From: Planctomycetota bacterium
Lineage (GTDB): Bacteria; Planctomycetota; PLA2; JAEUHO01
Direction: 5' to 3'
DNA length: 64,000 bases
NCBI GenBank assembly: GCA_965222115.1
Contig: CBDCTJ010000007.1
Span: 2,624,001-2,688,000 of the forward strand
The position numbers were made by a program, and so were the translations under genes. Within the stretch, counting starts at the first letter, position 1, and each line of letters opens with the position of its first letter. The notes under the pieces were generated by a model that was not told the origin of the DNA, did not search any database, and saw nothing but the letters and a program-made list of their open reading frames with translations. Positions 1 through 64,000 of this stretch are shown here, piece by piece.

Positions 1-1
1 C

Positions 2-3000
2 GTGCGTTGGGAAAGCGTGGACATCTCCAACTTTGTGTTCATGAAGTTCAATGTGGACGTTGGTACCACACCCGTCGCACCGAGGGCTAGCGGACGCATC
101 TTCTGTGACGCCAATGACAATGGTGTTTATGACGACGGTACCGATATGCCTTGGAGCGGTGGCGCGGTCAACTTGAGCGTGCAACGCATCGACTGCCAGT
201 CCAAGGCGCCCGTCGGTGCACCCATTCCGGTCGTTACCAATGCCGCTGGCGAGTGGACCCTTCAGGGTTTGCTTGAGGGTTGCTACACGCTTGACGTAAC
301 CGACACCATTAGCTTCTCGCTGTCCACGGGCGTGACGCTCCCCATCGAATTCGAACTCGACGGTGATGACTGTGATAAGCAAGTCGATATCGGGTATCAG
401 TGCACGCAGTCCATCTGTGGTGAGCTGTTCTGTGACGACAACGGTGACTGCATCTTCAATGGCAACGACGGCGTCTTGCCAGCGGGTGCTAGCGCAACGA
501 TCGTCGTAACGCCTATCGATCCCGTGTCCAAGGACGCCATCGGCCCGGCGATCACCAAGGTTCTCGACGGAACGGACTCCCATGAGTGGTGTGTTGACGG
601 ACTCGCCTTCGGCACCTACCTCATTACCGTGGATTCCACGCTTAATATTGTGGATAGCCCATGTGCGGTGGAGAGCTACGAACGTACGCTATCGGCCGAT
701 ACAACAGGACAGATCGATGACGTGATCTTCCCGCTCGTTTGCCTTGAGCAGATTTGCGGTCGCATCTACTGTGATGATGACCTATCTGAGGATTACACGG
801 CAGGCGATGACCGCGAGCTTGAAGGTGTTCAGGTAGAAGCCCGCCCCAAGGGGGAACCCACCGCCGATCCCATCACCGCGACCACCGATGAAGACGGCAA
901 TTACTGCTTGCCCGTGCCTCCCGGTGAGTGGGTGGTCATGGTGCCCATGCCACAGGTGCCTGCGCTTGATGGCGTTTCGCCGGCCACCGGGCAGTTGCTA
1001 AGCATCGAGGTGGATGCCCGTAATGGCTCCATTGATGACATCGACTTCCGCTTTGACTGCAGCTCGACCATCTCCGGTCGTGTCTTCTGCGAAGGGCCCA
1101 ATGAGGACTGCGACGGCGAGTACGACCTAAACGTTGACGACGCGCTCGAGGGCATTGTGCTTGAGCTTGTACGCAATGGAAGTGTAGTCGCCGAAACCAC
1201 CACGATTGCCGACGGCACCTACATCTTCTCGGGTGTAGCGCCCTCAAAGGCATTTCCTTACACCGTTCGTGTCAAGGCGGGTCAGGCAGCGCTTGCTGGC
1301 AAGATCGGCCCCGCACCAGAGAACTACACCGACATCGAGGTGCCTAATGCTGGCGAGTTGACCAGCACCATTACCGGCCTCGACTTTGCCTATTGCCTAC
1401 TTGAGGTGTCGGGACGCGTCTTCTGTGAAGGTGGCCCCGGCGGCGATTGTGACGGCGACTATGACGCCGGCACCGACCAGCCGCTTGCTGGCATCGATGT
1501 CATCCTCAAGAAGGACGGCGTTCAAGTCGGTCAGCCTGCGCAGACCAACTCAGAAGGCATGTACACCTTCAATATTCTTGAGGTGGCCGACTACACGGTT
1601 GAAGTGGTGCCCGGTCAACCCGAACTTGAAGGGAAGCTTGGCCCCACGCCCACGTTCTGGGATGCGAAGTTCACCGAGCAAACCGGTGGCAATCGCTCCA
1701 TTCGCGACTTGGACTTTGCCTACTGCCGAACAACGGTGGCCATCTCCGGCAAGATCTGGTGCGAACGTCCCACGATTGGCAATGGCGCTGGCGCCGTGAG
1801 CCCGTGCAACAACACCTACGACCCAACCGCCACGGTGGGCGAGGCCGGTGGCGACACCGACTCGTTGCTCGCTGGCATCGAGGTCGAACTGATATCGAAC
1901 AACGTGGTTGTGGACACCGCCACCACAGCAGGCAACGGTCGTTACATCTTTGATGATCTGGCTACAGGTACCGACTACACCGTGCGTGTGAAGGCGGGCC
2001 AGGCAGCGCTGGCCTCCAAGGTCGGCCCCGCACCCGAAGACATCGATGTCAGCGTACCGCTTGACGTTTCCGACTTCAGTTCCGACGACAACGACTTCGT
2101 TGTGTGTCAGCTCTGGATTTGCCCGCTCGCCTGGTGCGACGTGGACGGAAGCGGCCTGCGTGAAGCCACGGCGACCTACACCGAGCCGGTCCTGAACCTC
2201 GCTTGGGAGATTCGTCCCCAGGGTCAGCCAAACGCTGATCCGGTGTTGAGGGGTACCTCCTGCGATTGGATTGACGCGCCGTTTACCGCGCCGAATCCGG
2301 CAGAGGGTGTGGACGTGCCTCCGGGCGCGTGGACGCTCACCATCATTTCGCCCACCGGCGAGAATGCACCCACGCCCGCCGCGGGCACCACGTTCGATTT
2401 CGTCGTCGACGAGAGTTCCACGTTCCCGTACCTGCCACACTTCCCGTATGACTGTGTCCTCACGGTCAAGGGTCGTTTCTGGTGCGATGGTGGTTCACCC
2501 GGTTGTGATGGCGTATTCCAGCCTGAGAACGACACACCGCTGGCCGGCATGCAAGTTCGTCTTGAGCAGATTGATGGCACGAATGTCGTCAATGGCCAGA
2601 CCAACGGCGCCGGTGAGTACACGCTCTCGACCAAGATTCCCGGTACGTATCGGGTGCGCTTGATTGATGCGGATCTCCCGGGCAAGACGGGGGCCTACCA
2701 CAACGGTGTGCTTGTGACCGGACCGATCGGCTCGTTTAGCGCCAACGGTGGTAGCCGCACCTACGAAGACATCGACTTCTATTACTGCCCCGAGCCGGGT
2801 CGTTTGACAGGTCTCGTCTTTGAAGAGAGCCACGAGCGTCCTTGCGACGGTGAGTTGCAGCAGGACGAAGAAGCCAATGGCCTTGCAGGCGTGACAGTGA
2901 CCATTACCGGTCCGCTTAACGCGTCAATCAACACGAACCAAAACGGCATCTACGTGTTCAACAATCTGCCTGCCGGTGACTACAACGTCACGGTGGACGG

Positions 3001-6000
3001 GCAGGACATGGGCACCTTTGGGGTGTCGCCGTCTTCCGCCACGTCGGTCCCAGCGCTCATCACGCCCGGTGGCACGACGACCGTCAACTTCGCGGGCTGC
3101 CGCCCAGCGAAGATTGAGGGTTACGTGTTCAAGGATCCCGTAGGCGATTGCGACGGTGAGTACGCCAACGGTGAAGGCCTTGAAAACTGGCAGGTCGACT
3201 TGATCCAAAACGGTGCGGTTGTCGCTTCAGAAACGACCGATGCGTTTGGCAAGTATGAGTTTGGCGACTTGGACGCTGGCGATTACACCGTCGAGCTCCA
3301 AATCACCGAACCTACCGCCGGTGACAACTGCTACCTCGTGAGCCCCGCCGACAAGCAAGTCGACGTATCGCTCCTGCCCGGTGAAACCGAGCGCGTGGAC
3401 TACGGTCTTTGCGCACAGGCACTTGCCGGTCGCGTGTGGAGCGAGGTCTTCGAGCAGCTCAATGGCGTTTGGGAGCCCACCGAAGACACGCCGCTCGCCG
3501 GTGTTTCGGTAAGCATCGAAGGTGTTTCGGGTGATGCCCTTGGCTACACCGACGAAACCACCACCGACGCGCAGGGTAAGTATCGTTTCGACAACTTGCC
3601 CACGGGTCAGTACGAGATTGTTGTTACGGATAATGCCGGTAACCAAACGATCCTATCGGGCCTCGAGGCACAGGACCCCACGCTTCGCGATCCGTCGCTG
3701 GCACCGGGTGACTTTGTTGACGATCAGGACTTCTACTACACGAGCACGATGCAAGCTGTATCGGGCCGCGTGTGGAAGGAGACCTTCGGCGGCACCAACG
3801 GTGTGTGGGAGCCCACAGAGGACACGCCCCTGGCCAACGTTGAAGTTGAAATCACCGGTGTAACGGGTGATGCCGTTGGATACAACGACACCACCACCAC
3901 CGACAATCAAGGCTTCTACTCGTTTGACGACATTCCGGCCGGTTCGTACTTGATCAAGATCACCGACAGCGCTGGCAATGTGACCATCGTGGAAGGCCTC
4001 ACCGGCCCGACGCCCGATGAGCGCACGCCGAGCGTGGGTGTGAATGAGACGGTGCCCAACCAGGACTTCTATTACGTCGATCCCACGCAGTCGCTAAGCG
4101 GCCGCGTGTGGCAAGAGGTCTTCGAGGATCTCAACGGCATTTGGGAGCCCACGGAAGACACGCCGCTGGCGGGTGTCAACGTGACCATCGAGGGCACATC
4201 GGGCGACGCGCTCGGCCAGACGTTTGATACCAACACGAATGCGGACGGGTTCTACCAATTCGACAACATTCCCACCGGTACCTATGACGTCTACGTCACC
4301 GACAACGCAGGCAATCAGGCGATTCTTGGCGAGCTCATCGCTCAGGATCCCACGTTGCGCCAGCCCACGGTGAATCCCGGCGACAACATCGTCGAGCAGG
4401 ACTTCTACTACACCGGCACGATGCAGACGCTCTGCGGTCGTGTGTGGCAAGAAGACTACGCCGAGCTCAACAGCATTTGGGATCCCGACAATGAGAACGA
4501 CACGCCGCTCGCCGGTGTGGAAGTGAGCATTACGGGTATTGCCGGCGACGCGGATGGTTACAGCGACACGATGCTTACGGGCGACGATGGCCGCTACTGC
4601 TTCCAGGGCATTCCGGCCGGAACCTATCGGGTTGTGGTCACGGACAGCGCTGGCAACGAGACCATTCTCGGTACGCTCGACGCGGTGCCGCCGACCGAGC
4701 GCACGCCCGACGTACCGCTCAATGGCAACGTGGATGACCAGGACTTCGTCTACACAACTACGGACCAAAAGCTCTGTGGCCGTGTGTGGCAGGAGGACTA
4801 CACCAACACCGATGGTGTGTGGAACCCTGCGGACGACACGGGGCTTGTGGGCGTGGAAGTGTCTATCGAGGGCGTCGATGGTCCGGCGACGGGCTACACG
4901 GACACCACGTTCACATATGGCGAGGGCACCCCCGACGTTGGCATGTACAACTTCGAAGGCATCCCGGCCGGCACCTACATCGTCAAGATCACCGACAGCG
5001 CAGGCAATGTGACGATCACGGAAGGCCTTGTTGGCCCCACGCCCGATCAGCGCACGCCCGACGTACCGGTGAACGGCGCTGCGCACGATCAGGACTTCTA
5101 CTATGTCAATCAGCCTGTTGGTTGCGACGATACCCAGGACATCTGTCTGAAGATCTTCGGCGAGCCCATGGACGCCTGTGATGGCGTCTTTGATGACGGC
5201 GTTGATATGCCACTTGGTGGCGTTGAAGTCTTCGTACGTGCTCAGGGTCAGACCGACGGCTACATCGCTTCGGGCTTCACCGACGCGAACGGCGAGTACT
5301 GCTTCATGGGCTTGGAGCCCGGTATGTACGAGGTCTACCCGGGTGGCAACCAGGAGATCCTGGCGGGCTACGAAGTGTTCAGCGACGGACGCGATTGCCG
5401 TCCTGTGGAGCTCAAGTGTGGCGAGGACGTCTATGAGGCGTTTGGCTTCTGCCCCACATGCAGCGAGCCTTCTTGCTGTGAGGGTTACCTCCAGCAGCTC
5501 TGCTTCGAGTCCGAGCACTGTGCATGGGACCTAGAGCCCGGTGATCTCATCACCGTTCGGGCCACGCTCTATGATGGCGATGCCGTGATTGACACGGTGG
5601 AACTTGCCTACGAAGATGCGTTCCCGGGTGCTGCGACGGGTCTCGATGGCGTGCTTCGCATCGACCACGTGACGGTACACCCCTGGGGTTCGGCCATCGT
5701 CAAGGTCTGTGCCATGGCCGACGCCGACAGCTTCCCAATGGGTCACTTCGGCGGTACGAACTATCGCGTTGAGGTGAGCTTCAACAAGGACACCGCCGCG
5801 GGTCACACACGCTTCATGTGCGAAGACGTGCGTCCCGGCAGCCTGTTCACCTACTCGGAAGCCTGTGGCGACATGCCGCCCTGCGACATCGTCGTTGAGG
5901 ATCCCTACCAGTGGCTTGCCCAGTGCCTGCCCGAGTGCGAAGCGCGCTTCTTGGTGTTGAAGACGCTCAGCTACGACGGTTGGAAGAAGTGCAACGGAGA

Positions 6001-6775
6001 AGATCCCGAGCAGTCGCTAAGCGGACGCGTCTGGTGGGAGCTTGAAGCCGACGAAAACGGTGTATGGGAGTCGGACGCCGACAATCCGTTCGAGGGTCTA
6101 GCGGTTGAGCTTGTGGGTACCAGCGGCGACGCTGCCGGTTACTCCGAGACCACCACCACGAGCACCGACGGCACCTACGCGTTCATGGACATCCCGACCG
6201 GCGCCTACACGGTGATGGTCAAGGATTCGGATGGCAACGACATCATTCTCTCGGGCTACGACGCGCGTGATCCCACGAGCTACGGCCCCACAGTGAATGA
6301 CGGCGACAACGTCACCGACCGCGACTTCTACTATGTAGAGCCCGCGTGCAAGATCGACTTTGGCCCTGAAGTGTTCACGTACACCTACCGTGTGCCCTGT
6401 GAATACAGCCAGGGCGATGTCCACCACGTTGAGTTGAAGTTGCTGTTGGGTGAAACCGACAACATCATCGACCGCGTCGCAACCGAGTGGGAAGGTGAGT
6501 GCTTCAAGGGCGAGCTCGACAGCCGCTTTGGAAACCTCACACTCCTTGAGGCGTGCAAAGTGGGTGTGGACGGTGACGACTGCCTCTACGAAGTGACCTT
6601 CCGCGTCAATCGCGACTGCGACTGCGATTCGGTAGACACCGATGGTGACGGTGAAATCGATCGCTGGACCGACGCCCGACTCTGCACGACGGTGGATTGG
6701 GTCTTCAGCGATGACGACGAGATGGTTCGTCTTTGCCCGGATATCAACATGGAGCACGTGCCGAACGACGTATAA
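2..6775 (+). CDS. Giant secreted/surface protein with many tandem SdrD-B/Cna-B-like beta-sandwich repeats (5'-truncated by the window)
   Basis: 2257-aa open frame from the window edge. Recurring units of about 110 aa: GRV(W/F)xE..DGxYD...LxGVxVxL...TTDxxGxYxF...GxYxV...DFxY. Acidic and Cys-rich, with DTDGDGEID near the C-terminus. Confidence 0.8.
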   Translation: MRWESVDISNFVFMKFNVDVGTTPVAPRASGRIFCDANDNGVYDDGTDMPWSGGAVNLSVQRIDCQSKAPVGAPIPVVTNAAGEWTLQGLLEGCYTLDVTDTISFSLSTGVTLPIEFELDGDDCDKQVDIGYQCTQSICGELFCDDNGDCIFNGNDGVLPAGASATIVVTPIDPVSKDAIGPAITKVLDGTDSHEWCVDGLAFGTYLITVDSTLNIVDSPCAVESYERTLSADTTGQIDDVIFPLVCLEQICGRIYCDDDLSEDYTAGDDRELEGVQVEARPKGEPTADPITATTDEDGNYCLPVPPGEWVVMVPMPQVPALDGVSPATGQLLSIEVDARNGSIDDIDFRFDCSSTISGRVFCEGPNEDCDGEYDLNVDDALEGIVLELVRNGSVVAETTTIADGTYIFSGVAPSKAFPYTVRVKAGQAALAGKIGPAPENYTDIEVPNAGELTSTITGLDFAYCLLEVSGRVFCEGGPGGDCDGDYDAGTDQPLAGIDVILKKDGVQVGQPAQTNSEGMYTFNILEVADYTVEVVPGQPELEGKLGPTPTFWDAKFTEQTGGNRSIRDLDFAYCRTTVAISGKIWCERPTIGNGAGAVSPCNNTYDPTATVGEAGGDTDSLLAGIEVELISNNVVVDTATTAGNGRYIFDDLATGTDYTVRVKAGQAALASKVGPAPEDIDVSVPLDVSDFSSDDNDFVVCQLWICPLAWCDVDGSGLREATATYTEPVLNLAWEIRPQGQPNADPVLRGTSCDWIDAPFTAPNPAEGVDVPPGAWTLTIISPTGENAPTPAAGTTFDFVVDESSTFPYLPHFPYDCVLTVKGRFWCDGGSPGCDGVFQPENDTPLAGMQVRLEQIDGTNVVNGQTNGAGEYTLSTKIPGTYRVRLIDADLPGKTGAYHNGVLVTGPIGSFSANGGSRTYEDIDFYYCPEPGRLTGLVFEESHERPCDGELQQDEEANGLAGVTVTITGPLNASINTNQNGIYVFNNLPAGDYNVTVDGQDMGTFGVSPSSATSVPALITPGGTTTVNFAGCRPAKIEGYVFKDPVGDCDGEYANGEGLENWQVDLIQNGAVVASETTDAFGKYEFGDLDAGDYTVELQITEPTAGDNCYLVSPADKQVDVSLLPGETERVDYGLCAQALAGRVWSEVFEQLNGVWEPTEDTPLAGVSVSIEGVSGDALGYTDETTTDAQGKYRFDNLPTGQYEIVVTDNAGNQTILSGLEAQDPTLRDPSLAPGDFVDDQDFYYTSTMQAVSGRVWKETFGGTNGVWEPTEDTPLANVEVEITGVTGDAVGYNDTTTTDNQGFYSFDDIPAGSYLIKITDSAGNVTIVEGLTGPTPDERTPSVGVNETVPNQDFYYVDPTQSLSGRVWQEVFEDLNGIWEPTEDTPLAGVNVTIEGTSGDALGQTFDTNTNADGFYQFDNIPTGTYDVYVTDNAGNQAILGELIAQDPTLRQPTVNPGDNIVEQDFYYTGTMQTLCGRVWQEDYAELNSIWDPDNENDTPLAGVEVSITGIAGDADGYSDTMLTGDDGRYCFQGIPAGTYRVVVTDSAGNETILGTLDAVPPTERTPDVPLNGNVDDQDFVYTTTDQKLCGRVWQEDYTNTDGVWNPADDTGLVGVEVSIEGVDGPATGYTDTTFTYGEGTPDVGMYNFEGIPAGTYIVKITDSAGNVTITEGLVGPTPDQRTPDVPVNGAAHDQDFYYVNQPVGCDDTQDICLKIFGEPMDACDGVFDDGVDMPLGGVEVFVRAQGQTDGYIASGFTDANGEYCFMGLEPGMYEVYPGGNQEILAGYEVFSDGRDCRPVELKCGEDVYEAFGFCPTCSEPSCCEGYLQQLCFESEHCAWDLEPGDLITVRATLYDGDAVIDTVELAYEDAFPGAATGLDGVLRIDHVTVHPWGSAIVKVCAMADADSFPMGHFGGTNYRVEVSFNKDTAAGHTRFMCEDVRPGSLFTYSEACGDMPPCDIVVEDPYQWLAQCLPECEARFLVLKTLSYDGWKKCNGEDPEQSLSGRVWWELEADENGVWESDADNPFEGLAVELVGTSGDAAGYSETTTTSTDGTYAFMDIPTGAYTVMVKDSDGNDIILSGYDARDPTSYGPTVNDGDNVTDRDFYYVEPACKIDFGPEVFTYTYRVPCEYSQGDVHHVELKLLLGETDNIIDRVATEWEGECFKGELDSRFGNLTLLEACKVGVDGDDCLYEVTFRVNRDCDCDSVDTDGDGEIDRWTDARLCTTVDWVFSDDDEMVRLCPDINMEHVPNDV

Positions 6776-6841
6776 CGTCAGACGCAAGTGAACCCGCCGC
6801 GCCTAGGGACTTGGGCGCGGTGACTTCAGTGATTCACATTC

Positions 6842-6883
6842 GTGGGACGCCTTCCGATAGGGAGGCGTCCCACAGTTCGTTTT
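6842..6883 (+). terminator. Probable intrinsic terminator after the giant protein gene
   Basis: GTGGGACGCCTTCC-GATA-GGGAGGCGTCCCAC hairpin followed by AGTTCGTTTT. Confidence 0.65.
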
Positions 6884-6967
6884 GGGGCGGGACGCCTTGG
6901 GAGTACGGGCGCTTGCTGGCCGCACGGCGCATCGGGGGAAAGAAGGCTCACACGAAGGGCGCAAAGA

Positions 6968-8986
6968 GTGCGACAGGCCAAGCCTGGACAAGGAGGAACT
7001 CATGACGTGACGAAACCTTGTGATGGAGCCCAACGGGTAACCAATCCCGTCCGGCCAAGCTGACCGAGCAGCCGGAAGCAAACCTAGCGCGCTCTGTGGG
7101 TAACTGCGGGGTGTGAAGCACTAGGCAAGCGTGTGTGCGGGCTGTGTGATTGAGCCTCGAAATTCTTATGACTGCGGTGGCCGACGATGTTCTTTGATCG
7201 GAAGGCACCATCGGAGACGAGCGTGTAGGTCTGCTCCCTCCGGCCCGCCGGGGTCTATGAGCAGGGCACGTACACAAAGGGGCTTCCCCAGGAACCTGTG
7301 AGATCCCATGCTGTCCTTCGAGAACTCGGCGCGGAAGGGCCGTAGACACTTCCAGCAATACGCAGCACGAGGCACACGCTTGTGTTGGGTGCGAAACAAG
7401 CGTGTGAAACGAAGGTACGGCGTCGCGAAGTCACCCGAGCGGCGCTGGACGCAGGTGGGAAGTCGGAGCGCTCCGTAGTACCGATGAACGGGGGGAACCT
7501 TTCACCAAGGGACCCTCGGGAGGGATGGGAGCGCCGCTATGTGTACTCCGTAGGAGGGAACCATGACAGAGATCCCAAGCTTTGATCCCGTGTTACCGAA
7601 ACTCCGACGGATCGCAATGCTTGCGAAGCAATCCCCGGAGATGGCGTTCACGTCGTTGAACTCCGCTCTGGACATGACGTTACTGCGTGAAGCGCATCGG
7701 CGAACGCGCAAAGGAGGCGCAACGGGCATAGATCGCCAGACGGCGCAGGATTACGCGAAGGACCTGGAGAGCAATCTCCAGAGCCTGCTAAACCGTGCCA
7801 AGTCCGGCGACCGTTACCGCGCACCTCCTGTGCGACGTGTGCATATTCCCAAGGACAAGCCCGGGGAGACTCGGCCCCTGGGGATACCGACGTTTGAGGA
7901 CAAGATCCTCCAACGCGCGGTGGCCATGATTCTGGAATCCATCTACGAACAGGACTTTGACTCCTGCTCGTACGGTTTCCGGCCTGGCCGCTCGGCACAC
8001 GATCTGTTGGCTGCACTTCGTAACTCGATGATGAACATGAACGGCGGGTGGGTGCTTGAAGCCGATATCCGCAAGTTCTTCGACAGCGTCGATCACGCGC
8101 AGCTAATGGACGTGCTTCGCAAGCGGGTGCGAGATGGTGTGATTTTGCGATTGATTGGCAAGTGGCTAAATGCAGGTGTCATGGAGGATGGCCGCGTGAG
8201 CTATCCCAAAGGAACTGGTACGCCGCAAGGCGGAGTGATCTCCCCCGTGTTGGCCAACATCTTCCTCCATGAAGTGTTGGACACCTGGTGGAAAGAAGAT
8301 GTCGCCCCTCGCATGAAGGGGGAGGCGCATCTCTTTCGTTACGCAGATGACTTCGTGATTGTATTCGCTCGTGAAGCGGATGCACGGCGTGTGATGGACG
8401 TCGTTCCAAAGCGCTTCGACAAGTACGGCCTTGCCATCCACCCAGATAAGACTCGCTTGGTGCGATTCAAACGCCCGCGGCACTACGACTCCGATCATGA
8501 TTCGGAAACGTTCGACCTGTTGGGCTTTACGCATCTATGGAGTCGATCCCGTAAGGGATACTGGGTGATTCGGCAGTTGACCGCACGAAGTCGGTATCGC
8601 CGCGGTCTGACGCGGATGTCCAAGTGGCTCCGCTCCGTCCGCCACCAACCTGTGCATTGGCAGCGTACAAAACTGGCACAAAAACTCCAGGGGCATTACG
8701 CCTACTACGGGGTGACTGGCAATACGCGTCGGCTGCACAACTTCCGGCGGGAAGCCATACGGCTTTGGAGGTACTGGCTGTGCCGCCGTTCACAGCGCGC
8801 CAAGATGCCATGGGATCGTTTCAACCGACTCCTACAGCATCACCCCATTCCACCATCACGTGTCACGCGCTCGATCTATCGCGCCACCTAATCGGCGACC
8901 CACATAGCGAGGAGCCGGATGCGGTAATCCCGCACGTCCGGATCTGTAGGGGGGCTGGGGAGGGAAACCTCCCCGGCCTACCCGAC
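6968..8986 (+). mobile_element. Complete group II intron (endonuclease-less bacterial type)
   Basis: 5' end GTGCGAC at 6968. Domain V GAGCCGGATGCGGTAATCCCGCACGTCCGGATC and domain VI ending CCTACCCGAC at 8986. EBS1 TCTTTG (7191-7196, in a CGAT/ATCG stem-loop) is complementary to the last 6 nt of the 5' exon, CAAAGA (6962-6967). Confidence 0.9.
7563..8891 (+). CDS. ltrA: Group II intron reverse transcriptase/maturase
   Basis: Motifs RPLGIPTFEDKILQ, SYGFRPGRSAH, ADIRKFFD, GTPQGGVISPVLANIFLH and RYADD, then a maturase X domain. No C-terminal HNH domain. Confidence 0.95.
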   Translation: MTEIPSFDPVLPKLRRIAMLAKQSPEMAFTSLNSALDMTLLREAHRRTRKGGATGIDRQTAQDYAKDLESNLQSLLNRAKSGDRYRAPPVRRVHIPKDKPGETRPLGIPTFEDKILQRAVAMILESIYEQDFDSCSYGFRPGRSAHDLLAALRNSMMNMNGGWVLEADIRKFFDSVDHAQLMDVLRKRVRDGVILRLIGKWLNAGVMEDGRVSYPKGTGTPQGGVISPVLANIFLHEVLDTWWKEDVAPRMKGEAHLFRYADDFVIVFAREADARRVMDVVPKRFDKYGLAIHPDKTRLVRFKRPRHYDSDHDSETFDLLGFTHLWSRSRKGYWVIRQLTARSRYRRGLTRMSKWLRSVRHQPVHWQRTKLAQKLQGHYAYYGVTGNTRRLHNFRREAIRLWRYWLCRRSQRAKMPWDRFNRLLQHHPIPPSRVTRSIYRAT

Positions 8987-9140
8987 AACGAAGCGCAATG
9001 CGTTGCGGGGAGATGTTTGAGAATGCGTGGAGATATTCGGAGGCGGAACTGGGCTTGGAGCGGGAGAAAGGTCTCACCAAGGACACCAAGCGCAGCCGTA
9101 GCTGAGAAATTCTCCTCCGAATGGAGATGAATGTTCCTGA

Positions 9141-9611
9141 TCACAAGGTGAGTTTCAGTCCTTCATGACTGGGCACGAATCCCAAGGATTGATAGAACGA
9201 GTGGGCTTCGGTGCGTTGCTTGTCGGTTGTGAGTTGGGCCAGCGCGCATCCTCGTTCGCGCGCCCTATGGAGCACGGTTGAAATCAACTGCCTCCCGTAA
9301 CCCGAACCGCGGTAGGCACGTGCCACACGAACGCCTTCGAACTGGAGTCGCTCCGAGGCGTATCGCGAGAGCCCAGGAATGTACGTGACTTGGGCCATTG
9401 CCACAATGTCGTCGCCGAGCACGCCCACAACGATTTCGTTTCGAGGATCTGCGCAAATCGCATGCATCGCTGCGATGTACTTGGGTCGATGCTCTGCCTC
9501 GACTCGCTCGCGGTGCGCCCCTAGCTCATCGTCTGCCAAAAGCCCTACGAGTGTGGGAACGTCTTCGACGGTACCTGACCGAAATCGAAGAATCGGGTCG
9601 CCGCTACTCAT
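9141..9611 (-). CDS. GNAT family N-acetyltransferase
   Basis: VRVARAYRGSGYG acetyl-CoA motif and AHSFYQSLGF. Start taken at MSSGDP. Confidence 0.88.
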   Translation of the reverse strand: MSSGDPILRFRSGTVEDVPTLVGLLADDELGAHRERVEAEHRPKYIAAMHAICADPRNEIVVGVLGDDIVAMAQVTYIPGLSRYASERLQFEGVRVARAYRGSGYGRQLISTVLHRARERGCALAQLTTDKQRTEAHSFYQSLGFVPSHEGLKLTL

Positions 9612-9754
9612 CGGATGCTCCTGGATACACATTTGACGATGCCTAGTCTATTTGTAGAAATTCCAGGCGAATATCGGGCGCCTATTCACGAAATTCGGCG
9701 TCGTGAAACTCGCATTTGGTGCCAGGCCTAGAGTCGCAGAATTCGTGTTCTATT

Positions 9755-9933
9755 CGTTACCCGTTACCCGAATCCCGTCACCCGGACTCAAGTGTGATCG
9801 CTCAATGATCGATTCGCGCCGGTTCGTGGACGTGGACGTGGACGTGGACGTGGACGTGGACGTGGACGTGGACGTGGACGTGGACGTGGACGTGGACGTG
9901 GACGTGGACGTGGACGTGGACGTGGACGTGGAC
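9755..9933 (+). repeat. Repeat module: heptamer run + block X + (GTGGAC)18
   Basis: CCCGTTA CCCGAAT CCCGTCA, then CCCGGACTCAAGTGTGATCGCTCAATGATCGATTCGCGCCGGTTC, then 18 GTGGAC units (9826-9933). Confidence 0.95.
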
Positions 9934-9935
9934 GA

Positions 9936-10310
9936 TCAAGGCTCGTCGAACCTTCGTTGAAGCACGAACAACATAGCGGCGGATCGCTCTAGTATGTTCA
10001 TGACACCTGAGATTGCGGCCTCGCTGGAGAGTCCGAGTAGTAGAGCCTGATGTAGAGCGGCAATGGCCTCGGTGCGTTCGGCGTGTGCGATGTCGTACGC
10101 TTTGCGTTTCTCGGCTGGCCGTCGTTTCGAGAGTCCTTCGGCGACGTTTAGGGCAACGCTGACACTTGCGCGCCTGAGCTGATCTGCGAGCTTTGCGTGG
10201 CCCCGAGGCCATGCCGCGCAGGTTGCTACGCACTCGACTGCCGCGGCCTGCGAAGCACGGTAGACATCGAAGCGTTTGAGGTACTCGAGCGTGGAAGTCG
10301 CGCTTGTCAT
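9936..10310 (-). CDS. Four-helix bundle protein, subfamily A copy 1 (TIGR02436 / 23S rRNA IVS protein / Avd-like)
   Basis: 124 aa. Family signature FDVY...LADQLRRASVSVALNVAEG...YDIAHAE..E, with GGAG upstream of the ATG. Three close paralogs in the window. Confidence 0.88.
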   Translation of the reverse strand: MTSATSTLEYLKRFDVYRASQAAAVECVATCAAWPRGHAKLADQLRRASVSVALNVAEGLSKRRPAEKRKAYDIAHAERTEAIAALHQALLLGLSSEAAISGVMNILERSAAMLFVLQRRFDEP

Positions 10311-10467
10311 GATGGAACTCCGGCGTGAAAGGAGCGCAAGCCGTTTGCTCGCGTGTGCCCTTCGCAAAAGAGCCGAAGGCGAAGGAGGGCGCACGCGAGC
10401 GGACCGTACGAACAAGGTCCCGCGTGGACTCGGCAACCCGTTCCATGCTGGAGTTCCATCACAAGCG
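10301..10467. ncRNA. Conserved structured leader A (fold-back covering RBS and start codon), copy 1
   Basis: Outer arms 10301-10323 and 10448-10467. Inner 15-bp stem 10347-10361 / 10386-10400. Conserved in four copies. Whether it acts as RNA or ssDNA is not established. Confidence 0.6.
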
Positions 10468-10510
10468 GCGCCCGCGCGTACCGGTCGCGCATGAGTTACC
10501 GATGGCCTGC

Positions 10511-10740
10511 CCCGAATCCGTCACCCGTTACCCGAATCCCGTCACCCGGACTCAAGAGTGAGCGTCCGATAATCGATTCACGCAGGCTCGTGGACGTGGA
10601 CGTGGACGTGGACGTGGACGTGGACGTGGACGTGGACGTGGACGTGGACGTCAAGAGCAAATGGCCTTGCCATTTGCGCAAAGACCCTGAGTAAGCACCA
10701 GCGGATCTTTGATCCGCGCGGTGCGCATCGAAGGGTGGTC
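10511..10740 (+). repeat. Repeat module: heptamers + X + (GTGGAC)10 + hairpin block Y
   Basis: GTGGAC x10 at 10590-10649. Y = GAGCAAATGGCCTTGCCATTTGC..GACCCTGAGTAAGCACCAGCGGATCTTTGATCCGCGCGGTGCGCATCGAAGGGTGG. Confidence 0.95.
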
Positions 10741-10795
10741 GTCGTAGGCCAAGGGCGCGAATCGGTGCCAGGAGCGAACGTGTGGAAGGGGTGAG

Positions 10796-11218
10796 CTACT
10801 CGCGCCGTACGTACTTCTGCAGCTCTTCCACATGCTCCTGCTCTTCGCGCACCATGCCGCGTGCGTACTCTTCAAGGGCGACTTCGTTCTCGGGAATGAG
10901 TTTGAGGAGCGCAAGGTAGCCATCAACGGCGGCCTTCTCTGCTTCGAGGTTGGACTCAAGCATTTCCTGGACATTGAGGCTCTTTGTTTCCCAGGCCTTT
11001 TGGGCCTCAATATTGGGCTGACTGCCAAGCGAAACGATCTTCTCGCCAAGTTGAATGGCGTGCTGCAGGCTCTCTTGCGCATTCGCCCGCAGGTAGTTGA
11101 CGATGGGTTCACGGCCCCAACCGAAGACCATGAAGCTGTGGTGGAGGTAGCGATTGACGCCTTCCATTTCCATGGCGAGCAGACGATTGAGCTGATCGAT
11201 GAGCGCTTGATTTTGCAC
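10796..11218 (-). CDS. Bacterioferritin / ferritin-like protein
   Basis: LNRLLAMEMEGVNRYLHH, ESLQHA, LEAEKAA and EEQEH di-iron type motifs. GTG start with GGAGG RBS. Confidence 0.85.
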   Translation of the reverse strand: MQNQALIDQLNRLLAMEMEGVNRYLHHSFMVFGWGREPIVNYLRANAQESLQHAIQLGEKIVSLGSQPNIEAQKAWETKSLNVQEMLESNLEAEKAAVDGYLALLKLIPENEVALEEYARGMVREEQEHVEELQKYVRRE

Positions 11219-11286
11219 GGGGCCTCCGAAGGTCAGGGTCAGCCGCAGAGGGTAGCCCGAGTCGTGGCTGAGGCTACGATCCTCCC

Positions 11287-11847
11287 GTGGGAACATTTCG
11301 CCGCTACACCACCGAGGAATTGATCGCGAGCCGACCCACGATGGGGGAACGGGAACGTACGCGTCTGCCCACCATTTTGCTGCTCGACGACATTCGATCG
11401 GCCAGCAACGTGGGCTTGATTTTCCGCCTCTGCGATTGCCTGAACATCGCCGAATTGTGGTTGGGGGGCATCTCGCCGTATCCCGGCGTATCGGACCGTG
11501 CCATGGCCCGCATGGAGAAAACGGGTGTGGGGGGGAGTCTCGAATCGGTTCCTTGGCGCCATGTGCCCGATGCATTCGAAGCCGTTCGCGCCAGAAGGGC
11601 AGATGGCTGGCGCGTGATTGCCGTCGAGCAGGGAGTGCCGTCAATCAGCTTGAAGGAATGCGACTTCGGCGAGCGCGCCATAATCGTCTTGGGCCACGAA
11701 CGTGCGGGCATTCGCGACAGCATTCTGGGTATCGCAGACCAGGTCGTGTCGCTACCGATCTATGGCGTCACCAACAGCCTAAACGTCGCTACCTGCGCCG
11801 CCGTCGTGCTCTACCACGCCGACACCAAGCTCACCCGCCCCTCCTGA
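11287..11847 (+). CDS. TrmH/SpoU family RNA methyltransferase
   Basis: LLDDIRSASNVGLIFR, LGHERAGI, SLNVATCAAVVLY. Confidence 0.9.
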   Translation: MGTFRRYTTEELIASRPTMGERERTRLPTILLLDDIRSASNVGLIFRLCDCLNIAELWLGGISPYPGVSDRAMARMEKTGVGGSLESVPWRHVPDAFEAVRARRADGWRVIAVEQGVPSISLKECDFGERAIIVLGHERAGIRDSILGIADQVVSLPIYGVTNSLNVATCAAVVLYHADTKLTRPS

Positions 11848-11898
11848 TGTCTGGCGCGCCACAAAAGCCTGGCTTTTGCGGCGCACACGATCTCGCCG

Positions 11899-13698
11899 TT
11901 AGCGTCTGGGCGGGCGGATGACTAGAGGTGTGTTCTTACCAGCCCGTACCGTCGCCGAGGCGGTCCCAAGGCTCGTTCCGCCCAGTTCGACATTGAATGT
12001 GTACTTGCCTGGCGGAAAGGGTCCCAACAGGGTGCCAGTAGCGACGTGAACCCTAGGGCTGACATCAGAGACGGAGATAGGTGCCATTGTGTCGCCGTCA
12101 TTCTCTTGTTCGGCCCAGGGGATGAGTCCTCGGTCGCTTGCGGTGAGCCACAGTGTGCCGATTGACTGCGGCACGACCGCTTCAGGTACGACGATCAAGA
12201 ATCCAGCCGGTGCGAGCGTGAGTCGCGTCGTTTCGTCTTTTGCTACGGTAGATGTTCGGACGGCTTGAAATTCATTCGTCGGGTATTTGCGACCGCCTTT
12301 TGTGAGATACGCATACAGGTGTCGAATCGTGTTGTCGCTTGTCTTGATGCGCCAGGCGCTAGCACTCATCGGTTTGACGTCGAACGAATCGACCCACGAG
12401 TTTCGCTCGCCATCCACGATCTGTGCGTACACGTCCAACGACGTTTCGCGTGCATCGACGTTTTTCGCAGCGAATTCAACCGTGGTGGTGGGGGGGCTGG
12501 GTTTGTTGTTGCGCTTGTGTCTAGTACCGCGCGCGGCCTTCTTCCATGGCGGGGTCCCCTCTATGCGCACGGCGACCTCGGTTGATTCACCGGGGCGCAC
12601 CTCAAGCTTCGATTCGCCGTGAATCGTCCAGTACTTGCCGCATCGCAACGTCCATGTACCCGGTCGCACGACTGCGCGACGTAGCGAATTGGAGCGAGTC
12701 AGATTCTTGCGACCCTTCAAGGCGGGGTTGGTAATCCAAAGTGTGGGCACATGCGGCGATTCGTTGGTGACGTTTACTACGATGCGTCCAAGTCGAACGA
12801 TGGGTACCGTGATCGTCTCGCCTGCGTGTACATGATGAGTGTGTCGCATCGGCTTGAATAGCGCTGGAAACGTGTCGGATGTTTCTGCGCGATGTAGTAG
12901 ATGGCTAGGCGATGTTACGGCGAGTCGATACGTACGATCGACGGCCAAATTTGAAATGGTGCCTATAGGTCCACGGATCTTCGTACCACTACTGGCATTG
13001 TGGAGAAGTTTGTTGCTCAACGAGTTAGCATTCTTCTTGCGCTGCTCGTATGCGTTGGCCTGCAGAATCGAATCCGAAAGGTCGATCGGTCCTCCTTGTG
13101 CGTTCTTCAACTCGATGCGGATCTCGCCGGTCTTCGGCAGATGAAGATCAACGGTGGGCGTCGATCCCGAAGTCACATGCACGCTCTCGGCGAGGTCGCC
13201 GCCCGACGATTGGCGGATCCCTATGTGCCACCACCCGGCTTTGGGCAGCGCCAAGACAGTGTCATGTTCACCTCGCCACGACTTTCGAACTCCACGAGGG
13301 TCATCATCGGCCAACGCGCGCTCGTCAGCGGGCACCGCGAAGAGGGATCCGACCGGCTTCCTCTTGGTTGCTCTCGGAACTCCGTGCACACGAACACGAA
13401 CGCGAGCAGCTATCCAGGGAGATGCTTCAGCGCCACGAAGTTCTTGATTCGCCGGATTTTCGCCCTGGACGTCGGCTCGATCTAGATCCGTAGATGAAGG
13501 TGCGTCGACTAACGGTGTGCGACCTGAAAGTGTCCCCGTCGACAATGTGTTTACAGGCGACAACGTGTTTACAGGCGACAACGACTGAGCGGCGTCCTCT
13601 TTAGAGTCACCAACATCCGGCTGTGGTGTGCCCACGAGAATCCACGTCACCAGCATGGCAGCGAGCGCCACAAGCATCGTAATCAGCCACGATCGCAT
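11899..13698 (-). CDS. Hypothetical membrane-anchored/secreted beta-rich protein
   Basis: Long ORF with an N-terminal hydrophobic helix, a low-complexity linker (TLSPVN x2) and beta-strand-rich segments. Confidence 0.65.
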   Translation of the reverse strand: MRSWLITMLVALAAMLVTWILVGTPQPDVGDSKEDAAQSLSPVNTLSPVNTLSTGTLSGRTPLVDAPSSTDLDRADVQGENPANQELRGAEASPWIAARVRVRVHGVPRATKRKPVGSLFAVPADERALADDDPRGVRKSWRGEHDTVLALPKAGWWHIGIRQSSGGDLAESVHVTSGSTPTVDLHLPKTGEIRIELKNAQGGPIDLSDSILQANAYEQRKKNANSLSNKLLHNASSGTKIRGPIGTISNLAVDRTYRLAVTSPSHLLHRAETSDTFPALFKPMRHTHHVHAGETITVPIVRLGRIVVNVTNESPHVPTLWITNPALKGRKNLTRSNSLRRAVVRPGTWTLRCGKYWTIHGESKLEVRPGESTEVAVRIEGTPPWKKAARGTRHKRNNKPSPPTTTVEFAAKNVDARETSLDVYAQIVDGERNSWVDSFDVKPMSASAWRIKTSDNTIRHLYAYLTKGGRKYPTNEFQAVRTSTVAKDETTRLTLAPAGFLIVVPEAVVPQSIGTLWLTASDRGLIPWAEQENDGDTMAPISVSDVSPRVHVATGTLLGPFPPGKYTFNVELGGTSLGTASATVRAGKNTPLVIRPPRR

Positions 13699-13737
13699 GC
13701 ACCCAGCATACGCCACCTGTAGAGATACGTTCCAGTG

Positions 13738-15030
13738 CTATCTGAGAAGCCACTCGGTGGCTTCCGCGGCGGTCCCCACCTTCGCCGTTTCACCGTCATG
13801 CATACGCTTGATGTGTGCGCCGTCGTCTTCGTTTAGCGTAATGACATAGGCGACACTCTTGCGATCGGCGTGACGCATCTGTTGGCCGTGCTTCTTGCGG
13901 GTGGGGAACACTTCCGTGGCGAATCCCGCGTCGCGGAGATTCTCCGCCCACGTAAAGGCCGCGCCAATCCCCTGGTGTTCGGGAAATGCGATCATGACAT
14001 CGACAACGCCTTGCGTGTCCTCGCCCTCTTCGATGGCTTCCAACGCGTCGAGCAAACGCGTTACACCGATGGAGCAACCCACGCCGGGGAAGTCGGTCTT
14101 CGTATAGAGCCGCGCGAGATTGTCGTAGCGACCGCCGGATCCCACACTGCCAATGTCGGGCAACGACTGGTGTTGCGCTTCCAGGACGATGCCTGTGTAG
14201 TAATCGAGCCCTCGTGCAATCATTGGATCGATGCGAATCGACGACTCAGGCTTGCCGGTTGAACGCACCAAGGCACGCACCTCGCGAAGTGCGTCTACGG
14301 CCTTCTTACCGTCGTCGTCTACCGCCGCCTCGAGTGCCGCCAATGTGGATTCATCGTTGTCTTCAGGCGTACTCGCTTCGAGCAGTTCGGATGCCTGTGC
14401 GGCGGAAAGTCCCGCTTCCTCGAGTTCGCCCAGCACGACATCGCGGCCGCGTTTTTCAAACTTATCAATGGCCCGTAGCACGCTCGGCCCACTGTCGGAC
14501 ACGCCGAATCGCGCCAGCATGGCGTTGAGAATGCGCCGATCGTTCACACGAATGGTGATGGGGCCTGCATCGATGCGTTCATACGCGGTGAGCATAAGGA
14601 TCAAGATTTCGGCGTCGGGCAATACACCGGTGGCACCCACAATGTCGGCATCGCACTGCAGAAACTCGCGCGCGCGCCCTCGTTGGGGACGTTCGCCACG
14701 CCAGCACAAGCCCACATGCGACCGGCGAAACGGCACGGGCAACTCACCCTGGTGTTGGGCGATGAATCGTGCGAGCGGAACCGTTAAATCAAAGCGCATG
14801 GCCACTTGGCGTCCGCCCTTGTTGGTGAACTCAAACAGTTCGCGATCGCTGTCTTCGCCCCCCTTGCCTTTGAGGATCTCGGCCAACTCCAGCACGGGTG
14901 TTTCGATGGGTGCGTAGCCGTATGCGATGAACACGTCTTGAAGTGTTCGCACCATTTTCAGTTGACGATGCGCACGGTTTGGCAATAAATCGCGAAAGCC
15001 TTTGAGTGTGCGCGGTTGAATGATGGACAT
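13738..15030 (-). CDS. hisS: Histidine--tRNA ligase
   Basis: PRTLKGFRD, MRFDLTVPLAR, RGERPQRGRAREFLQCDADIVG, ARGLDYYTG, GGRYDNL. Confidence 0.96.
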   Translation of the reverse strand: MSIIQPRTLKGFRDLLPNRAHRQLKMVRTLQDVFIAYGYAPIETPVLELAEILKGKGGEDSDRELFEFTNKGGRQVAMRFDLTVPLARFIAQHQGELPVPFRRSHVGLCWRGERPQRGRAREFLQCDADIVGATGVLPDAEILILMLTAYERIDAGPITIRVNDRRILNAMLARFGVSDSGPSVLRAIDKFEKRGRDVVLGELEEAGLSAAQASELLEASTPEDNDESTLAALEAAVDDDGKKAVDALREVRALVRSTGKPESSIRIDPMIARGLDYYTGIVLEAQHQSLPDIGSVGSGGRYDNLARLYTKTDFPGVGCSIGVTRLLDALEAIEEGEDTQGVVDVMIAFPEHQGIGAAFTWAENLRDAGFATEVFPTRKKHGQQMRHADRKSVAYVITLNEDDGAHIKRMHDGETAKVGTAAEATEWLLR

Positions 15031-15114
15031 GGCGAATTCCTAGACGCTTCATGCGTACTCCACAGAGATTACGAGACGCTAGGATTCGAGCGCAGGTTTC
15101 CTTGCGGCCTGAAT

Positions 15115-16674
15115 TTACGCCTTCGGAGCACTCAGTGGCTTTAGGCCAGCGGCGGCCAGAAACGTTCCATCCGCAATGGCGGCTTTCACCTTCGCGAGCG
15201 AATCCTTCCAGAGTCGGTCCTTTGCACGGAAGGGGATAAGCGTGCGAACGGCATCCACCACGGCTTGGACACGCTTGGAAGGAGACTGCGCACGCAGTTC
15301 GATCGCTTGCGCGGCTGCCATGATTTCGATGGCGAGGATCCCACGCACGAGTTCCGCCACATCGAGGCAGCGCCGCGCCGCGATGGGCGCCATGCTCACG
15401 TGATCCTCGATGTTGGCGCCGGTCGGGATCGAGTCGGCCGTCGCCGGCACACAGAGTCCTTTGCTTTCGGAGGCAAGTGCGGCGGCAACATACTGCGGAA
15501 TCATGTAGCCGGAGTGCAGACCCTTTTCCGGAGTGAGGTACGGAGGCAATCCCTCGTTCATATGCGCGTCAACCAGCGTAGCCGTACGTCGCTCGCTTAT
15601 GCTGCCCAACTCATGCGTGCACAAGCGTAGGTGATCGGCGGCGAGGCCAAGCGCTTCACCATGAAAGTTGCCACCCGAGAGTATGTCTTCGCCGAACACG
15701 AGTGGGTTGTCGGTTGTGGCATTGATTTCACGCGCGAATACGCCGGCTGCAAAGGTGAGCCCCTCGGCTGCGGCGCCATGCACCTGCGGCGCACATCGAA
15801 TGCCATAAGCATCTTGCGGCGAAATGCGTTTACCGGGAATGGCATCCGACGGAGCGTCGATGAGTTTGCTGCCGCGCAGCAGCTTACGGATGCGCGCCGC
15901 ACTTGCTTGTTGACCGACGTGGTGGCGTGCTGCGTGCAAGCGGTCGTCAAACGCTTCCGAACGGCCTGCGAGTGCTTCGGCTGTCATTGCGGCCGCAACA
16001 TCCGCCATTGTTGACAGCGTCGCGGCTTCACGCCAAGCGCGCAACGCAATCGAAAGCGTGATCTGCATGCCGTTGACGAGTGCCAGACCTTCTTTCGCCG
16101 CCAACCGAACGGGTGAAATTCCGGCCTTTCGTAGCGCGGCTGTGGCCGTCATGCGCCTTCTACGCACATGCACATGGCCCCTGCCAATCATGGGCAACGC
16201 GAGATAGGAAAGTGGCGCCAAGTCGCCACTCGCGCCAACGCTCCCACGCGAGGGGACCTCCGCAAGGATGTCGTTCTCGTAGATTGCGATCATCGTGTCG
16301 AGCGTTGAACGGCGAATACCGGAATGGCCCTGCGCGAGGGCGTGAATGCGTAGGAAAAGCGCGAGTCGCACCGTCTCATCGGAGAGCAACGGCCCATCGC
16401 CCATGGCGTGACTCTGAATAAGATTGTGCTGCAACGTCGTGACTTCGTCCGCCGAGATCGCCATGTCCGCGTTGCTGCCAAAGCCCGTGGTGACCCCGTA
16501 GACCCATTCCTTGTCTTTCACGGCCCGTGCAATGCGAGCCGCAGACGCGCGGATGCGAGCGGCGGCCCCCGATGCCAGTTTCAGAGTAACGCCGTGTTGC
16601 GCCGCATCCATCACTGCGTCGATGTCGAGCCTGCCGCCCACGGCTCGGATCGACGAAGTTTTCGAGTTGCTCAT
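15115..16674 (-). CDS. hutH: Histidine ammonia-lyase (MIO-dependent aromatic amino acid lyase)
   Basis: YGVTTGFG, GSVGASGDLAPLS (ASG MIO triad), KEGLALVNG, QDAYGIRCAPQVHG, SGGNFHG, EDHVSM. Confidence 0.9.
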   Translation of the reverse strand: MSNSKTSSIRAVGGRLDIDAVMDAAQHGVTLKLASGAAARIRASAARIARAVKDKEWVYGVTTGFGSNADMAISADEVTTLQHNLIQSHAMGDGPLLSDETVRLALFLRIHALAQGHSGIRRSTLDTMIAIYENDILAEVPSRGSVGASGDLAPLSYLALPMIGRGHVHVRRRRMTATAALRKAGISPVRLAAKEGLALVNGMQITLSIALRAWREAATLSTMADVAAAMTAEALAGRSEAFDDRLHAARHHVGQQASAARIRKLLRGSKLIDAPSDAIPGKRISPQDAYGIRCAPQVHGAAAEGLTFAAGVFAREINATTDNPLVFGEDILSGGNFHGEALGLAADHLRLCTHELGSISERRTATLVDAHMNEGLPPYLTPEKGLHSGYMIPQYVAAALASESKGLCVPATADSIPTGANIEDHVSMAPIAARRCLDVAELVRGILAIEIMAAAQAIELRAQSPSKRVQAVVDAVRTLIPFRAKDRLWKDSLAKVKAAIADGTFLAAAGLKPLSAPKA

Positions 16675-16714
16675 GGGGACCTGATCTCCGAGTCCAAGAT
16701 GGTCGCCCTACACG

Positions 16715-18805
16715 CTACTCGTCGGGACCTGGATCACCATCAATGAGCCGCACCAGTTCGTTCTCGAACCACTCACTGTTTACACGGCCTCGTACGCGTA
16801 CCGATTCAACAGTAATGTCGCCGCCGCTGGTAAAGAATCCAATGCGCGCGGGACCCATCGTGCTGTCGTTGTCGCCTTTCACGGTGCCCTTCACCGAGGC
16901 TTTGTCGGTCTTGCCCTGAAAACTCGCCGTGCATTGGTGCTTCTTGCGCGCAAAGCGAATGGTTACGCGGTCACCGTGCTTGATGGATACTTTGGATGCC
17001 GCGTCGAGTTTGATGAATCCGTGTGCGTCGGCGTCGGCATCGGCCCACACGCCTTGGCCGATGTACCAAAGAACATGGCCGGGCTCCTTGCGGGACGCCG
17101 CGCCCTTCTTCAGTTGAAAGTCCTTATTGTTAATATTGAACAACACGGCGCGATAGCTTGTGCTGTTCTCTAGCGCCATGGCGCCGAAGTCTGTCGCCGT
17201 TTCGGCCCGAATCGTTGCTTCCACAATGACGTCGGGATCAAACACGACGTTTAAGAAGAGTCCGGTCGCACCGCGCAATCGCATGCCGTTCTTTACGTGA
17301 CCGCCTTTGAGAGCGAGGTGGCTTGCAAACGGCTGCTCTAGACGCCAGTCCGATTCGGCCAACGCCTTGTCGGCCATGTTGTACGTGACGTCGATGGTGG
17401 GATCTTTTGCCTTGGACGGGGCCCGAAGCAACCCGGTTGAACCCATGAGTCCGGCACGTGCGGCCTTTTCCCCATTTCGAATTTGGAAGCCGTGCATTTT
17501 TACAGTTTCCGACTGAGCATATTTCTTGAGTAGTGATGTGTAACTTTCCAACGCGATGTCGTAGTGGCCTGCCAATAGTTGGAGGCGTGCTCTGCGCCAC
17601 GCGGCCCGAACTTGATCTTCGCGACTCGTACCGGGATTGGCCGCGTTGGGCGTCGGCTTATCGGGATCGGTCGTGCCGGGCGAAGGCTCCTTCGGCGGTC
17701 GTGGTCGATCTGGCGTGCGCGTCGGCGGTGTGTCTTTGGGCGGCACACGTGGGGACTCGGCCTCTTTGGTCACCACGCGCAACGAGGCGCGTTCCAGCAG
17801 GGGTAGAAGTGTTGCATGCAGATCCGGCGGCAACTGCAGCCCAGCGGCAAGCAGCAGTTGATAGGCCTGTCGCGGCGAGCGCACAATCATGGATGCTGCC
17901 CGTGAGCGCACGTCGTCGGCATAGCGTTTCGCTTCTTGCTCCACTTCGGAGAGCAGATCATCAACGCCGACAGCGGCTTCGCTTGCGCCATGGGCCTCTT
18001 GAAAACGGTGAATGGCCTCCAAGCTCTCTCGATATTGTCGAAGTGCGCGCAACGACTCGACTTGCTGATTCAATTCGCGACGGGTCGCCTTCGCGAGCGC
18101 CGAATTTGCGGTGCGCATACGGTCAATTACGGCATCTGCGTATCGACTTTCTGGGTGTAGCTCCAGATACGAGGTCGCGGCTCGAAGTATCTGCCCTGGA
18201 TCGTTCCGTTGGCGATCGGCAAGTTGCACGAAGCGTTTGTATTCCCGGTACGCTGATGTTTCCTTGGGTGCGGCACTCGCGTGCTCGTCGAGCGCAATGT
18301 CGTAGGACTTGGTCTTCTTGGCATCACCTAGTGTGAGTGCAAAGTTGAGTGCCTTGACCGTCGCAAACAAAATCAGTCCTGCGCCCACGAGTTTGAGTGC
18401 AGTAGCAATTCCTCGACTGGGTGCGGGCGCGTTGCGTTCTTCCGTCGGGCGCGTGAGCCGCTGCGCCGCTTCGCGAGGTGGTGGGGGCGGCGCAGATTTC
18501 TTCGTTGTTGCGTCGGACTGCGTGCGAAAAAGTGCCGTCTTTCCAGCTAGCCGAATGCGATCACCATCCTCGAGACGTTTGCCGTCTGTTGTCTCCCCAT
18601 TCACCTCGGGCTGCGGCGCATCGGGTAGAGGTCGAACCCAGAATCCGTCGGGCTTGCGCGTGAGTGCGACAAGCGCTTCGGGGAACGGCGTGTCCTGCGC
18701 GCGAAGTCCGTCCCGGGCGCCGGGGCCCACAAAAACGCTGTCCTCGAGCACGTCGTACTCAAGAAGCCCGAGGGGGGACGGCAACAGCAGTTGCGCGTGG
18801 CGCAA
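16715..18805 (-). CDS. Membrane protein with N-terminal FHA-like domain, helical (TPR-like) middle and C-terminal beta-sandwich
   Basis: VNGETTDGKRLEDGDRIRLAG FHA-like end, one TM helix, Pro-rich linkers. Confidence 0.6.
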   Translation of the reverse strand: MRHAQLLLPSPLGLLEYDVLEDSVFVGPGARDGLRAQDTPFPEALVALTRKPDGFWVRPLPDAPQPEVNGETTDGKRLEDGDRIRLAGKTALFRTQSDATTKKSAPPPPPREAAQRLTRPTEERNAPAPSRGIATALKLVGAGLILFATVKALNFALTLGDAKKTKSYDIALDEHASAAPKETSAYREYKRFVQLADRQRNDPGQILRAATSYLELHPESRYADAVIDRMRTANSALAKATRRELNQQVESLRALRQYRESLEAIHRFQEAHGASEAAVGVDDLLSEVEQEAKRYADDVRSRAASMIVRSPRQAYQLLLAAGLQLPPDLHATLLPLLERASLRVVTKEAESPRVPPKDTPPTRTPDRPRPPKEPSPGTTDPDKPTPNAANPGTSREDQVRAAWRRARLQLLAGHYDIALESYTSLLKKYAQSETVKMHGFQIRNGEKAARAGLMGSTGLLRAPSKAKDPTIDVTYNMADKALAESDWRLEQPFASHLALKGGHVKNGMRLRGATGLFLNVVFDPDVIVEATIRAETATDFGAMALENSTSYRAVLFNINNKDFQLKKGAASRKEPGHVLWYIGQGVWADADADAHGFIKLDAASKVSIKHGDRVTIRFARKKHQCTASFQGKTDKASVKGTVKGDNDSTMGPARIGFFTSGGDITVESVRVRGRVNSEWFENELVRLIDGDPGPDE

Positions 18806-18909
18806 AGTTGGTCTCCTTGGTTGGTGTTGGGGGCACGAGCGTCGCGGCTCGCGGTATCCTGCGACGGGTGCAGGCTGCGTAGTCTAGTGCGCGAACTCGG
18901 TAGTTTAGA

Positions 18910-19119
18910 ATGACGAACACGAACCAAAGCGAACCGGCCTCAGCGACCGACCTCGAAGGCGTCGAAAGGCCCCATTCTTCGCTTGCGACCTGGCTCCTGT
19001 GGGGCTGGGCGTTGCTCGTTCTCGCTTGCTTGGCCGCCGTACTCATCCCCTGGGACGACCTCGCTCTGGCGCTCAATCTACGTTCGCTCATGCGATTGGA
19101 CGTGGGTGGCGTCCGATAG
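18910..19119 (+). CDS. Small hypothetical membrane protein
   Basis: 69 aa with one hydrophobic helix, ending 10 nt before dut. Confidence 0.5.
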
Positions 19120-19129
19120 GCTTTTCAGC

Positions 19130-19600
19130 ATGACCCAGCAGCTCTCTCTCGACGTTGTTGTCCTGCCGCACGGCGAGGACTTGCCGCTACCGCAATACGA
19201 GACGGGCGGAGCGGCGGGTATGGACCTCATGGCGGCGATCGATGGACCCATCACGCTGTCGCCGGGCGAGCGCACGCTTGTGCCGACCGGTTTGTGCGTT
19301 GACATTCCACCGGGATTTGAGGGACAGGTTCGGTCGCGCAGTGGCCTGTCACTCAAGCACGGCATTGTCTGTCCAAATAGCCCGGGTACCGTGGATTCGG
19401 ACTATCGCGGAGAATTGCGAGCCATTGTGGCCAACCTGGGGAGCGAGCCGTTCGTCATTGAACGAGGTATGCGCATCGCACAGTTCGTGTTGAGCCCAGT
19501 GGTTCAGGCGGCCTGGCATCGCGTGGACGTGCTCGAGGAAACGGCGCGCGGTAGTGGCGGATTTGGCTCCACAGGCGTGGAAGCGAGCGCGCGCGTTTGA
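19130..19600 (+). CDS. dut: dUTP diphosphatase
   Basis: [39 protein letters not shown]. Confidence 0.97.
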
Positions 19601-19633
19601 CTTCTCCCTCGAGGGGCCTGAGAATCTGCCTCA

Positions 19634-21442
19634 ATGAGTGAACCCATTCTGCATATCAAGGGTCTTCGGACCTATTTTCACACCGAAGACAAGGTCGTCC
19701 GTGCCGTCGATCTCAAGCCCGAGAACGAGATTCTCATTCGTCCGGGCCAGACGCTCGGCGTGGTGGGGGAAAGTGGCTCGGGAAAGTCGGTGACCGCCCT
19801 CTCCGTGATGCAGTTGCTGCCGCCCGAGACGGCGGTCATTGAAGGCGGCGACATCTCCTTCCTTGGCAAGGACATCGTTCGCTTACCGCGCGACGAAATG
19901 CGCCGGCATCGCGGCAAAGACATCGGCATGATCTTCCAGGAGCCCATGACGTCATTGAACCCGGTCTTCCGGGTAGGGGATCAAGTCATGGAGCCCATCA
20001 TGCTCCATGAAAAGGTTGGGCGCGAAGAGGCCCGCGAGCGCGTGCTGCAGCTCTTCCGCGAGGTGGACATTCCCGATCCTGAACGGCGTATTGATAGCTA
20101 TCCCCACGAAATGTCGGGTGGCCAGAAGCAGCGCGTCATGATCGCCATGGCACTTTCCTGCAATCCCAAACTGTTGATCGCCGACGAGCCCACCACCGCG
20201 CTCGATGTGACCATTCAAAAGCAGATCTTGGATCTCTTACGCCAGCTTCGCGACGAGCGCGGCATGGCGATTCTCTTCATTACGCACGACTTGGGTGTGA
20301 TTGCGGAAATCGCTGACGACGTGGCCGTCATGTTCCAGGGACATTTGGTCGAGTTTGGCGACGTGCTTGAGATCTTTGAGAATCCCAAGCATCCCTACAC
20401 GCGCAGCCTGCTTGCCTGTCGCCCCACGCTCGACACGAAGTATCGTCGGCTGCCCACAACGTCCACGTTCATGGATTGGCACATCAACGACGAACATCAA
20501 CTGGTCATCAACGAGAAACCCGTATCGGCCGAAGCGCTCAAGCGCCTTGAGACCACAGGTCGCGATCGATTGACCGATCCGGAGGGAGATCCACTTCTGG
20601 AAGTGGACGACCTCAAAGTCCACTTCCCCATTCGCAAAGGTGTTCTTGGGCGCGTAGCCGATTACGTCAAAGCCGTGGATGGCATCTCGTTCAATGTATG
20701 GCCGGGGCAAACGTTGGGCCTCGTCGGCGAGTCCGGCTGCGGAAAGACCACAGCAGGACGTGCGATTCTTCGTTTGATTGAAAACAAGGGCGGTGTGAAG
20801 GTCGAGGGCACGGTCAAATATGAGGGACGCAATCTCGACGACATTCCTCGCAGCGAGTTTCGCGCCCTGCGTCGCAAGATGCAGATCATCTTCCAGGACC
20901 CCTATTCCTCGCTCAACCCGCGCATGACCGTGGCCGACATGATCGCCGAGCCCATGGAAGTACATAAGCTCTACGCCACCAAACGCGAGCGCACCGATCG
21001 TGTGGTTCAGCTACTGGAAGAAGTGAGCCTCAAGGCCGAGCACATGAACCGTTACCCGCACGAGTTCTCAGGCGGTCAGCGACAACGCATCTCGATTGCC
21101 CGCGCGCTCGCGCTCGAACCATCCTTTATTGTGTGCGACGAATCGGTGTCGGCACTCGACGTTTCGGTACAGGCACAGGTACTGAACATCTTGAAGGACT
21201 TGCAGGAGAAGCTGGGCCTTACCTACATCTTCATTAGCCACGACCTATCCGTGGTGAAGTTCATGTCCGACATCATGGCCGTCATGAAGGCGGGCAAGAT
21301 CGTGGAAATGGGTGACGCCGAAGACATCTACGCCAACCCGCGTGAAGACTATACACGACGTCTGATCGACGCGATTCCTCGCGATGACCTCGACTTCTTA
21401 CGCAAGCGTCGTGAAATGCGGCGAGCTGCAGGCGTTACTTAG
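19634..21442 (+). CDS. Peptide ABC transporter ATP-binding protein with two fused NBDs
   Basis: Two Walker A motifs ([16 protein letters not shown]), two YPHE(M/F)SGGQ signatures, ADEPTTALD and CDESVSALD. Confidence 0.93.
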
Positions 21443-21447
21443 GCCGG

Positions 21448-21708
21448 CTAGTCTTTTCCGCCCAAGAACTGAACGACGGCAAGCAAGACCACGGCACCGC
21501 CAGTTGCTGTAATGAGCGAGTTGAGCGTTTCATTGTCCGTGAGCGTGAGCCCGAGCTTGGGAACCAGAATGCCGCCAATCACGCCGCCAATCAATCCAAG
21601 GATCGCGTAGCGAATCAGGCCGCCCTTGCCACCCAAGAGCACGGAGGCCGCCCAGCCTGCGACGATTCCCATGAGAACCGGGACGACGTATGGGCCCAAA
21701 TCTTCCAT
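21448..21708 (-). CDS. GlsB/YeaQ/YmgE family membrane protein
   Basis: GIVAGWAAS...ILGLIGGVIGG...ATGGAVVLL pattern, 86 aa. Confidence 0.85.
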   Translation of the reverse strand: MEDLGPYVVPVLMGIVAGWAASVLLGGKGGLIRYAILGLIGGVIGGILVPKLGLTLTDNETLNSLITATGGAVVLLAVVQFLGGKD

Positions 21709-21850
21709 GGCACTATCTCCGATTGGCGCTGCGCGTCTCGCCCGCCGTGACAGCGGGCATCGTGATTCGAACTGCTGGCGGCGTCAATGGAATAGTCGTG
21801 CCTTTACCGCGAACTGGGCATTGTCTGCCATTGATCGGTACGCTGGTCCC

Positions 21851-22831
21851 ATGACCGAATCCAAGATGAGTGACATTTTAAGTGTCGATCTGCTCCGCTA
21901 CGAGACGGGCAACGCCGCCCAGCGACGGGATGTGGTCGACGCCGTTACGAAGAGCCTGGAGACCGGGTTTGTCTACTGCGCCCACGACATGCCCGCCGAG
22001 GTCATCGATCGTGCCTACGAGTTGCTTGCCACTTTCTTTCATCTCGATCGCGACGTGAAACTCGGCTTCATGGTGCCGGGCTCTATGGGGCAGACTGGCT
22101 ACACGGGCCTACTCGTTGAGACGGCCGCCATCTCGGACACGCCGGATTGGAAGGAAATGTTGAACTGGGGCATCGAGCTGCCTGATGGGCATCCACTGGT
22201 GCGCAAGTTTCCGCATCGTTACATGAAACGCGGCTTTCCCGACGATGTGGTTCCTGGCATTGGCGATGCCCTTTCGTCACTTTACGACACGCTGCTCGAT
22301 CTACAGCGTCGCGTATTGCGCATCGTCGCTGAAGGTCTGGGTGTTCATGCGCACTACTTTGACGGCTGCCTTAAGGATGGCCCCACGCTTTGCCGCGCAC
22401 TTCGTTATCCGCCCATGGACGAGGCACCGGAGGGCGATCATGTGTGGTCGGAAGAGCACGCCGACATCAATCTCATTACGGCATTGCCCCGTGCAACGAC
22501 GAAGGGATTGCAAGTAAAGATTGGGGAAACGTGGGTAGACGCCGTACCGCCCGACGGACACGCCATCATCAACACGGGCATGATGTTGGAGCGCGTGAGT
22601 AACGGTCGCATTCCGTCCGGCATCCACCGCGTCGTTGCCGATCCAAGCCTGCGCGGCGAGCGCTATTCCGTTGTGCAATTCTGTCATCCAACGCCGTGGA
22701 CCATTCTTTCGCCCGTTCCTAGTTGCATTGATGCCAATCACCTGCAACAGCACCCGCCCATCCAGGCCGGGGACTGGCTCGATCAAGTGCTCTATGACAT
22801 TAATCTGCTCGAAGGCGCGCGACGCGCATGA
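21851..22831 (+). CDS. 2-oxoglutarate/Fe(II)-dependent oxygenase (isopenicillin N synthase-like)
   Basis: LRYPP, HxD (EHADINLIT), distal His (GIHRV), RYS motif. Confidence 0.9.
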   Translation: MTESKMSDILSVDLLRYETGNAAQRRDVVDAVTKSLETGFVYCAHDMPAEVIDRAYELLATFFHLDRDVKLGFMVPGSMGQTGYTGLLVETAAISDTPDWKEMLNWGIELPDGHPLVRKFPHRYMKRGFPDDVVPGIGDALSSLYDTLLDLQRRVLRIVAEGLGVHAHYFDGCLKDGPTLCRALRYPPMDEAPEGDHVWSEEHADINLITALPRATTKGLQVKIGETWVDAVPPDGHAIINTGMMLERVSNGRIPSGIHRVVADPSLRGERYSVVQFCHPTPWTILSPVPSCIDANHLQQHPPIQAGDWLDQVLYDINLLEGARRA

Positions 22832-23826
22832 CGAAGGAGTATCGACAACTCACGTATCGCGGCCAAGTGCAACGCTTACGGGAACTAGGACAATCTGCAC
22901 TTTCGCGATTCGGCCTACCGCCGTCTGCACCGCTCAAACTCTGCAGTCACGGCGAGAACACCGTGTTTCAGACCCGTGACCGAAGGGGCAAACGATATGC
23001 CCTGCGCATTCACCGCGCCGACTATCAAACACCGAAAATGATCTCTTCAGAAATGCAATGGCTCGCCGCCCTAAGGCGCGACACGGATATCGTGGTGCCC
23101 AAACCGAGGAAGGGTCGTGACGGGCACTTCGTTCAGCGTGTAGATCACAATGGCGTTCCCGGAACTCGAAGTGTAGTACTTTTGGCGTGGGTACACGGTC
23201 GATTCCGAAGGCTCAGCAGGAATGCGAACTACTACCGCATGCTCGGCGAACTGGCCGGTCGCCTGCATTCGCATGCGCGCGTATGGAAGCGACCGCGCAC
23301 CTTCTCTCGCCGGTCGTGGACCACGGCTGTCTTGTTTGGCGAAGCGCCCGGCTTTGGCGACCCCATGCTCGCGCCACGCCTAAGCAATCGAGATCGAGAT
23401 CTCTTTCTCGTCGCCAAGAAACGAATGCGAGCAGATCTACGTCGATTGGGCAAGAACAGGGCTGTATGGGGCTTGATTCATGCCGACCTACACAGCGGCA
23501 ACGTCGTCATCGCGGACGATCGCGCACGACCTATTGACTTCGATGACTGCGGCGCAGGGTGGTATGGCTATGAGATCGCTGTAGCCCTCAGATCCGTTTT
23601 GGATGCCGGGTTCTGGGATCGCGTCGACTGGTTTCGTGAAGGGTATGAGCCACAAGCCGCGCTCGATGAGCGAACGATTGAAGCGTTGCCGTGCTTTTGT
23701 GCGCTGCGCATGCTGAGCATGGTGGGGTGGTTGACTGATCGCTCGGACAACCCGCGCTTGGCGACGCGACTGCCGAGTTGGATTGCGCTTACTCGTAAAC
23801 AGATTCGGATTTATCTGAATAGGTGA
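22828..23826 (+). CDS. Phosphotransferase (APH / type II homoserine kinase / SrkA-like)
   Basis: GENTVF, YALRIHR, LIHADLHSGNV, IDFDDCG. Overlaps the upstream stop (ATGA). Confidence 0.88.
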   Translation: MTKEYRQLTYRGQVQRLRELGQSALSRFGLPPSAPLKLCSHGENTVFQTRDRRGKRYALRIHRADYQTPKMISSEMQWLAALRRDTDIVVPKPRKGRDGHFVQRVDHNGVPGTRSVVLLAWVHGRFRRLSRNANYYRMLGELAGRLHSHARVWKRPRTFSRRSWTTAVLFGEAPGFGDPMLAPRLSNRDRDLFLVAKKRMRADLRRLGKNRAVWGLIHADLHSGNVVIADDRARPIDFDDCGAGWYGYEIAVALRSVLDAGFWDRVDWFREGYEPQAALDERTIEALPCFCALRMLSMVGWLTDRSDNPRLATRLPSWIALTRKQIRIYLNR

Positions 23827-23857
23827 GTTGGGCGTCTAGGCTCGTTGGACGTGGGTC

Positions 23858-24065
23858 TATCTCACGCAGAGCCTCAGAGGTGCGAAGGCGCAGTGGGAAG
23901 TCCGCCCGATTCATCAATTGCCTAATATTGAGGCGGACCATTCCGTGCGCGCAGTTTTAGAATTCCAAGTATGAGCTTTTTCTTCAAGAACCGTTTCGCT
24001 ACCAGCGTCCCTCACTCGCAAGGCCGCGCCCCATAACGCGCCGCTCTCTGCGCCTCTGCGCGAAA
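23858..24065. repeat. Inverted pair of REP-like CGCAGAG motifs
   Basis: TCTCACGCAGAGCCTCAGAG (23860-23879) is near-complementary to CTCTGCGCCTCTGCGCGAAA (24046-24065). Confidence 0.5.
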
Positions 24066-24126
24066 TGAGGCGCGTGCGCCGACTAAGCAGGTGATCACAC
24101 TCCACGAAGATCGTGAATTCGATGCC

Positions 24127-24228
24127 GTGGCCGTGGACGTCGAGAGCAAATGGCTTTGCCATTTGCACGAGACCCTGAGTAAGCGCCAGCGGATCTTTGA
24201 TCCGCGCAGTGCGCATCGAAGGGTGGAC
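24127..24228 (+). repeat. Solo block Y with GTGGAC ends
   Basis: GTGGCCGTGGACGTCGAGAGCAAATGGCTTTGCCATTTGC...GCGGATCTTTGATCCGC...CATCGAAGGGTGGAC. Confidence 0.9.
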
Positions 24229-24308
24229 GTTTAGGAACCGCTGACACCGTCGATTGAAAGAACCGTCGCGAAGGGAATGCGAGATTGGCGGATGGCGCTC
24301 GTCCGGAA

Positions 24309-24346
24309 CCCTCACCCCCAACCCCTCTCCCAGAGCGAGAGGAGAG
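24309..24346. repeat. REP-like palindrome (CCCTCACCCC..CCCTCTCCC..GAGAGG type)
   Basis: CCCTCACCCCCAACCCCTCTCCCAGAGCGAGAGGAGAG resembles a widespread intergenic palindrome type. Single copy in this window. Confidence 0.45.
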
Positions 24347-24444
24347 TTGGGACTTGCGGTGGGTGTGACCTGGATTTGCGCAGCAACCTGAGCAGTTACG
24401 GCCAAGGCTCTAACGAGACCTGTTTGGCGCGGTATGCTGGCCCC

Positions 24445-26499
24445 GTGAAGCGGGTACTCATACTTGTCGGAATCGCAGCTCTTGTTGCCGCGCTCTACGT
24501 TGGATGTCCGAGCGCAGGTAACGATGTCGAATCGAACGACGTTGTTTCCGCCAATGAGCCCCTGCAGCAACCGGAGAGCGACGCTCCGCTGTTGGTGGGG
24601 CATGGTGCCGAAGTCGATTCGGTAGACAAGAAGCCTCAAGACAAAGTCGGCCAGTCGACAATGCGGCACACGCTCCGTTTGCGTTTGGTGGGCGTTGAAG
24701 AAGGTGAGTCGGCACCGTTCTCAATTGCGCTCATCCACCCCCATGCGGGGAAGAACGAGGTCTTTCGCGTTATGGGCATGCAATTAAAGCCCTCGCTCGA
24801 GACGACGTCACGTCTTGTAGAGCCCGAGATTGACATTGCGGCAGTTGTGAGCGAGGGACCCGGGCGCATTCGCGTGGTCGTTAAGCATCCGAGGTACAGC
24901 ATCGGTGAGGCTGAGTTTGACCTAGCCGACCTGCGTTCATCAAAGCGCGTTGAGTCAATCGACCTTGATGTCCACCTTGCGAAGAGCTATTCAATCAACG
25001 TTCTGGTCCGCTCACCCGTGAATGACGAATCACAGCATGGTGGCGTCGTCGTCCATCGTGTCAATGAGCAAGGCGCAATCATTCAGAAGTTGGACGACTA
25101 CCGTAGCCCCGTAGGTGTCGATCGGAAGGTCGGCAGAATCTCAAAGGAAAAGACGTTTACGCTCCGCGTACCAAGCCCCGGTCGCTACGCGGTGTCCGCT
25201 GTCGTGGGTGCGTTTCCAATTCAAACGCGAGTGATCGACGTTGTTGATCGCGAAATTACGCTCGACCCCTTCGTTATTGCGCAAGGTCTGACGATACGAG
25301 GTCGTGTGATGGTCAAGGGGAAGCGCGCGGCATCCGCGGGTATATCTGCCACGTGCAAGGACTTCACGACGGCGGAATGGCCCCCGTCGTTCACTTTCGC
25401 GCATTCGCAATGGACGATTAGGGAGGGAAGGCCCGTACGCGCTTCTCACAGTACCGATACGAATGAGCATGGAGAATACGAGCTAATAGGACTTTCTGAC
25501 ACAGCGTATCTGGTGCGACTTTCGCTTGTTCAAGAGTGGGCCATCGACGAACGAATTCTCAATGAGCAGTGCATTGAAACCCCCCCGCGCGACGGCGTAG
25601 ATTTCTCGATTGAAGGCGCAACCGTCACTTTGAAGCTTCAACACGATGGAGAACCACCAAACAATGTACGCGTTGTATTTGTGCGGGCGCCGATTGACGA
25701 TTCCGAGTCCGGGCATCCGCAGTTCAGTAGGTATGCAGATGATGCGGGGACGGGAATCTTCCTTGTGTGCCCCGGCGTGGATTACACAGTAGTCGTTGTT
25801 GGCGATACGAGCGATGAGTTGATGCGGTTCAAGTTGGCACCTGTGGGAGTCGGCGAACATTTCGAGCGCGAAGTAGCGTTACCCAGCATTGAAGCCCGTG
25901 GCACCATTGTCGTTCGACCCACTACGGCGGATGGGGGCGCGCTCTCCTACGTCAGCGTTAGCGTCAATCCCGTGCGAAAAGACGGTCAACGATTCGGCGG
26001 AGTAGGGATTAGCACGAATCTTGAGAACGGCGCCGTAGCGATTGATGATCTAAAACCGACGGTATGGGACGTAAGCGTGTCAACCAAGCAGGGTGTCGAC
26101 TCGGGTGACGATAAGTTTTATCTAGCGGCTAGCAAACGCGTGAGACTCCCGCCTGGAAAGACTGTAGAGGTACCATTGACAATGGCGGTGGGCGGGCGGC
26201 TCGCGATGTCGGTAGTCAATGCCAAAGGAGCGCTCCTGCCGGCCAGCGTTGGTCTCATGCAGGAAGAGAGAAAGGGTCCGCCGCTCGTGTTTGTGAATCC
26301 TTCATCTGTGAATCGAATCTCTCGCGAGGAGCCACGTCACGGCCTTGCGCCCATCACGTCGGGCTTCCAATCCGAATCACTTCCGGTTGGCGAGTATTCG
26401 CTCGTCGTAGTTCACAAGGGATACAAGGAGAGGCGCGTTCCGATCGTCATCTCGCCGAAGAAGATCACACGAGTACGTGTTGTGCTCGAGGCGGAGTAA
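24445..26499 (+). CDS. Hypothetical secreted/membrane-anchored protein with carboxypeptidase-regulatory-like beta-sandwich domains
   Basis: GTG start at VKRVLILVGIAALVAAL signal/TM helix. TDTNEHGEYELIGL and GEYSLVVVHKGY motifs. Confidence 0.65.
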   Translation: MKRVLILVGIAALVAALYVGCPSAGNDVESNDVVSANEPLQQPESDAPLLVGHGAEVDSVDKKPQDKVGQSTMRHTLRLRLVGVEEGESAPFSIALIHPHAGKNEVFRVMGMQLKPSLETTSRLVEPEIDIAAVVSEGPGRIRVVVKHPRYSIGEAEFDLADLRSSKRVESIDLDVHLAKSYSINVLVRSPVNDESQHGGVVVHRVNEQGAIIQKLDDYRSPVGVDRKVGRISKEKTFTLRVPSPGRYAVSAVVGAFPIQTRVIDVVDREITLDPFVIAQGLTIRGRVMVKGKRAASAGISATCKDFTTAEWPPSFTFAHSQWTIREGRPVRASHSTDTNEHGEYELIGLSDTAYLVRLSLVQEWAIDERILNEQCIETPPRDGVDFSIEGATVTLKLQHDGEPPNNVRVVFVRAPIDDSESGHPQFSRYADDAGTGIFLVCPGVDYTVVVVGDTSDELMRFKLAPVGVGEHFEREVALPSIEARGTIVVRPTTADGGALSYVSVSVNPVRKDGQRFGGVGISTNLENGAVAIDDLKPTVWDVSVSTKQGVDSGDDKFYLAASKRVRLPPGKTVEVPLTMAVGGRLAMSVVNAKGALLPASVGLMQEERKGPPLVFVNPSSVNRISREEPRHGLAPITSGFQSESLPVGEYSLVVVHKGYKERRVPIVISPKKITRVRVVLEAE

Positions 26500-27654
26500 C
26501 TACGGCGCCATCGCTCGCAGTTTTTTAACGATGCCGGGCACATCTGCAAGCGCCTGATCAACATCGTCAACCGTTGAATAACGTCCCAACGCAAATCGGA
26601 TCGTGGACGTGATGGCCGCACGCAGCAGGCCCATGCTGCCGAGAACATAACTTGGGCGCATGTCGCTACTCGTACAAGCGGATCCGGTGGCCAAGGCGAT
26701 GTTGCGCGCGGCAACAAGGACGGCTTCGCCCTCCACGTCTCCGAAACTGATGTTTGAGACGCTGGGGATGCGTTCTGAGGTCGGGCCGATGGCGACGGCG
26801 CGCTCTACACGTTCGATCATTTTCTGTTCGAGTTTGTCTCGTAGTCCGGCGACTCGCTTGGCGTCATCGTCTCTATGCGCGTCACACAGTGTTGCCGCAA
26901 CGCCGAACCCAACGGCGCCCGGCACGTTGGGTGTGCCGCCGCGAAGTCCGCGCTCGTTGGACCCGCCGTGAATCAATGGCGCCAGGCGCACGCGGGGTCG
27001 CCTACGTCGAATGTAGAGCGCTCCAATACCCTTAGGGCCGTGCATGCGGTGGGCGCAGAGCGTAATCAGATGTGCAGGCAGCGTCTTCGTGTCGATCGCC
27101 GTCCACAAGGGACCGACCCGCGCATCGACGTGAAGCCATGCTCCCCTTTCGTCACAGGCCTTCGCGATCTCATGGATGGGCTGTAGCGTGCCCACCTCTT
27201 GATTGGCGAGTTGAATCGAAACGAGGATCGTGTCATCGCGAAGCCGGCCTGCGACGCCAACGGCATCCACGCGGCCATCTGCATCACAGGGAACGACATC
27301 TACCTCATAGCCCTGCGACTTTAGCCACAGGCAGCAGTCGAGCACCGGTCGGCTCTCGACTTCTGAGGTGATGATGTGTTTGCCATGCGAAACGCGAGCG
27401 AGGGCGGCGCCCTTGATGGCGAGGTTGTCCGATTCGGTGGCGCCGCTGGTGAAGATCACTTCGGCGGGGTGGGCGCCAATGAGTTCGGCGACTTGTTCGC
27501 GCGCGGTGTCCATGGCGCGTTCGGCGGCCCAGCCGTAGGCGTGTGCGCGGCTGCCAGGATGACCGAATCGCTCGCCGAGGAACGGCAGCATGGCCTCGAC
27601 GACTTCGGGCGCGGGTTGGGTCGTTGTGTGATTGTCCAGGTAGTGCACGTCCAC
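26500..27654 (-). CDS. IscS/NifS-like class V PLP-fold protein with degenerate PLP site
   Basis: YLD, EVIFTSGATESDNLAIKG, GPKGIGAL, RGGTPNVPG and GSACTS are present, but HK is replaced by HR (CAHRMHGPKG). Confidence 0.85.
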   Translation of the reverse strand: MDVHYLDNHTTTQPAPEVVEAMLPFLGERFGHPGSRAHAYGWAAERAMDTAREQVAELIGAHPAEVIFTSGATESDNLAIKGAALARVSHGKHIITSEVESRPVLDCCLWLKSQGYEVDVVPCDADGRVDAVGVAGRLRDDTILVSIQLANQEVGTLQPIHEIAKACDERGAWLHVDARVGPLWTAIDTKTLPAHLITLCAHRMHGPKGIGALYIRRRRPRVRLAPLIHGGSNERGLRGGTPNVPGAVGFGVAATLCDAHRDDDAKRVAGLRDKLEQKMIERVERAVAIGPTSERIPSVSNISFGDVEGEAVLVAARNIALATGSACTSSDMRPSYVLGSMGLLRAAITSTIRFALGRYSTVDDVDQALADVPGIVKKLRAMAP

Positions 27655-27774
27655 GAATATGCACGGGCGAATCCATTCTCGCGCGAGATTCGCGAGCCCC
27701 GACGGCCGTCTGTTGGCTACGATGGAGGTCGTGTGCCGCTCACGGATGCACGGTTCAGATCTAAGGAACGTCCC

Positions 27775-28104
27775 ATGTCGATCACTCTCACCGAAACGGC
27801 CGCCAACAAGGTTCGCGATTTGATGGCGCAACCCGACCAGTCCGAGGCCACGGGCCTGCGCGTAAAGGTTGTCGGGGGCGGATGCTCAGGACTCAGCTAC
27901 GAGATCGCGCTTGAACGTGAGCCCAGCGAGAACGACCAAGTCATTGAGTCCGAAGGCATCAAGATCTACCTCGACCCCAAGTCGGCGCTCTTCATCTCCG
28001 GCACGCAGATTGATTACCACCAATCGCTCATGGGTCAGGGCTTTGCGTTCAAGAACCCCAACGCTACCGGCACGTGTGGTTGCGGCACGTCGTTCACCGC
28101 GTAA
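27775..28104 (+). CDS. Iron-sulfur cluster assembly accessory protein (IscA/HesB/ErpA family)
   Basis: GLRVKVVGGGCSGLSY, NPNATGTCGCGTSF. Confidence 0.95.
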   Translation: MSITLTETAANKVRDLMAQPDQSEATGLRVKVVGGGCSGLSYEIALEREPSENDQVIESEGIKIYLDPKSALFISGTQIDYHQSLMGQGFAFKNPNATGTCGCGTSFTA

Positions 28105-28128
28105 CGAAGCGAATCCAAGGACACACTC

Positions 28129-28710
28129 ATGACTTCCGTTCCCCTGCGCCACTTTGTGGAAGAGGCGTTTGGGCGCTACGGTCCGCAATTCGGTGGACAC
28201 TTTCCCGCAGGATTTGATTGGTTGGCGCTATGCGCGTCGGCACCACACCTCGCAGAACGCATCGACGTGGACGCGGTGGATTCAAGCGACGAAACGCAGG
28301 CGGCACCTGTACGCAAACGCGCATTTCTCTATTTTCAATTTGGATACATTGTGGCGTTGTCGGCGCTTGCCCTGCGCGCGCCCTATCCGTGGGCGCCTGA
28401 AGACGCACTTGAGTTGTTGATGGGCCCACTGTCGGGCGAACAAGAGTCGGCCTTTGTGGCGCTATGCGAATCGGTACTCGGTCCCGTCGAACACGCCTTG
28501 GCGACCGACGACGACGGATCCGCCGAACTCGTTGAGGGTCTCGTTGATCTGGCCGAAGTCGCTTGGTCGGCCACGCTGGATCTCATGGCCGAGACCATCC
28601 CAGATGCCAGCGACGCGCCTGCCGTGCGTGCCGTGTGTGTGGGCCTCGCTCGCACATCGTCGGTCTTGGCCGCGTTTCGTTGGGTTGTGGGTGCGCCTAC
28701 AGCCAAGTAA
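28129..28710 (+). CDS. Hypothetical protein
   Basis: 193-aa ORF, co-directional between the IscA-family and TPR genes, with AAGGA RBS. Confidence 0.6.
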   Translation: MTSVPLRHFVEEAFGRYGPQFGGHFPAGFDWLALCASAPHLAERIDVDAVDSSDETQAAPVRKRAFLYFQFGYIVALSALALRAPYPWAPEDALELLMGPLSGEQESAFVALCESVLGPVEHALATDDDGSAELVEGLVDLAEVAWSATLDLMAETIPDASDAPAVRAVCVGLARTSSVLAAFRWVVGAPTAK

Positions 28711-28733
28711 GCATTGGTGTATTCTTTGACGCT

Positions 28734-29408
28734 ATGAGTACGCCATCCGAACTAGCTGAGGCACTCGACACGATTCGTGAGCTTCGACGTGCGAAGAAGG
28801 CCGACGAAGCGCGCAAACACATCGAGACGCTATGCGCGGCGATCCCAAAGGACGCAGATCCATTGGAGCGCGCAAAGGCCCTCTTGGTTCGTGCGGACAT
28901 GCGCTCACACGCCGATGAACACGATGCGGCGATTGAGGCCTACCTCGCCGTGATTGCCGAATTGGACAACGTGGGCGAAGGTACTCAGGCGGCGATATCC
29001 GTAAACAATCTCGCGTATCACTACGCCATGCTCGACCGCCGCGACGAGGCGATCGACGCGCTCCGCGAATCGGTGGAGCGCCGTCGCGTCCTTGCCAAGC
29101 AGCCCTACCTCTTGCGCGCCTACTTTAATCTCGGCTATTGGTATCTCGAGTGGGATCGGCTGGCCGAAGCCGAGAGTGCATTTCGCGTTGCGATTCAAAT
29201 GGGACGGGTGTGGCAGGAGCCAGGTGAGCTGGGGAAGTCACTGCTTTACCTCGCGCGATGCGTGGCACGTGCCGACCAAGCTGACCGTGCAATACTGGCC
29301 TACACGGAAGCGATTCCGAATCTTCGTGCTGCCGACCAAGACGCCCTTGTGACCGAGGCTACGAATGAACTGGCGTCGCTGTCGTCTGTGCCTGGTGGTG
29401 CGCGCTAA
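28734..29408 (+). CDS. Tetratricopeptide repeat protein
   Basis: NNLAYHY...EAIDALRES, YFNLGYWY...EAESAFR, LLYLARC...AILAYTEA. Confidence 0.75.
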   Translation: MSTPSELAEALDTIRELRRAKKADEARKHIETLCAAIPKDADPLERAKALLVRADMRSHADEHDAAIEAYLAVIAELDNVGEGTQAAISVNNLAYHYAMLDRRDEAIDALRESVERRRVLAKQPYLLRAYFNLGYWYLEWDRLAEAESAFRVAIQMGRVWQEPGELGKSLLYLARCVARADQADRAILAYTEAIPNLRAADQDALVTEATNELASLSSVPGGAR

Positions 29409-29515
29409 CCAACGATTTTGGGCGCGACTTCGCCCGTTGCATTTGCTCGTCGCGGAGTACTATCACGCGCGCGATCCCTACGCATCCCGAGTCCGCGAGA
29501 GGAGTACGAACCGCC

Positions 29516-30496
29516 ATGACGAAGGTCGAGAAGAAGGACATTGAACGCGTCGTCATTATCGGATCCGGCCCTGCGGGCTGGACCGCCGCAATCTACGCCG
29601 CGCGCGCCAATCTCGAACCGCTCGTCTACGAAGGTTCACCGTCGCAAGAGATGATTCCCGGCGGGCAGTTGATGTTCACGACCGACGTCGAGAACTACCC
29701 CGGCTATCCTGAAGGCGTGCAGGGCCAAGACATGATGGCCGACTTCAAAAAGCAAGCCGTGCGATTCGATACGCGCGTGATCACCGAAGACATCGTGAAG
29801 TGTGAGTTCGACAAGACGCCGTTCGTGTTGCACGACGAATCGGGAAATACCATCAAAGCCCATTCCGTAATCATCGCCACCGGCGCGAAGGCCAAATGGC
29901 TGTGGCTCGACAATGAGCAGCGCCTTGCGACGAGCGGTGGCGGTGTATCCGCTTGCGCGGTTTGCGACGGGGCGTTGCCGGTGTTTCGCGACGAGCACTT
30001 GATGGTTGTGGGTGGGGGTGATACGGCCATTGAAGAAGCGTCCTACCTCACCAAATACGCAGGCAAAGTGACCATCATTCACCGCCGCGACGAACTTCGC
30101 GCCAGCAAGATCATGCAGCAGCGCGCGTTTGATAATCCGAAGATTGAGTTTGCGTGGAACAAGCAAGTCGTTGATGTGCACGGCGACGAATTCATCACGG
30201 GTGTCAAAATGAAGGACACCAAGACGGGCGACGAAAGCGACGTGGATTGCAAGGGACTCTTCATTGCAATCGGTCATCAGCCCAATACGAAGTTTCTCGA
30301 AGGTCAGATCACGACTGACGAGTCCGACTACATCATTCATGCCGAACCCGGCACCACGCGAACCAATATTGAAGGCGTTTTCGCCGTTGGGGACGTTGCC
30401 GACAAGATGTATCGCCAAGCCGTAACCGCCGCAGGCTCGGGCTGTATGGGTGCTTTGGATGCCGAGCGTTGGTTGGCGGCGAAAGGGATTCACTAG
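29516..30496 (+). CDS. trxB: Thioredoxin-disulfide reductase
   Basis: IIGSGPAG, GGQL..TTDVENYPG, SACAVCDG, GGGDTAIEEA, YRQAVTAAGSGCMGALDAE. Confidence 0.96.
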   Translation: MTKVEKKDIERVVIIGSGPAGWTAAIYAARANLEPLVYEGSPSQEMIPGGQLMFTTDVENYPGYPEGVQGQDMMADFKKQAVRFDTRVITEDIVKCEFDKTPFVLHDESGNTIKAHSVIIATGAKAKWLWLDNEQRLATSGGGVSACAVCDGALPVFRDEHLMVVGGGDTAIEEASYLTKYAGKVTIIHRRDELRASKIMQQRAFDNPKIEFAWNKQVVDVHGDEFITGVKMKDTKTGDESDVDCKGLFIAIGHQPNTKFLEGQITTDESDYIIHAEPGTTRTNIEGVFAVGDVADKMYRQAVTAAGSGCMGALDAERWLAAKGIH

Positions 30497-30537
30497 CCAG
30501 AATCCTACGGAGTGGAGATGGGTGTCCGTTTCCGGTA

Positions 30538-30765
30538 CCCCGATACCCGATACCCGAATCCCGTCACCCGTTTCCCGTATCCCGTCACCCGGACTCATAA
30601 GTGGACATCCGATGATCGTTCGCGCCGTTCGTGGACGTGGACGTGGACGTGGACGTGGACGTGGACATGGACGTGGACGTGGACGTGGACGCGGACGTGG
30701 AGAGCAAATGGCCTTGCCATTTGCGCGAAGACCCTGAGTAAGCACCAGCGGATCGAAGGGTGGAC
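30538..30765 (+). repeat. Solo repeat module (no cargo gene): heptamers + X + (GTGGAC)11 + internally deleted Y
   Basis: Eight heptamer units. Eleven hexamers at 30631-30696, including ATGGAC and GCGGAC variants. Y lacks TCTGATCCGCGCAGTGCGCATC. Confidence 0.92.
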
Positions 30766-31116
30766 CTCAAGTAGCGCAAAACGATTTCGTACCGGTCGCG
30801 AACTGTTGGATTTGGGTCCGCTCGACCGCAATCCGGCGCCCACGCAGTCTCCGACGCCTGCTCCCCCCCCACTTCGGCGTCTCCGCGTGAAACAAATCGC
30901 ACAATTCGTACCGGGAGCAAATTGTGAAATTAACAATTCGTGCCGGGAGCGAAATGTGCGAATGCACCGCCAAGCCCACGCACAGGATTTCTCCTGACAA
31001 CTTTCGCAGTGTGGCTTCGTCACCTTGGTGAGCCCCGACCTCGCTGGTGTCGAGCCGAGCTGGCCCTGGGTATCGAGTTTGCTGGCGAGGTCGTGGGCTT
31101 TGTTGGCGGGAGCGAG

Positions 31117-32421
31117 CTACTTTTCGGTAGTCAACGTCATGATGGTGCCGATGTCATTGGCACAGAAGTAGAGTTCACCCTGGGCATCCTGGCAGATACT
31201 GGCGAGTTCCGGCACGTCGCCAATCTTCTGCCAGTTCGAGGCGCGCGTATTCGTACCGTTGCCGGTGACCGTGAGGGCGTAGACCTCGCCGCGCATGTAG
31301 TCGCCGATGATGAACTTGCCTTTCAGAGCCCGCACGCGCGAGCCGGTATACGTGGCACCGCCCACACCGGCAGAACCGGTTGCCTTGCCTCGGGTCCACG
31401 AGAACGTACTGCGTACGATGCCTCGCGGAGGTTGTTGCGTCGTTTTGACGCGGCGAGGACCCGCGAAGTACGGCCATCCGTGATTTCCGCCACGCACGAC
31501 CTGCGTGAGCCACTCGTTGCTCTGTGGACCGGTGGTGCCGGGTTCTACCGTCCACATGCGACCCTGCGTATCCCACCAAAAGCGCCATGGGTTGCGAAAG
31601 CCGTAGGCCCAGATTTCACCACGGACTCGGCCCGAGCGCGCATGCGTGGCCCATGGATTGCTCTCGGGCACTTTGTAATTTAGGCCCGGTGACCGTCCAT
31701 CAACATCGATACGTAAGATCTTGCCCATGAGACGTGCGGGACTTTGGGCATTGCCGTCGGCGTCATTCTTGGCACCGCCGTCACCAATGCTGATGTAGAG
31801 GTAGTTGACACCCTTTTCGGGTCGAAAGCCAAGACAGCCCGCTTGATGCATCGGAAAGCGCTTGGGAACACGAATCATGTCGCGGCGACTGGCCACTGAC
31901 ACGCGCCCGTTTGTCACTTGGAACTCGGCCAATACAAATGCGAGCTTCTTGGATGGCATGGCGGGGTTGTCGTGCGGCGTAACGAAGCTTACGTAGATTT
32001 TCTTGTTGGTCTTGTACTGGGGATGAAATGCAAGGCCTAGCAGCCCGCCTTGCGCCTTTTGACCGGCAATCACGCGTCGCAAATCCAAGAACACGCTGGC
32101 GCGGGGGACGGGACCCGAGCCACGATACTTTTGGATCATCTTGATGCGGCCTGACTGTTCGATCACGTACAGCATGTCGGTGCCATCGCCCGCGTGCGTG
32201 ACGAAGACGGGTGCCTCCCATTCGGAGTCGGGCCACGCTTCGATCAATTCCACGCCCTTCATGGGGGTTGGTTCGGCGGCTTCGGCGATCCCCGAGCGGC
32301 TGGTAAAGCACGCCAACGCAACCAGGCACCCAAGGCTGAGCAACCCCAGCGACCGGCTTCCATGCTGGCGCGGCCCCGCATCCGGTGTGACACATCGGGG
32401 TCGATTTCTAATCTGAATCAT
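31117..32421 (-). CDS. PQQ-dependent sugar dehydrogenase family beta-propeller (GSDH)
   Basis: Signal peptide, LYVIEQSGRI, GLLGLAFHP, LYISIGDGG, GKILRIDVD, EIWAYGFRNPWR. Confidence 0.88.
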   Translation of the reverse strand: MIQIRNRPRCVTPDAGPRQHGSRSLGLLSLGCLVALACFTSRSGIAEAAEPTPMKGVELIEAWPDSEWEAPVFVTHAGDGTDMLYVIEQSGRIKMIQKYRGSGPVPRASVFLDLRRVIAGQKAQGGLLGLAFHPQYKTNKKIYVSFVTPHDNPAMPSKKLAFVLAEFQVTNGRVSVASRRDMIRVPKRFPMHQAGCLGFRPEKGVNYLYISIGDGGAKNDADGNAQSPARLMGKILRIDVDGRSPGLNYKVPESNPWATHARSGRVRGEIWAYGFRNPWRFWWDTQGRMWTVEPGTTGPQSNEWLTQVVRGGNHGWPYFAGPRRVKTTQQPPRGIVRSTFSWTRGKATGSAGVGGATYTGSRVRALKGKFIIGDYMRGEVYALTVTGNGTNTRASNWQKIGDVPELASICQDAQGELYFCANDIGTIMTLTTEK

Positions 32422-32665
32422 GGGGCCTCCGCGCAGTTGGTTCCGCGGGGATGGTACCGAGAAACGCGTCCGACCGAAACGCTGCAATTCGGCGTTTCAG
32501 CGTGGCAGTCGAGACGGCTCAAGGGGAGACAGGGATGACGCTGGAGTCCGGTCGCGGGGCCGGGTTTAGCGTGAGGCGAAACGAGTCGGCTTGTTACCCT
32601 TCCCGGGCATTTGTCCACCCCCGCCGAGGCGGGAGGGCGACGCCGCCGTCGGACGGGAGTTTCGC

Positions 32666-33181
32666 TTGTACTTCGAGTTCGCCAACGTGCTCGTATTCAC
32701 CGTATTGGGCGTCGCGTTCGTGGCCCTCAATTTGGTGATTGCGCGTCTCCTGCGGCCCAAGGGCCGCAAAGAAGGCAGCAAACACGAGATCTATGAATGC
32801 GGCGAACCCACGGTGGGCCAGGCCTGGATTCGATTCGACATTCGCTTCTACACCGTGGCGCTCATGTTTGTCGTGTTCGACGTGGAAGTGGCGCTGCTGT
32901 TTCCGTGGGGGGTGATCTTCCGCGACCTTGCGGAGCGCGGCCTTGGCACCCTGGCGATGATCGAGGCAGGCACGTTCATTGCCATCTTGATGGTTGGCCT
33001 CGCCTATGTCTGGGCGCGGGGCGATATCGACTGGACGCCCAAGGAAGACGAGATGGAGCTTCGCGGTGAAGGTTCCGATTATGCGCAGCGCAGCAGCATG
33101 ACTCACGCCAGCAGTAGCGAGCCGCTGCCGGTCGAGGCGGAACCCGTCGGTGCGGGCGCCGCCGTGGATCGGGGGAGTTAG
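32666..33181 (+). CDS. nuoA: NADH-quinone oxidoreductase subunit A
   Basis: [29 protein letters not shown] start inferred from GGGAG RBS. Confidence 0.93.
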
Positions 33182-33183
33182 TA

Positions 33184-33732
33184 ATGGCCGAATACGAGGT
33201 CGATCCCGAACTGCAACAGTCGTTGATCCTCACCAAAGTGGAGTGGGTTAAGGACTGGGGACGTCGGCACGCCCTCTGGCCCATGGCCTTCGGACTGGCG
33301 TGTTGTGCCATGGAGATGATGGCTACGGCAGCCACAAAGTACGACTTGGATCGCTTCGGTGCCGGTGTGTTTCGCGCGTCGCCGCGGCAAAGCGACCTCA
33401 TGATTGTTGCAGGTACCGTCACGCACAAGATGGCGCCACGCGTGAAGCGACTCTACGAGCAGATGCCCAATCCGAAGTACGTCATTGCCATGGGCGCATG
33501 CACGGTGGGGGGCGGTCCGTATGTCAAATACGGGTATCACGTGGTACAGGGCGTTGACTTGGTGGTTCCGGTCGACATCTATCTGCCCGGTTGCCCTCCT
33601 CGCCCCGAGGCGTTGATCGACGCCATTCGAAAGCTTCAGTTCCGCATTCTGGAACACGGTGGCTCCACACTTACGGAACTGCCCAAGGGTTCTCGCCCGC
33701 CATCCACGGAGGACAATCCTAGCGCCGCGTAG
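33184..33732 (+). CDS. nuoB: NADH-quinone oxidoreductase subunit B
   Basis: [28 protein letters not shown]. Confidence 0.96.
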
Positions 33733-33759
33733 GTTTTCCTTGCGTGTATGCGATTCGTC

Positions 33760-34341
33760 ATGAGCAAAGACACCGAACCATTGATCGCAGACCCGGTAAC
33801 CGAAGAAGCCCTCGGTCTAATCAAGCGCTCGTTTGCGGATGCCGTTGTTGCATCCGAGATCGGTGGATTGCATCCGTGGATTCAAGTCACTGCCGACAGC
33901 TTGCGCGACGTCTGCACATTGCTCAAGGCCGACGCCAGTGTGCGCATGGACTGCTTGCATTTGATTTCGGCCGTTGATTGGCCTAAGGCGGGCGACGCAG
34001 GTGAAATCGAAGTGGTCTATCACCTCTGTTCCTACGCGCGCAAGCCCAGTGCCGACTATCGCAAACGCGATCCACTGAAGGCCAAGAACGATCCGTGGAT
34101 TGCGCTGAAAGTTCGTGTGCCGCGTGACGCGCCCCACGTGCCCAGCGTAATGGACATCTGGACCGGTGCCGACTGGCACGAGCGTGAGACCTACGATCTC
34201 GTCGGCGTTGAGTTTACGGGTCGCCAAGGTCTACAACGCATTCTCTTGCCAGAGGACTGGCCGGGTCATCCCCTCTTGAAGGACTGGGAATTCCCCGCCG
34301 ATTATCACGGCATTCCTATCATTTCGCCGGAGGACCTGTGA
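33760..34341 (+). CDS. nuoC: NADH-quinone oxidoreductase subunit C
   Basis: ADWHERETYDLVG, RILLPEDWPGHPLLKD. Confidence 0.93.
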   Translation: MSKDTEPLIADPVTEEALGLIKRSFADAVVASEIGGLHPWIQVTADSLRDVCTLLKADASVRMDCLHLISAVDWPKAGDAGEIEVVYHLCSYARKPSADYRKRDPLKAKNDPWIALKVRVPRDAPHVPSVMDIWTGADWHERETYDLVGVEFTGRQGLQRILLPEDWPGHPLLKDWEFPADYHGIPIISPEDL

Positions 34342-35591
34342 ACACAGACGCTTCCGACACGCACGAGGCTGCGAGCCAGACGCCTTACGCCGGCACCGCC
34401 GGTGCGCCGGATGTGTATAGTGGCGCGGGCGAGCCCGAGAGTCAGGTACACGAGCGTCAATTGCTCGTTGGTCGTGACCTGCGTACCGAAGACATGGTGC
34501 TCAACATTGGCCCGCAGCACCCCGCCACGCACGGTGTGTTGCGTGTGGTCATCAAGACCGACGGCGAGATCGTCAAGGCGCTCCAACCCCACGTCGGCAA
34601 TCTCCATCGCTGTGTTGAGAAGATCGGCGAGAGCATTCCCTACTACCAGTGGCTGCCCTATGTCGATCGTATGGACTACCTCGCGGCCATGTGCAATGAA
34701 CACGTGGCGTGCATGGCCATTGAGCGTTTGGCCGGGTTAGAGATTCCGCGTCGCGCCGAGTTTTGTCGCGTCATCGTCGCCGAAGTGCAACGCATCTTGA
34801 GCCACTTGATGGCCATTGGTGTGTATGGCCTCGACTTGGGCGCCTTCACACCCTTCCTGCATCAGTTCCGCGAGCGTGAACGCGGCCTCGACCTCTTGGA
34901 TCACATTTCCGGCGGTCGCCTGCTCTACCACTACATTCAAATTGGTGGAGTGAAGCGCGACTTTGATCGCGAATGGATCGATGAACTCGAGGCGTTCCTC
35001 GATGCCGTTGAGAAGCGCGTGCCGGAATACAACACGTTGTTGATGCACAATCACATCTTCCAAGAGCGCACGTGCAACATCGGCCTTATTGATCGCGACA
35101 TGGCCACGCGTTGGGGCGTTACGGGCCCCGCGTTGCGTGCCGCAGGCGTTGACTGGGACGTGCGTCGTGACGCACCCTACAGCATCTACGACGAGTTTGA
35201 ATTCGACGTCCCACATGGCCACAGCGGCATTGCCGGTGTGCAGGGTGACTGCTTCCAGCGCCACTGGATCCGATTCCGTGAAGTGGAAGAGTCCGTCAAG
35301 ATCATTCGCCAAGCGTTGGCGGCGATGCCTGAGGGGCCCACGCGCGCTACGTTGCCGAAGAGCTTTAAGCCGCCCACGGGTGAGGTCTATGTGCGCGGCG
35401 AGAACCCGCGCGGTGAACTCGCCTGCTACATGGTGAGTGAGGGCAAAGACACCGCCTATCGCATACGTTGCCGTGGACCGTCGTTTAGCAACATTGCCGT
35501 GATTTGTGAGGTAGCCGAAGGCGTCTTGATCGCCGACTTGGTCGCTCTGATTGGAAGTCTCGACATCGTCCTAGGTGAGGTTGACCGCTGA
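34338..35591 (+). CDS. nuoD: NADH-quinone oxidoreductase subunit D
   Basis: NIGPQHPATHGVLR, DRMDYL, ENPRGE, SLDIVLGEVDR. Confidence 0.96.
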   Translation: MNTDASDTHEAASQTPYAGTAGAPDVYSGAGEPESQVHERQLLVGRDLRTEDMVLNIGPQHPATHGVLRVVIKTDGEIVKALQPHVGNLHRCVEKIGESIPYYQWLPYVDRMDYLAAMCNEHVACMAIERLAGLEIPRRAEFCRVIVAEVQRILSHLMAIGVYGLDLGAFTPFLHQFRERERGLDLLDHISGGRLLYHYIQIGGVKRDFDREWIDELEAFLDAVEKRVPEYNTLLMHNHIFQERTCNIGLIDRDMATRWGVTGPALRAAGVDWDVRRDAPYSIYDEFEFDVPHGHSGIAGVQGDCFQRHWIRFREVEESVKIIRQALAAMPEGPTRATLPKSFKPPTGEVYVRGENPRGELACYMVSEGKDTAYRIRCRGPSFSNIAVICEVAEGVLIADLVALIGSLDIVLGEVDR

Positions 35592-35592
35592 G

Positions 35593-36714
35593 ATGCAGGA
35601 TTGGATTGACTCCCTCATCCGCGATACGTCTTGGATGCAGAGCCTGCCCAAGGGGTTGCTCTACACCGTAGGCATCATCATCGCCGCCAAACTGATCCTC
35701 GTCATGGTCAGTTTGCTGGCGGGTGAAACGGTATGGCTTGAACGGCGCGTGTCAGGACGCATGCAGGCGCGCATTGGACCCAACCGCGTGGGGCCGCAGG
35801 GACTGCTGCAGTTCTTGGCGGACGGTCTGAAGCTGCTCTCCAAGGAGGACGTGGTGCCGAGCACGGCCGACAAACCGGTGTTCCTGTTGGCGCCGCTCAT
35901 TGTTTTCATGGGTGCGTTTGCTGGCTTTGCGGTGTTGCCATTGGGCTACGGCCTTGTACCCGCCGACATGAATGTGGGCTTGTTCGTGATACTTGCCATT
36001 ACCAGCGTCGAGGTGGTCGGCGTGATCATGGCGGGGTGGGCGAGCAACTCGAAGTGGGCGGTGTTGGGTTCGATGCGCGAAGTGGCCCAGATGATTAGCT
36101 ACGAAATGCCGCTCAGCATCTCGGCGTTGGTGGTTGTGATCCTTGCCGGGACGATGAACCTCACCGACATCGTGCTGCAACAAGAAGGCATGCTTTGGAA
36201 CTGGTACGTCTTCCGTGGACCGTTTGCCTTTGCCGCGTTCTTCGTGTTCTTCACGTCAGCGCTGGCTAGCCTCAAGCGCGCGCCGTTTGACTTGCCCGAG
36301 GCGGAATCGGAACTCGTTGCGGGCTTCCACACGGAGTACACGGGATTTCGCTTCGCGGTGTTTTTCCTCGCCGAATACTCCGCCATGATTCTGTTCGCGG
36401 TGCTCACCACGTTGCTCTTCTTGGGGGGATGGTCGCCTGGCTTCCCCATCGACTTGTCGGGTCCGGGCGCGCGCTGGATTGGGTTTGGCATTGTGATGGC
36501 CAAGTCCATATTCCTGCTCTTCACCATGATTTGGATTCGCTGGAGCCTTCCGCGCTTCCGCATCGATAAGGTCATGTATCTCTGTTACAAGGTCTTGCTG
36601 CCCTTCAGTGTGATTTGCATTGTCGGTGCGGCGCTTCAGGTGTTGCTTGGTGCCCACCTTGGCGCAGCGGAAGGCAATGCATTTGCACGTTGGCTTGCGG
36701 GAGGTGCCCCATGA
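35593..36714 (+). CDS. nuoH: NADH-quinone oxidoreductase subunit H
   Basis: ERRVSGRMQARIGPNRVGPQG, RAPFDLPEAESELVAGFHTEY. Confidence 0.96.
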   Translation: MQDWIDSLIRDTSWMQSLPKGLLYTVGIIIAAKLILVMVSLLAGETVWLERRVSGRMQARIGPNRVGPQGLLQFLADGLKLLSKEDVVPSTADKPVFLLAPLIVFMGAFAGFAVLPLGYGLVPADMNVGLFVILAITSVEVVGVIMAGWASNSKWAVLGSMREVAQMISYEMPLSISALVVVILAGTMNLTDIVLQQEGMLWNWYVFRGPFAFAAFFVFFTSALASLKRAPFDLPEAESELVAGFHTEYTGFRFAVFFLAEYSAMILFAVLTTLLFLGGWSPGFPIDLSGPGARWIGFGIVMAKSIFLLFTMIWIRWSLPRFRIDKVMYLCYKVLLPFSVICIVGAALQVLLGAHLGAAEGNAFARWLAGGAP

Positions 36715-37254
36715 GCGCGGCCGGCAGCTACTTAAAGAATGTGCGCAATGGCATTACGTCCACAGCCAAGGGCATGTGGCTTACGTGGAAGCACTTCTTT
36801 ACCAAGCCCACAACGATTCAGTACCCCGATGTAGGCGAAGAGACCTACTTCAGCCCCTATGAGCGCGGGCTGCACGAGTTTGAGCCCGAGAAATGCATTG
36901 TGTGCTTCCTGTGCGCGAAGGCCTGTCCCGTGGATTGCATTCGCATTGAGGACGGTGGGAAGGGGCCCAAACGGCAAGATCTTGGCGGTCTACGAGATTG
37001 ACTACAGCAAGTGCCTGTTTTGCTCATTGTGCATCGATCCGTGTCCCGTGGACTGCATTCATATGGGCCAGCAGTACGACTTGTCCGCGTTCCAACGCGA
37101 TCAAGGCGGCGTGAAGATCGACTTCACAAACGGCGAGGGGTATTGGCGCACGGCCGAGACCAGTGCACACCCCGAGGCAGGCCTACGGATGCACTTAAAG
37201 GGTCCGCATCTCAAGGAAGCCAACGGCGAATCGGCGGAAGGGGGGGCGGAATGA
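36711..37254 (+). pseudogene. nuoI: NADH-quinone oxidoreductase subunit I, split by a one-base frameshift (possible assembly error)
   Basis: First CxxCxxCxxxCP is in ORF 36615-37001 and the second is in ORF 36859-37254. The span is 544 nt (3n+1), with the shift near 36957-36972. Confidence 0.85.
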
Positions 37255-37814
37255 TAATCCATGTGCCCTCCCAGCTTGCCGGACTCCCCATTCCCGACTT
37301 GACCCCCTACATCTTCCCCGGGGTGTTTTATGCGCTCGCGGCCATGTGTGTGATTGGTGGCATCGTTGCCGCGACGGCCCCAAAGATCGTGCACGCGGCA
37401 TTTGGACTCATGCTCGCGTTCTTTGGGGTTGCCGGGCTCTACGCCATGCTCGGTGCCGACTTCTTAACGTTTGCCCAAGTGATTGTCTACGTAGGTGGCA
37501 TCCTGGTGCTGTTGGTTTTCGGCATTTTGCTCACCGGTCGTACACGGCTGAGCCTCGGCTTAGAGAAACTGCCCAATGTTGCCCTGCCTATCATTACGGG
37601 CGGGGTGGTGTTCCTTGGACTCATCATCGCCATTTCGAGCAGCACGTTTAACGCCACCGCCACACCGGCTGAACCGAAAGCCACCACGGCAGCCATTGGA
37701 CGGGCGTTCCTCGATCCCGACCAGTATCTGATTCCGTTTGAGCTTGCATCGGTGTTGCTGCTCGCGGCACTTGTGGGCGCGGCCTACTTGGCACGAAGGA
37801 GGCGCGCAGGATGA
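37251..37814 (+). CDS. nuoJ: NADH-quinone oxidoreductase subunit J
   Basis: AQVIVYVGGILVLLVF, PFELASVLLL. Confidence 0.93.
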   Translation: MIIHVPSQLAGLPIPDLTPYIFPGVFYALAAMCVIGGIVAATAPKIVHAAFGLMLAFFGVAGLYAMLGADFLTFAQVIVYVGGILVLLVFGILLTGRTRLSLGLEKLPNVALPIITGGVVFLGLIIAISSSTFNATATPAEPKATTAAIGRAFLDPDQYLIPFELASVLLLAALVGAAYLARRRRAG

Positions 37815-38119
37815 CCATTGGTCTGTACCACTTCCTGGTCGTGGGTGCAGCGCTATTTTGCGCCGGGCTCATTACCGTCATGGCGCGTCGCAACGCCATC
37901 GCGATTTTGATCGGCATTGAGTTGATGCTCAATGCGGCCAATCTCAACCTCGTTGCGTTTGATCGCTACGGCCCCGGACTGATTCGCGGTCAGTTGTTCG
38001 CGCTGTTCGTATTGGTCATTGCCGCTGCCGAGGCAGCCGTGGCGCTGGCCATCATTCTCAACGTCTTTGACGGACGCGATCGCATTGATGTCGATCAAGT
38101 CCAGAAACTCAAGGGGTAG
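37811..38119 (+). CDS. nuoK: NADH-quinone oxidoreductase subunit K
   Basis: RRNAI..LIGIELMLNAANLN, AAAEAAVALA. Confidence 0.95.
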   Translation: MTIGLYHFLVVGAALFCAGLITVMARRNAIAILIGIELMLNAANLNLVAFDRYGPGLIRGQLFALFVLVIAAAEAAVALAIILNVFDGRDRIDVDQVQKLKG

Positions 38120-38129
38120 TGCCCGACCG

Positions 38130-40115
38130 ATGTTGACACTCGCCCTCCTCATTCTGATTGCCCCGCTCGTAGGGTTCTGCCTGCAGTACAGCTTTGGCAG
38201 AAAGCTCCCGCGCCAAGGGGACTGGCTCACCGTCATTACGATTGGCGTGTCGCTCGCCTGTTCCGTCATGATCTTCTTTAAGACGATGGGTGGCGAGACA
38301 TTCTCAAAGGCATGGGACTGGTTCAATCCTGGCGGTGCGGGCGATTCGGCGTGGTCGATTGGCATTCACATCGACGGCTTGACTGCGGTCATGTTGGTCG
38401 TCGTCACGTTGGTGGCGTTCCTCGTTCACGTGTTCAGTATGGGCTACATGAAGGGGGATAAGAAGTATTGGGCGTTCTTCGCCTGGCTTCAGATGTTCTC
38501 CGTGTCCATGTTGATCTTGGTGTTGGCCAACAACCTGCTTCACCTCTTCATGGGTTGGGAGCTTGTGGGGCTTTGCTCCTACAAACTGATTGGCTTCTGG
38601 AACGAAAAACCTGATCCCTGCAATGCGTCCCGCAAGGCGTTCATCACCACGCGTATTGGCGACGTGGGCATGTTGATTGCCATCATGGCCATCTACAAAC
38701 ATGTGGGCTCGTTTGAGTTCGATGTTGTGCGCGAGGCAGTGGCCACAGGCACGTTCGGCGGCACTTGGCTCACAATTTCGGGACTAGGTCTTTTCTTCGC
38801 CGCGATGGGGAAGAGCGCGCAGTTGCCACTGCATGTGTGGTTGCCCGATGCGATGGAAGGCCCCACACCCGTCAGTGCATTGATTCACGCTGCCACCATG
38901 GTCGCGGCCGGTGTGTATTTGATTGGGCGCTTCATGCCCATTCTCACACCCGAGGCCCTTGTGGTCATCGCCACAGTCGGTGCCGTTACGGCGCTCATGG
39001 CCGGGTTCATTGCCCTTGCGCAAGACGACATCAAGCGTGTGTTGGCCTATTCAACGATCAGCCAACTCGGCTACATGTTCCTGGGGCTGGGCGTGGGCGC
39101 GTGGCACGCAGCGTTGTTCCACTTGACCACGCACGCCTTCTTCAAGGCGCTCATGTTCTTGGGTTCCGGTAGCGTGATTCACGCCTGCCATCACGAGCAG
39201 GACATGCGAAAAATGGGCGGGCTCTGGAAGAAGATGCCCATTACCGGTACCACGTTTTTCTTCGGTGTGTTGGCCATTGCCGGCGTGCCGTTTATTTCGG
39301 GCTTCTATTCGAAGGACGCGATTCTTGCGGGTGCCTATCACCGCTATCCCGCGCTGTTCTACATCGGTCTCTGTGCCGCCGTGCTCACGGCGTTCTACAT
39401 GATGCGACTGTTCGTGATGACGTTCATGGGCAAGCCCAAGGACAAGCACGTCTACGACCACGCTCATGAGTCGCCCTTCTCCATGACGTTCCCGCTCATC
39501 GTGCTCGGCGTATTGGCGGTGGCCGCCGGATGGGGCGCGTGGCACGGCACATTGCTAAACCCAGAACTTGTCGCCGATGCAAGTGGAATCGCTGCGGTTG
39601 GGCAACCCGCCGCGTCGCACCCCGGCGTTGCCACGGTCGGCGATCTCGCGCACTTTGAGCACAGCACCACGGTGGCCACGATGGCAATCATCGCCGGGCT
39701 GGGTGGGCTGCTAATGGGCTTTTTGATCTTTGGCGTCATGACGGCGCGGGTACCCGCCATCAAGAAGCCCTTTGCCGCCCTTGAGCGCGCCTTCCATAAC
39801 AAGTTCTATTTCGACGAGCTGTACCGTGAGGTGATTTTGCGTCCGGCGTATGCCATTGCGAATCTCTTCAATGCGGCCGATGCCTATGGCGTCGATGGCT
39901 TGGTCAATGCGACCGGTCGCGGCGGCAAACGCGCGGCCACGTTGTCGGGTTCCGTTGACGACCATGTGGTGGACGGCGTCGTGCGCGGCACCGGCACCGT
40001 TTCGCAGGCCTTGGGCGCGGGCGTAAGTGCCACGCAAAGCGGCAAGGTGCGACTGTATCTCTCCCTCAGCGTGGGTGCGTTGGCGCTCGCCTTACTCCTG
40101 CGTTGGGTGTTTTAG
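38130..40115 (+). CDS. nuoL: NADH-quinone oxidoreductase subunit L
   Basis: GKSAQLPLHVWLPDAMEGPTPVSALIHAATMV, HLTTHAFFKAL. Confidence 0.96.
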   Translation: MLTLALLILIAPLVGFCLQYSFGRKLPRQGDWLTVITIGVSLACSVMIFFKTMGGETFSKAWDWFNPGGAGDSAWSIGIHIDGLTAVMLVVVTLVAFLVHVFSMGYMKGDKKYWAFFAWLQMFSVSMLILVLANNLLHLFMGWELVGLCSYKLIGFWNEKPDPCNASRKAFITTRIGDVGMLIAIMAIYKHVGSFEFDVVREAVATGTFGGTWLTISGLGLFFAAMGKSAQLPLHVWLPDAMEGPTPVSALIHAATMVAAGVYLIGRFMPILTPEALVVIATVGAVTALMAGFIALAQDDIKRVLAYSTISQLGYMFLGLGVGAWHAALFHLTTHAFFKALMFLGSGSVIHACHHEQDMRKMGGLWKKMPITGTTFFFGVLAIAGVPFISGFYSKDAILAGAYHRYPALFYIGLCAAVLTAFYMMRLFVMTFMGKPKDKHVYDHAHESPFSMTFPLIVLGVLAVAAGWGAWHGTLLNPELVADASGIAAVGQPAASHPGVATVGDLAHFEHSTTVATMAIIAGLGGLLMGFLIFGVMTARVPAIKKPFAALERAFHNKFYFDELYREVILRPAYAIANLFNAADAYGVDGLVNATGRGGKRAATLSGSVDDHVVDGVVRGTGTVSQALGAGVSATQSGKVRLYLSLSVGALALALLLRWVF

Positions 40116-40233
40116 CGTGAAAGCGAAGGCGTGAAGTCAATGACAACCGTGCTCGATGACCAGATCCGCAGTCACGTGCGCCGTCCCTCGGCGGACGGCG
40201 CTCCGCGTTCACGAAGGATCGTAGGGTTCTAAG

Positions 40234-41730
40234 ATGCTCACAATCACCGTATTCCTCCCCGTGCTAGGCGTACTGCTCTGCTGGATCTCTCCGGAGAAAG
40301 CAGCCAAGTCGATCAATGTGCTGTGTTGCGCGGTTGTGTTCGTGCTTACCGCCGTGATCGCCATGAACACGGGTGACACCGGCTACAGCCTCGTCGAACG
40401 AGTTGACTGGATTTCGAGCGTTGGCATTGAGTACTACCTGGGTGTTGATGGGCTCGGCGTTGCTCTGCTCTTGCTTACCAGTTTCGTTTCGCTGGTTTCG
40501 GCTATCGCCTCATGGAACATCAAGACCATGTCGCGCGGCTATCACATGATGTTCCTGTTGTTGTTGACCGGAATGCTCGGCGTGTTTGTGGCGCTCGACC
40601 TCTTCCTGTTCTATTGCTTCTGGGAGCTCATGCTCCTGCCGATGTTCTTCCTGATCGGTATCTGGGGCGGACCCAATCGGAAGTACGCGTCGATCAAGTT
40701 CTTCCTCTACACCTTGGCAGGCTCCGTGCTCCTGCTCGCCGGCATTATCTTGGTGCGCCTCAAGCTGGGAACGTGGTCAATCCCCCAAATCTCCGAGATC
40801 GCCAAGACGGCCGGGGCGGGTGGCGTTCTCGAGAATTCAACGCTCAGCCTGTTGGCATTCATCGGCATGTTTATTGGCTTCGCCGTCAAGATCCCTTCGT
40901 TCCCGTTCCACACGTGGCTTCCGGATGCCCACGTGCAGGCACCCACGCCCATCTCGATGATTCTTGCCGGCGTGCTGCTGAAAATGGGTGGCTATGGGCT
41001 GATGCGCATCGCCTATCCCTTCTTCCCCGATGCGGCGGTTGCGTGTGGCGCATTTATCTCGGCGATCTCAGTAATTGCGATTGTTTATGGCGCGTTTGTG
41101 GCGATGGCGCAGACCGACTTCAAGAAGATGATCGCCTACTCCTCGGTGAGCCATATGGGCTTTGTCACCTTGGGACTTGCAGCAGGCACCGCGGAAGGTA
41201 TCAACGGCGCGATGTACATGATGCTCGCGCACGGCACCATCAGCGCCATGCTCTTTATGATTGTGGGCGTCATATACGACCGCGCCCATCATCGCGACAT
41301 CGATCGTTTCGGCGGGCTCATGACGCCCATGCCCAAGTATTCGATGTGGGCCACGTTCGCCTTTTTCGCAAGTTTGGGGCTGCCCCTCTTGAGCGGGTTT
41401 ATCGCCGAACTCACCACTTTTGTAGGTGCGTTCAAGGGACCCCATGTGTGGGCGGCCGTCATCTCGTTGCTCGGTGTGGTGATCACGGCGGCCTACTACC
41501 TGATTACGCTCCAGAAGGTCTATCTCGGGAAGACGCCCGAGGTGTACATGGACAAGAAGTCCTATCCCGACCTGAGTGCGCGTGAGTTGGCCGTGTTGGT
41601 GCCGCTCGGCGTGGTTACGCTCGTCATGGGTGTGATGCCAAGCCTCGCCATGGACCTCTATAGTGGCTTCGTTGGTGGCCTGGAGGAGCTGCTCACTGCG
41701 GCCATTACCACCACGCGGGGAGGTGTGTAG
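40234..41730 (+). CDS. nuoM: NADH-quinone oxidoreductase subunit M
   Basis: PFHTWLPDAHVQAPT, IAYSSVSHMG. Confidence 0.96.
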   Translation: MLTITVFLPVLGVLLCWISPEKAAKSINVLCCAVVFVLTAVIAMNTGDTGYSLVERVDWISSVGIEYYLGVDGLGVALLLLTSFVSLVSAIASWNIKTMSRGYHMMFLLLLTGMLGVFVALDLFLFYCFWELMLLPMFFLIGIWGGPNRKYASIKFFLYTLAGSVLLLAGIILVRLKLGTWSIPQISEIAKTAGAGGVLENSTLSLLAFIGMFIGFAVKIPSFPFHTWLPDAHVQAPTPISMILAGVLLKMGGYGLMRIAYPFFPDAAVACGAFISAISVIAIVYGAFVAMAQTDFKKMIAYSSVSHMGFVTLGLAAGTAEGINGAMYMMLAHGTISAMLFMIVGVIYDRAHHRDIDRFGGLMTPMPKYSMWATFAFFASLGLPLLSGFIAELTTFVGAFKGPHVWAAVISLLGVVITAAYYLITLQKVYLGKTPEVYMDKKSYPDLSARELAVLVPLGVVTLVMGVMPSLAMDLYSGFVGGLEELLTAAITTTRGGV

Positions 41731-41736
41731 TTCCCG

Positions 41737-43224
41737 ATGGTTGATCTCTCACCCATCTCCCCGGCCATTGTGCTCACCATCGGCTTGCTGGCGGTGATCA
41801 TTGCCGATCTCGTTACGCGCGGCAAGCGCCCCACGATACCGATCGCGATAGCCATTATTTCGCTGGCCGTGAGCGTGGTGCTTGCTTGGACGCTCAAGGA
41901 CCAAGACAAGACCGTGCTCGGTGTCTTGCGCGCCGATCGATTCGGCAATGTGTTTACGCTTATCTGTTGCATTACCGGATTGATTACGGTCATTGCCACC
42001 ACCCGCGGTGAAGCGTTCCGTACACCGGGCGGTGAGTATCTCACCTTGATCCTGGCCGCAGTCATCGGTATGTCGCTGCTATCGATGTCGGTGGATCTGC
42101 TCACGCTTTATTTGGCGTTTGAAACCGTTTCGATTCCCAGCTACGTCCTGGTGGGCATGCGCCGGGCCGACGTGCGTGCCAACGAAGCGAGTCTCAAGTA
42201 TGTACTTTTTGGGGCCGTGTCATCGGGCGTGATGCTCTATGGCCTGTCCATGTTTGTGGGACTCGCCGGAACCACAACGCTCGACGGGCTGTCCGTAGCC
42301 ATCCAAAACGGCGCGGCTTCGCAACCCATCTTCTGGGTGGCGAGCTTGATGGTGTTGGCTGGATTCGCGTTCAAGATCTCAGCCGTACCGTTTCACTTTT
42401 GGGCACCGGATGTTTACGGGGGCGCCCCGGCAGCCGTTGGCGGCTTTTTGGCCGTTGCAAGTAAGGCGGCGGGCTTTGCGGCGCTCGTTCGCGTCGTGGC
42501 GGCAACCTTACCCAATGTGCTTCCAGCGGAAAACCCCATCACGGCGTTCTTGCCGGATGGCAATTTCCTCATGAAAGCCATCGCGGTTTGCGCAATTCTC
42601 ACAATGACGTTTGGCAACTTGGCAGCGCTCAAGCAGCGTGAAATCAAGCGACTCTTGGCGTGGTCGAGCATTGCCCACGCGGGCTACATCTTGCTGGCGA
42701 TATCCGTGTGGGGCAAAGACGCGATTGCGGGCCTTGTGCTCTATCTCGTCGCCTACTTGTTGATGAATCTCGCGGCGTTTTTCGTGGCGGGTATCGCCAT
42801 TCGGGAAACGGGGACCGGCAAAATTTCGGCGTTCCGTGGCCTCGCCAAGCGCAATGTGTGGCTCGCCGCCTCACTCACGCTCTGCCTGTTTAGCCTCACG
42901 GGACTGCCGCCCTTCTTTGGTTTCATCGGCAAGTTGCAGATCTTTACGGCCATCTTTGAAAAGGGCTACGCGTGGCTCGGCGTCATCGGCCTCGTCAATG
43001 GCGTCATTTCGCTTTACTACTATGCCAAAGTTGCCATGGCCATGTGGCCGTTCGATAGCGATGAGACGTCGCCCCAGCACGCGCCCATACGCCTGTCCTT
43101 GGTTGATGGCGTGTTGTGTGCCGTATTGGCGCTGCCGTTGCTTGGCTTCTTTGTGTGGTGGGGGCCCCTCTGGGAGTGGGCGCAGACCGTCGTGCCCACC
43201 CTCGCGGGAGGGATGCCGTCATGA
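41737..43224 (+). CDS. nuoN: NADH-quinone oxidoreductase subunit N
   Basis: EASLKY, FKISAVPFHFWAPDVY, KRLLAWSSIAHAGY. Confidence 0.96.
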   Translation: MVDLSPISPAIVLTIGLLAVIIADLVTRGKRPTIPIAIAIISLAVSVVLAWTLKDQDKTVLGVLRADRFGNVFTLICCITGLITVIATTRGEAFRTPGGEYLTLILAAVIGMSLLSMSVDLLTLYLAFETVSIPSYVLVGMRRADVRANEASLKYVLFGAVSSGVMLYGLSMFVGLAGTTTLDGLSVAIQNGAASQPIFWVASLMVLAGFAFKISAVPFHFWAPDVYGGAPAAVGGFLAVASKAAGFAALVRVVAATLPNVLPAENPITAFLPDGNFLMKAIAVCAILTMTFGNLAALKQREIKRLLAWSSIAHAGYILLAISVWGKDAIAGLVLYLVAYLLMNLAAFFVAGIAIRETGTGKISAFRGLAKRNVWLAASLTLCLFSLTGLPPFFGFIGKLQIFTAIFEKGYAWLGVIGLVNGVISLYYYAKVAMAMWPFDSDETSPQHAPIRLSLVDGVLCAVLALPLLGFFVWWGPLWEWAQTVVPTLAGGMPS

Positions 43225-44495
43225 CCGACACGCTACCTGGACTCTCGCCCGAATTGCGGCGTCGCCTCAACACCCTCTTCTCGCGTTCGTATTACAGCGC
43301 GGCGGGGTACGTATTCGAGTCGCAACCCTATCTCGTTGATACCGACCTCCCGGTCATGAACCGTCTTGCCGACGTGCGCGAGGATGATCGCCAACATGCA
43401 CTGTTGCTTGCCGGCCTCACCGAAATGTACGACCTCGTGCCTGAACCTGGCGCGTTTCCCTATTGGCACCGTGATCTCAATTACCTGACGGCTCCCTATA
43501 TGGCGGGCTTCGTAGTCGAGTCACTGGAAGACGATATTGCGCTCTACAAGGAAACGATTAGCGCGTTTCCGGAGGAAATGCGCGTTGCCCACACGGCTCT
43601 GCGTACGATTCTTCGAGAGAAGGAGACGACGCTCGGCGAGTTGCGAGCCGTCGCTGCCAATGCGAAAGCGCGCGAAGCAGAGACGTATGCGGAGAAGATC
43701 GTTGCCGTCAAGAAGGCGCGCGCCGATCGGTTGGCGGCGGAAAAAGCCGCCAAAGCTGCCGCGCGCAAGAAGAAGTCTGCCAAACCTGTCAAGGTCACCC
43801 TCGACTACGATCCCACGGAAGGCATGCCCGATCCTCACGAAGCGGGCATTTCCATGGAAGAGAATGCGCGACGAAAGATTGCGCGCCTGAAAGCTGTCAA
43901 AGAAGCCATGGCGAAGGCAGCCGCTGGTGTCGGCGCAGCATCCAGCGGACCGGTGTATGTGGATCTCAGCAAGTATCCCGATCCCGCCGAACCGGGCATC
44001 TCCATGGAGGAGAACGCCAAGCGCAAGATCGCGCGCTTGAAGGCACTCAAAGATGCGGGGCCCGGCGCCATTGCAGGGAAACCGCCTGCCGGTGTGACCG
44101 CGGCTGCAGGCGGCGACGACAACTTCGGTCTGCCCGATCCCAATGAAAAGGGCATCAGTCCTAAGGAACGAGCCAAGCGCACCATGATGATCAAACGTGC
44201 GCGCAAAAAGGCCGAAGCGGAAGGCGGAGCCGCCTCACCCACAAGCGATCCGGCCGCAGGCATGCCCGACCCCAACGAGCCTGGCATCTCGTCGAAAGAG
44301 AAAGCCAAGCGCACCATGATGATCAAACGTGCGCAAAAGAAGGCCGAAGCAGCAGGTGGTGCGGGCGCCGCCGCACCTGCGAGTGATCCCGCCGCCGGAA
44401 TGCCGGATCCCGATGAACCGGGTATCTCGCCGAAGGAGAAGGCGAAGCGCACGATGATGATTAAGCGGGCACGGAAGAAGGCGGAAGAGGGGTAG
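43221..44495 (+). CDS. Hypothetical protein: ferritin-like helical N-terminus plus five PDPxEPGISxxExAKR repeats
   Basis: Overlaps the nuoN stop (ATGA). EDDRQH within a helical domain. Five C-terminal repeats are visible. Confidence 0.7.
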   Translation: MTDTLPGLSPELRRRLNTLFSRSYYSAAGYVFESQPYLVDTDLPVMNRLADVREDDRQHALLLAGLTEMYDLVPEPGAFPYWHRDLNYLTAPYMAGFVVESLEDDIALYKETISAFPEEMRVAHTALRTILREKETTLGELRAVAANAKAREAETYAEKIVAVKKARADRLAAEKAAKAAARKKKSAKPVKVTLDYDPTEGMPDPHEAGISMEENARRKIARLKAVKEAMAKAAAGVGAASSGPVYVDLSKYPDPAEPGISMEENAKRKIARLKALKDAGPGAIAGKPPAGVTAAAGGDDNFGLPDPNEKGISPKERAKRTMMIKRARKKAEAEGGAASPTSDPAAGMPDPNEPGISSKEKAKRTMMIKRAQKKAEAAGGAGAAAPASDPAAGMPDPDEPGISPKEKAKRTMMIKRARKKAEEG

Positions 44496-44542
44496 GGGAT
44501 TCGATCATGGGCTCATGCGCGGCGACGCCATTCGCTCGTTTC

Positions 44543-44716
44543 CCCGTCACCCGAAACCCGAACTCAAGTGTGAGCGTCCGGTGATCGATTCGCGCCAGTT
44601 CGTGGACGTCAAGAGCAAATGGCTTTGCCATTTGCGCGAAGACCGTGAGTAAGCACCAGCAGATCTCTGATCCGCGCAGTGCGCATCGATCGGTGGACGT
44701 GGACGTACAAGTGGAC
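44543..44716 (+). repeat. Repeat module: heptamers + X + (GTGGAC)1 + Y + trailing GTGGAC units
   Basis: CCCGAACTCAAGTGTGAGCGTCCGGTGATCGATTCGCGCCAGTTC GTGGAC GTCAAGAGCAAATGGCTTTGCCATTTGC...GTGGACGTGGACGTACAAGTGGAC. Confidence 0.92.
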
Positions 44717-44736
44717 AAAAGCGTGTATCGGAGAAG

Positions 44737-44782
44737 GACCCCAACGGGGTCACGTGTAATAGCCTGGGGTTTTAACCCCAGG
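44737..44782. repeat. REP/REPIN-like double hairpin
   Basis: GACCCC-AAC-GGGGTC and CCTGGGGTT-TT-AACCCCAGG. Confidence 0.55.
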
Positions 44783-44881
44783 TATAGTCGTCTCTTCTCT
44801 TTAGCGTTCTGTAGGGACGCCGCCCGACTGCATGCAAGTCCGAGTGAGCTCCTGCGATTTCTAATCTGCGCAGAACGCACC

Positions 44882-45036
44882 GAACTGCTTGCTGTATGAC
44901 TTGAAAGTGCACGGGGCAACACCCTTTGGGAAGTGCTACGTGCATGCCCCACTCGCCACGAGGGCGAGGGCACGCACTCGCATTCCCGCGGGTGTTTCCT
45001 CGTGGAGCTTCTCGTATGTCATACAGCAAACAGTTC
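44882..45036. ncRNA. Conserved structured leader B, copy 1
   Basis: GAACTGCTTGCTGTATGAC (44882-44900) pairs 18/19 with GTCATACAGCAAACAGTTC (45018-45036). Nested stems AACACCC/GGGTGTT, GTGCATGCCC/GGGCACGCAC and CTCGCC/GGCGAG. Confidence 0.6.
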
Positions 45037-45402
45037 TCGGTTACTTCCACGGCGGGTCGGCTTGAACGATTCGATGTGTATCGAATCGCACGTCGTGTCG
45101 CGGCCAGTATTCACCAGCTCTGTGGATCGCTGCCTCGAGGCAACGCCGAGCTTGCAAGCCAAGCTCGACGAGCCTCTACAGCCGTCGTCCTCAACATCGC
45201 GGAGGGTATCGGCCGCGCTGGCGCGGGCGCCAAACACCGCTCGTTCTCAATTGCTCGCGGTGAGTGCGTCGAGGCCGCCGCGGCACTCGACCTCATGCAG
45301 GCGATGGGCATTATCACAGGAGCCAGCGCCGCACCGACGCTTCATGATCTAGATCGCGTCCGCGCGATGCTGAATGCGCTGATCCGCCGCTGGCGGGAGT
45401 GA
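45016..45402 (+). CDS. Four-helix bundle protein, subfamily B copy 1
   Basis: 128 aa. FDVY...LASQARRASTAVVLNIAEG...FSIARGECVE, with GGAG 8 nt upstream. Confidence 0.88.
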   Translation: MSYSKQFSVTSTAGRLERFDVYRIARRVAASIHQLCGSLPRGNAELASQARRASTAVVLNIAEGIGRAGAGAKHRSFSIARGECVEAAAALDLMQAMGIITGASAAPTLHDLDRVRAMLNALIRRWRE

Positions 45403-45475
45403 GGCACGCCCATTCGCAGCGAACCTCGCAAAAAGTGCCGGGTGTAATTTTGCACCGGTTAGCGCACTCCCGCCA

Positions 45476-45844
45476 CCCGTCACCCGTTCCCCGAAACCCG
45501 TCACCCGGACTCAAGTGTGAGCGTCCGATAATCGATTCGTGTCGCGTTCAAAACGTGGACGTGGACGTGGACGTGGACGTGGACGTGGACGTGGACGTGG
45601 ACGTGGACGTGGACGTGGACGTGGACGTGGACGTGGACGTGGACGTGGACGTGGACGTGGACGTGGACGTGGACGTGGACGTGGACGTGGACGTGGACGT
45701 GGACGTGGACGTGGACGTGGACGTGGACGTGGACGTGGACGTGGACGTGGACGTCGAGAGCAGATGGGCGAAGCCCGTTTGCACGAGACCCTGAGCAAGC
45801 ACCAGAGGATCTGTGATCCGCGCGGTGCGCATCGAAGGGTGGAC
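45476..45844 (+). repeat. Repeat module: heptamers + X + (GTGGAC)33 + Y
   Basis: 33 units at 45555-45752. Y hairpin variant GCAGATGGGC-GAA-GCCCGTTTGC. Confidence 0.95.
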
Positions 45845-45858
45845 GCCCTCGATGCCTA

Positions 45859-46551
45859 TCACGCACGGCGTGGCGGGCCGTCGAGGATGTCGGCGTGTGG
45901 CGCGTCTCTTATTGTCTTTCGTTCCGCTCCGCGTTCGCGGAGATGAAGAGTCAGGTCGACTACGATCTTCGCGATGACGAGAACAGCCAGGATGCCGATG
46001 GTGCTGTTGAAGAGCAAGACAACAAAGTTACCTAAAATAATGGCGAACTGCATGATAAAGATTCGCGTGTACGCCGCGGCCATGGGATCGAAGGATGCGT
46101 CCGCTGCCTGGACAACGTTCTTCTTAAAGTTCAAGGCATACGAAATGCCGTGGCTAACAAACATCGCGCCTATCACCAGAAGCCAGTGCGGTTCCAGTCT
46201 ACCAAGTGTATCGATCGTGTAGTTGAAGAACGAGTGGGACTTGGGTCGCGAAATCAGGATGCTGTTTGACCATGAAGGTCTCGTCAGTATCCACAGGAAC
46301 AATGCGTGTCCCACCATAAACCCACCGAAGTGCAGCGTGAAGAAGGACACGTCAAAGAACGCATTCCTTTTCCTCTTGAGTGAGAACAACTTCAGAATGG
46401 AGTAGAATCCGATGACGGCAGATTCGGCCCAGTATAGATAGAGCACCATGGCGAGGTCCCACCCCCCTGCCAGCACGCCGTAGAGTGGAATCAAGTTGAC
46501 GGCAATCAGTGTGAAGATTGCGAGTGGATGGGAGCGTGCAAATTGCGTCAT
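45859..46551 (-). CDS. Multi-pass membrane protein (DUF6498-like)
   Basis: LIAVNLIPLYGVLAGGWD..LYLYWAES..., FFTLHFGGFMVGH, YTRIFIMQ, KIVVDL..H. Confidence 0.7.
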   Translation of the reverse strand: MTQFARSHPLAIFTLIAVNLIPLYGVLAGGWDLAMVLYLYWAESAVIGFYSILKLFSLKRKRNAFFDVSFFTLHFGGFMVGHALFLWILTRPSWSNSILISRPKSHSFFNYTIDTLGRLEPHWLLVIGAMFVSHGISYALNFKKNVVQAADASFDPMAAAYTRIFIMQFAIILGNFVVLLFNSTIGILAVLVIAKIVVDLTLHLRERGAERKTIRDAPHADILDGPPRRA

Positions 46552-46713
46552 GATCGCGAGACTCCTGAATCGGGAATGCATGTCAAGCGCAGTTCGAGTA
46601 TCGGGGGCATCGCATGGCGCAAAATTTCAGTTTCAGCATCCGAGGCGAATTTCTAGCCCCCTGCGGTGCGCTTCGGAAGGGACTCCGGTACGTGATTCGG
46701 TAAGCTCTCGACC

Positions 46714-47709
46714 ATGGCCAGCAGTTTCGGAAGCGTGTTCTGTTCGACGTATGCCCTCGCTACATTCGAGAGCGGGGGCTGGAGTCCATGGACGCTTGCG
46801 CCTGTGGCACCCATCTCGATTCATCCGGGGGCGCACGGGCTGCACTACGGAAGCAGTTGTTTCGAAGGGCTCAAGGCGTATCGCCGCGACGACGGACGAG
46901 TACACATCTTTCGCCTTGACCGGCATGTTGAACGCATGCAGGCGAGCGCAGAGGCTTTGCGGCTGCCCGTTCCCGATGCCTCGCAATTTCACGACATGAT
47001 CTATGCGTTGGTTGATCGGTGCCGCGATGAGGTTCCGGTCTATCCAGGCGCCCTCTACATTCGACCGATTCTCTTTGGCACGTTGGAGTCGGTTGGCGCG
47101 GCCGGATCCGCGAGCGACGAAGCGCAACTCGTTGTTTTGGTGTGTCCCGTGGGAGACTACTTTGAGGGCGGTATGCGACCGCTTCGTATAGCCACTGTCA
47201 CCGATCGTGCACGCGCCGCACCTGGATTCGGTTGCGTAAAGACGGGTTCGAACTATGCCGCGGCGCTGCGCCCTGTCCTCACCGCGAAGCGAGACCATGA
47301 CGCCGATCAAGTGTTGTTTTGTCCAGATGGCAACGTTCAGGAGACAGGCGCCGCCAACTTCATCGTGATTCACAACAAGACGGTGATTACCAAACCACTG
47401 GACGACACGATCTTGCACGGCGTCACCCGCGACTCCCTGCTGACGATTGCACCTTCACTTGGCTTCAATGTAGAAGAACGCGAGTTCTCCGTGGATGAGC
47501 TACTTACGTGGGCGCCGAACGCAGAAGCAGGTTTGTCCGGTACCGCGGCCGTACTTGCGCCGGTTGGCGTGCTCATTCACGAGGGCAAAGAGCACGTGGT
47601 GGGTGATGGGAGCATTGGTCCGAACGTCAGAAAGCTGCGTGAAGCATTGACCGCGATTCAATCCGGCGATGCCGAAGATGAGTACGGGTGGTTGCTGTCC
47701 GTGACGTAA
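46714..47709 (+). CDS. ilvE: Branched-chain amino acid aminotransferase
   Basis: LHYGSSCFEGLKAY, LYIRP, KTGSNY, ETGAANF, ILHGVTRDS, GTAAV. Confidence 0.92.
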   Translation: MASSFGSVFCSTYALATFESGGWSPWTLAPVAPISIHPGAHGLHYGSSCFEGLKAYRRDDGRVHIFRLDRHVERMQASAEALRLPVPDASQFHDMIYALVDRCRDEVPVYPGALYIRPILFGTLESVGAAGSASDEAQLVVLVCPVGDYFEGGMRPLRIATVTDRARAAPGFGCVKTGSNYAAALRPVLTAKRDHDADQVLFCPDGNVQETGAANFIVIHNKTVITKPLDDTILHGVTRDSLLTIAPSLGFNVEEREFSVDELLTWAPNAEAGLSGTAAVLAPVGVLIHEGKEHVVGDGSIGPNVRKLREALTAIQSGDAEDEYGWLLSVT

Positions 47710-47752
47710 CGCATGCATGTGCTACTCGACATATGTCCCGCGCTCATCGTTT

Positions 47753-47833
47753 CCCTTTTCCCGTTTCCCGTCACCCGGAATCCAGATTTGTGCCGGGTGC
47801 ATTTTCGCGCGCGGTGTGCATCGAAGGGTAGAC
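47753..47833 (+). repeat. Degenerate repeat module (heptamers + tail of Y)
   Basis: CCCTTTT CCCGTTT CCCGTCA CCCGGAA ... CGCGCGGTGTGCATCGAAGGGTAGAC. Confidence 0.75.
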
Positions 47834-47835
47834 GC

Positions 47836-48210
47836 TCATGGAACGTTGAATCGCCGCTGGAGGACGAACAACATCGCGGCGGTTCGCTCCAGCGTGTTCA
47901 TGACTCGCGAAACTTTGAGTTCACTCGAGAGACGGAGTAGGAGCGCGTGATGTAGAGCCGCGATGGCTTCGGTGCATTCGGCGTGTGCAATGTCGTAGGC
48001 CCTGCGCTTCTCGGCTGCCCGCCGTTTCGATAGGCCTTCGGCGACGTTTAGGGCAACGCTGGTGCTTGCGCGCCTGAGTTGATCGGCAAGTTTTGCGTTG
48101 CCTCGTGGCCACTCGGCGCAGATGGCGACGCACTCGACTGCCGCGGCCTGCGAAGCACGGTAGACGTCGAAGCGTTTGAGGTACTCGAGCGTTGAAGACG
48201 CGCTTGTCAT
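47836..48210 (-). CDS. Four-helix bundle protein, subfamily A copy 2
   Basis: 124-aa close paralog of 9936-10310. Confidence 0.88.
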   Translation of the reverse strand: MTSASSTLEYLKRFDVYRASQAAAVECVAICAEWPRGNAKLADQLRRASTSVALNVAEGLSKRRAAEKRRAYDIAHAECTEAIAALHHALLLRLSSELKVSRVMNTLERTAAMLFVLQRRFNVP

Positions 48211-48366
48211 GATGGAACTCCAGTTGAAGGGAACGCAAGCCGTTTGCTCGCGTGTGCCCTTCGCAAAAGAGCCGAAGGCGAAGGAGGGCACACGCGAGCG
48301 GGTCGTACAAACAGAGCCCGCGTGACAGCGACAACTCGTTCCCAAACTGGAGTTCCATCACAAGCG
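48201..48366. ncRNA. Conserved structured leader A, copy 2
   Basis: CGCTTGTCATGATGGAACTCCAGTT / AACTGGAGTTCCATCACAAGCG. Perfect inner stem GCTCGCGTGTGCCCT/AGGGCACACGCGAGC. Confidence 0.6.
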
Positions 48367-48417
48367 GCGCCTGCGCGTACCGAACGCGCTATGGCAACCG
48401 GCGGTGCTGTCCAAGGC

Positions 48418-48651
48418 CCAGTCACCCTTCACCCGTTACCCGTTACCCGTAAACCGAATCCCAGACTCAAGGGTGAGCGTCGGATGGACGATTCGCGCCG
48501 TCTTTACGTGGACGTGGACGTGGACGTGGACGTGGACGTGGACGTGGACGTGGACGTGGACGTGGACGTGGACGTGGACGTGGACGTGGACGTGGACGTG
48601 GACGTGGACGTGGACGTGGACGTGGACGTGGACGTGGACGTGGACGTGGAC
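48418..48651 (+). repeat. Repeat module: heptamers + X + (GTGGAC)24
   Basis: 24 units at 48508-48651, no Y block. Confidence 0.93.
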
Positions 48652-48673
48652 GTGGAATCAGATTGGGTGCATC

Positions 48674-49474
48674 TTAGTCGTCGTCTTTCTTGGGTACGTC
48701 TTTCTCAATCCACGACGTAATCATGTACCGCACTTCGACCCATGAAAGCGTGATTGTGTACTCGCGCGTTAGATGCTCATAGGTTACGAGGTACTTTGCT
48801 TGTAGGGAGTCGTTTTCACCGGGCCCAAACGATGTGCGCATGAGATTCTTGAACGCGCCTTGTTTTCCATCGACGAGATCGATCTTGGTTGGCAGTGACT
48901 CACGCTCAATCATATCGCCCGATACGAACTTCGAGATGGTTTGAGGATTGCCTTGCGCGACCTGCTCAACGGCGCCGCGCATGGCGTCCTGTTCGAGCAG
49001 TTTCCGCTGTTCATCGCGGGCAGTGATTACGTGCTCAGCCTGTGCGGCGCGAGGGGTTAACGTGTAACGTGCGATTAGCCAGCGGCCGCCTGTGGCTGGA
49101 TTTCGCCTAAGATGAAACGTGGAATCAAGGATGACGTGTTCGCAACTCAGCGTAGCAAGTACCGTCTTTCGCGCCTTGCCTCCTGTTTCCGACACCTCCT
49201 CGATTCGAATGTCGTTTACCGCTCTCACGTTTCCGAATTGGGCTTGATACTGTTTCCGCTGTTCGCCGAATGCATGGGGGTGCCAATACACAAGAAGGGG
49301 CTTAGCGACATGTGGAAGTGTTTCGATGGAGTCATGCACCGCGTTGGACAACAGCGCCTTTGCGAATTCGGTAACGATGACCTCATGGGCGTCCTTCGTG
49401 GTTAGCGAGCTGATGGCGGCGAATAGCACACACGCCAACAACGTAAGCCCAAGCGCCTTGAATACGGGACCCAC
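48674..49474 (-). CDS. Hypothetical exported protein
   Basis: 266-aa ORF with N-terminal signal/TM segment, starting 11 nt downstream of the dehydrogenase gene. Confidence 0.6.
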   Translation of the reverse strand: MGPVFKALGLTLLACVLFAAISSLTTKDAHEVIVTEFAKALLSNAVHDSIETLPHVAKPLLVYWHPHAFGEQRKQYQAQFGNVRAVNDIRIEEVSETGGKARKTVLATLSCEHVILDSTFHLRRNPATGGRWLIARYTLTPRAAQAEHVITARDEQRKLLEQDAMRGAVEQVAQGNPQTISKFVSGDMIERESLPTKIDLVDGKQGAFKNLMRTSFGPGENDSLQAKYLVTYEHLTREYTITLSWVEVRYMITSWIEKDVPKKDDD

Positions 49475-49485
49475 GGCGCGGCCTC

Positions 49486-50517
49486 CTACGAAGATGCCTT
49501 CGGCTGCTTCTTCACTTCTTCAACGATCGCGCGCGTGATGTCATCGGTGGTGCCATTCCCGCCTAGGTCAGGCGTCAATGCTTCCTTGCGATGGCTCGTT
49601 ACGGCGGCGACACCACGGCGAATGCGATGGTACGCATCTACATCACCCAAGTGATGACACATCATGGCAGCACTGAGAATCATTGCGATTGGATTGGCGA
49701 CACCTTTGCCCGCAATGTCTGGGGCGGTGCCGTGGATCGCCTCAAACACGGCGCACTCTGCCCCGTAGTTTCCGCCCGGAGCCAAACCGAGGCCGCCAAT
49801 CAGGCCGGCCGCCAGGTCGCTCACAATGTCCCCGTATAGATTTTCAAGAAGAAGAACGTCGTAACGGCCGGGATTGGTCACTAGGTGCATGCACAACGCG
49901 TCAACGAGGACATCGGTAAACTCGACGGTGCCCCTAAACGGTTCCGATGATTCTTCTGCACAGCGCAAGAACAGGCCATCCGCCTTCTTCATGATGTTTG
50001 CCTTGTGAACGGCAGTGACCTTCTTACGCTCCCAGCGCTTGGCGTAGGAAAACGCGAACTCGGCGATGCGACGACTGGCGCGATCTGTAATAACCTTTAG
50101 TGAGGTGACGACGCCCGGTGCAACCTCGTTCTCCATGCCGGCATAAAGGTCTTCCGTGTTCTCACGAACGATGACCAAATCGACGGGACCGTGCGACGTC
50201 TCGAGACCGGGAACCGTTTTCACCGGACGAACATTGGCGAACAGTTCGAGCGCTTTCCGCAGTCGAACGTTGGCAGATACGTGGCCACCGCCACTTGGCG
50301 TGGTCGTGGGTCCCTTGAGCGCTACCCCAATGTCCCGAACGAGATCCACCGTCTTTGTAGGCATGGCGTCGCCGTGCTTCTCAAGGGCGCACAGGCCGAG
50401 ATCAGCCTCGATCCAGTCAAAGTTCATCTCAGCAGCATCAAGCACGCGACGCGCTGATGCAGCCACCTCCGGGCCGATACCGTCGCCGGGTAGATAGACA
50501 ACACGTGTACCGCTCAT
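49486..50517 (-). CDS. Isocitrate/isopropylmalate dehydrogenase family protein (NAD-dependent IDH-like)
   Basis: PGDGIGPEV, ALKGPTTTP, RENTEDLY, HKANIMK, NLYGDIVSDL, FEAIHGTAPDIAG. Confidence 0.92.
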   Translation of the reverse strand: MSGTRVVYLPGDGIGPEVAASARRVLDAAEMNFDWIEADLGLCALEKHGDAMPTKTVDLVRDIGVALKGPTTTPSGGGHVSANVRLRKALELFANVRPVKTVPGLETSHGPVDLVIVRENTEDLYAGMENEVAPGVVTSLKVITDRASRRIAEFAFSYAKRWERKKVTAVHKANIMKKADGLFLRCAEESSEPFRGTVEFTDVLVDALCMHLVTNPGRYDVLLLENLYGDIVSDLAAGLIGGLGLAPGGNYGAECAVFEAIHGTAPDIAGKGVANPIAMILSAAMMCHHLGDVDAYHRIRRGVAAVTSHRKEALTPDLGGNGTTDDITRAIVEEVKKQPKASS

Positions 50518-50655
50518 GCGGGGTATCCTCCGAACACACCGCGTGGGGCGCGCGAAAAAAGGCTTTGTGAACGACGCAAAGTATCGAGCATTTCGCGGCG
50601 CGTAGCGAATTGTCCAGGCGCCCAATGCGCCCATTTCTGATGGAGACCGCCGATC

Positions 50656-52524
50656 ATGGAGCGCCGGCCCGGAGCTTTCCGACGCGTGCTGTCGGCGTTG
50701 CTGGGACAGGTCGTTCCCGCGTCACTCGGTCTCGTCGCTGGCTCGTTGGCACTAACCTTCGTCCCACTCAACAACCACGGCATTGGCGCCTGCATTGCGA
50801 CGTTTCTGCTGGTTTGGTTCTCCGCTGCCTGGGGCCTTGCACGCGTCCGCGAAAACAAACAATGGCGGCGTCTCTACCGTCTCGCCGTTTTCGGCCACGT
50901 ACTGTTTTGGTCCTACGTAGGCATCGCTGGATCTTCACTTCGTGCGCCCGGCGTGCCCCAAGTGCGACCCGGGACGCACGATGGCGCTGACATGGGTCAG
51001 ATTCGCGCGGGCGTCGGTGAAGCGGCGTTTGTCATTCCCAGGGATGTGACGCTTGGTGGTTGGGGTATGCGACCCCGTCGCTATCGTGTTCCCGCCTTTG
51101 GAGGTATAGGGATTCTGGGGCGCCTAAGTCAAGACTTCATGGCCGGGACGGGTGGCGACGGCATGCCGCGCAAGCCGCTCTTCTTTTCGGCCGCGAAAGA
51201 GGATGCGCCCCAGACGTTGGAACGCGTTGGCGCGCGCGCCATTTCGATTTCGTGTGGAGACGGCGTGCCAATGACGTGGGTGCGTCTAGATTTGGTCACG
51301 GTGTCGCCGGGACTCGTTGCAGACATTCTCACACGCGTCAAGAAGTCTCACCCGCGTGTGACGCCTGATCGTCTTGTGGTGGCCGCATCACATACGCACA
51401 GTTGTATGGCCGGGTATAGCGAGCAACGCCTCTCCGCGCTTGCGGGTACGGACCATCTTCGTTCAGACGTTCGAAAGGCAGTCGCCGACGCGGCTCTTCA
51501 GGCCATTTCTATCGCCTGGTCAACCCGCTCGGCTGCTCAGCTAGCACCGTTTATGACGCATGATCGTTTGGCAGATGGACGTAGCGCGCTTGCCCGCAAT
51601 CGGCGTAAGAAGAATGACACCGACATTGACGATCGCGTCTTTGGGATACGTGTCGACTCGCAGGCTAGGGAGACGATTGCGATTCTGCTGAACTACGCCG
51701 TTCATCCAACGGTCCTAAAACGACATACATGTTCCCTTCACCGAGACTTGGTGGGGTCCGTAGAGGAGGCGGTTAGTAAGACGATTCCCAGTCGACCGAT
51801 GACACTCTTCTTGAATGGCGCGCAGGGCGATATTGGACCTGCACGCATCGAGGGGTATTCGGATGAGTTTCGTGCCGACGCGCTTGCCGAACGATTTGCC
51901 CGCGTCCTAAAGGACACGGTCACTTCCGCGGCGCCATACACCCATGGACGTATGCACACCGCGTTTGCAACGTGCGATCCAGGGTCCCCCTTTGCGATTG
52001 TTGCTGGTGAAGACCGCGCGGGTTGGGCGGAGCGATTTCGGTCGGGATACGTCGAGGGATCCACGAGTCAGTCGATCTGTGACGTGCTTTCGTATCCTGG
52101 CAACGCGCTTCTTTGGAGTATTGGGCTATCTGAAGCGCGCGTTGCATTCGATTTTGGTGGAGGCGGTGCAACGATGGTCTCACTGGATCCATCGATGGAA
52201 CAAACCGAGCTGCAGGTCGGCGCGTGGATACTTGAGCTGGGTGATTCGACCAATGTGAGGTTTCGTACAGTAGGTGTGTGGCAGCCCGGCGAAGCAACAC
52301 AGGCGCTGGGCAAGTCATGGCGCGCCATGGCCGCGTCACGTGGCTACGACCATTGCATGATTGCCGGACTGGCTGGGGGTGCGTGTGCCTACTTGACCAC
52401 GCCAGAAGAGTATGACGCCGGGGGCTACGAGGCACTTGCCACCCTCTATGGCCCCCGCGGCGGCGAGTTGATCGGTGCGGCGTTTGAGGGTGCGTTGGAT
52501 GCGTGTGATCCGAAGGGTGAATAG
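50656..52524 (+). CDS. Membrane-anchored neutral/alkaline ceramidase-like protein
   Basis: Three N-terminal TM helices, ASHTHS, NYAVHPT, FLNGAQGDI, YLTTPEEY..GGYEA. Confidence 0.75.
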   Translation: MERRPGAFRRVLSALLGQVVPASLGLVAGSLALTFVPLNNHGIGACIATFLLVWFSAAWGLARVRENKQWRRLYRLAVFGHVLFWSYVGIAGSSLRAPGVPQVRPGTHDGADMGQIRAGVGEAAFVIPRDVTLGGWGMRPRRYRVPAFGGIGILGRLSQDFMAGTGGDGMPRKPLFFSAAKEDAPQTLERVGARAISISCGDGVPMTWVRLDLVTVSPGLVADILTRVKKSHPRVTPDRLVVAASHTHSCMAGYSEQRLSALAGTDHLRSDVRKAVADAALQAISIAWSTRSAAQLAPFMTHDRLADGRSALARNRRKKNDTDIDDRVFGIRVDSQARETIAILLNYAVHPTVLKRHTCSLHRDLVGSVEEAVSKTIPSRPMTLFLNGAQGDIGPARIEGYSDEFRADALAERFARVLKDTVTSAAPYTHGRMHTAFATCDPGSPFAIVAGEDRAGWAERFRSGYVEGSTSQSICDVLSYPGNALLWSIGLSEARVAFDFGGGGATMVSLDPSMEQTELQVGAWILELGDSTNVRFRTVGVWQPGEATQALGKSWRAMAASRGYDHCMIAGLAGGACAYLTTPEEYDAGGYEALATLYGPRGGELIGAAFEGALDACDPKGE

Positions 52525-52594
52525 GTGGCGGGAAGGAAGTAGATCCTGCGAAACAGGCCGGATGGAGTCTGAAGGATTCGTGCGTATTTCCTTA

Positions 52595-52764
52595 CCGTTA
52601 CCCGAAACCCGAAACCCGGGCTCAAGTGTGAGCGCTCAATGATCGATTCACGCCGGGTCGTCGAGAGTGAATGGCTTTGCCATTTGCACGAAGACCCTGA
52701 GTAAGCACCAGCGGATCTCTGATCCGCGCAGTGCGCATCAAAGGGTGCGCATCGAAGGGTGGAC
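52595..52764 (+). repeat. Repeat module: heptamers + X + Y with zero internal GTGGAC units
   Basis: ...GATCGATTCACGCCGGGTC is joined directly to GTCGAGAGTGAATGGCTTTGCCATTTGC. 14-nt duplication GTGCGCATC(A/G)AAGG. Ends in GTGGAC. Confidence 0.9.
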
Positions 52765-52810
52765 CTCAAGTAGCGTAATAGTCGTATGCGTTCGGTACCG
52801 ATGGACCACC

Positions 52811-52965
52811 GAACTGTTTGCTGTGTGACGTGAACGCGCACTGGGCAACACCCTTTGAGAAGTGCTACGTGCATGCCCCATTCGCCATGAGGGCGAGGGC
52901 ACGCACTCGCATTCCCGCGGGTGTTTCCTCGTGGAGTTTCTCGTATGTCACACAGCAAACAGTTC
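52811..52965. ncRNA. Conserved structured leader B, copy 2
   Basis: GAACTGTTTGCTGTGTGAC (52811-52829) is the exact reverse complement of GTCACACAGCAAACAGTTC (52947-52965). Confidence 0.62.
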
Positions 52966-53331
52966 TCGATTACTTCCACGGCAGGTCGGCTTGAACGTTT
53001 CGACGTGTATCGAATCGCACGCCGTGCCGCGGCCAGCATTCACCAGCTTTGTGGATCCCTGCCGCGAGGCAACGCCGAGCTTGCAAGCCAAGCTCGACGA
53101 GCCTCTACAGCCGTCGTCCTCAACATCGCCGAGGGCATCGGGCGCGCTGGCGCAGGCGCCAAGCACCGTTCGTTCTCCATCGCTCGCGGCGAGTGCGTCG
53201 AGGCCACCGCGGCACTCGACCTCATGCACGCGATGGGAATCCTTACAGGCGCCCACGCCGCGCCAACGCTTCGCGACCTTGACCGCGTTCGCGCAATGTT
53301 GAACGCGCTCATCCGGCGCTGGAGGGAATGA
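52945..53331 (+). CDS. Four-helix bundle protein, subfamily B copy 2
   Basis: 128-aa close paralog of 45016-45402. Confidence 0.88.
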   Translation: MSHSKQFSITSTAGRLERFDVYRIARRAAASIHQLCGSLPRGNAELASQARRASTAVVLNIAEGIGRAGAGAKHRSFSIARGECVEATAALDLMHAMGILTGAHAAPTLRDLDRVRAMLNALIRRWRE

Positions 53332-53339
53332 GGGGGTGT

Positions 53340-53572
53340 CCCGTTACCCGAGACCCGTTACCCGGACTCAAGTGTGAGCCTCTGATGATCGATTCGCGCC
53401 GTTCGTGGACGTGGACGTGGACGTGGACGTGGACGTGGACGTGGACGTGGACGTGGACGTGGACGTGGACGTGGACGTGGACGTGGACGTGGACGTGGAC
53501 GTGGACGTGGACGAAACCCTGAGTAAGCACCAACGGATCTCTGATCCGCGCGGTGCGCACCGAACGGTGGAC
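53340..53572 (+). repeat. Repeat module: heptamers + X + (GTGGAC)18 + Y lacking first hairpin
   Basis: 18 units at 53405-53512, then GAAACCCTGAGTAAGCACC...GGTGGAC. Confidence 0.93.
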
Positions 53573-53578
53573 ATGATG

Positions 53579-54283
53579 CTAGTTCAGTTCCGGTCGTGTC
53601 CCTGGAGGCACAGGAGGGTCACTTGCGTAGGCTTGTTTTTCTAGATACGAAACGAGCTGGGTGAAGCGTTTCAAGATGTCGGGCTCGGCCAATAACGCAT
53701 AGCGTTCATTAGGTTCAAGATCGCTAGCCGTGGCGACGGCATCCGCGTAGCGGCCCGGGCTCGCGTCCACGCCGCGGGTTTGATTGGCCATGCGGCGCAT
53801 TTCCCAAATGATGTTTTGACGGCCCGGGAGCATGTCGAGTGCGCGCTTCATAGCCTTTGCGATGTCGCCCGATTGATCGGGGCGCATGGTGTCACCAATG
53901 ACTTCGACGCGCGCGCGACGATACGGGTCGTGTGGAATCTCATCGACAATGCGGGCGCGGAAAAGTCCGTAGAGCAAAATGTCGCACTTACCGGTGGGCT
54001 GTTCGTGGTGGCGAAATATTTGCCCCACCGTAATGACGTCGTGAATCGGTGGGTTGCCGAGGTAGGAATCGTCAGCGTCGTCCCAGCCGGGCTTGAGCAG
54101 CGCGGTGGCGATGAGGCCGTCGTCTTCGAGGGCGTCGGTCACCATCTTCACGTAACGCCGTTCATAGACTTTGAGGGGCGCAAGGCCATCAGGAAAGAGC
54201 ACCAGATTAGGTAGGGGAAACAGGCGTACGTCCCCGGAGAAGTTCTCCAGCACCATCTTCAAATTCAGGGGCGGCTTCTGCAT
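53579..54283 (-). CDS. LON peptidase substrate-binding domain protein
   Basis: LFPLPNLVLFP...PLKVYERRY, with no ATPase or protease domain. Confidence 0.85.
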   Translation of the reverse strand: MQKPPLNLKMVLENFSGDVRLFPLPNLVLFPDGLAPLKVYERRYVKMVTDALEDDGLIATALLKPGWDDADDSYLGNPPIHDVITVGQIFRHHEQPTGKCDILLYGLFRARIVDEIPHDPYRRARVEVIGDTMRPDQSGDIAKAMKRALDMLPGRQNIIWEMRRMANQTRGVDASPGRYADAVATASDLEPNERYALLAEPDILKRFTQLVSYLEKQAYASDPPVPPGTRPELN

Positions 54284-54322
54284 CGCCGTACTATACCCGC
54301 TGGTTCACCCCGGAGTCGGTCC

Positions 54323-55147
54323 ATGCAACATGACGCGCTCGAGTCGCTGCTGCGCGATGTTCGCGAGGGCTCGGTCGATGTGGCCACCGCCATGGGGCGC
54401 ATTTCGGGCGTTACAAACGCTGCACCAGCCTTTCAAGCAGAAGCAGTGATTGCGCGCTTGGACGCGAATCGTGCCGATCGCTGTGGATTCCCGGAAGTGA
54501 TCTATGGTGAATCCAAAGAGCCGAGCGACTTGGCTCGACTTGTACGGGCGGCCCTGGACGCGTCCGGTTCGTTGCTGGTTACGCGTGCGGATAGGCGACG
54601 ATTTGAGGCGGTCTTGAACGCCGTACCGGTCGCGATGTATCACGAACGCGCTCGCTGCATCACCGTCATGCCTGAGGCTCCGACGGAATCTCGAACGGGC
54701 GTATTGATCGCCTGTGCCGGTACAAGTGATGTGCCGGTGGCTGAAGAGGCGCGGGTCACGGCCTCAATGATGGGGGAGGCACCCGAAACGCGCTACGACG
54801 TGGGCGTGGCAGGACTTCAACGAATCCTGGCAGAGCTCGACACGCTACGAATGTCGCGCGTCATTGTGGTCGTAGCGGGTATGGACGGGGCGCTTCCGAG
54901 TGTGGTCGCGGGACTGACCGCGGCGCCCGTTATCGCAGTACCCACGAGTGTTGGGTACGGCGCGGCATGGCAGGGCGTGGCGCCCCTGCTCACCATGCTA
55001 AATGCCTGCGCTCCCGGCGTGTCCGTGGTCAATATCGACAATGGCTTCGGTGCAGGCTACCTGGCCGCAACCATCAACGCCATGGCTTCCGCGCATCCAG
55101 AACATGCGAGCCACCAATCTCTGAAGCGTGCGGTGCCCTCCGAGTAG
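54323..55147 (+). CDS. larB: Nickel-pincer cofactor biosynthesis protein LarB
   Basis: GFPEVIYGESK, AGTSDVPVAEEA, DVGVAG, AGMDGALPSVV, PTSVGYG, VVNIDNGFGA. Confidence 0.93.
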   Translation: MQHDALESLLRDVREGSVDVATAMGRISGVTNAAPAFQAEAVIARLDANRADRCGFPEVIYGESKEPSDLARLVRAALDASGSLLVTRADRRRFEAVLNAVPVAMYHERARCITVMPEAPTESRTGVLIACAGTSDVPVAEEARVTASMMGEAPETRYDVGVAGLQRILAELDTLRMSRVIVVVAGMDGALPSVVAGLTAAPVIAVPTSVGYGAAWQGVAPLLTMLNACAPGVSVVNIDNGFGAGYLAATINAMASAHPEHASHQSLKRAVPSE

Positions 55148-55157
55148 CCTCTCGGGC

Positions 55158-56339
55158 ATGAATGCACCCTCACCGGCCACCCTCGTTCTTGCCGACGGGT
55201 CGGTCTTTCACGGACGACACTTCGGCGCCGACAAAGCGCGCGCGGGCGAAGTCGTGTTCAACACGGCCATGACCGGATACCAAGAGATCGCGACCGATCC
55301 GTCGTACGCGGGGCAAATTGTCTGCATGACGTACCCCCACATCGGCAATACCGGCGTGAATGACGAAGACCTCGAAGCGGCCCACCCGTGGATCGAGGCC
55401 TTCGTCGTGCGCGAACATTCGCCGATTGCCAGCAACTTTCGTTCGAACAACACCTTGGATGGATGGCTCAAGGCACACGACATCATTGGCATAGAAGGTG
55501 TTGATACGCGGCGCCTCACGCGTCATGTACGAACTATGGGAGCCATTGGCGGTGTCGTCGGCGGACCGGGAAGCAAGACCGACGCACTTTTGGAACAAGC
55601 GAAAGCGTTGCCTTCAATGGCCGGCATGGATCTTGTGACCACGGTGACATGCAAAGAGCCGTATTCCTTTGGTGAAGCGTGGCCCGAGCCATGGTTCCCT
55701 TCGCCAGAACACATCGGACAAGGACGCGACGGTGTTGGGCCTTCGAAGGCCGATTCGCTCTCGCCCAAGTCGGTCGTTGTCATGGACTTTGGTGTGAAAC
55801 GCAACATTCTTCGTTCACTTCGTACCTTTGGCTTAGAGCCTTACGTGGTTCCTGCCTCGACCTCAGCCGCCGACATTTTGGCGCGTAATCCCGACGGCGT
55901 GTTTTTTAGCAATGGTCCGGGAGATCCCGCCGCCGTTACCTATGCCATTGACACCATCAAGGAACTGCTGGGCAAGGTTCCCACATTCGGGATTTGCCTC
56001 GGGCACCAACTGATGGCGTTGGCGGCGGGGGCAAAGACCCGCAAGCTCAAGTTCGGTCACCGCGGCGCCAACCATCCCATTCGCGAACACGCCACGGGTC
56101 GCATAGAAATCACGAGCCAAAATCACGGCTTTGTGGTGGAAGAAGAGAGCCTGGGCGGCACCCCATTCAAGCCTACGCACACCAACCTCAACGACAACAC
56201 CAATGCCGGCATGGCCAGCGAGGCCCTACGCGCATTCGCCGTCCAGTACCACCCCGAGGCCGCCCCCGGTCCACGCGACGCCGGGCATCTGTTTTATCGC
56301 TTTCGCCAGCTGATTGAAGGTAGTGCAACGTTGGTGTGA
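55158..56339 (+). CDS. carA: Carbamoyl-phosphate synthase small subunit
   Basis: GEVVFNTAMTGYQE, SNGPGDP, GICLGHQ, ITSQNHGF, VQYHPEAAPGP. Confidence 0.97.
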   Translation: MNAPSPATLVLADGSVFHGRHFGADKARAGEVVFNTAMTGYQEIATDPSYAGQIVCMTYPHIGNTGVNDEDLEAAHPWIEAFVVREHSPIASNFRSNNTLDGWLKAHDIIGIEGVDTRRLTRHVRTMGAIGGVVGGPGSKTDALLEQAKALPSMAGMDLVTTVTCKEPYSFGEAWPEPWFPSPEHIGQGRDGVGPSKADSLSPKSVVVMDFGVKRNILRSLRTFGLEPYVVPASTSAADILARNPDGVFFSNGPGDPAAVTYAIDTIKELLGKVPTFGICLGHQLMALAAGAKTRKLKFGHRGANHPIREHATGRIEITSQNHGFVVEEESLGGTPFKPTHTNLNDNTNAGMASEALRAFAVQYHPEAAPGPRDAGHLFYRFRQLIEGSATLV

Positions 56340-56363
56340 CCCCAGTGAGCTTCCTCGCGGTTG

Positions 56364-56465
56364 CCCGTTACCCGTGATGCGCGGCCCGACACCCGTTACC
56401 CGATACCCGGACTCAAACGTGAGCGTACGATGGTCGATCTGTGCAGCGCGCATCGAACGGTGGAC
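56364..56465 (+). repeat. Degenerate repeat module (heptamers + X fused to tail of Y)
   Basis: CCCGTTACCCGATACCCGGACTCAAACGTGAGCGTACGATGGTCGAT...GCGCATCGAACGGTGGAC. Confidence 0.85.
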
Positions 56466-56467
56466 GG

Positions 56468-56842
56468 TCAGGGACCGCCGAATTTGTGTTGAAGCACGAA
56501 CAACATGGCGGCGGCGCGTTCTAGGGTGTTCATCGCCTGCGACGTTGCGCGCTCGCTTGCGATTCCAAGCAGCTGGGCGTGATGCAGCGCAGCGATCGCT
56601 TCGGTGCACTCGGCGTGGGCGATGTCGTATGCCTTGCGCTTCTCGGCGGGGCGGCGCTTCGCCAGCCCCTCTGCGACGTTGAGTGCAACGCTGGTACTAG
56701 CGCGCCGGAGTTGATCGGCGAGTTTTGCGTGGCCTCGAGGCCATGTTGCGCAGAGCGCGACGCACTCGACTGCTGCTGCCTGCGAAGCACGGTAGACATC
56801 GAAGCGTTTGAGGTAATGGAGCGTGGAAGACGCGCTTGTCAT
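56468..56842 (-). CDS. Four-helix bundle protein, subfamily A copy 3
   Basis: 124-aa close paralog of 9936-10310. Confidence 0.88.
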   Translation of the reverse strand: MTSASSTLHYLKRFDVYRASQAAAVECVALCATWPRGHAKLADQLRRASTSVALNVAEGLAKRRPAEKRKAYDIAHAECTEAIAALHHAQLLGIASERATSQAMNTLERAAAMLFVLQHKFGGP

Positions 56843-57000
56843 GATGGAACTCCAGCGTGAAGGGAACGCAAGCCGTTTGCTCGCGTGTGCCCTTCACAAA
56901 AGAGCCGAAGGCGAAGGAGGGCACACGCGAGCGGGTCGTACAAAAAGTCCCCTCGTGACAGCGACAACTCGTTCTCAAGCTGGAGTTCCATCACAAGCGC
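56832..57000. ncRNA. Conserved structured leader A, copy 3
   Basis: GCGCTTGTCATGATGGAACTCCAGC / GCTGGAGTTCCATCACAAGCGC. Confidence 0.6.
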
Positions 57001-57041
57001 AGCCCGCGCGTAACGGTCGCGCATGCCTTGCCCGCGGCCCG

Positions 57042-57345
57042 CCCGGAATCCGTCACCCGTATCCCGTCATCCGGACTCAAATGTGGACATCCGATGATCG
57101 ATTCACGCCGGTTCGTGGACGTGGACGTGGAGAGCAGATGGGCGAAGCCCATTTGCGCGAAGACCCTGAGTAAGCACCAGCGGATCTCTGATCCGCGCAG
57201 TGCGCATCGAAGGGTGGACGCAAATTGGTGCCGGGCGCGAACGTGCGTGCCCCGCGACCCGTTCCCCCGTACCCCGAGCCCCGATTCCCGTCACCCATCA
57301 CTCGTTACCCGACACCCGGTCGCCAGTGTGAGCGTTCAATGAACG
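57042..57345 (+). repeat. Repeat module: heptamers + X + (GTGGAC)2 + Y, followed by a second degenerate heptamer + X block
   Basis: GTGGAC x2 at 57115-57126. Y ends at 57219. Second heptamer run from 57251. Confidence 0.9.
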
Positions 57346-57454
57346 ACTTGCAGTGCAAATTGCCACCGGGAGCGAACTCCGCGAATTGCGCTCATTTTGA
57401 GTCGTTCCCCGTCATCTGCCCGGGTAGAATCCGCTTTTACACGGAGAATGCGCC

Positions 57455-58777
57455 ATGAGCGTAACCTGTGTCTTTGGTATGCACTGGGGCGACGAGGGTA
57501 AGGGGCGCATTGTAGACCTGCTCGCCGCGCAGTCCGATGTGGTTGTCCGTTTTCAGGGTGGCGCAAACGCGGGCCACACCGTCATTGTGGACGACCAAAA
57601 ATATGTGCTTCACCTCCTGCCCTCGGGCGTGATTCAACCCAGCACGATCAATGTGATCGGAAACGGCGTCGTGGTGGATCCCGAAGTCGTGCTGGCCGAA
57701 ATCGACGAGCTTGTGGGCCGTGGGATCAAGCTCGATGGGCGTCTATTCATCTCGGACCGCGCCCACGTTGTGCTGCCGCATCACAAGTTGCTTGACCGTG
57801 CGTTTGAGGCGTTGCGTGGCGATGGCGCGCTGGGCACGACCTTTCGCGGCATCGGACCTGCATATTCGGACAAAGCGAGCCGAGACGGCGTGCGGATCGT
57901 TGACTTGCTTGAGACCAAACGTTTTGCTCCGGCGCTCACCATGGCGAAGCGCTACGGCGATCCGATTCTTGAGAAGGTGGGCATGGACCCCATCGACGTG
58001 GACGCGTCGGCAAAACAACTGTCCGCGTGGGGGAAACGATTGCGCCCCTTTGTTCGCGACACGGTTTCGTTTCTTCTTGATCAGCAAGAGAAGGGCGTGC
58101 GCATCTTGCTCGAAGGTGCGCAAGGGTACGCACTCGACATCGATCACGGCACTTATCCGTTTGTTACGTCAAGTAGTACGTGCCCGGCGGGTGCGGCTGC
58201 AGGCACGGGGTTGCCGCCGCGCGCGATCGACGAAATGGTTGGTGTTGTTAAGGCCTATAGCACGCGCGTGGGCGCTGGACCATTTCCCACGGCAGCGGAA
58301 CCGTCGGTCGCGGAACATCTTGGCAAGCACGGCGCCGAATTTGGCGCTACGACCGGGCGACCACGGGGCTGCGGCTGGTTCGATGGCGTGATCGCGAAGC
58401 GTGCCATTGAAACGCAGGGCGTCGATTCTGTTTGCCTCATGAAGATGGACGTGCTCTCGGGACTCACCGAAATCAAGGTGTGCACGGCCTACACATACCA
58501 AGGAGAAACGCTTACTGCGCCGCCGGCTTGGATTGGTGACTGGGACGACCTGAAACCGGTCTATACCACCTATGACGGTTGGAACGAGGACATTTCTGGC
58601 GTTCGGCACTTCATCGACTTGCCGGTCGCGGCGCAACATTACGTACATGCGATTGAATCGTTCCTCAACACGCCCATATCCATTGTGAGCGTGGGGCCGG
58701 AACGCGATCAGTTTATTGACATGACGCGTCCGCATCAATCTGTAAAAAACGTGGGTTCCAAAGTACAGGCCGGATAG
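57455..58777 (+). CDS. purA: Adenylosuccinate synthase
   Basis: WGDEGKG, GGANAGHT, EGAQG..LDIDHGTYPFVTSS, EFGATTGRPRGCGWFD. Confidence 0.97.
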   Translation: MSVTCVFGMHWGDEGKGRIVDLLAAQSDVVVRFQGGANAGHTVIVDDQKYVLHLLPSGVIQPSTINVIGNGVVVDPEVVLAEIDELVGRGIKLDGRLFISDRAHVVLPHHKLLDRAFEALRGDGALGTTFRGIGPAYSDKASRDGVRIVDLLETKRFAPALTMAKRYGDPILEKVGMDPIDVDASAKQLSAWGKRLRPFVRDTVSFLLDQQEKGVRILLEGAQGYALDIDHGTYPFVTSSSTCPAGAAAGTGLPPRAIDEMVGVVKAYSTRVGAGPFPTAAEPSVAEHLGKHGAEFGATTGRPRGCGWFDGVIAKRAIETQGVDSVCLMKMDVLSGLTEIKVCTAYTYQGETLTAPPAWIGDWDDLKPVYTTYDGWNEDISGVRHFIDLPVAAQHYVHAIESFLNTPISIVSVGPERDQFIDMTRPHQSVKNVGSKVQAG

Positions 58778-58806
58778 CGGCCTGGCACGAAAGAGGCACG
58801 TCGCGC

Positions 58807-59715
58807 ATGACCAGCGATTCCACGTCTACGTCAAAGAGCAGTCGCGATGTGCGCGTGCGACTCGTCGTAGCACCCATCGTCTTGGCCGTCGTATTGGGCA
58901 CGATCTGGCTCGCTGAACACTTCGAGTCGCGCCTTCCACTTCATCTCTTGATCATGTTTTTTGCCATTGGTTCAGGCATTGAGTTTGTGCGCATGCTTGC
59001 GCCGTCAGGGACAAGCGAGCGCCTCAAGGGCGGAGCGTTGGCGTGGATCACGTGCGGACTGCTTGCGGGGGTGGGTTTGATCGAGCTTCTGCGGCCCACG
59101 TCAAGTTACGTCGCCGATGCGGGTCTGCGCATGGAACTGCGCGTACTCATCGTCATCGCATTCACCTGGTGCATCTTGGTGGGCAAGTACTTCTTGGATA
59201 CACGTCACAAATCCACGTCCGAAATTGGCCGCGTCTTTCTGCCCGTGCTCTACATCGGCCTACCGCTCTCGCTAGCATGTGAAATTTGTGCTGGCCCTCT
59301 TGCGGCGCGTCGGGTCATGTGGGTGGTCTTGGTCGCCAAAGCGTGTGACATCGGTGGCTGGGTATTTGGCAAGCTGTTTGGCAAGCACAAAATGGTGCCC
59401 ACCGTGTCGCCAGGAAAGTCGTGGGAAGGCACCACGGGGGGCATTGTCCTGAGCATCGCCGCGGCGGTATTCCTTCCCGACCTATTCGGATTGCCTGAGT
59501 CCGAGTGGTCCGTAGCGATGCGCGTGGGATTCGGATTCATGGTGGGGGCGGCCACCATCTTGGTGGGCGTCACGCAAAGCGGATGGAAACGCCGTGCAGG
59601 CGTCAAGGACTCAAGCGCCCTGATTCCGGAGATGGGCGGCATCCTCGACATGACCGATTCGCTGCTCTTTGCGGTTCCGGTGGCGTATCTGTGGTATCGA
59701 TTTGTGGTGGCGTAG
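58807..59715 (+). CDS. cdsA: Phosphatidate cytidylyltransferase
   Basis: VSPGKSWEG, KRRAGVKDSSALIPEMGGILDMTDS. Confidence 0.92.
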   Translation: MTSDSTSTSKSSRDVRVRLVVAPIVLAVVLGTIWLAEHFESRLPLHLLIMFFAIGSGIEFVRMLAPSGTSERLKGGALAWITCGLLAGVGLIELLRPTSSYVADAGLRMELRVLIVIAFTWCILVGKYFLDTRHKSTSEIGRVFLPVLYIGLPLSLACEICAGPLAARRVMWVVLVAKACDIGGWVFGKLFGKHKMVPTVSPGKSWEGTTGGIVLSIAAAVFLPDLFGLPESEWSVAMRVGFGFMVGAATILVGVTQSGWKRRAGVKDSSALIPEMGGILDMTDSLLFAVPVAYLWYRFVVA

Positions 59716-59778
59716 TTGAACGCGTTAGAGTGGCCGGCCCTTTCGAAGACATATCATCAAAAGCACCACGAGTTCCAC

Positions 59779-60846
59779 ATGCCCCAAGTCCGCATCGCCA
59801 ACACCGGAGAAGCCGCGCAGCGCGTGTTGTTTGGTCCTATGGACAAACATCTGCGCCGGATTCGTGAGCATTTCGGCGTGCGCATAAGCGCTCGCAACGA
59901 AGTACTCACGCTTGAGGGCGACGATGTGGACGCGGTTGAAGATGTCGCGCGACGATTGAAGCGCGTGTTGGGTCGCATGAATGGGCGCACCGAGCCACCT
60001 GAGAACGAAGTCGAAGAGATTTTGCTTGGATCCGGAAAGCCATCGTCGAGTCGCAAGATTCGAACCTCAAACGGACCACGCACGGGCACAGGCCAAGCGC
60101 CTCACCGCATGTCGAAGACCACGGCGCGTGATCACGGCGGTTCGATTGCACCCAAACCAAAGACGCCGGGCCAAGAACGCTACATCGATGCCATCCGAGA
60201 GCACGACGTCGTGTTTGCCTTGGGGCCGGCGGGCACGGGCAAAACGTTTTTGGCAGTCGTAGAAGCCGTGCGTTGCCTACGAGACGGCACGGCCCGCAAG
60301 ATTATCCTCACGCGTCCCGCGGTGGAGGCAGGTGAGAAGCTAGGATTTTTGCCGGGTGATTTTCAAGCGAAGATCAATCCCTATTTACGACCGCTCTATG
60401 ATGCGCTGGGCGAGTTGCTAACGCACGCCGAAGTACAACGCTACTTCGAGGCCGACGTGATTGAAATTGTGCCGTTGGCCTATATGCGCGGTCGCACCTT
60501 GAAAGAGGCATTCATCATTCTTGACGAGGCGCAGAATACGACTCCCGCGCAGATGAAGATGTTTCTCACACGTATGGGCGAACGATCCAAAGTCGTCGTA
60601 AATGGCGACGCATCCCAGGTGGACTTGCCCGGTGGAACTACATCATCGGGGCTGAGTCAAAGCGTTCGCATTCTTGAGGATGTTCCCGGAATCGCCGTGG
60701 TTCGCTTCGCACCAACCGACATATTGCGTCATCCGTTGGTTCAACGCATTGTGGATGCCTATGACCGCGAAGACGATCGACGAGCAGCGAATGAGTCATC
60801 AAGCGACGCAGACGATGTGAGCGACGACGAATCGCAAGGCGCATGA
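59779..60846 (+). CDS. phoH: PhoH family ATPase
   Basis: [39 protein letters not shown]. Confidence 0.95.
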
Positions 60847-61310
60847 GTGGCGGTTCCCCAACGGCTTCCGTATCGATTGTCGATTGCGTAGAGATTCCCG
60901 GAGGTAAGTCGGTTTTCGAGCGACGCATGCAAGCTGTGGCACACATGGCGGCTGCCTATGCCGGGTGTTCGTTGGAGCTCGTCTATGTGGTGCTTGGGGA
61001 CGACGAGATGCGCGCGCAGAACAAAGCTGCGCTCAACCATGACTATCCAACCGATGTGCTCTCCTTTGACATGGGTCACACACACGACATACGTCACGGC
61101 GAGATCCTTGTGTCGGCCGACACCGCCGTTCGTGAAGCAGCATCTCGCGCACACAGTGGGGCAGATGAGTTGTGCCTGTATGCAGTTCACGGCACACTCC
61201 ACTTCGTGGGGTACGACGATCACGATCCCGCCGATCGAAGACGAATGCGTGCTGCCGAGAGGCGATGGCTACGCCGATTGGGTTGCAATGCAATCTACGG
61301 ACGTCGGTAA
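60843..61310 (+). CDS. ybeY: rRNA maturation RNase YbeY
   Basis: [19 protein letters not shown]. Confidence 0.93.
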
Positions 61311-61395
61311 TCGCCCCCGCCCTACTCACGCCCCCCGCGAATGATTGCCCTTTACGCCTCTCTCTCCGAGGATAGGGCGTCCTTCGGAGATCGTC

Positions 61396-62589
61396 ATGTC
61401 GAGTCAGCAGCACCTTGTCGAACGCGTCTTAGAAATGGGCGTGGCCACCCGTGAGCAGGTGGATGAGGCCCTTGAAATTTGCAGTCGGCTCAGTGAAATG
61501 GGCATGAAGTCGCGCTCCGTGATCGACGTTCTTTTCGAAAAGGAATACATCGACAAGGAAGTTTTCGATCGGCTCCAGCGCGAAGCCAAGCGTGTGGAGG
61601 GCAAAGAGCAAATTGCCGGCTATCGCCTCCTCGATCGTCTCGGTGAGGGCGCGATGGGTGCCGTCTATCGTGCAAAGCAGCTTTCGCTGGATAGAGAAGT
61701 GGCTGTCAAGGTTCTCGACCCCGAACTGGCGAGCAATGACGAGTACGTCAAGCGTTTCATGAGCGAGGCGCGCGCCGTGGCCCGACTCAATCACACAAAC
61801 ATTATCAGCGGCATCGATGTGGGCGACGCAGACGGCATCAAATATCTCGTTATGGAGTATGCCGACGGAATGACGGTGAGTTCCCTGCTTGAACGCGGCG
61901 GTGCGCTCGATGAAGAGCGCGCGTTGTGGGTTGTGCTCCAAATGGCTCGTGCCTTAGATCACGCGCATCGCAACAACTTGGTTCACCGCGACGTCAAACC
62001 CGACAACATCATCATCACGAAAGATGGCGTCGCGAAGCTGTGTGACTTGGGTCTTGCCCGATTGGAAAGCGCGGAGGGTGAGGCGCCCCAACGTATGGGC
62101 ACCCCCGCCTACATTTCGCCCGAGCAGGCTCGCGGCGATGTAACCGTGGACGAACGTACCGATCTCTATAGCTTGGGCGCCACGTGGTTTCACATGGTAA
62201 CCGGTCGCCCGCCCTACACCGGCAACGACGCAGGTGCTGTACTCGCCAAACACCTCACGGAACCCGTGCCCCACGTGCGAACAATCGATCCCACGATTAG
62301 CGAGATGAGCGATGAACTGGTCTTTGGTCTGCTCCAAAAGCGCCGCGGCGACCGAACCGAGTCCGCCAGCGTTTTGATTCCGCAGTTGGAATCCGCCATT
62401 CGCGAATTGCAGTTGGCTCGTGGTGCCAGCCCCTCCAGTGCGATGGGCGTAGCAGCGAAAGCAAAACCAGCCGCCGGTTCCATCAAGGTTCCTGTGCGTC
62501 CCGCAGCCCCGGAACCGCGCTCCGCGGATGTTCCCAGTCGTCCAAGTGCTCCGATCGCTCCAAGACCAAGGCGTCGGCGAAGGCGTTAG
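61396..62589 (+). CDS. Serine/threonine protein kinase
   Basis: LGEGAMGAVY, VAVK, HRDVKPDN, CDLG, GTPAYISPEQ. Confidence 0.95.
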   Translation: MSSQQHLVERVLEMGVATREQVDEALEICSRLSEMGMKSRSVIDVLFEKEYIDKEVFDRLQREAKRVEGKEQIAGYRLLDRLGEGAMGAVYRAKQLSLDREVAVKVLDPELASNDEYVKRFMSEARAVARLNHTNIISGIDVGDADGIKYLVMEYADGMTVSSLLERGGALDEERALWVVLQMARALDHAHRNNLVHRDVKPDNIIITKDGVAKLCDLGLARLESAEGEAPQRMGTPAYISPEQARGDVTVDERTDLYSLGATWFHMVTGRPPYTGNDAGAVLAKHLTEPVPHVRTIDPTISEMSDELVFGLLQKRRGDRTESASVLIPQLESAIRELQLARGASPSSAMGVAAKAKPAAGSIKVPVRPAAPEPRSADVPSRPSAPIAPRPRRRRRR

Positions 62590-62653
62590 GGTTCGCCTCC
62601 TAGCGGACAGTTTTCTGCACGTGGTTCCCGACTCTGTTTTCAGCGCCCGTATG

Positions 62654-62758
62654 CCGTTACCCGTTACCCGAGACCCGATACCCGATACCCGATACCCGAT
62701 ACCCGGTCTCAAGTGTGAGCATCCGATGATCGATTCGAGGCACGTTTAAGACGTGGAC
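62654..62758 (+). repeat. Repeat module: heptamers + X + (GTGGAC)1
   Basis: CCCGTTA CCCGAGA (CCCGATA)4 CCCGGTCTCAAGTGTGAGCATCCGATGATCGATTCG...GTGGAC. Confidence 0.9.
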
Positions 62759-62760
62759 GA

Positions 62761-63135
62761 TCACGGTTCGTCGAATCGGCGCTGAAGTACGAACAACATG
62801 GCGGCGGATCGCTCCAAGCTGTTCATGACGAGTGAGATTGCGGCTTCGCTGGCGAGACCAAGCAATAGCGCGTGGTGTAGAGCGGCAATGGCCTCGGTGC
62901 ATTCGGCGTGTGCGATGTCGTAGGCCCTGCGCTTTTCGGCTGGCCGCCGTTTCGATAGGCCTTCAGCGACGTTTAGCGCAACGCTGGTACTTGCGCGCCT
63001 GAGTTGATCGGCGAGCTTTGCGTGGCCGCGAGGCCATGCGGCGCAGATTGCGACGCACTCGATCGCCGCGGCTTGCGAAGTACGGTAGACATCGAAGCGT
63101 TTGAGGTACTCGAGCGTAGAAGAGGCGCTTGTCAT
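62761..63135 (-). CDS. Four-helix bundle protein, subfamily A copy 4
   Basis: 124-aa close paralog of 9936-10310. Confidence 0.88.
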   Translation of the reverse strand: MTSASSTLEYLKRFDVYRTSQAAAIECVAICAAWPRGHAKLADQLRRASTSVALNVAEGLSKRRPAEKRRAYDIAHAECTEAIAALHHALLLGLASEAAISLVMNSLERSAAMLFVLQRRFDEP

Positions 63136-63291
63136 GATGGAACTCCAGATGAAGGGAACGCAAGCAGTTTGCTCGCGTGTGCCCTTCGCAAAAAAGCCGA
63201 AGGCGAAGGAGGGCACACGCGAGCGGGTCGTACAAAAAGAACCCGCGTGAAAACGACAACTCGTTCCCAAGCTGGAGTTCCATCACAAGCG
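63126..63291. ncRNA. Conserved structured leader A, copy 4
   Basis: CGCTTGTCATGATGGAACTCCAG / CTGGAGTTCCATCACAAGCG plus the inner 15-bp stem. Confidence 0.6.
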
Positions 63292-63342
63292 GCGCCCGCG
63301 CGTACCGTTTGCGCTGGAGCTACCGGCGGTGCTGTCCAAAGT

Positions 63343-63671
63343 CCCGTCACCCGTTACCCGTCACCCGTTACCCGTCACCCGTTCCCCGTGACCCGTACTC
63401 AAGGGCGGGCATCCGATGAACGATTTGCGCCGTCTTAACGTGGACGTGGACGTGGACGTGGACGTGGACGTGGACGTGGACGTGGACGTGGACGTGGACG
63501 TGGACGTGGACGTGGACGTGGACGTGGACGTGGACGTGGACGTGGACGTGGACGTGGACGTGGACGTGGACGTGGACGTGGACGTGGACGTGGACGTGCG
63601 ATCTGCAATACCCGTTACCCGAACCCCGTCACCCGCTACCCGGGCTCAAGTGTGAGGCTCCGATGATCGAT
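63343..63671 (+). repeat. Repeat module: heptamers + X + (GTGGAC)26, then a second heptamer + X block
   Basis: 26 units at 63440-63595. Second block 63611-63671. Confidence 0.93.
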
Positions 63672-63675
63672 GCGC

Positions 63676-64000
63676 CTACTTATCCTCTTCTTGCGCAGGT
63701 ATCACGTACGCCCCCTGATGAACATCTGACGTGGTCATGGCGACGGTCTTTACAATCAGCCCTTCCCAGCCTTCGGCAGTGGAAAGCGTGATTTTGGCGC
63801 CGACTTTGCCGTCCTTTATGACGCCGCTTACGCGTGCAATGGCCCAGTCGTTCATGCGCTTGTGGTTCTCGCGAATGGTGGGGAAGGCCTCGGGGTCAAG
63901 CACGTTGGCGACACGCTTGGGTTTGTAGGCATTGGCGGTGCGAGGAAATTCGACGGAGATCTGCACGGGGGTGTCGTCAGGAAGGTCTGCCTTCGCGAGA
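63676..64000 (-). CDS. Hypothetical protein, C-terminal part (truncated by window end)
   Basis: Reading frame stays open to the window edge and ends at TAG 63676. Confidence 0.5.
   Translation of the reverse strand, partial: LAKADLPDDTPVQISVEFPRTANAYKPKRVANVLDPEAFPTIRENHKRMNDWAIARVSGVIKDGKVGAKITLSTAEGWEGLIVKTVAMTTSDVHQGAYVIPAQEEDK

Follow-up and report, generated by a model that had tools for sequence, protein, structure and literature searches.

Replication-linked orientation of a gene-carrying modular repeat family around the terminus of a Planctomycetota chromosome

A 64 kb stretch of contig C7 from a Planctomycetota bacterium (hereafter the window) contains a modular repeat whose copies had been noted to point, without exception, in the same direction. 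Is this uniformity tied to the direction of chromosome replication and, if so, at what stage in the life of a copy is it imposed?

Organisation of the modules

Each module follows the order W-(CCCGNNA)n-X-(GTGGAC)0-33-Y, and modules alternate with small genes in the arrangement module-(cargo-module)n, the cargo-module junction falling at a fixed point directly 3' of GTGGACG. The modules form the non-coding arms of small cassettes with 23S-rRNA-IVS-type four-helix-bundle genes, a family specific to this lineage. An X profile for nhmmer, built from 14 window copies of the heptamers plus X, and a Y profile respectively returned 15 and eight matches in the window, all on the plus strand, bearing out the uniform direction noted earlier. 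Neighbouring host genes lie on both strands, as had been noted, according to crude gene calls. The heptamer CCCGTTA has 14 matches, a count equalled in none of 100 shuffles; 13 of these are on the plus strand (9760 to 63617), and the sole minus-strand match, at 3861, is inside an unrelated repeat-rich ORF of 2257 aa.

Eight loci were found in the window, the number originally treated as independent; all are within 54 kb on one replichore, and they are perhaps not independent. The first (9746-10742) opens with a plus-strand module, as are all those below, of CCCGNNA heptamers, the X core and (GTGGAC)18 (9746-9935). This is followed on the minus strand by cargo gene A (9936-10310), which encodes a 124 aa PF05635 four-helix-bundle protein and ends in a stop codon 2 nt away from the final hexamer, and by the conserved A leader (10311-10505, minus strand), containing nested inverted repeats with one arm over the ribosome-binding site and ATG. 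A module of heptamers, X, (GTGGAC)10, and Y (10510-10742) completes the array. The second locus (24100-24230) is a decayed module consisting of two hexamers and a full Y after a remnant of the X end, and the third (30540-30760) is a solo module of heptamers, X, hexamers, and an internally deleted Y. The fourth (44522-45846) comprises a module of heptamers, X, Y, and three degenerate hexamers (44522-44725), the plus-strand cargo gene B (45016-45402), encoding a 128 aa PF05635 four-helix-bundle protein, and a module of the W motif, heptamers, X, (GTGGAC)33, and Y (45440-45846).

At the fifth locus (47747-48655), a short module of heptamers, a W-like motif, and a Y end (47747-47835) precedes a minus-strand A gene (47836-48210) and a module of heptamers, X, and (GTGGAC)24 (48425-48655). 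The sixth (52580-53574) has a heptamer-X-Y module with a duplicated Y end (52580-52766), a plus-strand B gene (52945-53331), and a module of heptamers, X, (GTGGAC)18, and Y (53334-53574). The seventh (56364-57372) begins 25 nt past the carA stop codon with heptamers, X, and a Y end (56364-56467), continues with a minus-strand A gene (56468-56842), and finishes approximately 80 nt before purA with heptamers, X, three hexamers, and Y, then W, heptamers, and X (57035-57372). The eighth (62654-63696) contains heptamers, X, and one hexamer (62654-62760), a minus-strand A gene (62761-63135), and a module of heptamers, X, and (GTGGAC)26 followed by another heptamer-X unit (63340-63696).

Cargo A and B both match PF05635 above the cut-off (E=8.2e-14 and 2e-19, respectively), and all 18 PF05635 genes in the genome are inside these arrays. 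The claim that cargo orientation is fixed holds both in the window (A genes 4/4 on minus, B 2/2 on plus) and genome-wide, where A is antiparallel to the modules in 10/10 copies and B parallel in 8/8. The A stop codon is 2 nt from GTGGAC in nine of ten copies. None of the 18 genes is disrupted, and dN/dS values of 0.11 (A) and 0.08 (B) indicate purifying selection. The heptamer arrays flanking each cargo gene are direct repeats on both sides rather than inverted, stem-forming arms; the only inverted repeat around the cargo is that within the A leader.

The X hairpin and Y hairpin 2 have different sequences, and the module ends are blurred by the arrays. Y hairpin 2 shows compensatory pairs at four of seven positions. 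The Y part, and Y alone, consists of short, imperfect, intergenic palindromes kept by compensatory change, which places parts of the module under constraint. A search of the modules yielded neither promoter-like nor terminator-like sites. A related repeat in the same genome, Y-long, is present in 14 full copies.

Distribution around the replication terminus

The GC skew of the chromosome has its minimum at 612,539, where dnaA is located (598,933), and its maximum at 2,775,735. The motif GTGGGGG is strongly polar (691:67 in favour of the leading strand) and switches strand sharply between 2,773,247 and 2,773,923; the skew and this switch place the terminus at approximately 2.7735 Mb. Genome-wide there are 56 X matches at 32 loci. 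Fifty-two are on C7, every one within the 2.27-2.94 Mb stretch that brackets the terminus. The module family has multiplied solely in the part of the chromosome flanking the replication terminus, where the arrays have ordinary core genes as neighbours, among them carA, purA, and an aminotransferase gene.

Module orientation, replication, and gene direction

When module strand was compared with GC skew across the genome, the check that the original prediction had proposed, orientation was found to flip at the skew maximum. On the right replichore 18 loci are plus and four minus, while on the left one is plus and eight are minus (Fisher p=4.8e-4), so that modules are on the leading strand at 26 of 31 unambiguous loci (binomial p=1.9e-4). 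The strand carrying C-rich heptamers and G-rich hexamers is the leading-strand sequence, i.e. the lagging-strand template. Independent regex scans placed 25/26 loci with intact heptamer arrays and 18/20 with hexamer arrays on the leading strand. Of the five lagging loci, four have no intact arrays. Y-long served as an internal control and is not polar (six leading, eight lagging; Fisher p=0.011 against the modules). As the strand flip is found at the terminus, itself fixed independently by skew, GTGGGGG, and dnaA, orientation appears to be coupled to the direction of replication. The polarity statistics for this module family rest on one genome; in that genome replication-linked polarity is real, and coupling to replication direction is its best reading. 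This part of the earlier proposal therefore stands; insertion through an ssDNA, HUH, or group-II-like route would be a candidate mechanism.

Polarity could instead be a by-product of transcription, the module acting as a 3' element (terminator or UTR) that follows the direction of the upstream gene. A co-directional gene is on the 5' side at 24/31 loci, and 18/31 loci are between convergent genes, compared with 80/406 intergenic gaps in the region. However, only 57% of genes in the region (232/407) are on the leading strand, a rate against which 26/31 remains significant (p=0.003), and no terminator-like signal was found in the modules. Convergent sites are informative since either module orientation gives a co-directional upstream gene, and there 15 of 18 modules are leading. 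At the five loci with tandem lagging-strand genes, the module follows replication in four and the genes in one. Gene direction does not explain module polarity, and the transcriptional account is very improbable.

Copy history and the origin of polarity

The flanking genes differ at every array locus, and the module copies are separate insertions. Comparison with relatives has shown the array to be an insertion at one site, carA-purA, where the gap is approximately 90-170 nt in seven of 11 relatives and 1118 nt here, occupied by the array; among the relatives compared at this site, none had an empty site close enough in sequence to define the module ends. The copies are old, with a dS of approximately 0.6 among them, at which insertion events are not datable.

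Neighbouring loci tend to agree in orientation (16/19 pairs less than 30 kb apart), and the significance of polarity fades if clustered loci count as one unit: merging neighbours within 10 kb leaves 11 leading, three lagging, and two mixed (p=0.057), and within 30 kb eight, three, and one (p=0.23). Both results would be expected of a history without coupling, in which a founder near the terminus underwent mostly local, orientation-keeping spread and polarity is inherited rather than caused by replication. Terminus-symmetric inversions or inverted duplications would then have carried copies to the other replichore, automatically preserving their leading or lagging status; inversions symmetric around the ori-ter axis are reported to be common in prokaryotes (PMC5850607). 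Isolation by distance among B copies (r=0.76, p=0.003) suggests local spread, and the recurrence of the composite order X-A-X-B-X at four loci, one of them on the left replichore, indicates that whole arrays were copied as units. A sister cassette family in a same-order genome, G026, follows this grammar too, with CCCGAN arrays in direct orientation and genes lying antiparallel or parallel, and it is not polar (eight loci leading, nine lagging).

Against such a history, isolation by distance is absent among X and A copies, whose nearest relatives are mixed across clusters and replichores. For 11 of 12 left-replichore X copies the nearest relative is a right-replichore copy; copies crossed the terminus more than once, and left and right copies are coexisting paralogues rather than relocated originals. 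Orientation would also have to be kept over tens to hundreds of kb, and we know of no copying mechanism that does so. In G026, neighbouring loci can oppose each other (e.g. C65 at 44 kb and 57 kb), indicating that local spread in this system does not by itself keep orientation. On balance, a purely historical origin of the polarity seems doubtful.

Alternatively, insertion may be random and polarity arise afterwards by selection or mutational asymmetry, wrong-way modules being harmful or unstable and either lost or stripped of their arrays. Candidate causes are polar fork barriers formed by long strand-asymmetric arrays, head-on transcription or R-loops at G-rich (GTGGAC)n, and orientation-dependent slippage. 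This would fit the strongest polarity being that of intact arrays and the general lack of such arrays at lagging loci, as well as the constraint on the Y hairpins. Runs of up to 33 hexamers are perfect although their flanks differ by approximately 27%, and the arrays are therefore dynamic. Yet perfect C-rich arrays of 16-19 units occur in both orientations relative to replication in G026, the modules yielded no sites resembling promoters or terminators, and restriction to the terminus region is left unexplained. We therefore regard purging or decay after insertion as an unlikely source of the polarity.

Polarity is greatest in the copies that are best preserved, a pattern more in keeping with a bias imposed at insertion than with gradual purging, and we infer that polarity was set at that stage. 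The explanation that we favour overall, tentatively, is a terminus-region insertion family whose orientation is tied to fork movement, probably via a strand-specific step at insertion. The arrays would be insertions separating ordinary core genes, usually where two convergent genes meet at their 3' ends. The polarity would most likely arise because each copy is laid down at the replication fork in a strand-specific step, for example by an ssDNA or cDNA intermediate that pairs with, or inserts into, one template strand.

A polar host function

In fork traps of the Ter/Tus or RTP type and in KOPS, sites surround the terminus and keep one orientation on each replichore, and the modules share this layout. 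The arrays might accordingly be directional protein-binding sites in termination or segregation, either a Ter/Tus-like fork trap or translocase loading or orienting sites, with the four-helix-bundle proteins as binders. The intact, constrained cargo genes and an FtsK homologue encoded in the genome are compatible with this. Unlike Ter/Tus, RTP, and KOPS sites, however, the modules are long, diverged, gene-carrying, and absent from relatives: none of 40 relatives has the module, no other GTDB representative matched with the pattern used, and the whole system is absent from four well-assembled same-family genomes, making a core function unlikely. A KOPS-like role already belongs to GTGGGGG, a separate and strongly polar motif. 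A KOPS/Chi-like role was rejected for the short units of the module, since outside modules GTGGAC (1649:1487) and the CCCGNNA variants (43-48% leading) are unskewed. Given also the non-polar sister family in G026, a polar host function is improbable.

Mobilising machinery and comparison with known systems

Two Y1_Tnp (PF01797) matches are present in the genome, at C7 1,411,691 and 1,066,506, each separated from the nearest module by over 860 kb; the hairpins flanking the stronger (C7 1.41 Mb) are unrelated to the modules. No TnpB was found in the genome, nor a RAYT with the module palindrome in its flanks. An IS200/IS605-derived identity of the modules is disfavoured in that no Y1 transposase is encoded in or near them and the stronger of the two distant matches has no matching end hairpins. 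None of seven tyrosine recombinase (PF00589) matches adjoins an array; one of them is separated by 1.3 kb from a solo, inverted module. A PF00078 scan found six group II intron reverse transcriptases and one other, at 0.26 Mb, none associated with modules. No enzyme tied to the modules and no sign of their excision was found.

Integron cassette arrays include chromosomal ones with a fixed orientation to replication. The modules resemble attC-ORF-attC arrays in their alternation of site and cargo, fixed orientation of cargo to site, and constant-core junction, and an ssDNA-folded site, as in integrons, is one possible source of strand bias. They differ in being spread over numerous small arrays instead of gathered on a single attI platform, in having no integrase beside any array, and in showing no attC-like R''/L''-L'/R' symmetry by eye. 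An integron or CALIN array would be expected to have an IntI-type recombinase and attI beside it, and none of the seven recombinase matches is so placed.

BOX (A-Bn-C), BIME/REP, and NIME are modular intergenic repeats, mosaics of sub-units in variable copy number. The modules share with them the mosaic structure, intergenic position, preference for gene 3' ends, and hairpins (here those of Y) kept by compensatory change. To our knowledge, none of these repeats carries genes, is confined to the terminus, or flips strand there. Among the titles and abstract openings returned by a literature search, none appeared to describe such a repeat.

Orientation tied to replication, with the active or top strand being the lagging-strand template, is shared with IS200/IS605 elements and their PATE/MITE-like derivatives, as are hairpin-bearing, non-inverted ends. 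IS608 is reported to insert into the lagging-strand template, also at stalled or Tus-Ter forks (PMC5027513), and the attraction of this family to stalled or Ter-arrested forks described there parallels the concentration of modules around the terminus. Replication bias is described as specific to each IS family (PMC3971601). Unlike IS200/IS605 elements, the modules have no linked Y1 transposase or TnpB, have dissimilar X and Y hairpins, and hold heptamer and hexamer arrays and four-helix-bundle cargo.

The diversity-generating retroelement (DGR) protein Avd presumably belongs to the same fold family as the cargo proteins. Like the modules, Avd-dependent DGR retrohoming depends on orientation to replication, being reported as 7.6- to 24.6-fold better at replication-co-directional targets, with cDNA complementary to the lagging-strand template (PMC12875486). 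Here, the PF00078 scan returned only the six group II intron enzymes and the one other reverse transcriptase.

With ORF-bearing 23S rRNA IVSs and intergenic PF05635 cassettes, the family shares the PF05635 protein and a small cassette wedged between core genes. The Coxiella IVS is described as a selfish element of 428 nt that RNase III excises (PMC4990558). The cassettes here are, by comparison, chained, with direct arrays on both sides in this genome and in G026. Polarity to replication and confinement to the terminus region further distinguish them in this genome.

Module anatomy and cargo

The order of module parts is fixed: a degenerate CCCGNNA run leads into the core X (~45 nt), which is followed by 0-33 perfect GTGGAC units, and about half of the module copies end in a tail, Y (~100 nt). 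A short motif, W, lies between one Y and the following heptamer run. The original observation that all modules in the window share one strand was borne out: profile searches of the window placed 15 of 15 heptamer-plus-X matches and 8 of 8 Y matches on the plus strand. CCCGTTA itself occurs 14 times in the window, 13 times on the plus strand between 9760 and 63617. The sole minus-strand match falls inside a 2257-aa ORF (window 2-6775, +) that carries internal repeats of ~336 nt (families D11, D15, D16 and D19).

Cargo A and cargo B, the two types of gene found between modules, both encode PF05635 four-helix-bundle proteins. The genome has 18 PF05635 genes (10 A, 8 B), every one of them inside a module array. 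These arrays are built as module-(cargo-module)n; X h18 A X h10 Y (h18 denoting 18 hexamers) and X A X B X are examples. The modules belong to PF05635 cassettes, as a variant with direct rather than inverted arms. The fixed cargo orientation noticed earlier in the window holds for all 18 genes, every A being antiparallel and every B parallel to its modules. Each of the 18 retains an intact ORF, with dN/dS of 0.11 (A) and 0.08 (B) at dS of ~0.6-0.7. In 9 of the 10 A copies the stop codon lies 2 nt past the last GTGGAC, whether this derives from a hexamer array or from the end of Y.

The A genes share a conserved leader of ~190 nt with nested inverted repeats (window 10311-10505, 48211-48404, 56843-57037 and 63136-63329), the outer arms of which (for example 63124-63148 and 63272-63296) are predicted from sequence to sequester the ribosome-binding site and start codon. 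The leader of one cargo B gene (window 44737-44782, -) matched the Acido-Lenti-1 RNA motif below threshold, at 25 bits where the gathering score is 37 (E=0.0036). A coding role for X was considered and dropped: some copies have an ATG in X that shares its frame with the VD reading of the hexamers, but in others this ATG is mutated or in another frame. The modules yielded no promoter or terminator consensus. Above the gathering score, Rfam recognised only two parts of one group II intron in the window, and E-value scans of two loci and 12 loci of Y-long, the larger repeat family that includes Y, left X, Y and Y-long without a family.

Genome-wide map and replication landmarks

The 4.55-Mb assembly comprises 7 contigs, and the window covers 2,624,001-2,688,000 of contig C7. 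The X profile matched it 56 times, 52 times on contig C7 and 4 times on C3, and the C7 matches all lie inside 2,273,346-2,939,337. Merging X, Y, hexamer runs and cargo genes gave 49 clusters, with X present in 32. On C7 the cumulative GC-skew curve is lowest at 612,539, with dnaA at 598,933, and peaks at 2,775,735. Outside modules, GTGGGGG favours the inferred leading strand by 691:67, and it flips sharply from plus (2,773,247) to minus (2,773,923), converging at the GC-skew maximum. On these two grounds the replication terminus (ter) is placed at ~2.7735 Mb. The GTGGGGG counts on C1 (13:96), C3 (6:108) and C5 (3:27) assign these contigs to the left replichore, with the minus strand leading; the window itself has 16 plus-strand and 2 minus-strand copies.

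GTGGGGG is a candidate KOPS-like motif that would orient FtsK in this planctomycete lineage. An FtsK homologue is encoded on C1, and in a same-order genome, G026, GTGGGGG is polar too, on 13 contigs. An imperfect AT-rich palindrome (C7:2773943-2773970), a possible dif site, occupies the intergenic gap at the flip. The end of Y (GGTGCGCAT...) is reminiscent of a XerC arm as in dif; the reading as a Xer/dif-like (IMEX) site was dropped, since the sole dif-like AT-rich palindrome by the flip (C7 ~2,773,943-2,773,970) is unlike the Y end. Two small contigs, C6 (48 kb, GC 0.40) and C4 (29 kb, GC 0.55), depart from the GC of 0.59 elsewhere and may be plasmid, phage or binning contaminant.

Polarity relative to replication

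Apart from one locus of mixed orientation, X points a single way at each of 31 loci, and at 26 of these the module is on the leading strand (p=1.9e-4). Plotting module strand against cumulative GC skew, as suggested when the shared orientation was first noticed, revealed the expected switch at ter: right-replichore loci are 18 plus and 4 minus, and left-replichore loci 1 plus and 8 minus (Fisher p=4.8e-4). A profile-independent regex scan placed heptamer arrays on the leading strand at 25 of 26 loci and hexamer arrays at 18 of 20. The module family and all four-helix-bundle genes of the genome are restricted to the terminus region, and the strand switch coincides with the independent GTGGGGG flip. 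Outside modules the short units have no such skew (GTGGAC 52.6% leading, CCCGNNA variants 43-48%); the polarity is therefore a property of the module and not a KOPS-like oligomer bias. That the modules serve the host in some function that itself depends on strand is, in our judgement, highly improbable.

Gene direction was assessed with a crude gene caller made for this analysis. Genes of the region lie on the leading strand in 232 of 407 cases, and 26 of 31 loci exceeds that rate (p=0.003). Gaps between convergent genes hold 18 of the 31 loci, compared with 80 of the 406 gaps of the region; 15 of these 18 loci are leading, and gene direction cannot decide orientation there. Five loci have tandem lagging-strand neighbours; in 4 of them the module agrees with replication, and in 1 with the genes. 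Orientation as a by-product of transcription is accordingly the most improbable of the readings considered. For this genome, the polarity and its reversal at ter are genuine, and the direction of genes fails to account for them.

The tail Y belongs, as a subfamily, to Y-long, which has 14 full copies over C1, C3 and C7 (for example loci L026 (G000:C1:57050-57235), L027 and L028; module Y parts in the window include 10645-10742). This larger family is structured and ~130-190 nt long; compensatory changes maintain its two hairpins, affecting 4 of 7 pairs in hairpin 2, and it has conserved single-stranded motifs. It is non-polar (6 leading, 8 lagging) and was found in none of 40 relatives.

Independence of loci and cause of the polarity

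Each locus has different flanking genes, the flanks are core genes, and no recurrent recombinase gene stands among them. The pair carA-purA is adjacent in 10 of 11 relatives, with a gap of ~90-170 nt in 7 and of 860-1070 nt containing ordinary ORFs in 3; in the genome studied here the gap is 1118 nt and is occupied by an array.

Neighbouring loci less than 30 kb apart share their orientation in 16 of 19 pairs. With clusters as units, the leading:lagging:mixed counts are 11:3:2 at 10 kb (p=0.057) and 8:3:1 at 30 kb (p=0.23). These figures weigh against a simple reading of the polarity and favour the possibility that orientation was inherited from earlier copies and carried across ter by terminus-symmetric rearrangement. 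Isolation by distance was detected for B (r=0.76, p=0.003) and not for A or X, and the nearest relative of 11 of 12 left-replichore copies is a right-replichore copy. We consider inheritance with rearrangement unlikely, if the foremost of the alternatives.

The most likely cause, proposed tentatively and at somewhat less than even confidence, is that insertion of a copy involves a strand-specific step at the replication fork. It is preferred because polarity is strongest among the best-preserved copies, because copies related in sequence are intermingled between clusters and on either side of ter (the 11 of 12 copies), and because precedents exist in IS608, IS families and Avd-dependent retrohoming. 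IS608 targets the lagging-strand template and arrested forks (PMC5027513), the replication bias of IS families is family-specific (PMC3971601), and co-directional targets favour Avd-dependent retrohoming (PMC12875486). The polarity of the best-preserved copies is also in keeping with a bias arising after insertion, through selection or slippage asymmetry, which we judge unlikely to a slightly greater degree than inheritance; if selection set the bias, the modules would report naturally on replication conflicts or on repeat instability that depends on orientation. A bias set at insertion would instead point to fork-coupled, strand-specific mobility for PF05635 cassettes, whose protein family occurs in 81 of the 151 genomes sampled from the phylum.

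Most of these readings leave the restriction to the terminus region unexplained; it could stem from a founder near the terminus whose copies spread locally, or from insertion aimed at slowed forks. A more specific and speculative proposal, to which we give a low probability, is that PF05635 cassettes move via an ssDNA or cDNA intermediate laid into the lagging-strand template at forks slowing or meeting near ter, and that this genome, with its direct arms, keeps the footprint as a ter-centred, strand-flipping distribution. If true, this would be the first mechanistic handle on the spread of these ubiquitous cassettes.

A non-polar sister family

The same-order genome G026 contains 23 B-like matches (~40% identity), distributed over at least 13 contigs, in arrays of the same grammar, with direct CCCGAN arrays on both sides and genes antiparallel or parallel. 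With the leading strand set on 13 contigs from GC skew over 20-80 kb and GTGGGGG, 8 arrays are leading and 9 lagging; one leading locus has mixed arrays, and one lagging locus lies ~10 kb or less from the skew switch on contig C68. The polarity is therefore not general to this cassette type, and the sister family offers a ready natural comparison. On C68 the GC skew turns from plus to minus at ~60 kb, adjoining three four-helix-bundle cassettes (62.1-69.4 kb). Such cassettes form the ends of many G026 contigs.

Module DNA was found in none of 40 relatives, where the hexamer part alone was matched. A pattern scan of representative genomes found the module in no other genome; of its 2 matches, one, a coding stretch without heptamers, was taken as chance, and the other, on a Pyrinomonadaceae contig, is assumed to be so. 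A metagenome scan with protein A returned only relatives of at most 41% identity, without these modules. PF05635 was found in none of 4 well-assembled same-family genomes. The PF05635 family, that of the rRNA intervening-sequence protein, is very large and also occurs in many other phyla.

Known mobile systems and candidate machinery

Replication-linked orientation is known for some transposons, integron arrays and short polar motifs; we know of no case among gene-carrying modular repeats, nor of any mobility mechanism for the PF05635 family. Literature searches, covering papers without their supplements, found PF05635 only in a DGR review and nothing on planctomycete rRNA intervening sequence or four helix bundle proteins; those on STRR and heptanucleotide repeats gave nothing relevant. 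Replication-biased ssDNA elements and cassette arrays are nearest to the modules in behaviour, but no HUH enzyme accompanies the modules, and they lack both an integrase and attC, which places them outside both classes.

Tyrosine recombinases gave 7 matches in the genome, none at an array, and TnpB gave none. The Y1 transposase matches number 2, both distant from modules, the stronger with unrelated hairpins. This gene (C7:1411691-1412035, -) encodes a 153-aa IS200/RAYT-like protein and has its own REP-like hairpins, unrelated to the modules. Four contig runs from one study, aligned to window 53600-62640, had a depth of ~2-5 and were fragmented, with paralogous copies cross-mapping, and they were uninformative on excision or variants. 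Of the reverse transcriptases in the genome, six belong to group II introns and one does not. The six intron copies are 4 leading and 2 lagging, with a module near only one. The copy in the window (7041-8986, +; Rfam RF02005 and RF00029; RT ORF 7563-8891) precedes the first module locus by 760 nt.

Follow-up and report, generated by a model that had tools for sequence, protein, structure and literature searches.

Small four-helix-bundle (4HB) proteins matching PF05635 and TIGR02436 are known from the intervening sequences (IVSs) of rRNA genes and from DGRs. In an IVS, terminal repeats enclose the whole ORF. The IVS of Coxiella is reported to be excised by RNase III (PMC4990558). In DGRs, the Avd fold serves as an RT cofactor, and the fold family binds nucleic acid within the DGR ribonucleoprotein (4DWL, 8UB7).

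Here, six 4HB genes are described from a window of 64,000 nucleotides of a Planctomycetota genome. They are associated with mosaic repeat modules. Read on the leading strand, a module consists of G4-prone heptamers (CCCGTNA), block X, a microsatellite of (GTGGAC)n and Y hairpins. On the + strand of the window, the order is heptamers, X', (GTGGAC)n, Y'; the hexamer run or Y is missing from some modules. A gene unit (fold-back leader plus ORF) is found at the junction of two tandem, directly oriented modules. We tentatively interpret these loci as lineage-specific, transposase-less cassettes that recombination has carried from one recombinogenic module junction to another, an interpretation to which we attribute a probability of about 0.4. 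The features of the window are as follows; all genes are assigned by PF05635 and TIGR02436.

9752-9933, +, module downstream of A1: four-unit heptamer run (9760-9783), X' and (GTGGAC)x18 (9826-9933), which abuts the stop codon of A1
9936-10310, -, 4HB gene A1, 124 aa
10311-10515, -, leader A fold-back of A1; the closing helix pairs the Shine-Dalgarno (SD) sequence and ATG
10516-10742, +, module upstream of A1: heptamers and X' (10516-10588), (GTGGAC)x10 (10590-10649), Y double hairpin (10652-10742)
24143-24230, +, solo Y block of the module-type subfamily, then decayed hexamer
30539-30754, +, gene-less solo module between convergent genes: eight heptamers, X', (GTGGAC)x6+3, partial Y
44543-44700, +, module upstream of B1, without a long hexamer run: heptamers and X' (44543-44595), Y (44610-44700)
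44725-45015, +, leader B of B1: conserved rod-like fold-back core from about 44875, reaching 22 nt into the ORF; the 5' part is found in no other copy and has a weak Acido-Lenti-1 match
45016-45402, +, 4HB gene B1, 128 aa
45469-45845, +, module downstream of B1: six heptamers and X', (GTGGAC)x33 (45555-45752), Y (45786-45845)
47753-47835, +, degenerate module downstream of A2: four-unit heptamer run (47753-47776), Y-like remnant
47836-48210, -, 4HB gene A2
48211-48389, -, leader A fold-back of A2
48425-48651, +, module upstream of A2: heptamers and X', then (GTGGAC)x24
52595-52747, +, module upstream of B2: heptamers, X', Y
52807-52944, +, leader B fold-back core of B2
52945-53331, +, 4HB gene B2
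53340-53570, +, module downstream of B2: heptamers and X', (GTGGAC)x18, Y
56365-56438, +, module downstream of A3, beginning about 25 nt past the carA stop codon
56468-56842, -, 4HB gene A3, inserted between carA and purA
56843-57047, -, leader A fold-back of A3
57050-57345, +, two tandem modules upstream of A3: the first (heptamers, X', two to three hexamers, Y) ends at 57220; the second (57251-57345) is degenerate and gene-less, and precedes the conserved purA promoter-proximal motif
62660-62704, +, degenerate module downstream of A4: seven-unit heptamer run only
62761-63135, -, 4HB gene A4
63136-63325, -, leader A fold-back of A4
63343-63671, +, two tandem modules upstream of A4: eight heptamers and X', (GTGGAC)x26 (63440-63595), second heptamer and X' module (63610-63671)

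A first-pass annotation of the window had described six 4HB genes, the four of subfamily A on the minus strand and the two of subfamily B on the plus strand. All six ORFs pass the profile searches with PF05635 (E 6e-15 to 2e-19; cut-off 33.8 bits) and TIGR02436. The AF2 model of a cassette protein (pLDDT 94) is a four-helix bundle. Its closest structures are 2GSC, 2RLD and Avd (4DWL), with 8UB7 also among the fold matches. The genes are isolated between unrelated housekeeping genes, as had been noticed (GNAT, ferritin-like, nuo operon, ilvE-like, isopropylmalate/isocitrate dehydrogenase, carA, purA and Ser/Thr kinase). The genome, of which 10% is unassembled, codes for 18 such genes (10 A, 8 B). 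All are open, and they are grouped in 13 loci within 573 kb.

The association between modules and genes far exceeds chance. Of 43 X+heptamer modules, 40 are located in the 0.67-Mb stretch that holds all 18 genes, and the remaining three sites are on contig C3. The same stretch holds 25/27 (GTGGAC)n runs of at least three units and 33/35 heptamer-phased G3N4 runs. A 4HB gene is directly adjoined by 27 of the modules; the other 16 are gene-less, solo or in tandem. The hexamer run varies from 3 to 33 units, and a canonical G4 motif is present in 32/43 modules, on one defined strand. Relative to the module, A units are inverted and B units forward in 18/18 cases, in the arrangements M<-A M, M B->M and M<-A M B->M (M, module). 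According to BLAST, X+heptamer modules flank 13 of the 18 genes on both sides, four on one side and one on neither. The first-pass annotation had placed directly oriented modules on both sides of each gene. These are present, but those downstream of A2 (47836) and A4 (62761) are degenerate. It had also treated gene, leader and flanking repeats as a unit; this combination recurs, but gene units at tandem-module junctions are the better description, given the gene-less modules. The two modules around one cassette have a similarity of 0.705, compared to 0.665 for random module pairs (238/10,000 random sets reach the value of the flanking pairs), and only 2/13 flanking pairs are mutual best matches. 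As flanking modules hardly resemble each other more than random ones do, they do not represent LTR-like duplicates. The flanks are direct mosaic repeats, in which neither terminal inverted repeats nor defined ends were found.

The genes might belong to an ordinary paralogous family that shares intergenic space with generic repeats, without unit or mobility. The core of block Y is indeed a repeat family dispersed genome-wide (39 copies, including five each on contigs C1 and C3), G4-forming heptamer repeats are common intergenic repeats in other bacteria (PMC4692102), and the copies are old (see below). This explanation is nevertheless hardly credible, because modules, hexamer runs and G-runs are essentially restricted to the gene stretch and the orientation is fixed for each subfamily. 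The relatives also contradict it. The gene order AIRC-carA-purA-cdsA is conserved across the family, and in 13 of the 18 relatives' loci that hold both genes, carA and purA are separated by about 76-298 nt. Here, with cassette A3, the gap is 1,115 nt, and the conserved purA-proximal motif is kept beyond the insert. The empty carA-purA sites show that the cassettes are insertions into a conserved gene order, as had been proposed, although only one site is involved and the relatives compared are distant (purA about 60% identical). The relatives' own 4HB genes are not syntenic, with 0/20 loci sharing flanking genes with the window. A PF05635 match was obtained in 14/40 other genomes, with a patchy distribution (0-21 copies each). 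One relative from the same order but another family (G026) has 21 copies and an analogous gene-plus-repeat grammar: its modules contain (GTGAAC)n and (GGGTTC)/(GGGGATC)n runs, gene pairs are divergent, and hairpins occlude the SD sequence. In 107 other loci, tandem repeats (5-8 nt) are 13-fold enriched near related 4HB genes.

Fold-back leaders (140-205 nt) precede both A and B genes, in agreement with the initial description. They contain near-perfect helices of 21-22 bp, pair with the SD sequence and the start codon, and are more stable than shuffled sequences (MFE z -6.0 for A, -7.9 for B). Since the antisense strand folds back with equal stability, a role as RNA leader is not proven. Covariation is modest for leader A (four pairs, matched by 3/500 shuffles) and weak for leader B (two pairs, matched by 58/500). 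Invariant columns amount to 65% in leader A and 81% in leader B, compared to 25% and 31% at third codon positions. The constraint on leaders is nearly that on non-synonymous sites.

These helices are of a size accepted by RNase III, and the proteins belong to the family that IVSs encode and that provides an RT cofactor in Avd. The cassettes might thus be RNA-level elements akin to the 23S rRNA IVS, being co-transcribed, cut by RNase III at the leader helix and spread via RNA that is copied by a resident RT (group II intron, RT-Cas1) with the Avd-like protein as cofactor. No promoter-like or terminator-like sites were found in the two cassettes examined, which fits co-transcription. There are seven RT matches in the genome, namely two repeat families of three copies each and a Cas6-RT-Cas1 fusion. 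A group II intron with an RT from one of these families (7041-8986) is located 0.77 kb from A1. It is just outside the range given in the first-pass annotation; inside the cassettes, the absence of an encoded transposase, as claimed originally, holds. We consider this scenario improbable. No cassette is located in an rRNA gene, and the cassette helix encloses the leader and start codon, whereas IVS repeats enclose the entire ORF. Only 1/6 copies of the repeated RT families is near a cassette, a DGR-type RT was not found in the genome, and poly-A, template-repeat or target-primed signatures are absent. Replication polarity and terminus clustering would remain unexplained.

This polarity, together with the clustering, is a finding that goes beyond the view from the window. 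The GC-skew terminus is at about 2.78 Mb, and all gene loci are around it, within about 0.5 Mb. Left of the skew switch (contig C7), the modules of 14 loci have one orientation and those of three the other; right of it, the numbers are 0 and 6 (Fisher p=8e-4). The switch in polarity, between C7:2,755,519 and 2,813,528, brackets the GC-skew switch. GTGGAC is on the leading strand in 25/27 hexamer runs. Neighbouring genes do not explain the polarity, as the gene-strand bias of the cassette region is only 116:108.

Orientation and terminus biases of this kind are shown by TnsE-directed Tn7 insertion and by IS608. Replication-coupled transposition in trans, by an enzyme encoded elsewhere or lost, would orient insertions by fork direction and pile them up near the terminus. 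Candidates are HUH/Y1 enzymes acting on single-stranded DNA (IS200/IS605, REP-RAYT) or Tn7/TnsE-like targeting of the lagging strand or of termination. Besides the polarity, the confinement of 13/13 gene loci to 12.6% of the genome at the skew maximum fits such an enzyme, as do the abundant Y and leader hairpins with the two-strand fold-back stability expected of DNA-level sites. We nevertheless regard it as unlikely. The single clear Y1-transposase gene has a different REP on its flanks and nothing in common with the modules; no RAYT-REP link was detected. No recombinase or transposase adjoins an intact cassette among 148 flanking ORFs, and no match to an integron integrase reaches the cut-off in the genome. 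One module contains an IS110-family element, but its other two copies have different targets. The direct mosaic flanks lack the ends of a transposon, the G-runs of G026 have no consistent polarity relative to local GC skew (five loci one way, five the other), and the age of the copies means that an active enzyme is not required today.

A host function linked to the terminus would account for the two opposed groups of modules and for the switch that brackets the skew switch. In this view, each module would be a polar site that is bound by protein or forms a structure. Together with the 4HB proteins, which would bind them, the modules would act as fork barriers, pausing sites or Ter-domain organisers. 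Each 4HB gene beside its own site is comparable to tus, which adjoins TerB, and to rtp, which adjoins its own terminator. The restriction to the terminus-proximal 0.67 Mb plus three C3 sites, the strong purifying selection on genes and leaders, the G4 motifs on one defined strand and the nucleic acid binding of the fold family are in line with this. GC-rich structure-forming repeats are described as flanking the Ter macrodomain of E. coli (PMC10592627). Such a function is very improbable, as 18 genes and 43 sites are far above any known fork trap, copies diverge like independent selfish paralogs, and 3/17 left-side loci are wrongly oriented. Furthermore, the patchy distribution among relatives, the lack of polarity in G026 despite the same grammar, and the occurrence of the family in rRNA IVSs and DGRs, both unconnected with termination, argue against it.

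For the spread by recombination favoured above, no cis-encoded enzyme would be needed. The modules, which combine a G4 motif, a microsatellite and hairpins, may resemble BIME or BOX repeats in being fragile and recombinogenic. Gene units could move or be copied between module junctions via recombination on module homology, either by ectopic gene conversion following fork stalling or breakage, or by Campbell-type integration of an excised module-plus-gene circle. By analogy to Avd and XCC0516, the protein is probably a nucleic-acid-binding oligomer. It may normally be held translationally silent by the leader. Its probable targets are the repeats or its own RNA, where its action would favour cassette maintenance. 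The mechanism of spread is unproven. Homologous recombination gives no account of how modules first arrive at a new intergenic site, and simple gene conversion does not predict terminus clustering and replication polarity, so that an extra assumption is needed. The cassettes point to an undescribed route of spread for small genes or to a terminus-linked function.

The copies are old, and each is kept by purifying selection, as are the leaders. Median dN/dS is 0.11 in subfamily A (45 pairs, median dS 0.67) and 0.075 in subfamily B (28 pairs, median dS 0.54). With dS of 0.5-0.7, most copies have long been immobile. Amplification in this genome, as initially proposed, is evident from 18 genes at 13 loci, but it was not a recent burst. 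Overall, the first-pass observation is confirmed and is stronger than first stated. Its interpretation is only partly supported: the unit and its insertion are borne out, as is the lack of fit to IS, MITE, integron, CRISPR or DGR among the definitions testable. No link to an HUH/RAYT nuclease, recombinase or RT was found in the genome, the amplification is old, the anatomy had to be re-described, and the terminus polarity could not be seen from the window alone.

No excision product, empty/occupied polymorphism or circle junction was detected; the only runs that contain this DNA yield low-depth metagenome contigs, which break in the repeats. The test for identical tracts is confounded by the conserved leaders. 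A recent exchange seems likely for only one A pair out of 45 (dS 0.078). Between A1 and the copy at C7:2730842, coding sequences are 96-100% identical, while the modules on both sides are 70-78% identical, which suggests exchange between sites. Cassettes also decay: two are truncated, each being cut by another mobile element.

The six small four-helix-bundle (4HB) ORFs which the first-pass annotation had placed in the window were all confirmed in position (subfamily A, copies A1 to A4, on the minus strand; subfamily B, copies B1 and B2, on the plus strand). The protein family suspected there was also found. All six proteins score above the cut-offs of both PF05635 (55.8-70.2 bits, cut-off 33.8) and TIGR02436 (52-73 bits, cut-off 24). 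Bacteria very commonly have stand-alone PF05635 proteins, for which we know of no function outside DGRs. The genome (G000; 4.55 Mb in 7 contigs, C1 to C7, about 90% complete) codes for 18 such proteins, 10 from subfamily A and 8 from subfamily B, with 41-43% sequence identity between the subfamilies. All 18 genes are open, all 18 proteins are above the cut-off, and the set spans C7:2,274,558-2,848,046, with the window located at C7:2,624,001-2,688,000. An AF2 model made from the alignment of the 18 sequences (pLDDT 94.2) is a confident four-helix bundle. Its Foldseek matches are 2GSC (XCC0516; TM 0.84/0.90), 2RLD (BT_0352; TM 0.76/0.87), the DGR protein Avd (4DWL; TM 0.74/0.85) and the DGR RNP 8UB7. 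2GSC is also retrieved when the profile is compared to PDB sequences (E 4e-9), and sequence identity to Avd is 7-9%. PF05635 is called Avd-like in the accessible part of PMC10053308.

The 4HB family is old, and purifying selection keeps each copy. The 45 A pairs have a median dS of 0.67 and a median dN/dS of 0.11, and for the 28 B pairs these values are 0.54 and 0.075. In one A copy (C7:2274542-2274931), the stop codon is changed to Trp, which extends the protein by 5 codons, reading into a decayed hexamer run. The genome also has two truncated copies, both in decayed cassettes:

C7:2443636-2443960: 5' part of an A copy, adjoining a tyrosine integrase and an rve transposase
C7:2359613-2359830: 3' part of a B copy, with its block X split by an IS110-family element

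The window copies have unrelated core genes as neighbours (GNAT, ferritin-like, nuo operon, ilvE-like and dehydrogenase genes); carA, purA, cdsA, phoH, ybeY and a Ser/Thr kinase gene are also among the neighbours.

The genes share a fixed architecture. Each gene unit (fold-back leader plus 4HB ORF) is set between modules (M), and together with these forms a cassette. The repeat blocks were mapped genome-wide by BLAST and regular expressions. On the plus strand of the window's replichore, a module reads heptamers (CCCGTNA), X', (GTGGAC)n, Y', and every gene unit separates the hexamer/Y' end of one module from the heptamers with which the next one starts. Relative to the module, A units are invariably inverted and B units invariably forward, giving the arrangements M<-A M, M B->M and, at four loci, M<-A M B->M. 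The hexamer run sets in 3 nt from the A stop codon. There are also modules without a gene, in the window as tandems (57050-57345 and 63343-63671) and solo (30539-30754).

Genome-wide, 43 modules with X and heptamers were found, 40 of them on C7 (2.274-2.939 Mb) and 3 on C3. Runs of (GTGGAC)n with 3-33 units number 27 (25 in the same stretch of C7, 2 on C3). Heptamer-phased G3N4 runs of at least 4 units number 35 (33 in C7 2.27-2.945 Mb, 2 on C3), most frequently with four units (16/35). A canonical G-quadruplex motif is present in 32 of the 43 modules. A 4HB gene is adjoined by 27 of the 43. It had been considered that most 4HB genes of the genome might lack modules. This is not the case: BLAST detects flanking modules on both sides in 13 of the 18 genes, on a single side in 4 and not at all in 1, and most of the missing flanks were identified by eye as degenerate heptamer runs or modules. 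Block Y occurs 39 times, its hairpin having compensatory variants among these copies, and its 54-nt core is also a family scattered over C1, C3 and the rest of C7. A coincidence of paralogs with generic repeats would accommodate this scattered core. The near-confinement of modules, hexamer runs and G-runs to the stretch with the genes and the invariant orientation of the gene units speak against it, and we give such a coincidence hardly any credence.

The module sub-blocks combine variably, so that modules are direct mosaics of 150-350 nt which are 59-87% alike. Similarity between the two modules that flank one gene is 0.705, compared to 0.665 for random pairs (238 of 10,000 random sets are as high), and only 2 of 13 flanking pairs are mutual best matches. 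The flanks are thus barely more alike than random and are not LTR-like twins, which rules out an LTR-like origin.

The leaders are constrained fold-backs that occlude the translation start. The ten A leaders adopt a multi-helix fold of ~170 nt with a closing helix of 21 bp, in which GATGGAACTCCAGC is paired with GCTGGAGTTCCATC. The latter includes the GGAG of the SD and extends up to the ATG. The eight B leaders form a single rod of ~60 bp that reaches from -140 to +22, covering the SD, the ATG and six codons, with one compensatory change at codon 3. Stability relative to shuffles corresponds to z -6.0 (A) and -7.9 (B). The antisense strand is equally stable, so that both an RNA role and a role at the DNA level are possible. 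Base-pair cells are kept to 96.7% (A) and 97.5% (B). Covariation is modest in A (4 pairs changed on both sides, reached by 3/500 shuffles) and weak in B (2 pairs, reached by 58/500 shuffles) because most leader pairs never vary. This invariance is informative in its own right: 65% (A) and 81% (B) of the leader columns are invariant, compared to 25% and 31% of third codon positions. A scan of two cassettes returned no promoter-like site, and the one terminator-like site, found in one cassette, is inside gene A3 and at shuffle level. With Rfam at gathering thresholds, the whole window yields a group II intron only and no rRNA. A full-length match to the Acido-Lenti-1 sRNA at 44737-44782 (minus strand) is sub-threshold (25 bits, gathering threshold 37; E 0.011 on 4.4 kb, from a search of 44400-48800 at E up to 1). 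It falls in a stretch of leader that is present in B1 only.

The 23S rRNA intervening sequences (IVS) of Leptospira and Coxiella are one of the nearest parallels to the cassettes. They are the best-known carriers of this protein family, and the question of how they move dates back to the early 1990s. Like the cassettes, they code for a PF05635/TIGR02436 protein and are small, selfish-looking insertions with a single ORF, no mobility enzyme and a sporadic distribution. Both have a long stable helix fit for RNase III, and the Coxiella IVS ORF is reported to be decaying, whereas the cassettes have 18 intact, selected copies (for IVS, according to the accessible part of PMC4990558). IVS sit in helix 25 or 45 of 23S rRNA, while the six window cassettes lie between protein genes. 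The IVS stem, made from terminal inverted repeats, encloses the ORF, while the cassette folds enclose the leader and only the first 0-22 nt of the ORF; the direct mosaic repeats at the cassette flanks are also unlike IVS. Weighing these points, we consider it quite unlikely that the cassettes are an IVS-like element acting at the RNA level. Avd has its fold in common with the cassette proteins, but a DGR-type RT was not found beside the cassettes, and the repeats found are modules that flank the 4HB genes and are not inside a target gene.

At carA-purA, the cassette is an insertion. The gene order AIRC-carA-purA-cdsA is conserved in the family, and the first-pass annotation had suggested looking for empty sites at this gap. 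They are seen in most of the relatives' loci, although these relatives are distant (purA is about 60% identical): in 13 of the 18 relatives' loci with both genes, the gap is roughly 76-298 nt (105, 122, 171 and 298 nt in the four that were read exactly), compared to 1,115 nt with A3 in G000. From ~25 nt past the carA stop codon, the G000 gap contains a module, A3, two modules and a conserved purA-proximal motif. The gaps of the remaining five relatives (G005, G006, G010, G023 and G024) are 750-1,080 nt with other content, and these five genomes have no PF05635 match. These five loci (L049, L050, L052, L053 and L055) are from three other genera, and the content that enlarges their gaps is unrelated, e.g. 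a 299-aa ORF in L049. The carA-purA gap may be a recurrent insertion spot. A second site, maf-[A,B]-S1, is syntenic in relatives on the S1-MBL side, and maf is within 1.5 kb of S1 in none of 16 relatives' loci.

Vertical inheritance as syntenic paralogs, which the first-pass annotation had named as the opposing explanation, is not borne out in the relatives, as none of their 20 4HB loci shares a flanking gene with the window. Among 40 related genomes, PF05635 copies range from 0 to 21, with any match in 14. Cassette DNA was not found in these 40 genomes, where matches extend over about 100 nt or less. In two large collections (27 loci on genome contigs and 80 retained out of 434 on metagenome contigs), long matches to the nearest relatives of A and B have 30-47% identity; where these have named records, they are mostly Myxococcota MAGs.

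The first-pass annotation had proposed that the unit is moved in trans, possibly by a HUH/RAYT nuclease, a recombinase or an RT. The relevant features are:

C7:1411691-1412035: RAYT/IS200-like Y1_Tnp gene with its own REP-like repeat on both sides (more copies on C1, C3 and C7)
window 7041-8986: group II intron (Rfam D1-D4 at 7041-7263, 113 bits; domain V/VI at 8910-8986)
C7:261157-264147 (L172:2658-5648), minus strand: Cas6-RT-Cas1 fusion, 996 aa, 2 Mb from the cassettes
C7:2359830-2362000 (L176): IS110-family element (DEDD_Tnp_IS110 and Transposase_20) in block X of the decayed B cassette
C7:506880-508415: IS110 copy in another target
C3:484746-486286: IS110 copy in another target

None of the three proposed enzymes could be tied to the cassettes. 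The Y1_Tnp gene is the only clear Y1-transposase gene and bears a different REP, whose best matches to module parts are 7-12 nt. Seven RVT_1 matches occur in the genome, none beside a cassette. Six of these belong to two three-copy families, one being the 515-aa family, and the seventh is the Cas6-RT-Cas1 fusion, a hallmark of RT-assisted CRISPR adaptation. The RT ORF of the window intron (7563-8891) is from the other three-copy family; the intron is 0.77 kb from A1, and the sequences flanking it have no relation to the modules. The plus strand of the window also has one open frame (2-6775) that codes for more than 2,257 aa and continues past the window start. With respect to recombinases, transposase or integrase genes adjoin only the two truncated cassettes among 148 ORFs that flank the loci elsewhere in the genome, a set that omits 15 ORFs overlapping cassettes. 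The statement that no transposase is encoded holds, as none is inside any cassette and none adjoins an intact one. For the integron integrase (TIGR02249), none of four matches in this about 90% complete genome reaches the cut-off (best 86 bits, cut-off 265). IS110 was rejected as mobiliser since its three copies are in three different targets; the first ~323 bp of the element at L176 are triplicated.

Several standard architectures were also rejected. For IS, MITE and MIC, the flanks are direct, terminal inverted repeats are absent, and intact cassettes have no transposase. For a CRISPR array, the repeats are 150-350-nt mosaics 59-87% alike, the "spacers" are genes, and the cas-type gene examined is 2 Mb away. 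Like the cassettes of G000, integron cassettes, MICs and pdif modules are small gene units that lack a promoter and an enzyme of their own and have a fold-back or recombination site; short arrays sometimes occur, as do both orientations. The cassettes described here differ in having direct mosaic flanks instead of inverted repeats or 28-bp Xer sites, and in being dispersed singly among core genes. By eye, their fold-back is 5' of the ORF, over the start codon, while attC is 3', and the heptamers do not match GTTRRRY.

Our preferred reading, which is tentative and to which we attribute a probability of about 0.4, is that recombination spreads the gene units from one recombinogenic module junction to another, with no enzyme needed in cis. 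The CDS of A1 is 96-100% identical to that of the copy at C7:2730842, while the modules on both sides are 70-78% identical and the leader is patchy. This single pair would fit gene conversion, or a gene unit re-inserted between modules that were already in place. A genome-wide identical-tract test for gene conversion is confounded by the conserved leaders. Three sequencing runs, from one study and none of them of RNA, cover the stretch. Their metagenome contigs for 53600-63400, at about 3-6x depth, break inside cassettes, and joints between paralogous modules in these contigs are assembly ambiguities.

The cassettes cluster around one point of the chromosome, where module polarity flips. On C7, cumulative GC skew is lowest near 0.6 Mb and highest near 2.78 Mb. 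These two points, which we read as the probable origin and terminus, are 2.18 Mb apart, about half the genome. The 13 independent gene loci all fall within 12.6% of the genome around the skew maximum (scan P about 2e-10). Module orientation is 14 vs 3 loci to the left of the switch and 0 vs 6 to the right (Fisher p=8e-4). The switch falls between the end of the last left-type locus (2,755,519) and the start of the first right-type one (2,813,528), an interval that brackets the skew maximum. On C3, where skew is negative, 2 of 3 modules follow this rule. The leading strand reads GTGGAC in 25 of the 27 hexamer runs. Of the long ORFs in the left part of the terminus region, 116 are on one strand and 108 on the other, and module polarity is therefore not a consequence of gene orientation. 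Between the oppositely oriented module pieces at C7:2813528-2815026, the separating 1.4 kb has ordinary-looking ORFs. A scan with a dif consensus gave no convincing site, the best hits (16 of 22 scored positions) being scattered over the contig. Contig C6 (48 kb) stands apart with a GC content of 39.7%, compared to 55-59% in the other six contigs, and a strongly negative GC skew. It may come from a plasmid or phage, or be a contaminant from binning.

Placement around the terminus with flipping polarity is unusual for dispersed repeats and suggests either replication-coupled spread or a terminus-linked function. Mobilisation in trans, coupled to replication, would account for this placement. 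No transposase adjoins an intact cassette, and we think this reading unlikely. A host function linked to the terminus would be in line with the purifying selection on every copy. Relatives, however, have the genes in a patchy manner, and in the related genome G026 G-run polarity relative to local skew is 5 loci vs 5, which counts against a general rule (in another relative, G013, three loci agree with it). We find such a function very doubtful.

A specific version of a terminus role can be envisaged. Tus-Ter and RTP-Ter have opposed polar groups of sites around the terminus, and the gene for the binding protein is beside a site. E. coli also has RRS, GC-rich structure-prone repeats at the borders of the Ter macrodomain (PMC10592627, accessible part). 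The modules resemble fork traps in having two opposed polar groups that bracket the terminus, but this likeness is in layout only: module copy number is much higher, relatives have modules in a patchy distribution, and G026 lacks the polarity. It is tempting to speculate, with very low expectation, that this is a new terminus system. Modules would be polar, protein-bound sites with G4 and hairpin elements that trap or pause forks or organise the Ter domain, and each 4HB gene would be silenced by its leader beside its own site. If so, binding of tandem G-rich hexamer/heptamer repeats would be the first cellular function for stand-alone Avd/IVS-type proteins.

The modules can be compared to known intergenic repeats. 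E. coli BIME/REP and pneumococcal BOX are modular blocks with an internal tandem unit that recombine in varied combinations. They have hairpins with compensatory changes, are often at convergent 3' ends, and form tandem clusters. The modules share these traits (variable blocks, inner tandem unit, compensated hairpins, intergenic position often at convergent 3' ends, tandem clusters). They differ by bracketing a protein gene, by confinement to the terminus and by replication polarity, and the RAYT-like gene has another REP. The GGGNATC heptamer repeats of Xanthomonas and Nostoc are non-coding, G4-forming, near ORF ends and preferentially have four units; they spread over the whole chromosome with neither terminus nor strand preference (Rehm et al. 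2015, PMC4692102, accessible part). In the accessible main text of that paper, these repeats are unconnected with 4HB genes, and the terms S23 and four helix are absent. Judged by sequence, the heptamer runs of G000 resemble this class (tandem G3N4 units near ORF ends, four being commonest). Unlike it, they are polar and restricted to the terminus region, form part of a larger module and go with a single gene family. Papers that link heptanucleotide or STRR repeats with 4HB genes, or that describe repeat-flanked 4HB cassettes, were not found in the literature searched, which excluded subscription journals. G4-forming heptamer repeats and Avd/IVS proteins, two separate literatures, are joined here.

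The same grammar occurs in different letters in G026, which is from another family of the same order. Its 21 copies come with (GTGAAC)n and (GGGTTC)/(GGGGATC)n repeats, and hairpins that occlude the SD, gene pairs in divergent orientation and flanks that are repeated past the genes are also seen. Other lineages were represented by 107 loci, in which short tandem repeats (5-8 nt, at least 4 copies) number 23 in 130.7 kb within 500 nt of a 4HB match and 4 in 302.9 kb farther away, a 13-fold difference that is to be read in light of DNA near 4HB genes being richer in intergenic sequence. A control restricted to non-ORF DNA gives 7 near vs 0 far (p=0.06) and is underpowered. In oriented loci, 16 of the 23 near repeats are upstream, 6 are downstream and 1 is near a second match.

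The orphan PF05635 family thereby gains a testable context. G000 is a clean natural data set: its 18 intact selected copies follow a fixed grammar of module, gene unit and module and have a structured, start-hiding leader, and there are also "empty" solo modules, a pair that was apparently exchanged recently, and two copies in decay. Each of the readings is open to simple assays of binding, recombination or fork pausing.

The dispersed repeat related to block Y has no Rfam match in the window. Its parts are a conserved box on the 5' side, a first hairpin that has compensatory variants, the box CTTACTCAGGATCT, another hairpin, which is variable, and the tail TCTCCGACACG. Examples are:

C1:57140-57193: Y-related repeat
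C3:138470-138524: Y-related repeat
C7:2420891-2420944: Y-related repeat

This family may represent either a REP-like element or a small RNA that is not yet known.

Follow-up and report, generated by a model that had tools for sequence, protein, structure and literature searches.

GTGGAC arrays form the right-hand end of an intergenic repeat unit that separates PF05635 cassettes in a Planctomycetota genome

Architecture of the Elements

The window, the whole 64,000-nt stretch of a Planctomycetota genome analyzed here, contains intergenic elements built from a repeat unit (U) and three types of block (Table 1). U comprises three to eight heptamers, (CCCGNNN)3-8, a 50-nt core (X), and (GTGGAC)1-33. 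The arrays are the right-hand end of U, and U units separate small cassettes. The blocks are cassette A, with its gene reversed; cassette B, with its gene forward; and Y, a structured block of 93 nt that has GTGGAC at its own end and displays two hairpins near it, with G.U-type changes on the plus strand only. The orders U-A-U-Y, U-A-U-B-U-Y, and U-Y-B-U-Y were observed. A genome-wide search retrieved 59 clusters of module matches, of which the 27 containing X, or both hexamers and heptamers, were taken further; U-A-U-Y and U-A-U-B-U each recurred in four clusters, and X lacked heptamers at C7:2362000 and C7:2751076.

The sequence-only reading had proposed that X typically ends at GTGGAC and that Y both starts after and ends with this hexamer, and the blocks fit this description. 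Cassettes A and B were each found after an X-linked array or after the GTGGAC of a Y tail; from the layouts of A, B, and Y, each block begins after GTGGAC and ends in GTGGAC. The blocks run head to tail in one orientation, and neither terminal inverted repeats nor target duplications were seen at the elements. The unrelated insert preceding the first B leader contains a weak, sub-threshold Acido-Lenti-1 match (44737-44782, minus strand).

Table 1. Element parts identified in the 64,000-nt window (positions within the window; strand as given for each row)
Feature	Position	Strand
U, left of A copy 1: CCCGNNN x4 and 50-nt X	9760..9825	+
(GTGGAC)18, perfect; final copy at 9928, 2 nt from A stop	9826..9933	+
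A gene copy 1, 124 aa, PF05635/TIGR02436	9936..10310	-
A leader copy 1 (long hairpin closing on SD/AUG) and spacer	10311..10493	-
U: heptamers, X, (GTGGAC)10	10524..10649	+
Y block, two hairpins; end here = GGGTGGTC	10650..10741	+
Solo Y, GTGGAC at end	24137..24229	+
Element without cargo: heptamers x8, X, (GTGGAC)6+3, internally deleted Y	30539..30766	+
Heptamers, X, single GTGGAC, Y with two GTGGAC at end	44543..44704	+
Unrelated ~170-nt insert between Y and B leader	44705..44877	not assigned
B leader copy 1, long hairpin, 3' arm = codons 2-9	44878..45015	+
B gene copy 1, 128 aa, PF05635/TIGR02436	45016..45402	+
U: heptamers and X	45469..45554	+
(GTGGAC)33, perfect array	45555..45752	+
Y ending in GTGGAC; 14 nt to stop of convergent DUF6498 gene	45753..45845	+
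Heptamers, divergent stretch, Y-tail-like end, GTAGAC at 47828	47760..47833	+
A gene copy 2	47836..48210	-
A leader copy 2	48211..48390	-
U: heptamers, X (subtype 2), (GTGGAC)24; 22 nt to stop of next ORF	48432..48651	+
Heptamers, X, no hexamer, Y ending in GTGGAC at 52759	52601..52764	+
B leader and B gene copy 2, ATG at 52945	52807..53331	+
U: heptamers, X, (GTGGAC)18, then Y truncated 5', GTGGAC end	53340..53573	+
Heptamers, X, Y-tail-like 19 nt, one GTGGAC at 56460	56385..56465	+
A gene copy 3 (modeled: four-helix bundle)	56468..56842	-
A leader copy 3, z -5.55	56843..57033	-
X, (GTGGAC)2, full Y with GTGGAC end	57065..57219	+
Z-like stretch, heptamers, degenerate X without hexamers	57220..57372	+
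Heptamers x7, X, linker, one GTGGAC at 62753	62660..62758	+
A gene copy 4	62761..63135	-
A leader copy 4	63136..63315	-
U: heptamers x8, X (subtype 2), (GTGGAC)26	63343..63595	+
Further heptamers and X-like core, no hexamers	63604..63696	+

Cassettes A and B

The cassette products are Avd-like four-helix-bundle proteins belonging to the "23S rRNA intervening-sequence protein" family, and their PF05635 and TIGR02436 profile scores exceed the cut-off. The B protein is 42% identical to A. A structure model of A copy 3 (pLDDT 90.6) is a four-helix bundle with TM scores of 0.8-0.9 to 2GSC and 2RLD and of 0.72-0.84 to the diversity-generating retroelement (DGR) Avd chains 8UB7_E and 4DWL_D, the latter at a sequence identity of 7-9%. 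Long hairpins are displayed by both leaders, closing on the SD/AUG in A and using codons 2-9 as the 3' arm in B. Across the eight B copies in the genome, the leader begins after an array, a Y tail, or X.

In all 10 A copies of the genome, exactly 2 nt separate the stop position from a hexamer, GTGGAC in nine and GTAGAC in one; the adjoining codon is TCA (the TGA stop on the minus strand) in nine and CCA in one, where the stop is lost. The four junctions originally quoted, GTGGAC-GA-TCA (9928), GTAGAC-GC-TCA (47828), GTGGAC-GG-TCA (56460), and GTGGAC-GA-TCA (62753), are present as given. The accompanying description of the sequence left of the hexamer as X in two of these and a Y tail in the other two needs one correction: heptamers lie to the left of all 10 copies and X to the left of nine, including that at 56460, where X is followed by 19 nt resembling a Y tail; in the copy at 47828, a divergent stretch (32-44% identity) replaces X and ends in a Y tail. 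Homology thus runs through the array, and common descent of one cassette, which is part of the A-stop regularity, can on its own explain all 10 cases.

GTGGAC Arrays and Their Distribution

GTGGAC occurs 198 times in the window, with 42.4 expected (sd 7.3; none of 100 shuffles reached 198), and most copies fall in nine tandem arrays, eight of which are 100% perfect. Genome-wide, array length ranges from 1 to 33 copies as assembled, with few exceptions to 100% perfection, and the 198-bp (GTGGAC)33 array in the window is the longest. About 35 of the 41 arrays with at least two copies are element-borne. The left neighbor of these is X in about 33, while the right neighbors, in classes partly assigned by eye, comprise the A stop (six, plus four with a single hexamer), the head of B (five), Y (11), and about 11 cases of unique, Z, or other sequence. 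The arrays close with incomplete units that differ in length (G, GT, GTG, GTGGA). The elements vary at their left ends and are constant at their right ends, GTGGAC forming the right end of about 21 of 27 composites counted by eye.

Since the repeat combines an ACGT palindrome with GG, single strands of an array may fold into slipped hairpins. The predicted fold of a 108-nt array has a free energy of -23.3 kcal/mol on the plus strand and -18.7 kcal/mol on the minus strand (z of about -7), and none of 200 shuffles was equally stable.

The elements are concentrated near the replication terminus: C7 2.27-2.94 Mb, which includes the skew maximum at 2.76 Mb, holds all 18 PF05635 genes and 25 of the 27 arrays of at least three copies. 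Judged by local GC skew, 25 of 27 loci share the direction of replication (p = 5.6e-6), and five of the seven loci in the window lie between convergent genes.

Breakpoints and Mosaicism

Breakpoints were mapped as alignment endpoints, which gave 546 after clustering, each array having been reduced to a single copy. Of these, 14.1% lie within 3 nt of GTGGAC compared with 3.8% expected, a 3.7-fold enrichment that ranks first among 31 hexamers of similar count, although part of it could be a low-complexity effect on local alignment. The sequence-only reading of GTGGAC as a fixed junction is partly supported, but the junction is not unique. Heptamer runs are enriched about threefold as well (20.1% versus 6.7% expected), and 66% of endpoints lie away from both. 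Moreover, the pairwise relationships of neighboring A-cassette segments are nearly uncorrelated, with r between -0.31 and 0.38, and gene conversion may therefore be active at any position. Because mosaicism spans whole cassettes, GTGGAC appears to be a preferred junction, not the sole one. Public contigs of three sequencing runs, matched over flanks and cassette parts, yielded only paralogue cross-mapping, with no recombination events or novel GTGGAC junctions found among them.

PF05635 Genes in Other Genomes

Members of the PF05635 gene family are generally bracketed by short tandem arrays. In Polyangia and other MAGs, an array ends at most 500 nt upstream of the PF05635 gene in 31 of 44 loci; across the set, 32% of positions -400 to -200 fall within arrays versus at most 1.3% beyond -800, and repeated PF05635 cassettes start in the array. 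Among 30 genomes of the window's phylum, arrays lie upstream of PF05635 genes at 20 of 29 loci and downstream at 23. Both sides are occupied at 16 loci, 14 of which have inverted arrays; the two arrays pair into a terminal stem. One genome of the same order carries arrays of GTGAAC (one base off GTGGAC, with the same ACGT core) and of CCCGAC beside its genes. Some array-bracketed PF05635 genes elsewhere are syntenic across genera and therefore stable, not mobile.

Possible Routes of Block Movement

We consider it moderately probable that the slippage-prone arrays, as cassette ends, are substrates for recombination or template switching that moves the blocks; this role, like any function of the arrays, is inferred. 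Slipped hairpins would drive expansion and contraction, and exchange between elements, whether by unequal recombination, by gene conversion, or by template switching during replication, would fall preferentially at arrays and heptamer runs. Such exchanges could concatenate and swap blocks to give the orders described above and may be favored in the terminus region and between elements co-oriented with replication. Besides the mosaicism outside the arrays, the sufficiency of common descent for the A-stop regularity, and the synteny across genera, two further points speak against array recombination: some junctions have just one hexamer, which gives RecA-type recombination too little homology, and exchange between existing arrays leaves the arrival of elements at 27 separate intergenic sites unexplained.

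Survival of one-hexamer junctions fits site-specific insertion of a single-stranded DNA type, which we regard as rather unlikely, whereby nonautonomous GTGGAC-ended blocks would insert directly 3' of GTGGAC in an IS200/IS605-like manner using a putative enzyme in trans. An equally doubtful extension holds that the arrays are residues of repeated events, amplified later by slippage. Block limits at GTGGAC, the single orientation without visible terminal inverted repeats or target duplications, the terminal Y hairpins with their strand-specific changes, and the variable left but constant right ends are all compatible with such insertion. Co-orientation with replication fits insertion into the lagging-strand template, but selection could also yield this bias. 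Neither in nor beside any element is there a candidate for a dedicated insertion/excision enzyme; the flanking repeats of the sole 153-aa Y1 transposase (C7:1411691) are unrelated, no tyrosine recombinases adjoin the cassette arrays, and the partial units closing the arrays argue against a single fixed cut.

Improbable too is common descent with microsatellite slippage only, in which whole composites were duplicated, GTGGAC-NN-stop was inherited, and the arrays are neutral with no role in exchange. The homology running through the array at the A copies, the recurring composites, and the mosaicism throughout the cassettes agree with this scenario. It fits poorly with the diverse right neighbors of arrays whose left neighbor is constant, with the occurrence of A and B each after an array and after a Y tail, and with the endpoint enrichment at GTGGAC, and neutral slippage does not predict array-bracketing with other units in unrelated genomes.

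RNA-mediated copying by a reverse transcriptase (RT) in trans, with the Avd-like protein as cofactor, is very improbable, as is the attendant origin of the 3' hexamer run from priming slippage and of variable left ends from 5' truncation. The constant (GTGGAC)n right end and the variable or truncated left ends, as at the two loci lacking heptamers, would be expected, and the protein has the fold of DGR Avd, which serves as a cofactor of an RT (PMC10053308). Seven RT matches occur in the genome, one of them 1 kb from locus 1; against their involvement, no RT lies within any cassette, six of the seven appear to be two sets of repeats whose scores are nearly identical, and the window copy sits in a region called a group II intron by Rfam. 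The RTs of group II introns act specifically on their own RNA. Arrays internal to composites also argue against this route.

Repeat misassembly as the source of the long perfect arrays and block orders is scarcely credible: assembly is difficult for perfect arrays as long as 198 bp and a related draft genome has many PF05635 matches at contig ends, but on a 3.07-Mb contig 27 arrays have consistent surroundings and unique flanks that differ from one another, and independent contigs of the three runs match flanks and cassette parts at 99-100% identity.

Comparison with Known Systems

Intergenic heptamers have been described as GGGAATC in Xanthomonas and GGGGA(C/T)T in Nostoc (PMC4692102) and as TAACTGA in Beggiatoaceae, Cyanobacteria, and Bacteroidetes (PMC4679880), with no mechanism reported in the relevant passages of either article. 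On the minus strand, the present heptamers are GGGNNNC-type units with G3N4 spacing, resembling the Xanthomonas repeat as given there, and the heptamers are intergenic and length-variable in both cases. Those described here differ in being coupled to core X, a hexamer array, and PF05635 cassettes; a term search within both articles found no mention of the four-helix-bundle/S23 gene family.

In the hmw1A rheostat of Haemophilus influenzae, as outlined in parts of PMC12721329, a hairpin and RNase III set expression and are required for repeat-number change. The shared layout, on that outline, is a gene preceded by a tandem array of 6-7-nt units and then a long hairpin in the 5' UTR; the present arrays occur downstream of genes and at the borders between blocks as well. 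The DGR accessory protein Avd shares the four-helix-bundle fold, and PF05635 has been noted to resemble it (PMC10053308). Differences are the low sequence identity and the lack of an RT adjoining the cassettes.

BIME/REP sequences of enterobacteria and NIME/dRS3 of Neisseria are intergenic mosaic repeats. They share with the present elements modular blocks in varying order, a 3' intergenic location, and a short conserved border motif. Here, in contrast, the border motif is a perfect hexamer array that reaches 33 copies, protein genes are part of the blocks, and the repeats on either side of the genome's RAYT-like gene are unrelated.

The 23S rRNA intervening sequences (IVSs) of Leptospira and Coxiella carry the same protein family, PF05635, as a small ORF in a compact, selfish-looking cassette. 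The Coxiella IVS is bounded by a 28-bp terminal stem cut by RNase III, as stated in part of PMC4990558, and the complementary stem-forming ends that enclose PF05635 ORFs of other genomes resemble this arrangement. The cassettes in this genome differ in lying between protein genes and not in rRNA, in ending in tandem arrays of 6-7-nt units, in having two flanking arrays that are direct and of different kinds and not inverted, and in possessing a separate 150-180-nt leader hairpin that closes on the start codon.

Architecture of the Elements

Mapping of modules across the genome yielded a grammar in which the intergenic repeat unit U comprises three to eight CCCGNNN heptamers, a 50-nt core (X, in two subtypes), a short linker, and a (GTGGAC)n array. 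U is followed by a structured block (Y), by one of two cassettes carrying paralogous PF05635 genes (A and B), or by unique DNA, and another U comes behind A or B. Recurrent composites are U-A-U-Y, U-A-U-B-U(-Y), U-Y-B-U-Y, and U-B-U; cargo-free U-Y exists as well. The A and B leaders form long hairpins closing at the ribosome-binding site or the first codons, with z values of -5.55 (A) and -7.95 (B). The fold of Y is conserved: its first hairpin displays five one-sided changes at four pairs, all still paired as G.U on the + strand, and its outer stem contains one compensatory pair. At the Rfam gathering score no family covers U, Y, or the leaders, with one sub-threshold Acido-Lenti-1 match at lax thresholds, and a scan for consensus promoters and terminators returned nothing above shuffles.

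Two pieces are also found on their own elsewhere in the genome, namely Y positions 32-88 and a small hairpin, Z (loop GTGCCGGG). Solo Y 32-88 occurs at about 25 places in both orientations on contigs C1, C3, C5, and C7, several copies being inverted pairs 240-530 nt apart, and looks like an independent REP-like repeat. Z retains the loop GTGCCGGGYG with stems that vary yet stay complementary; 26 copies with a 6-bp flanking inverted repeat are present genome-wide, some of which adjoin U or come after B stops or after Y.

Modules of the elements and locations of features in the window and elsewhere in its genome (G000; C7 is one of its contigs)
Feature	Location	Description
Y		93-nt block; two hairpins; ends GGGTGGAC
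A cassette		gene reversed, 180-nt leader, 60-nt spacer
B cassette		head GTCAAGTAGCG, 140-nt leader, gene
A stop junction	window 9928	GTGGAC-GA-TCA
A stop junction	window 47828	GTAGAC-GC-TCA
A stop junction	window 56460	GTGGAC-GG-TCA
A stop junction	window 62753	GTGGAC-GA-TCA
Cargo-free U-Y	window 30539-30766	
Z hairpins	window 57220-57250 and 45418-45450	
Array-tRNA sites	G000:C7:2316281-2316479 and 2846400-2846580	
Variant array	G000:C7:2841795-2841829	(GTGGGC)4 then GTGGAC
Open ORF	window 2-6775	2257 aa
Group II intron matches	window 7041-8986	
Reverse transcriptase ORF	window 7563-8891	442 aa
ORF with repeated 3' end	window 43116-44495	459 aa
Tandem repeat	window 44131-44513	138-nt unit
Y1 gene	C7:1411691	153 aa
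Y1 gene with flanking repeats	G000:C7:1411450-1412600	

Four-Helix-Bundle Genes

The true start of the A gene is an ATG preceded by GGAG, which gives a product of 124 aa. All four A copies of the window score 54.6-64.7 bits against PF05635 (23S rRNA intervening-sequence protein; cut-off 33.8), and TIGR02436 ("four helix bundle protein"; cut-off 24) scores A at 63.5 and B at 72.6 bits. A structure model, for which seven sequences were used, predicts four helices (pLDDT 90.6). Its best Foldseek matches are XCC0516 (2GSC) and BT_0352 (2RLD), with TM 0.78-0.90 and rmsd 1.2-2.3, followed by Avd chains of diversity-generating retroelements (DGRs) with TM 0.72-0.84 and 7-9% identity. The scores place the A and B proteins in the PF05635/TIGR02436 four-helix-bundle family, as does the predicted fold for A. 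To our knowledge, the role of this "23S rRNA IVS protein" family has gone unexplained since 1993, save for its relative Avd in DGRs. A resemblance of PF05635 to Avd is noted in the available text of PMC10053308.

The genome (4.55 Mb, seven contigs) contains 18 PF05635 matches over the cut-off, all on C7 at 2.27-2.85 Mb. Ten belong to subfamily A and run antiparallel to the hexamer strand; the other eight, two of them in the window, belong to subfamily B and run parallel to it. The identity between A and B is 42%.

Hexamer and Heptamer Arrays

The window contains 198 GTGGAC hexamers versus 42.4 expected, a count reached in none of 100 shuffles, and their strand is almost always +. Most belong to nine tandem arrays of 2-33 units, of which eight are 100% perfect, and across loci the copy number ranges from 1 to 33. 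The unit, ACGT plus GG, is only quasi-self-complementary, and a 108-nt array folds into slipped hairpins on both strands, with ACGT stems and G.G or C.C mismatches (-23.3 and -18.7 kcal/mol on its two strands; z about -7). The heptamers form no hairpins in folding and show G3N4 spacing on the minus strand; GGGAATC repeats of this type in Xanthomonas have been studied as quadruplex-forming, according to the available text of PMC4692102. The genome has 68 arrays of period 4-9, of which 29 have a PF05635 gene within 1 kb, and every 100%-perfect period-6 array listed has a unit that is a rotation of GTGGAC or its complement. Unit drift within an array is seen beside an X core, where GTGGGC repeats give way to GTGGAC (Table).

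GTGGAC at Block Borders

The sequence-only reading had proposed GTGGAC as a fixed junction for block swapping, on the basis of four A copies whose stop lies 2 nt from the hexamer. These junctions are present in the window exactly as described, their TCA being the stop (TGA) of a minus-strand gene, and the spacing of exactly 2 nt from the stop position extends to all ten A copies of the genome. The array to the left of these copies comprises 1, 6, 7, 18, 1, 1, 1, 9, 5, and 2 hexamers; heptamers are found on that side in 10/10 and X in 9/10, with a divergent stretch (32-44% identity) taking the place of X at the 47828 copy. A Y-tail-like stretch lies ahead of the hexamer in two A copies (47828 and 56460). 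The eight B copies are an independent case of this array/Y-tail duality: five of their leaders come after an X-linked array, two after a Y tail, and one after a hexamer-free X.

Arrays of at least two copies number 41, about 35 of them within elements, and by script assignments amended by eye about 33 have X as their left neighbor and two have a Y tail; the right neighbor of element arrays is the A stop in 6, the B head in 5, Y in 11, and unique DNA, Z, or other sequence in about 11. Composites have their right end in GTGGAC in about 21 of the 27 loci analyzed (counted by eye), often with a partial unit of varying length behind it.

Breakpoints were assessed by collapsing arrays to one copy and comparing the 27 loci all against all. 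Among 546 clustered local-alignment endpoints, which are noisy and mutually non-independent, 14.1% fall within 3 nt of GTGGAC versus 3.8% expected. This enrichment is the highest among 31 hexamers of similar count, the next being rotations of GTGGAC and heptamer-derived words, and the same set of endpoints falls at heptamer runs in 20.1% versus 6.7% expected. GTGGAC is thus favored as a junction but is not an exclusive one, as mosaicism runs through whole cassettes.

Genomic Placement

On C7 the cumulative GC skew is lowest at 0.58 Mb and peaks at 2.76 Mb. The elements are located at 2.27-2.94 Mb, on either side of the skew maximum, with two more on contig C3, and by local skew the GTGGAC strand is the leading strand in 25 of 27 loci (p = 5.6e-6). 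Of the seven U-bearing window loci, five have convergent neighbors and two have tandem ones, with no divergent pair among them; three of the ORFs flanking window loci are without Pfam support. Protein genes such as carA, purA, and a class IV aminotransferase gene flank the window cassettes.

Further features were noted in the window and elsewhere in the genome. The end of one hexamer array is 6 nt away from the 3' end of tRNA-Leu(taa), and another lies about 40 nt from a tRNA-like 3' end, possibly that of a tmRNA gene without an ARAGORN call. The 138-nt tandem repeat (2.4 copies, 77% match) is located just ahead of a U element, at the 3' end of a 459-aa ORF. Contig C6 (48 kb) has a GC content of 39.7% versus 55-59% in the other contigs and is possibly a foreign replicon or contamination from binning.

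Arrays beside PF05635 Genes in Other Genomes

A first set comprised 53 loci encoding distant relatives (33-53% identity, higher in a few short segments). These were drawn from named genomes that contributed several loci each, chiefly Polyangium and other Myxococcota MAGs. Where upstream DNA sufficed (44 loci), 31 have an array of period 5-20 whose end lies no more than 500 nt upstream of the inferred start, typically at -165 to -175, and arrays cover 32% of positions -400 to -200 versus at most 1.3% beyond -800. Their units differ (GCGGGA, GGAAGC, GGGCAC, CCCGCG, a 19-mer, and others). Within genomes the repeated cassette starts inside the array, and one MAG displays a 1.45-kb unit bounded by arrays on both sides.

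PF05635 is present in 85 of 151 sampled genomes of the window's phylum, with up to 52 matches per genome. In a second set, consisting of the best locus from each of 30 such genomes (GC 39-73%), the gene has an abutting heptamer or octamer array upstream in 20/29 and downstream in 23/29, and array coverage is about 20% beside the gene versus at most 3.6% in the flanks. Sixteen loci have arrays on both sides, the downstream unit being the reverse complement of the upstream unit in 14 of them. For two examples, minimum-energy and centroid folds alike join the arrays in a terminal stem that encloses the ORF. In a same-order genome, PF05635 genes adjoin arrays with the units CCCGAC or CCCGAT and ACGTGA or CGTTCA; the second pair corresponds to GTGAAC, one base off GTGGAC with the ACGT core retained.

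Arrays are not universal, as none was seen at five loci examined in a low-GC genome with 52 PF05635 matches. Many of the 52 matches in the same-phylum genome G047 (9.3 Mb; loci about 33-36% GC) are near-identical copies sharing in-frame TGA/TAG, and these may be pseudogene families or cases of recoding. Three array-bracketed genes in a different family of the phylum show conserved synteny between species or genera, with no insertion polymorphism; therefore, not every such gene is mobile. The DNA of locus 3 gave weak matches only, in 3 of 30 relatives, all outside the genus. (GTGGAC)5 was not found in the order's other 39 genomes, and X had no match in metagenome contigs; the specific element thus seems confined to this genome among those searched.

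Origin of the Mosaic

The arrays are the ends of repeated blocks, hairpin-prone, variable in length between loci, and enriched in breakpoints. Slippage would alter array copy number, and unequal recombination, gene conversion, or template switching within hexamer or heptamer arrays could concatenate and exchange blocks, which the terminus region and replication co-orientation may favor or tolerate. We infer, with somewhat more belief than doubt, that this combination as a whole produced the block orders.

Site-specific single-strand insertion 3' of GTGGAC, which we regard as unlikely, would be consistent with junctions of a single hexamer, with blocks arranged head to tail, and with the strand bias, but a genome search found no enzyme for it. 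The Y1 transposase, reverse transcriptases (RTs), and tyrosine recombinases were considered as dedicated enzymes and rejected, as they show no association with the elements. None of the seven tyrosine-recombinase matches in the genome, examined for an integron integrase, adjoins a cassette array; two adjoin tRNA genes at 2.41 and 2.445 Mb. A REP/BIME system with a RAYT was likewise discarded, since the IS200/RAYT-like Y1 gene is flanked by another repeat, its own, on both sides, ending in a GTATGTCCCTTCGGGACC hairpin, and these flanks have no significant match to the X, Y, Z, A, or B modules.

Descent alone plus neutral slippage is a rather improbable account. Against an exclusive role of GTGGAC as junction, correlating the pairwise identities of adjacent segments of the ten A loci (left X, two gene halves, leader, spacer, and right X) gave nearly no correlation (r -0.31 to 0.38), and two A copies, for example, are 99% alike in the gene 3' half and 85% in the leader. 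Exchange among copies has therefore occurred throughout the cassette.

A retro-element route with the Avd-like protein as cofactor is very improbable: the fold offers a candidate cofactor, but none of the seven RT matches in the genome lies inside a cassette, as a DGR would require of an adjoining RT, and the window repeat list, a general listing, contains no template/variable repeat pair beside the genes. Six of the RT matches look like two repeated sets with near-identical scores. The nearest RT belongs to a region with Rfam group II intron matches (domains 1-4, 113 bits; 3' domain, 42.5 bits) just downstream of the 2257-aa ORF, which itself contains internal repeats of about 336 nt (families D10 and D13-D15). 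An assembly artifact has a negligible probability. A search for sequencing runs listed three DNA runs from one study and no RNA run; in window 53600-63400 the contigs of these runs have a low depth of about 3-5, the joints listed there are explained by cross-mapping of paralogous copies, and no novel GTGGAC-joined order is callable.

Implications

A broader proposal, possible though doubtful, is that tandem arrays of 6-8-nt units might be the functional ends of widespread, undescribed IVS-like cassettes with Avd-like four-helix-bundle genes. Here, the quasi-palindromic unit would let direct arrays end cassettes of either orientation and, near the terminus, would provide a core for insertion or exchange that depends on the replication fork. 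On this view, some unexplained intergenic heptamer repeats (Xanthomonas, cyanobacteria, and others) would represent ends or footprints of cassettes of this class, and on these repeats the four-helix-bundle protein would act. The available text of PMC4692102 and PMC4679880 presents intergenic heptamer arrays of several phyla without explanation. A literature search, with subscription journals and supplements outside its scope, found no report coupling the PF05635 family with flanking short tandem arrays or describing arrays as block borders of PF05635 cassettes. The regular link between the two offers a testable handle on both problems, the role of the family and the heptamer arrays, and raises the questions of protein-array binding, RNase III cutting of the array stem, and array-mediated cassette exchange. 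For this genome, the finding accounts for the striking perfect microsatellites and predicts rearrangement hot spots around the terminus.

Comparison with Known Systems

No rRNA match, such as a 23S IVS inserted in helix 9, 25, or 45 would give, was found in the 64-kb window. A 23S rRNA IVS would have complementary termini that pair around its ORF; the flanking arrays of this genome are direct and of two kinds, and their hexamer is quasi-self-complementary only. In Coxiella, the available text of PMC4990558 describes a 28-bp stem of terminal inverted repeats that is cut by RNase III, and the predicted paired-array stem of the same-phylum loci has the architecture described there. Set beside IS200/IS605-type single-strand elements, for which an orientation bias with replication and insertion 3' of a short target would be expected, the present ones show the bias (25/27) and blocks that follow GTGGAC, together with varying array ends and no cognate transposase. 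In a phase-variable contingency locus, repeat number would vary within a population and alter expression; the variation seen here, 1 to 33 copies, is between loci. Known kinds resembling the element are IVS cassettes, intergenic mosaic repeats, and, going by the available text of PMC12721329, simple-sequence repeats with 5'-UTR hairpins.
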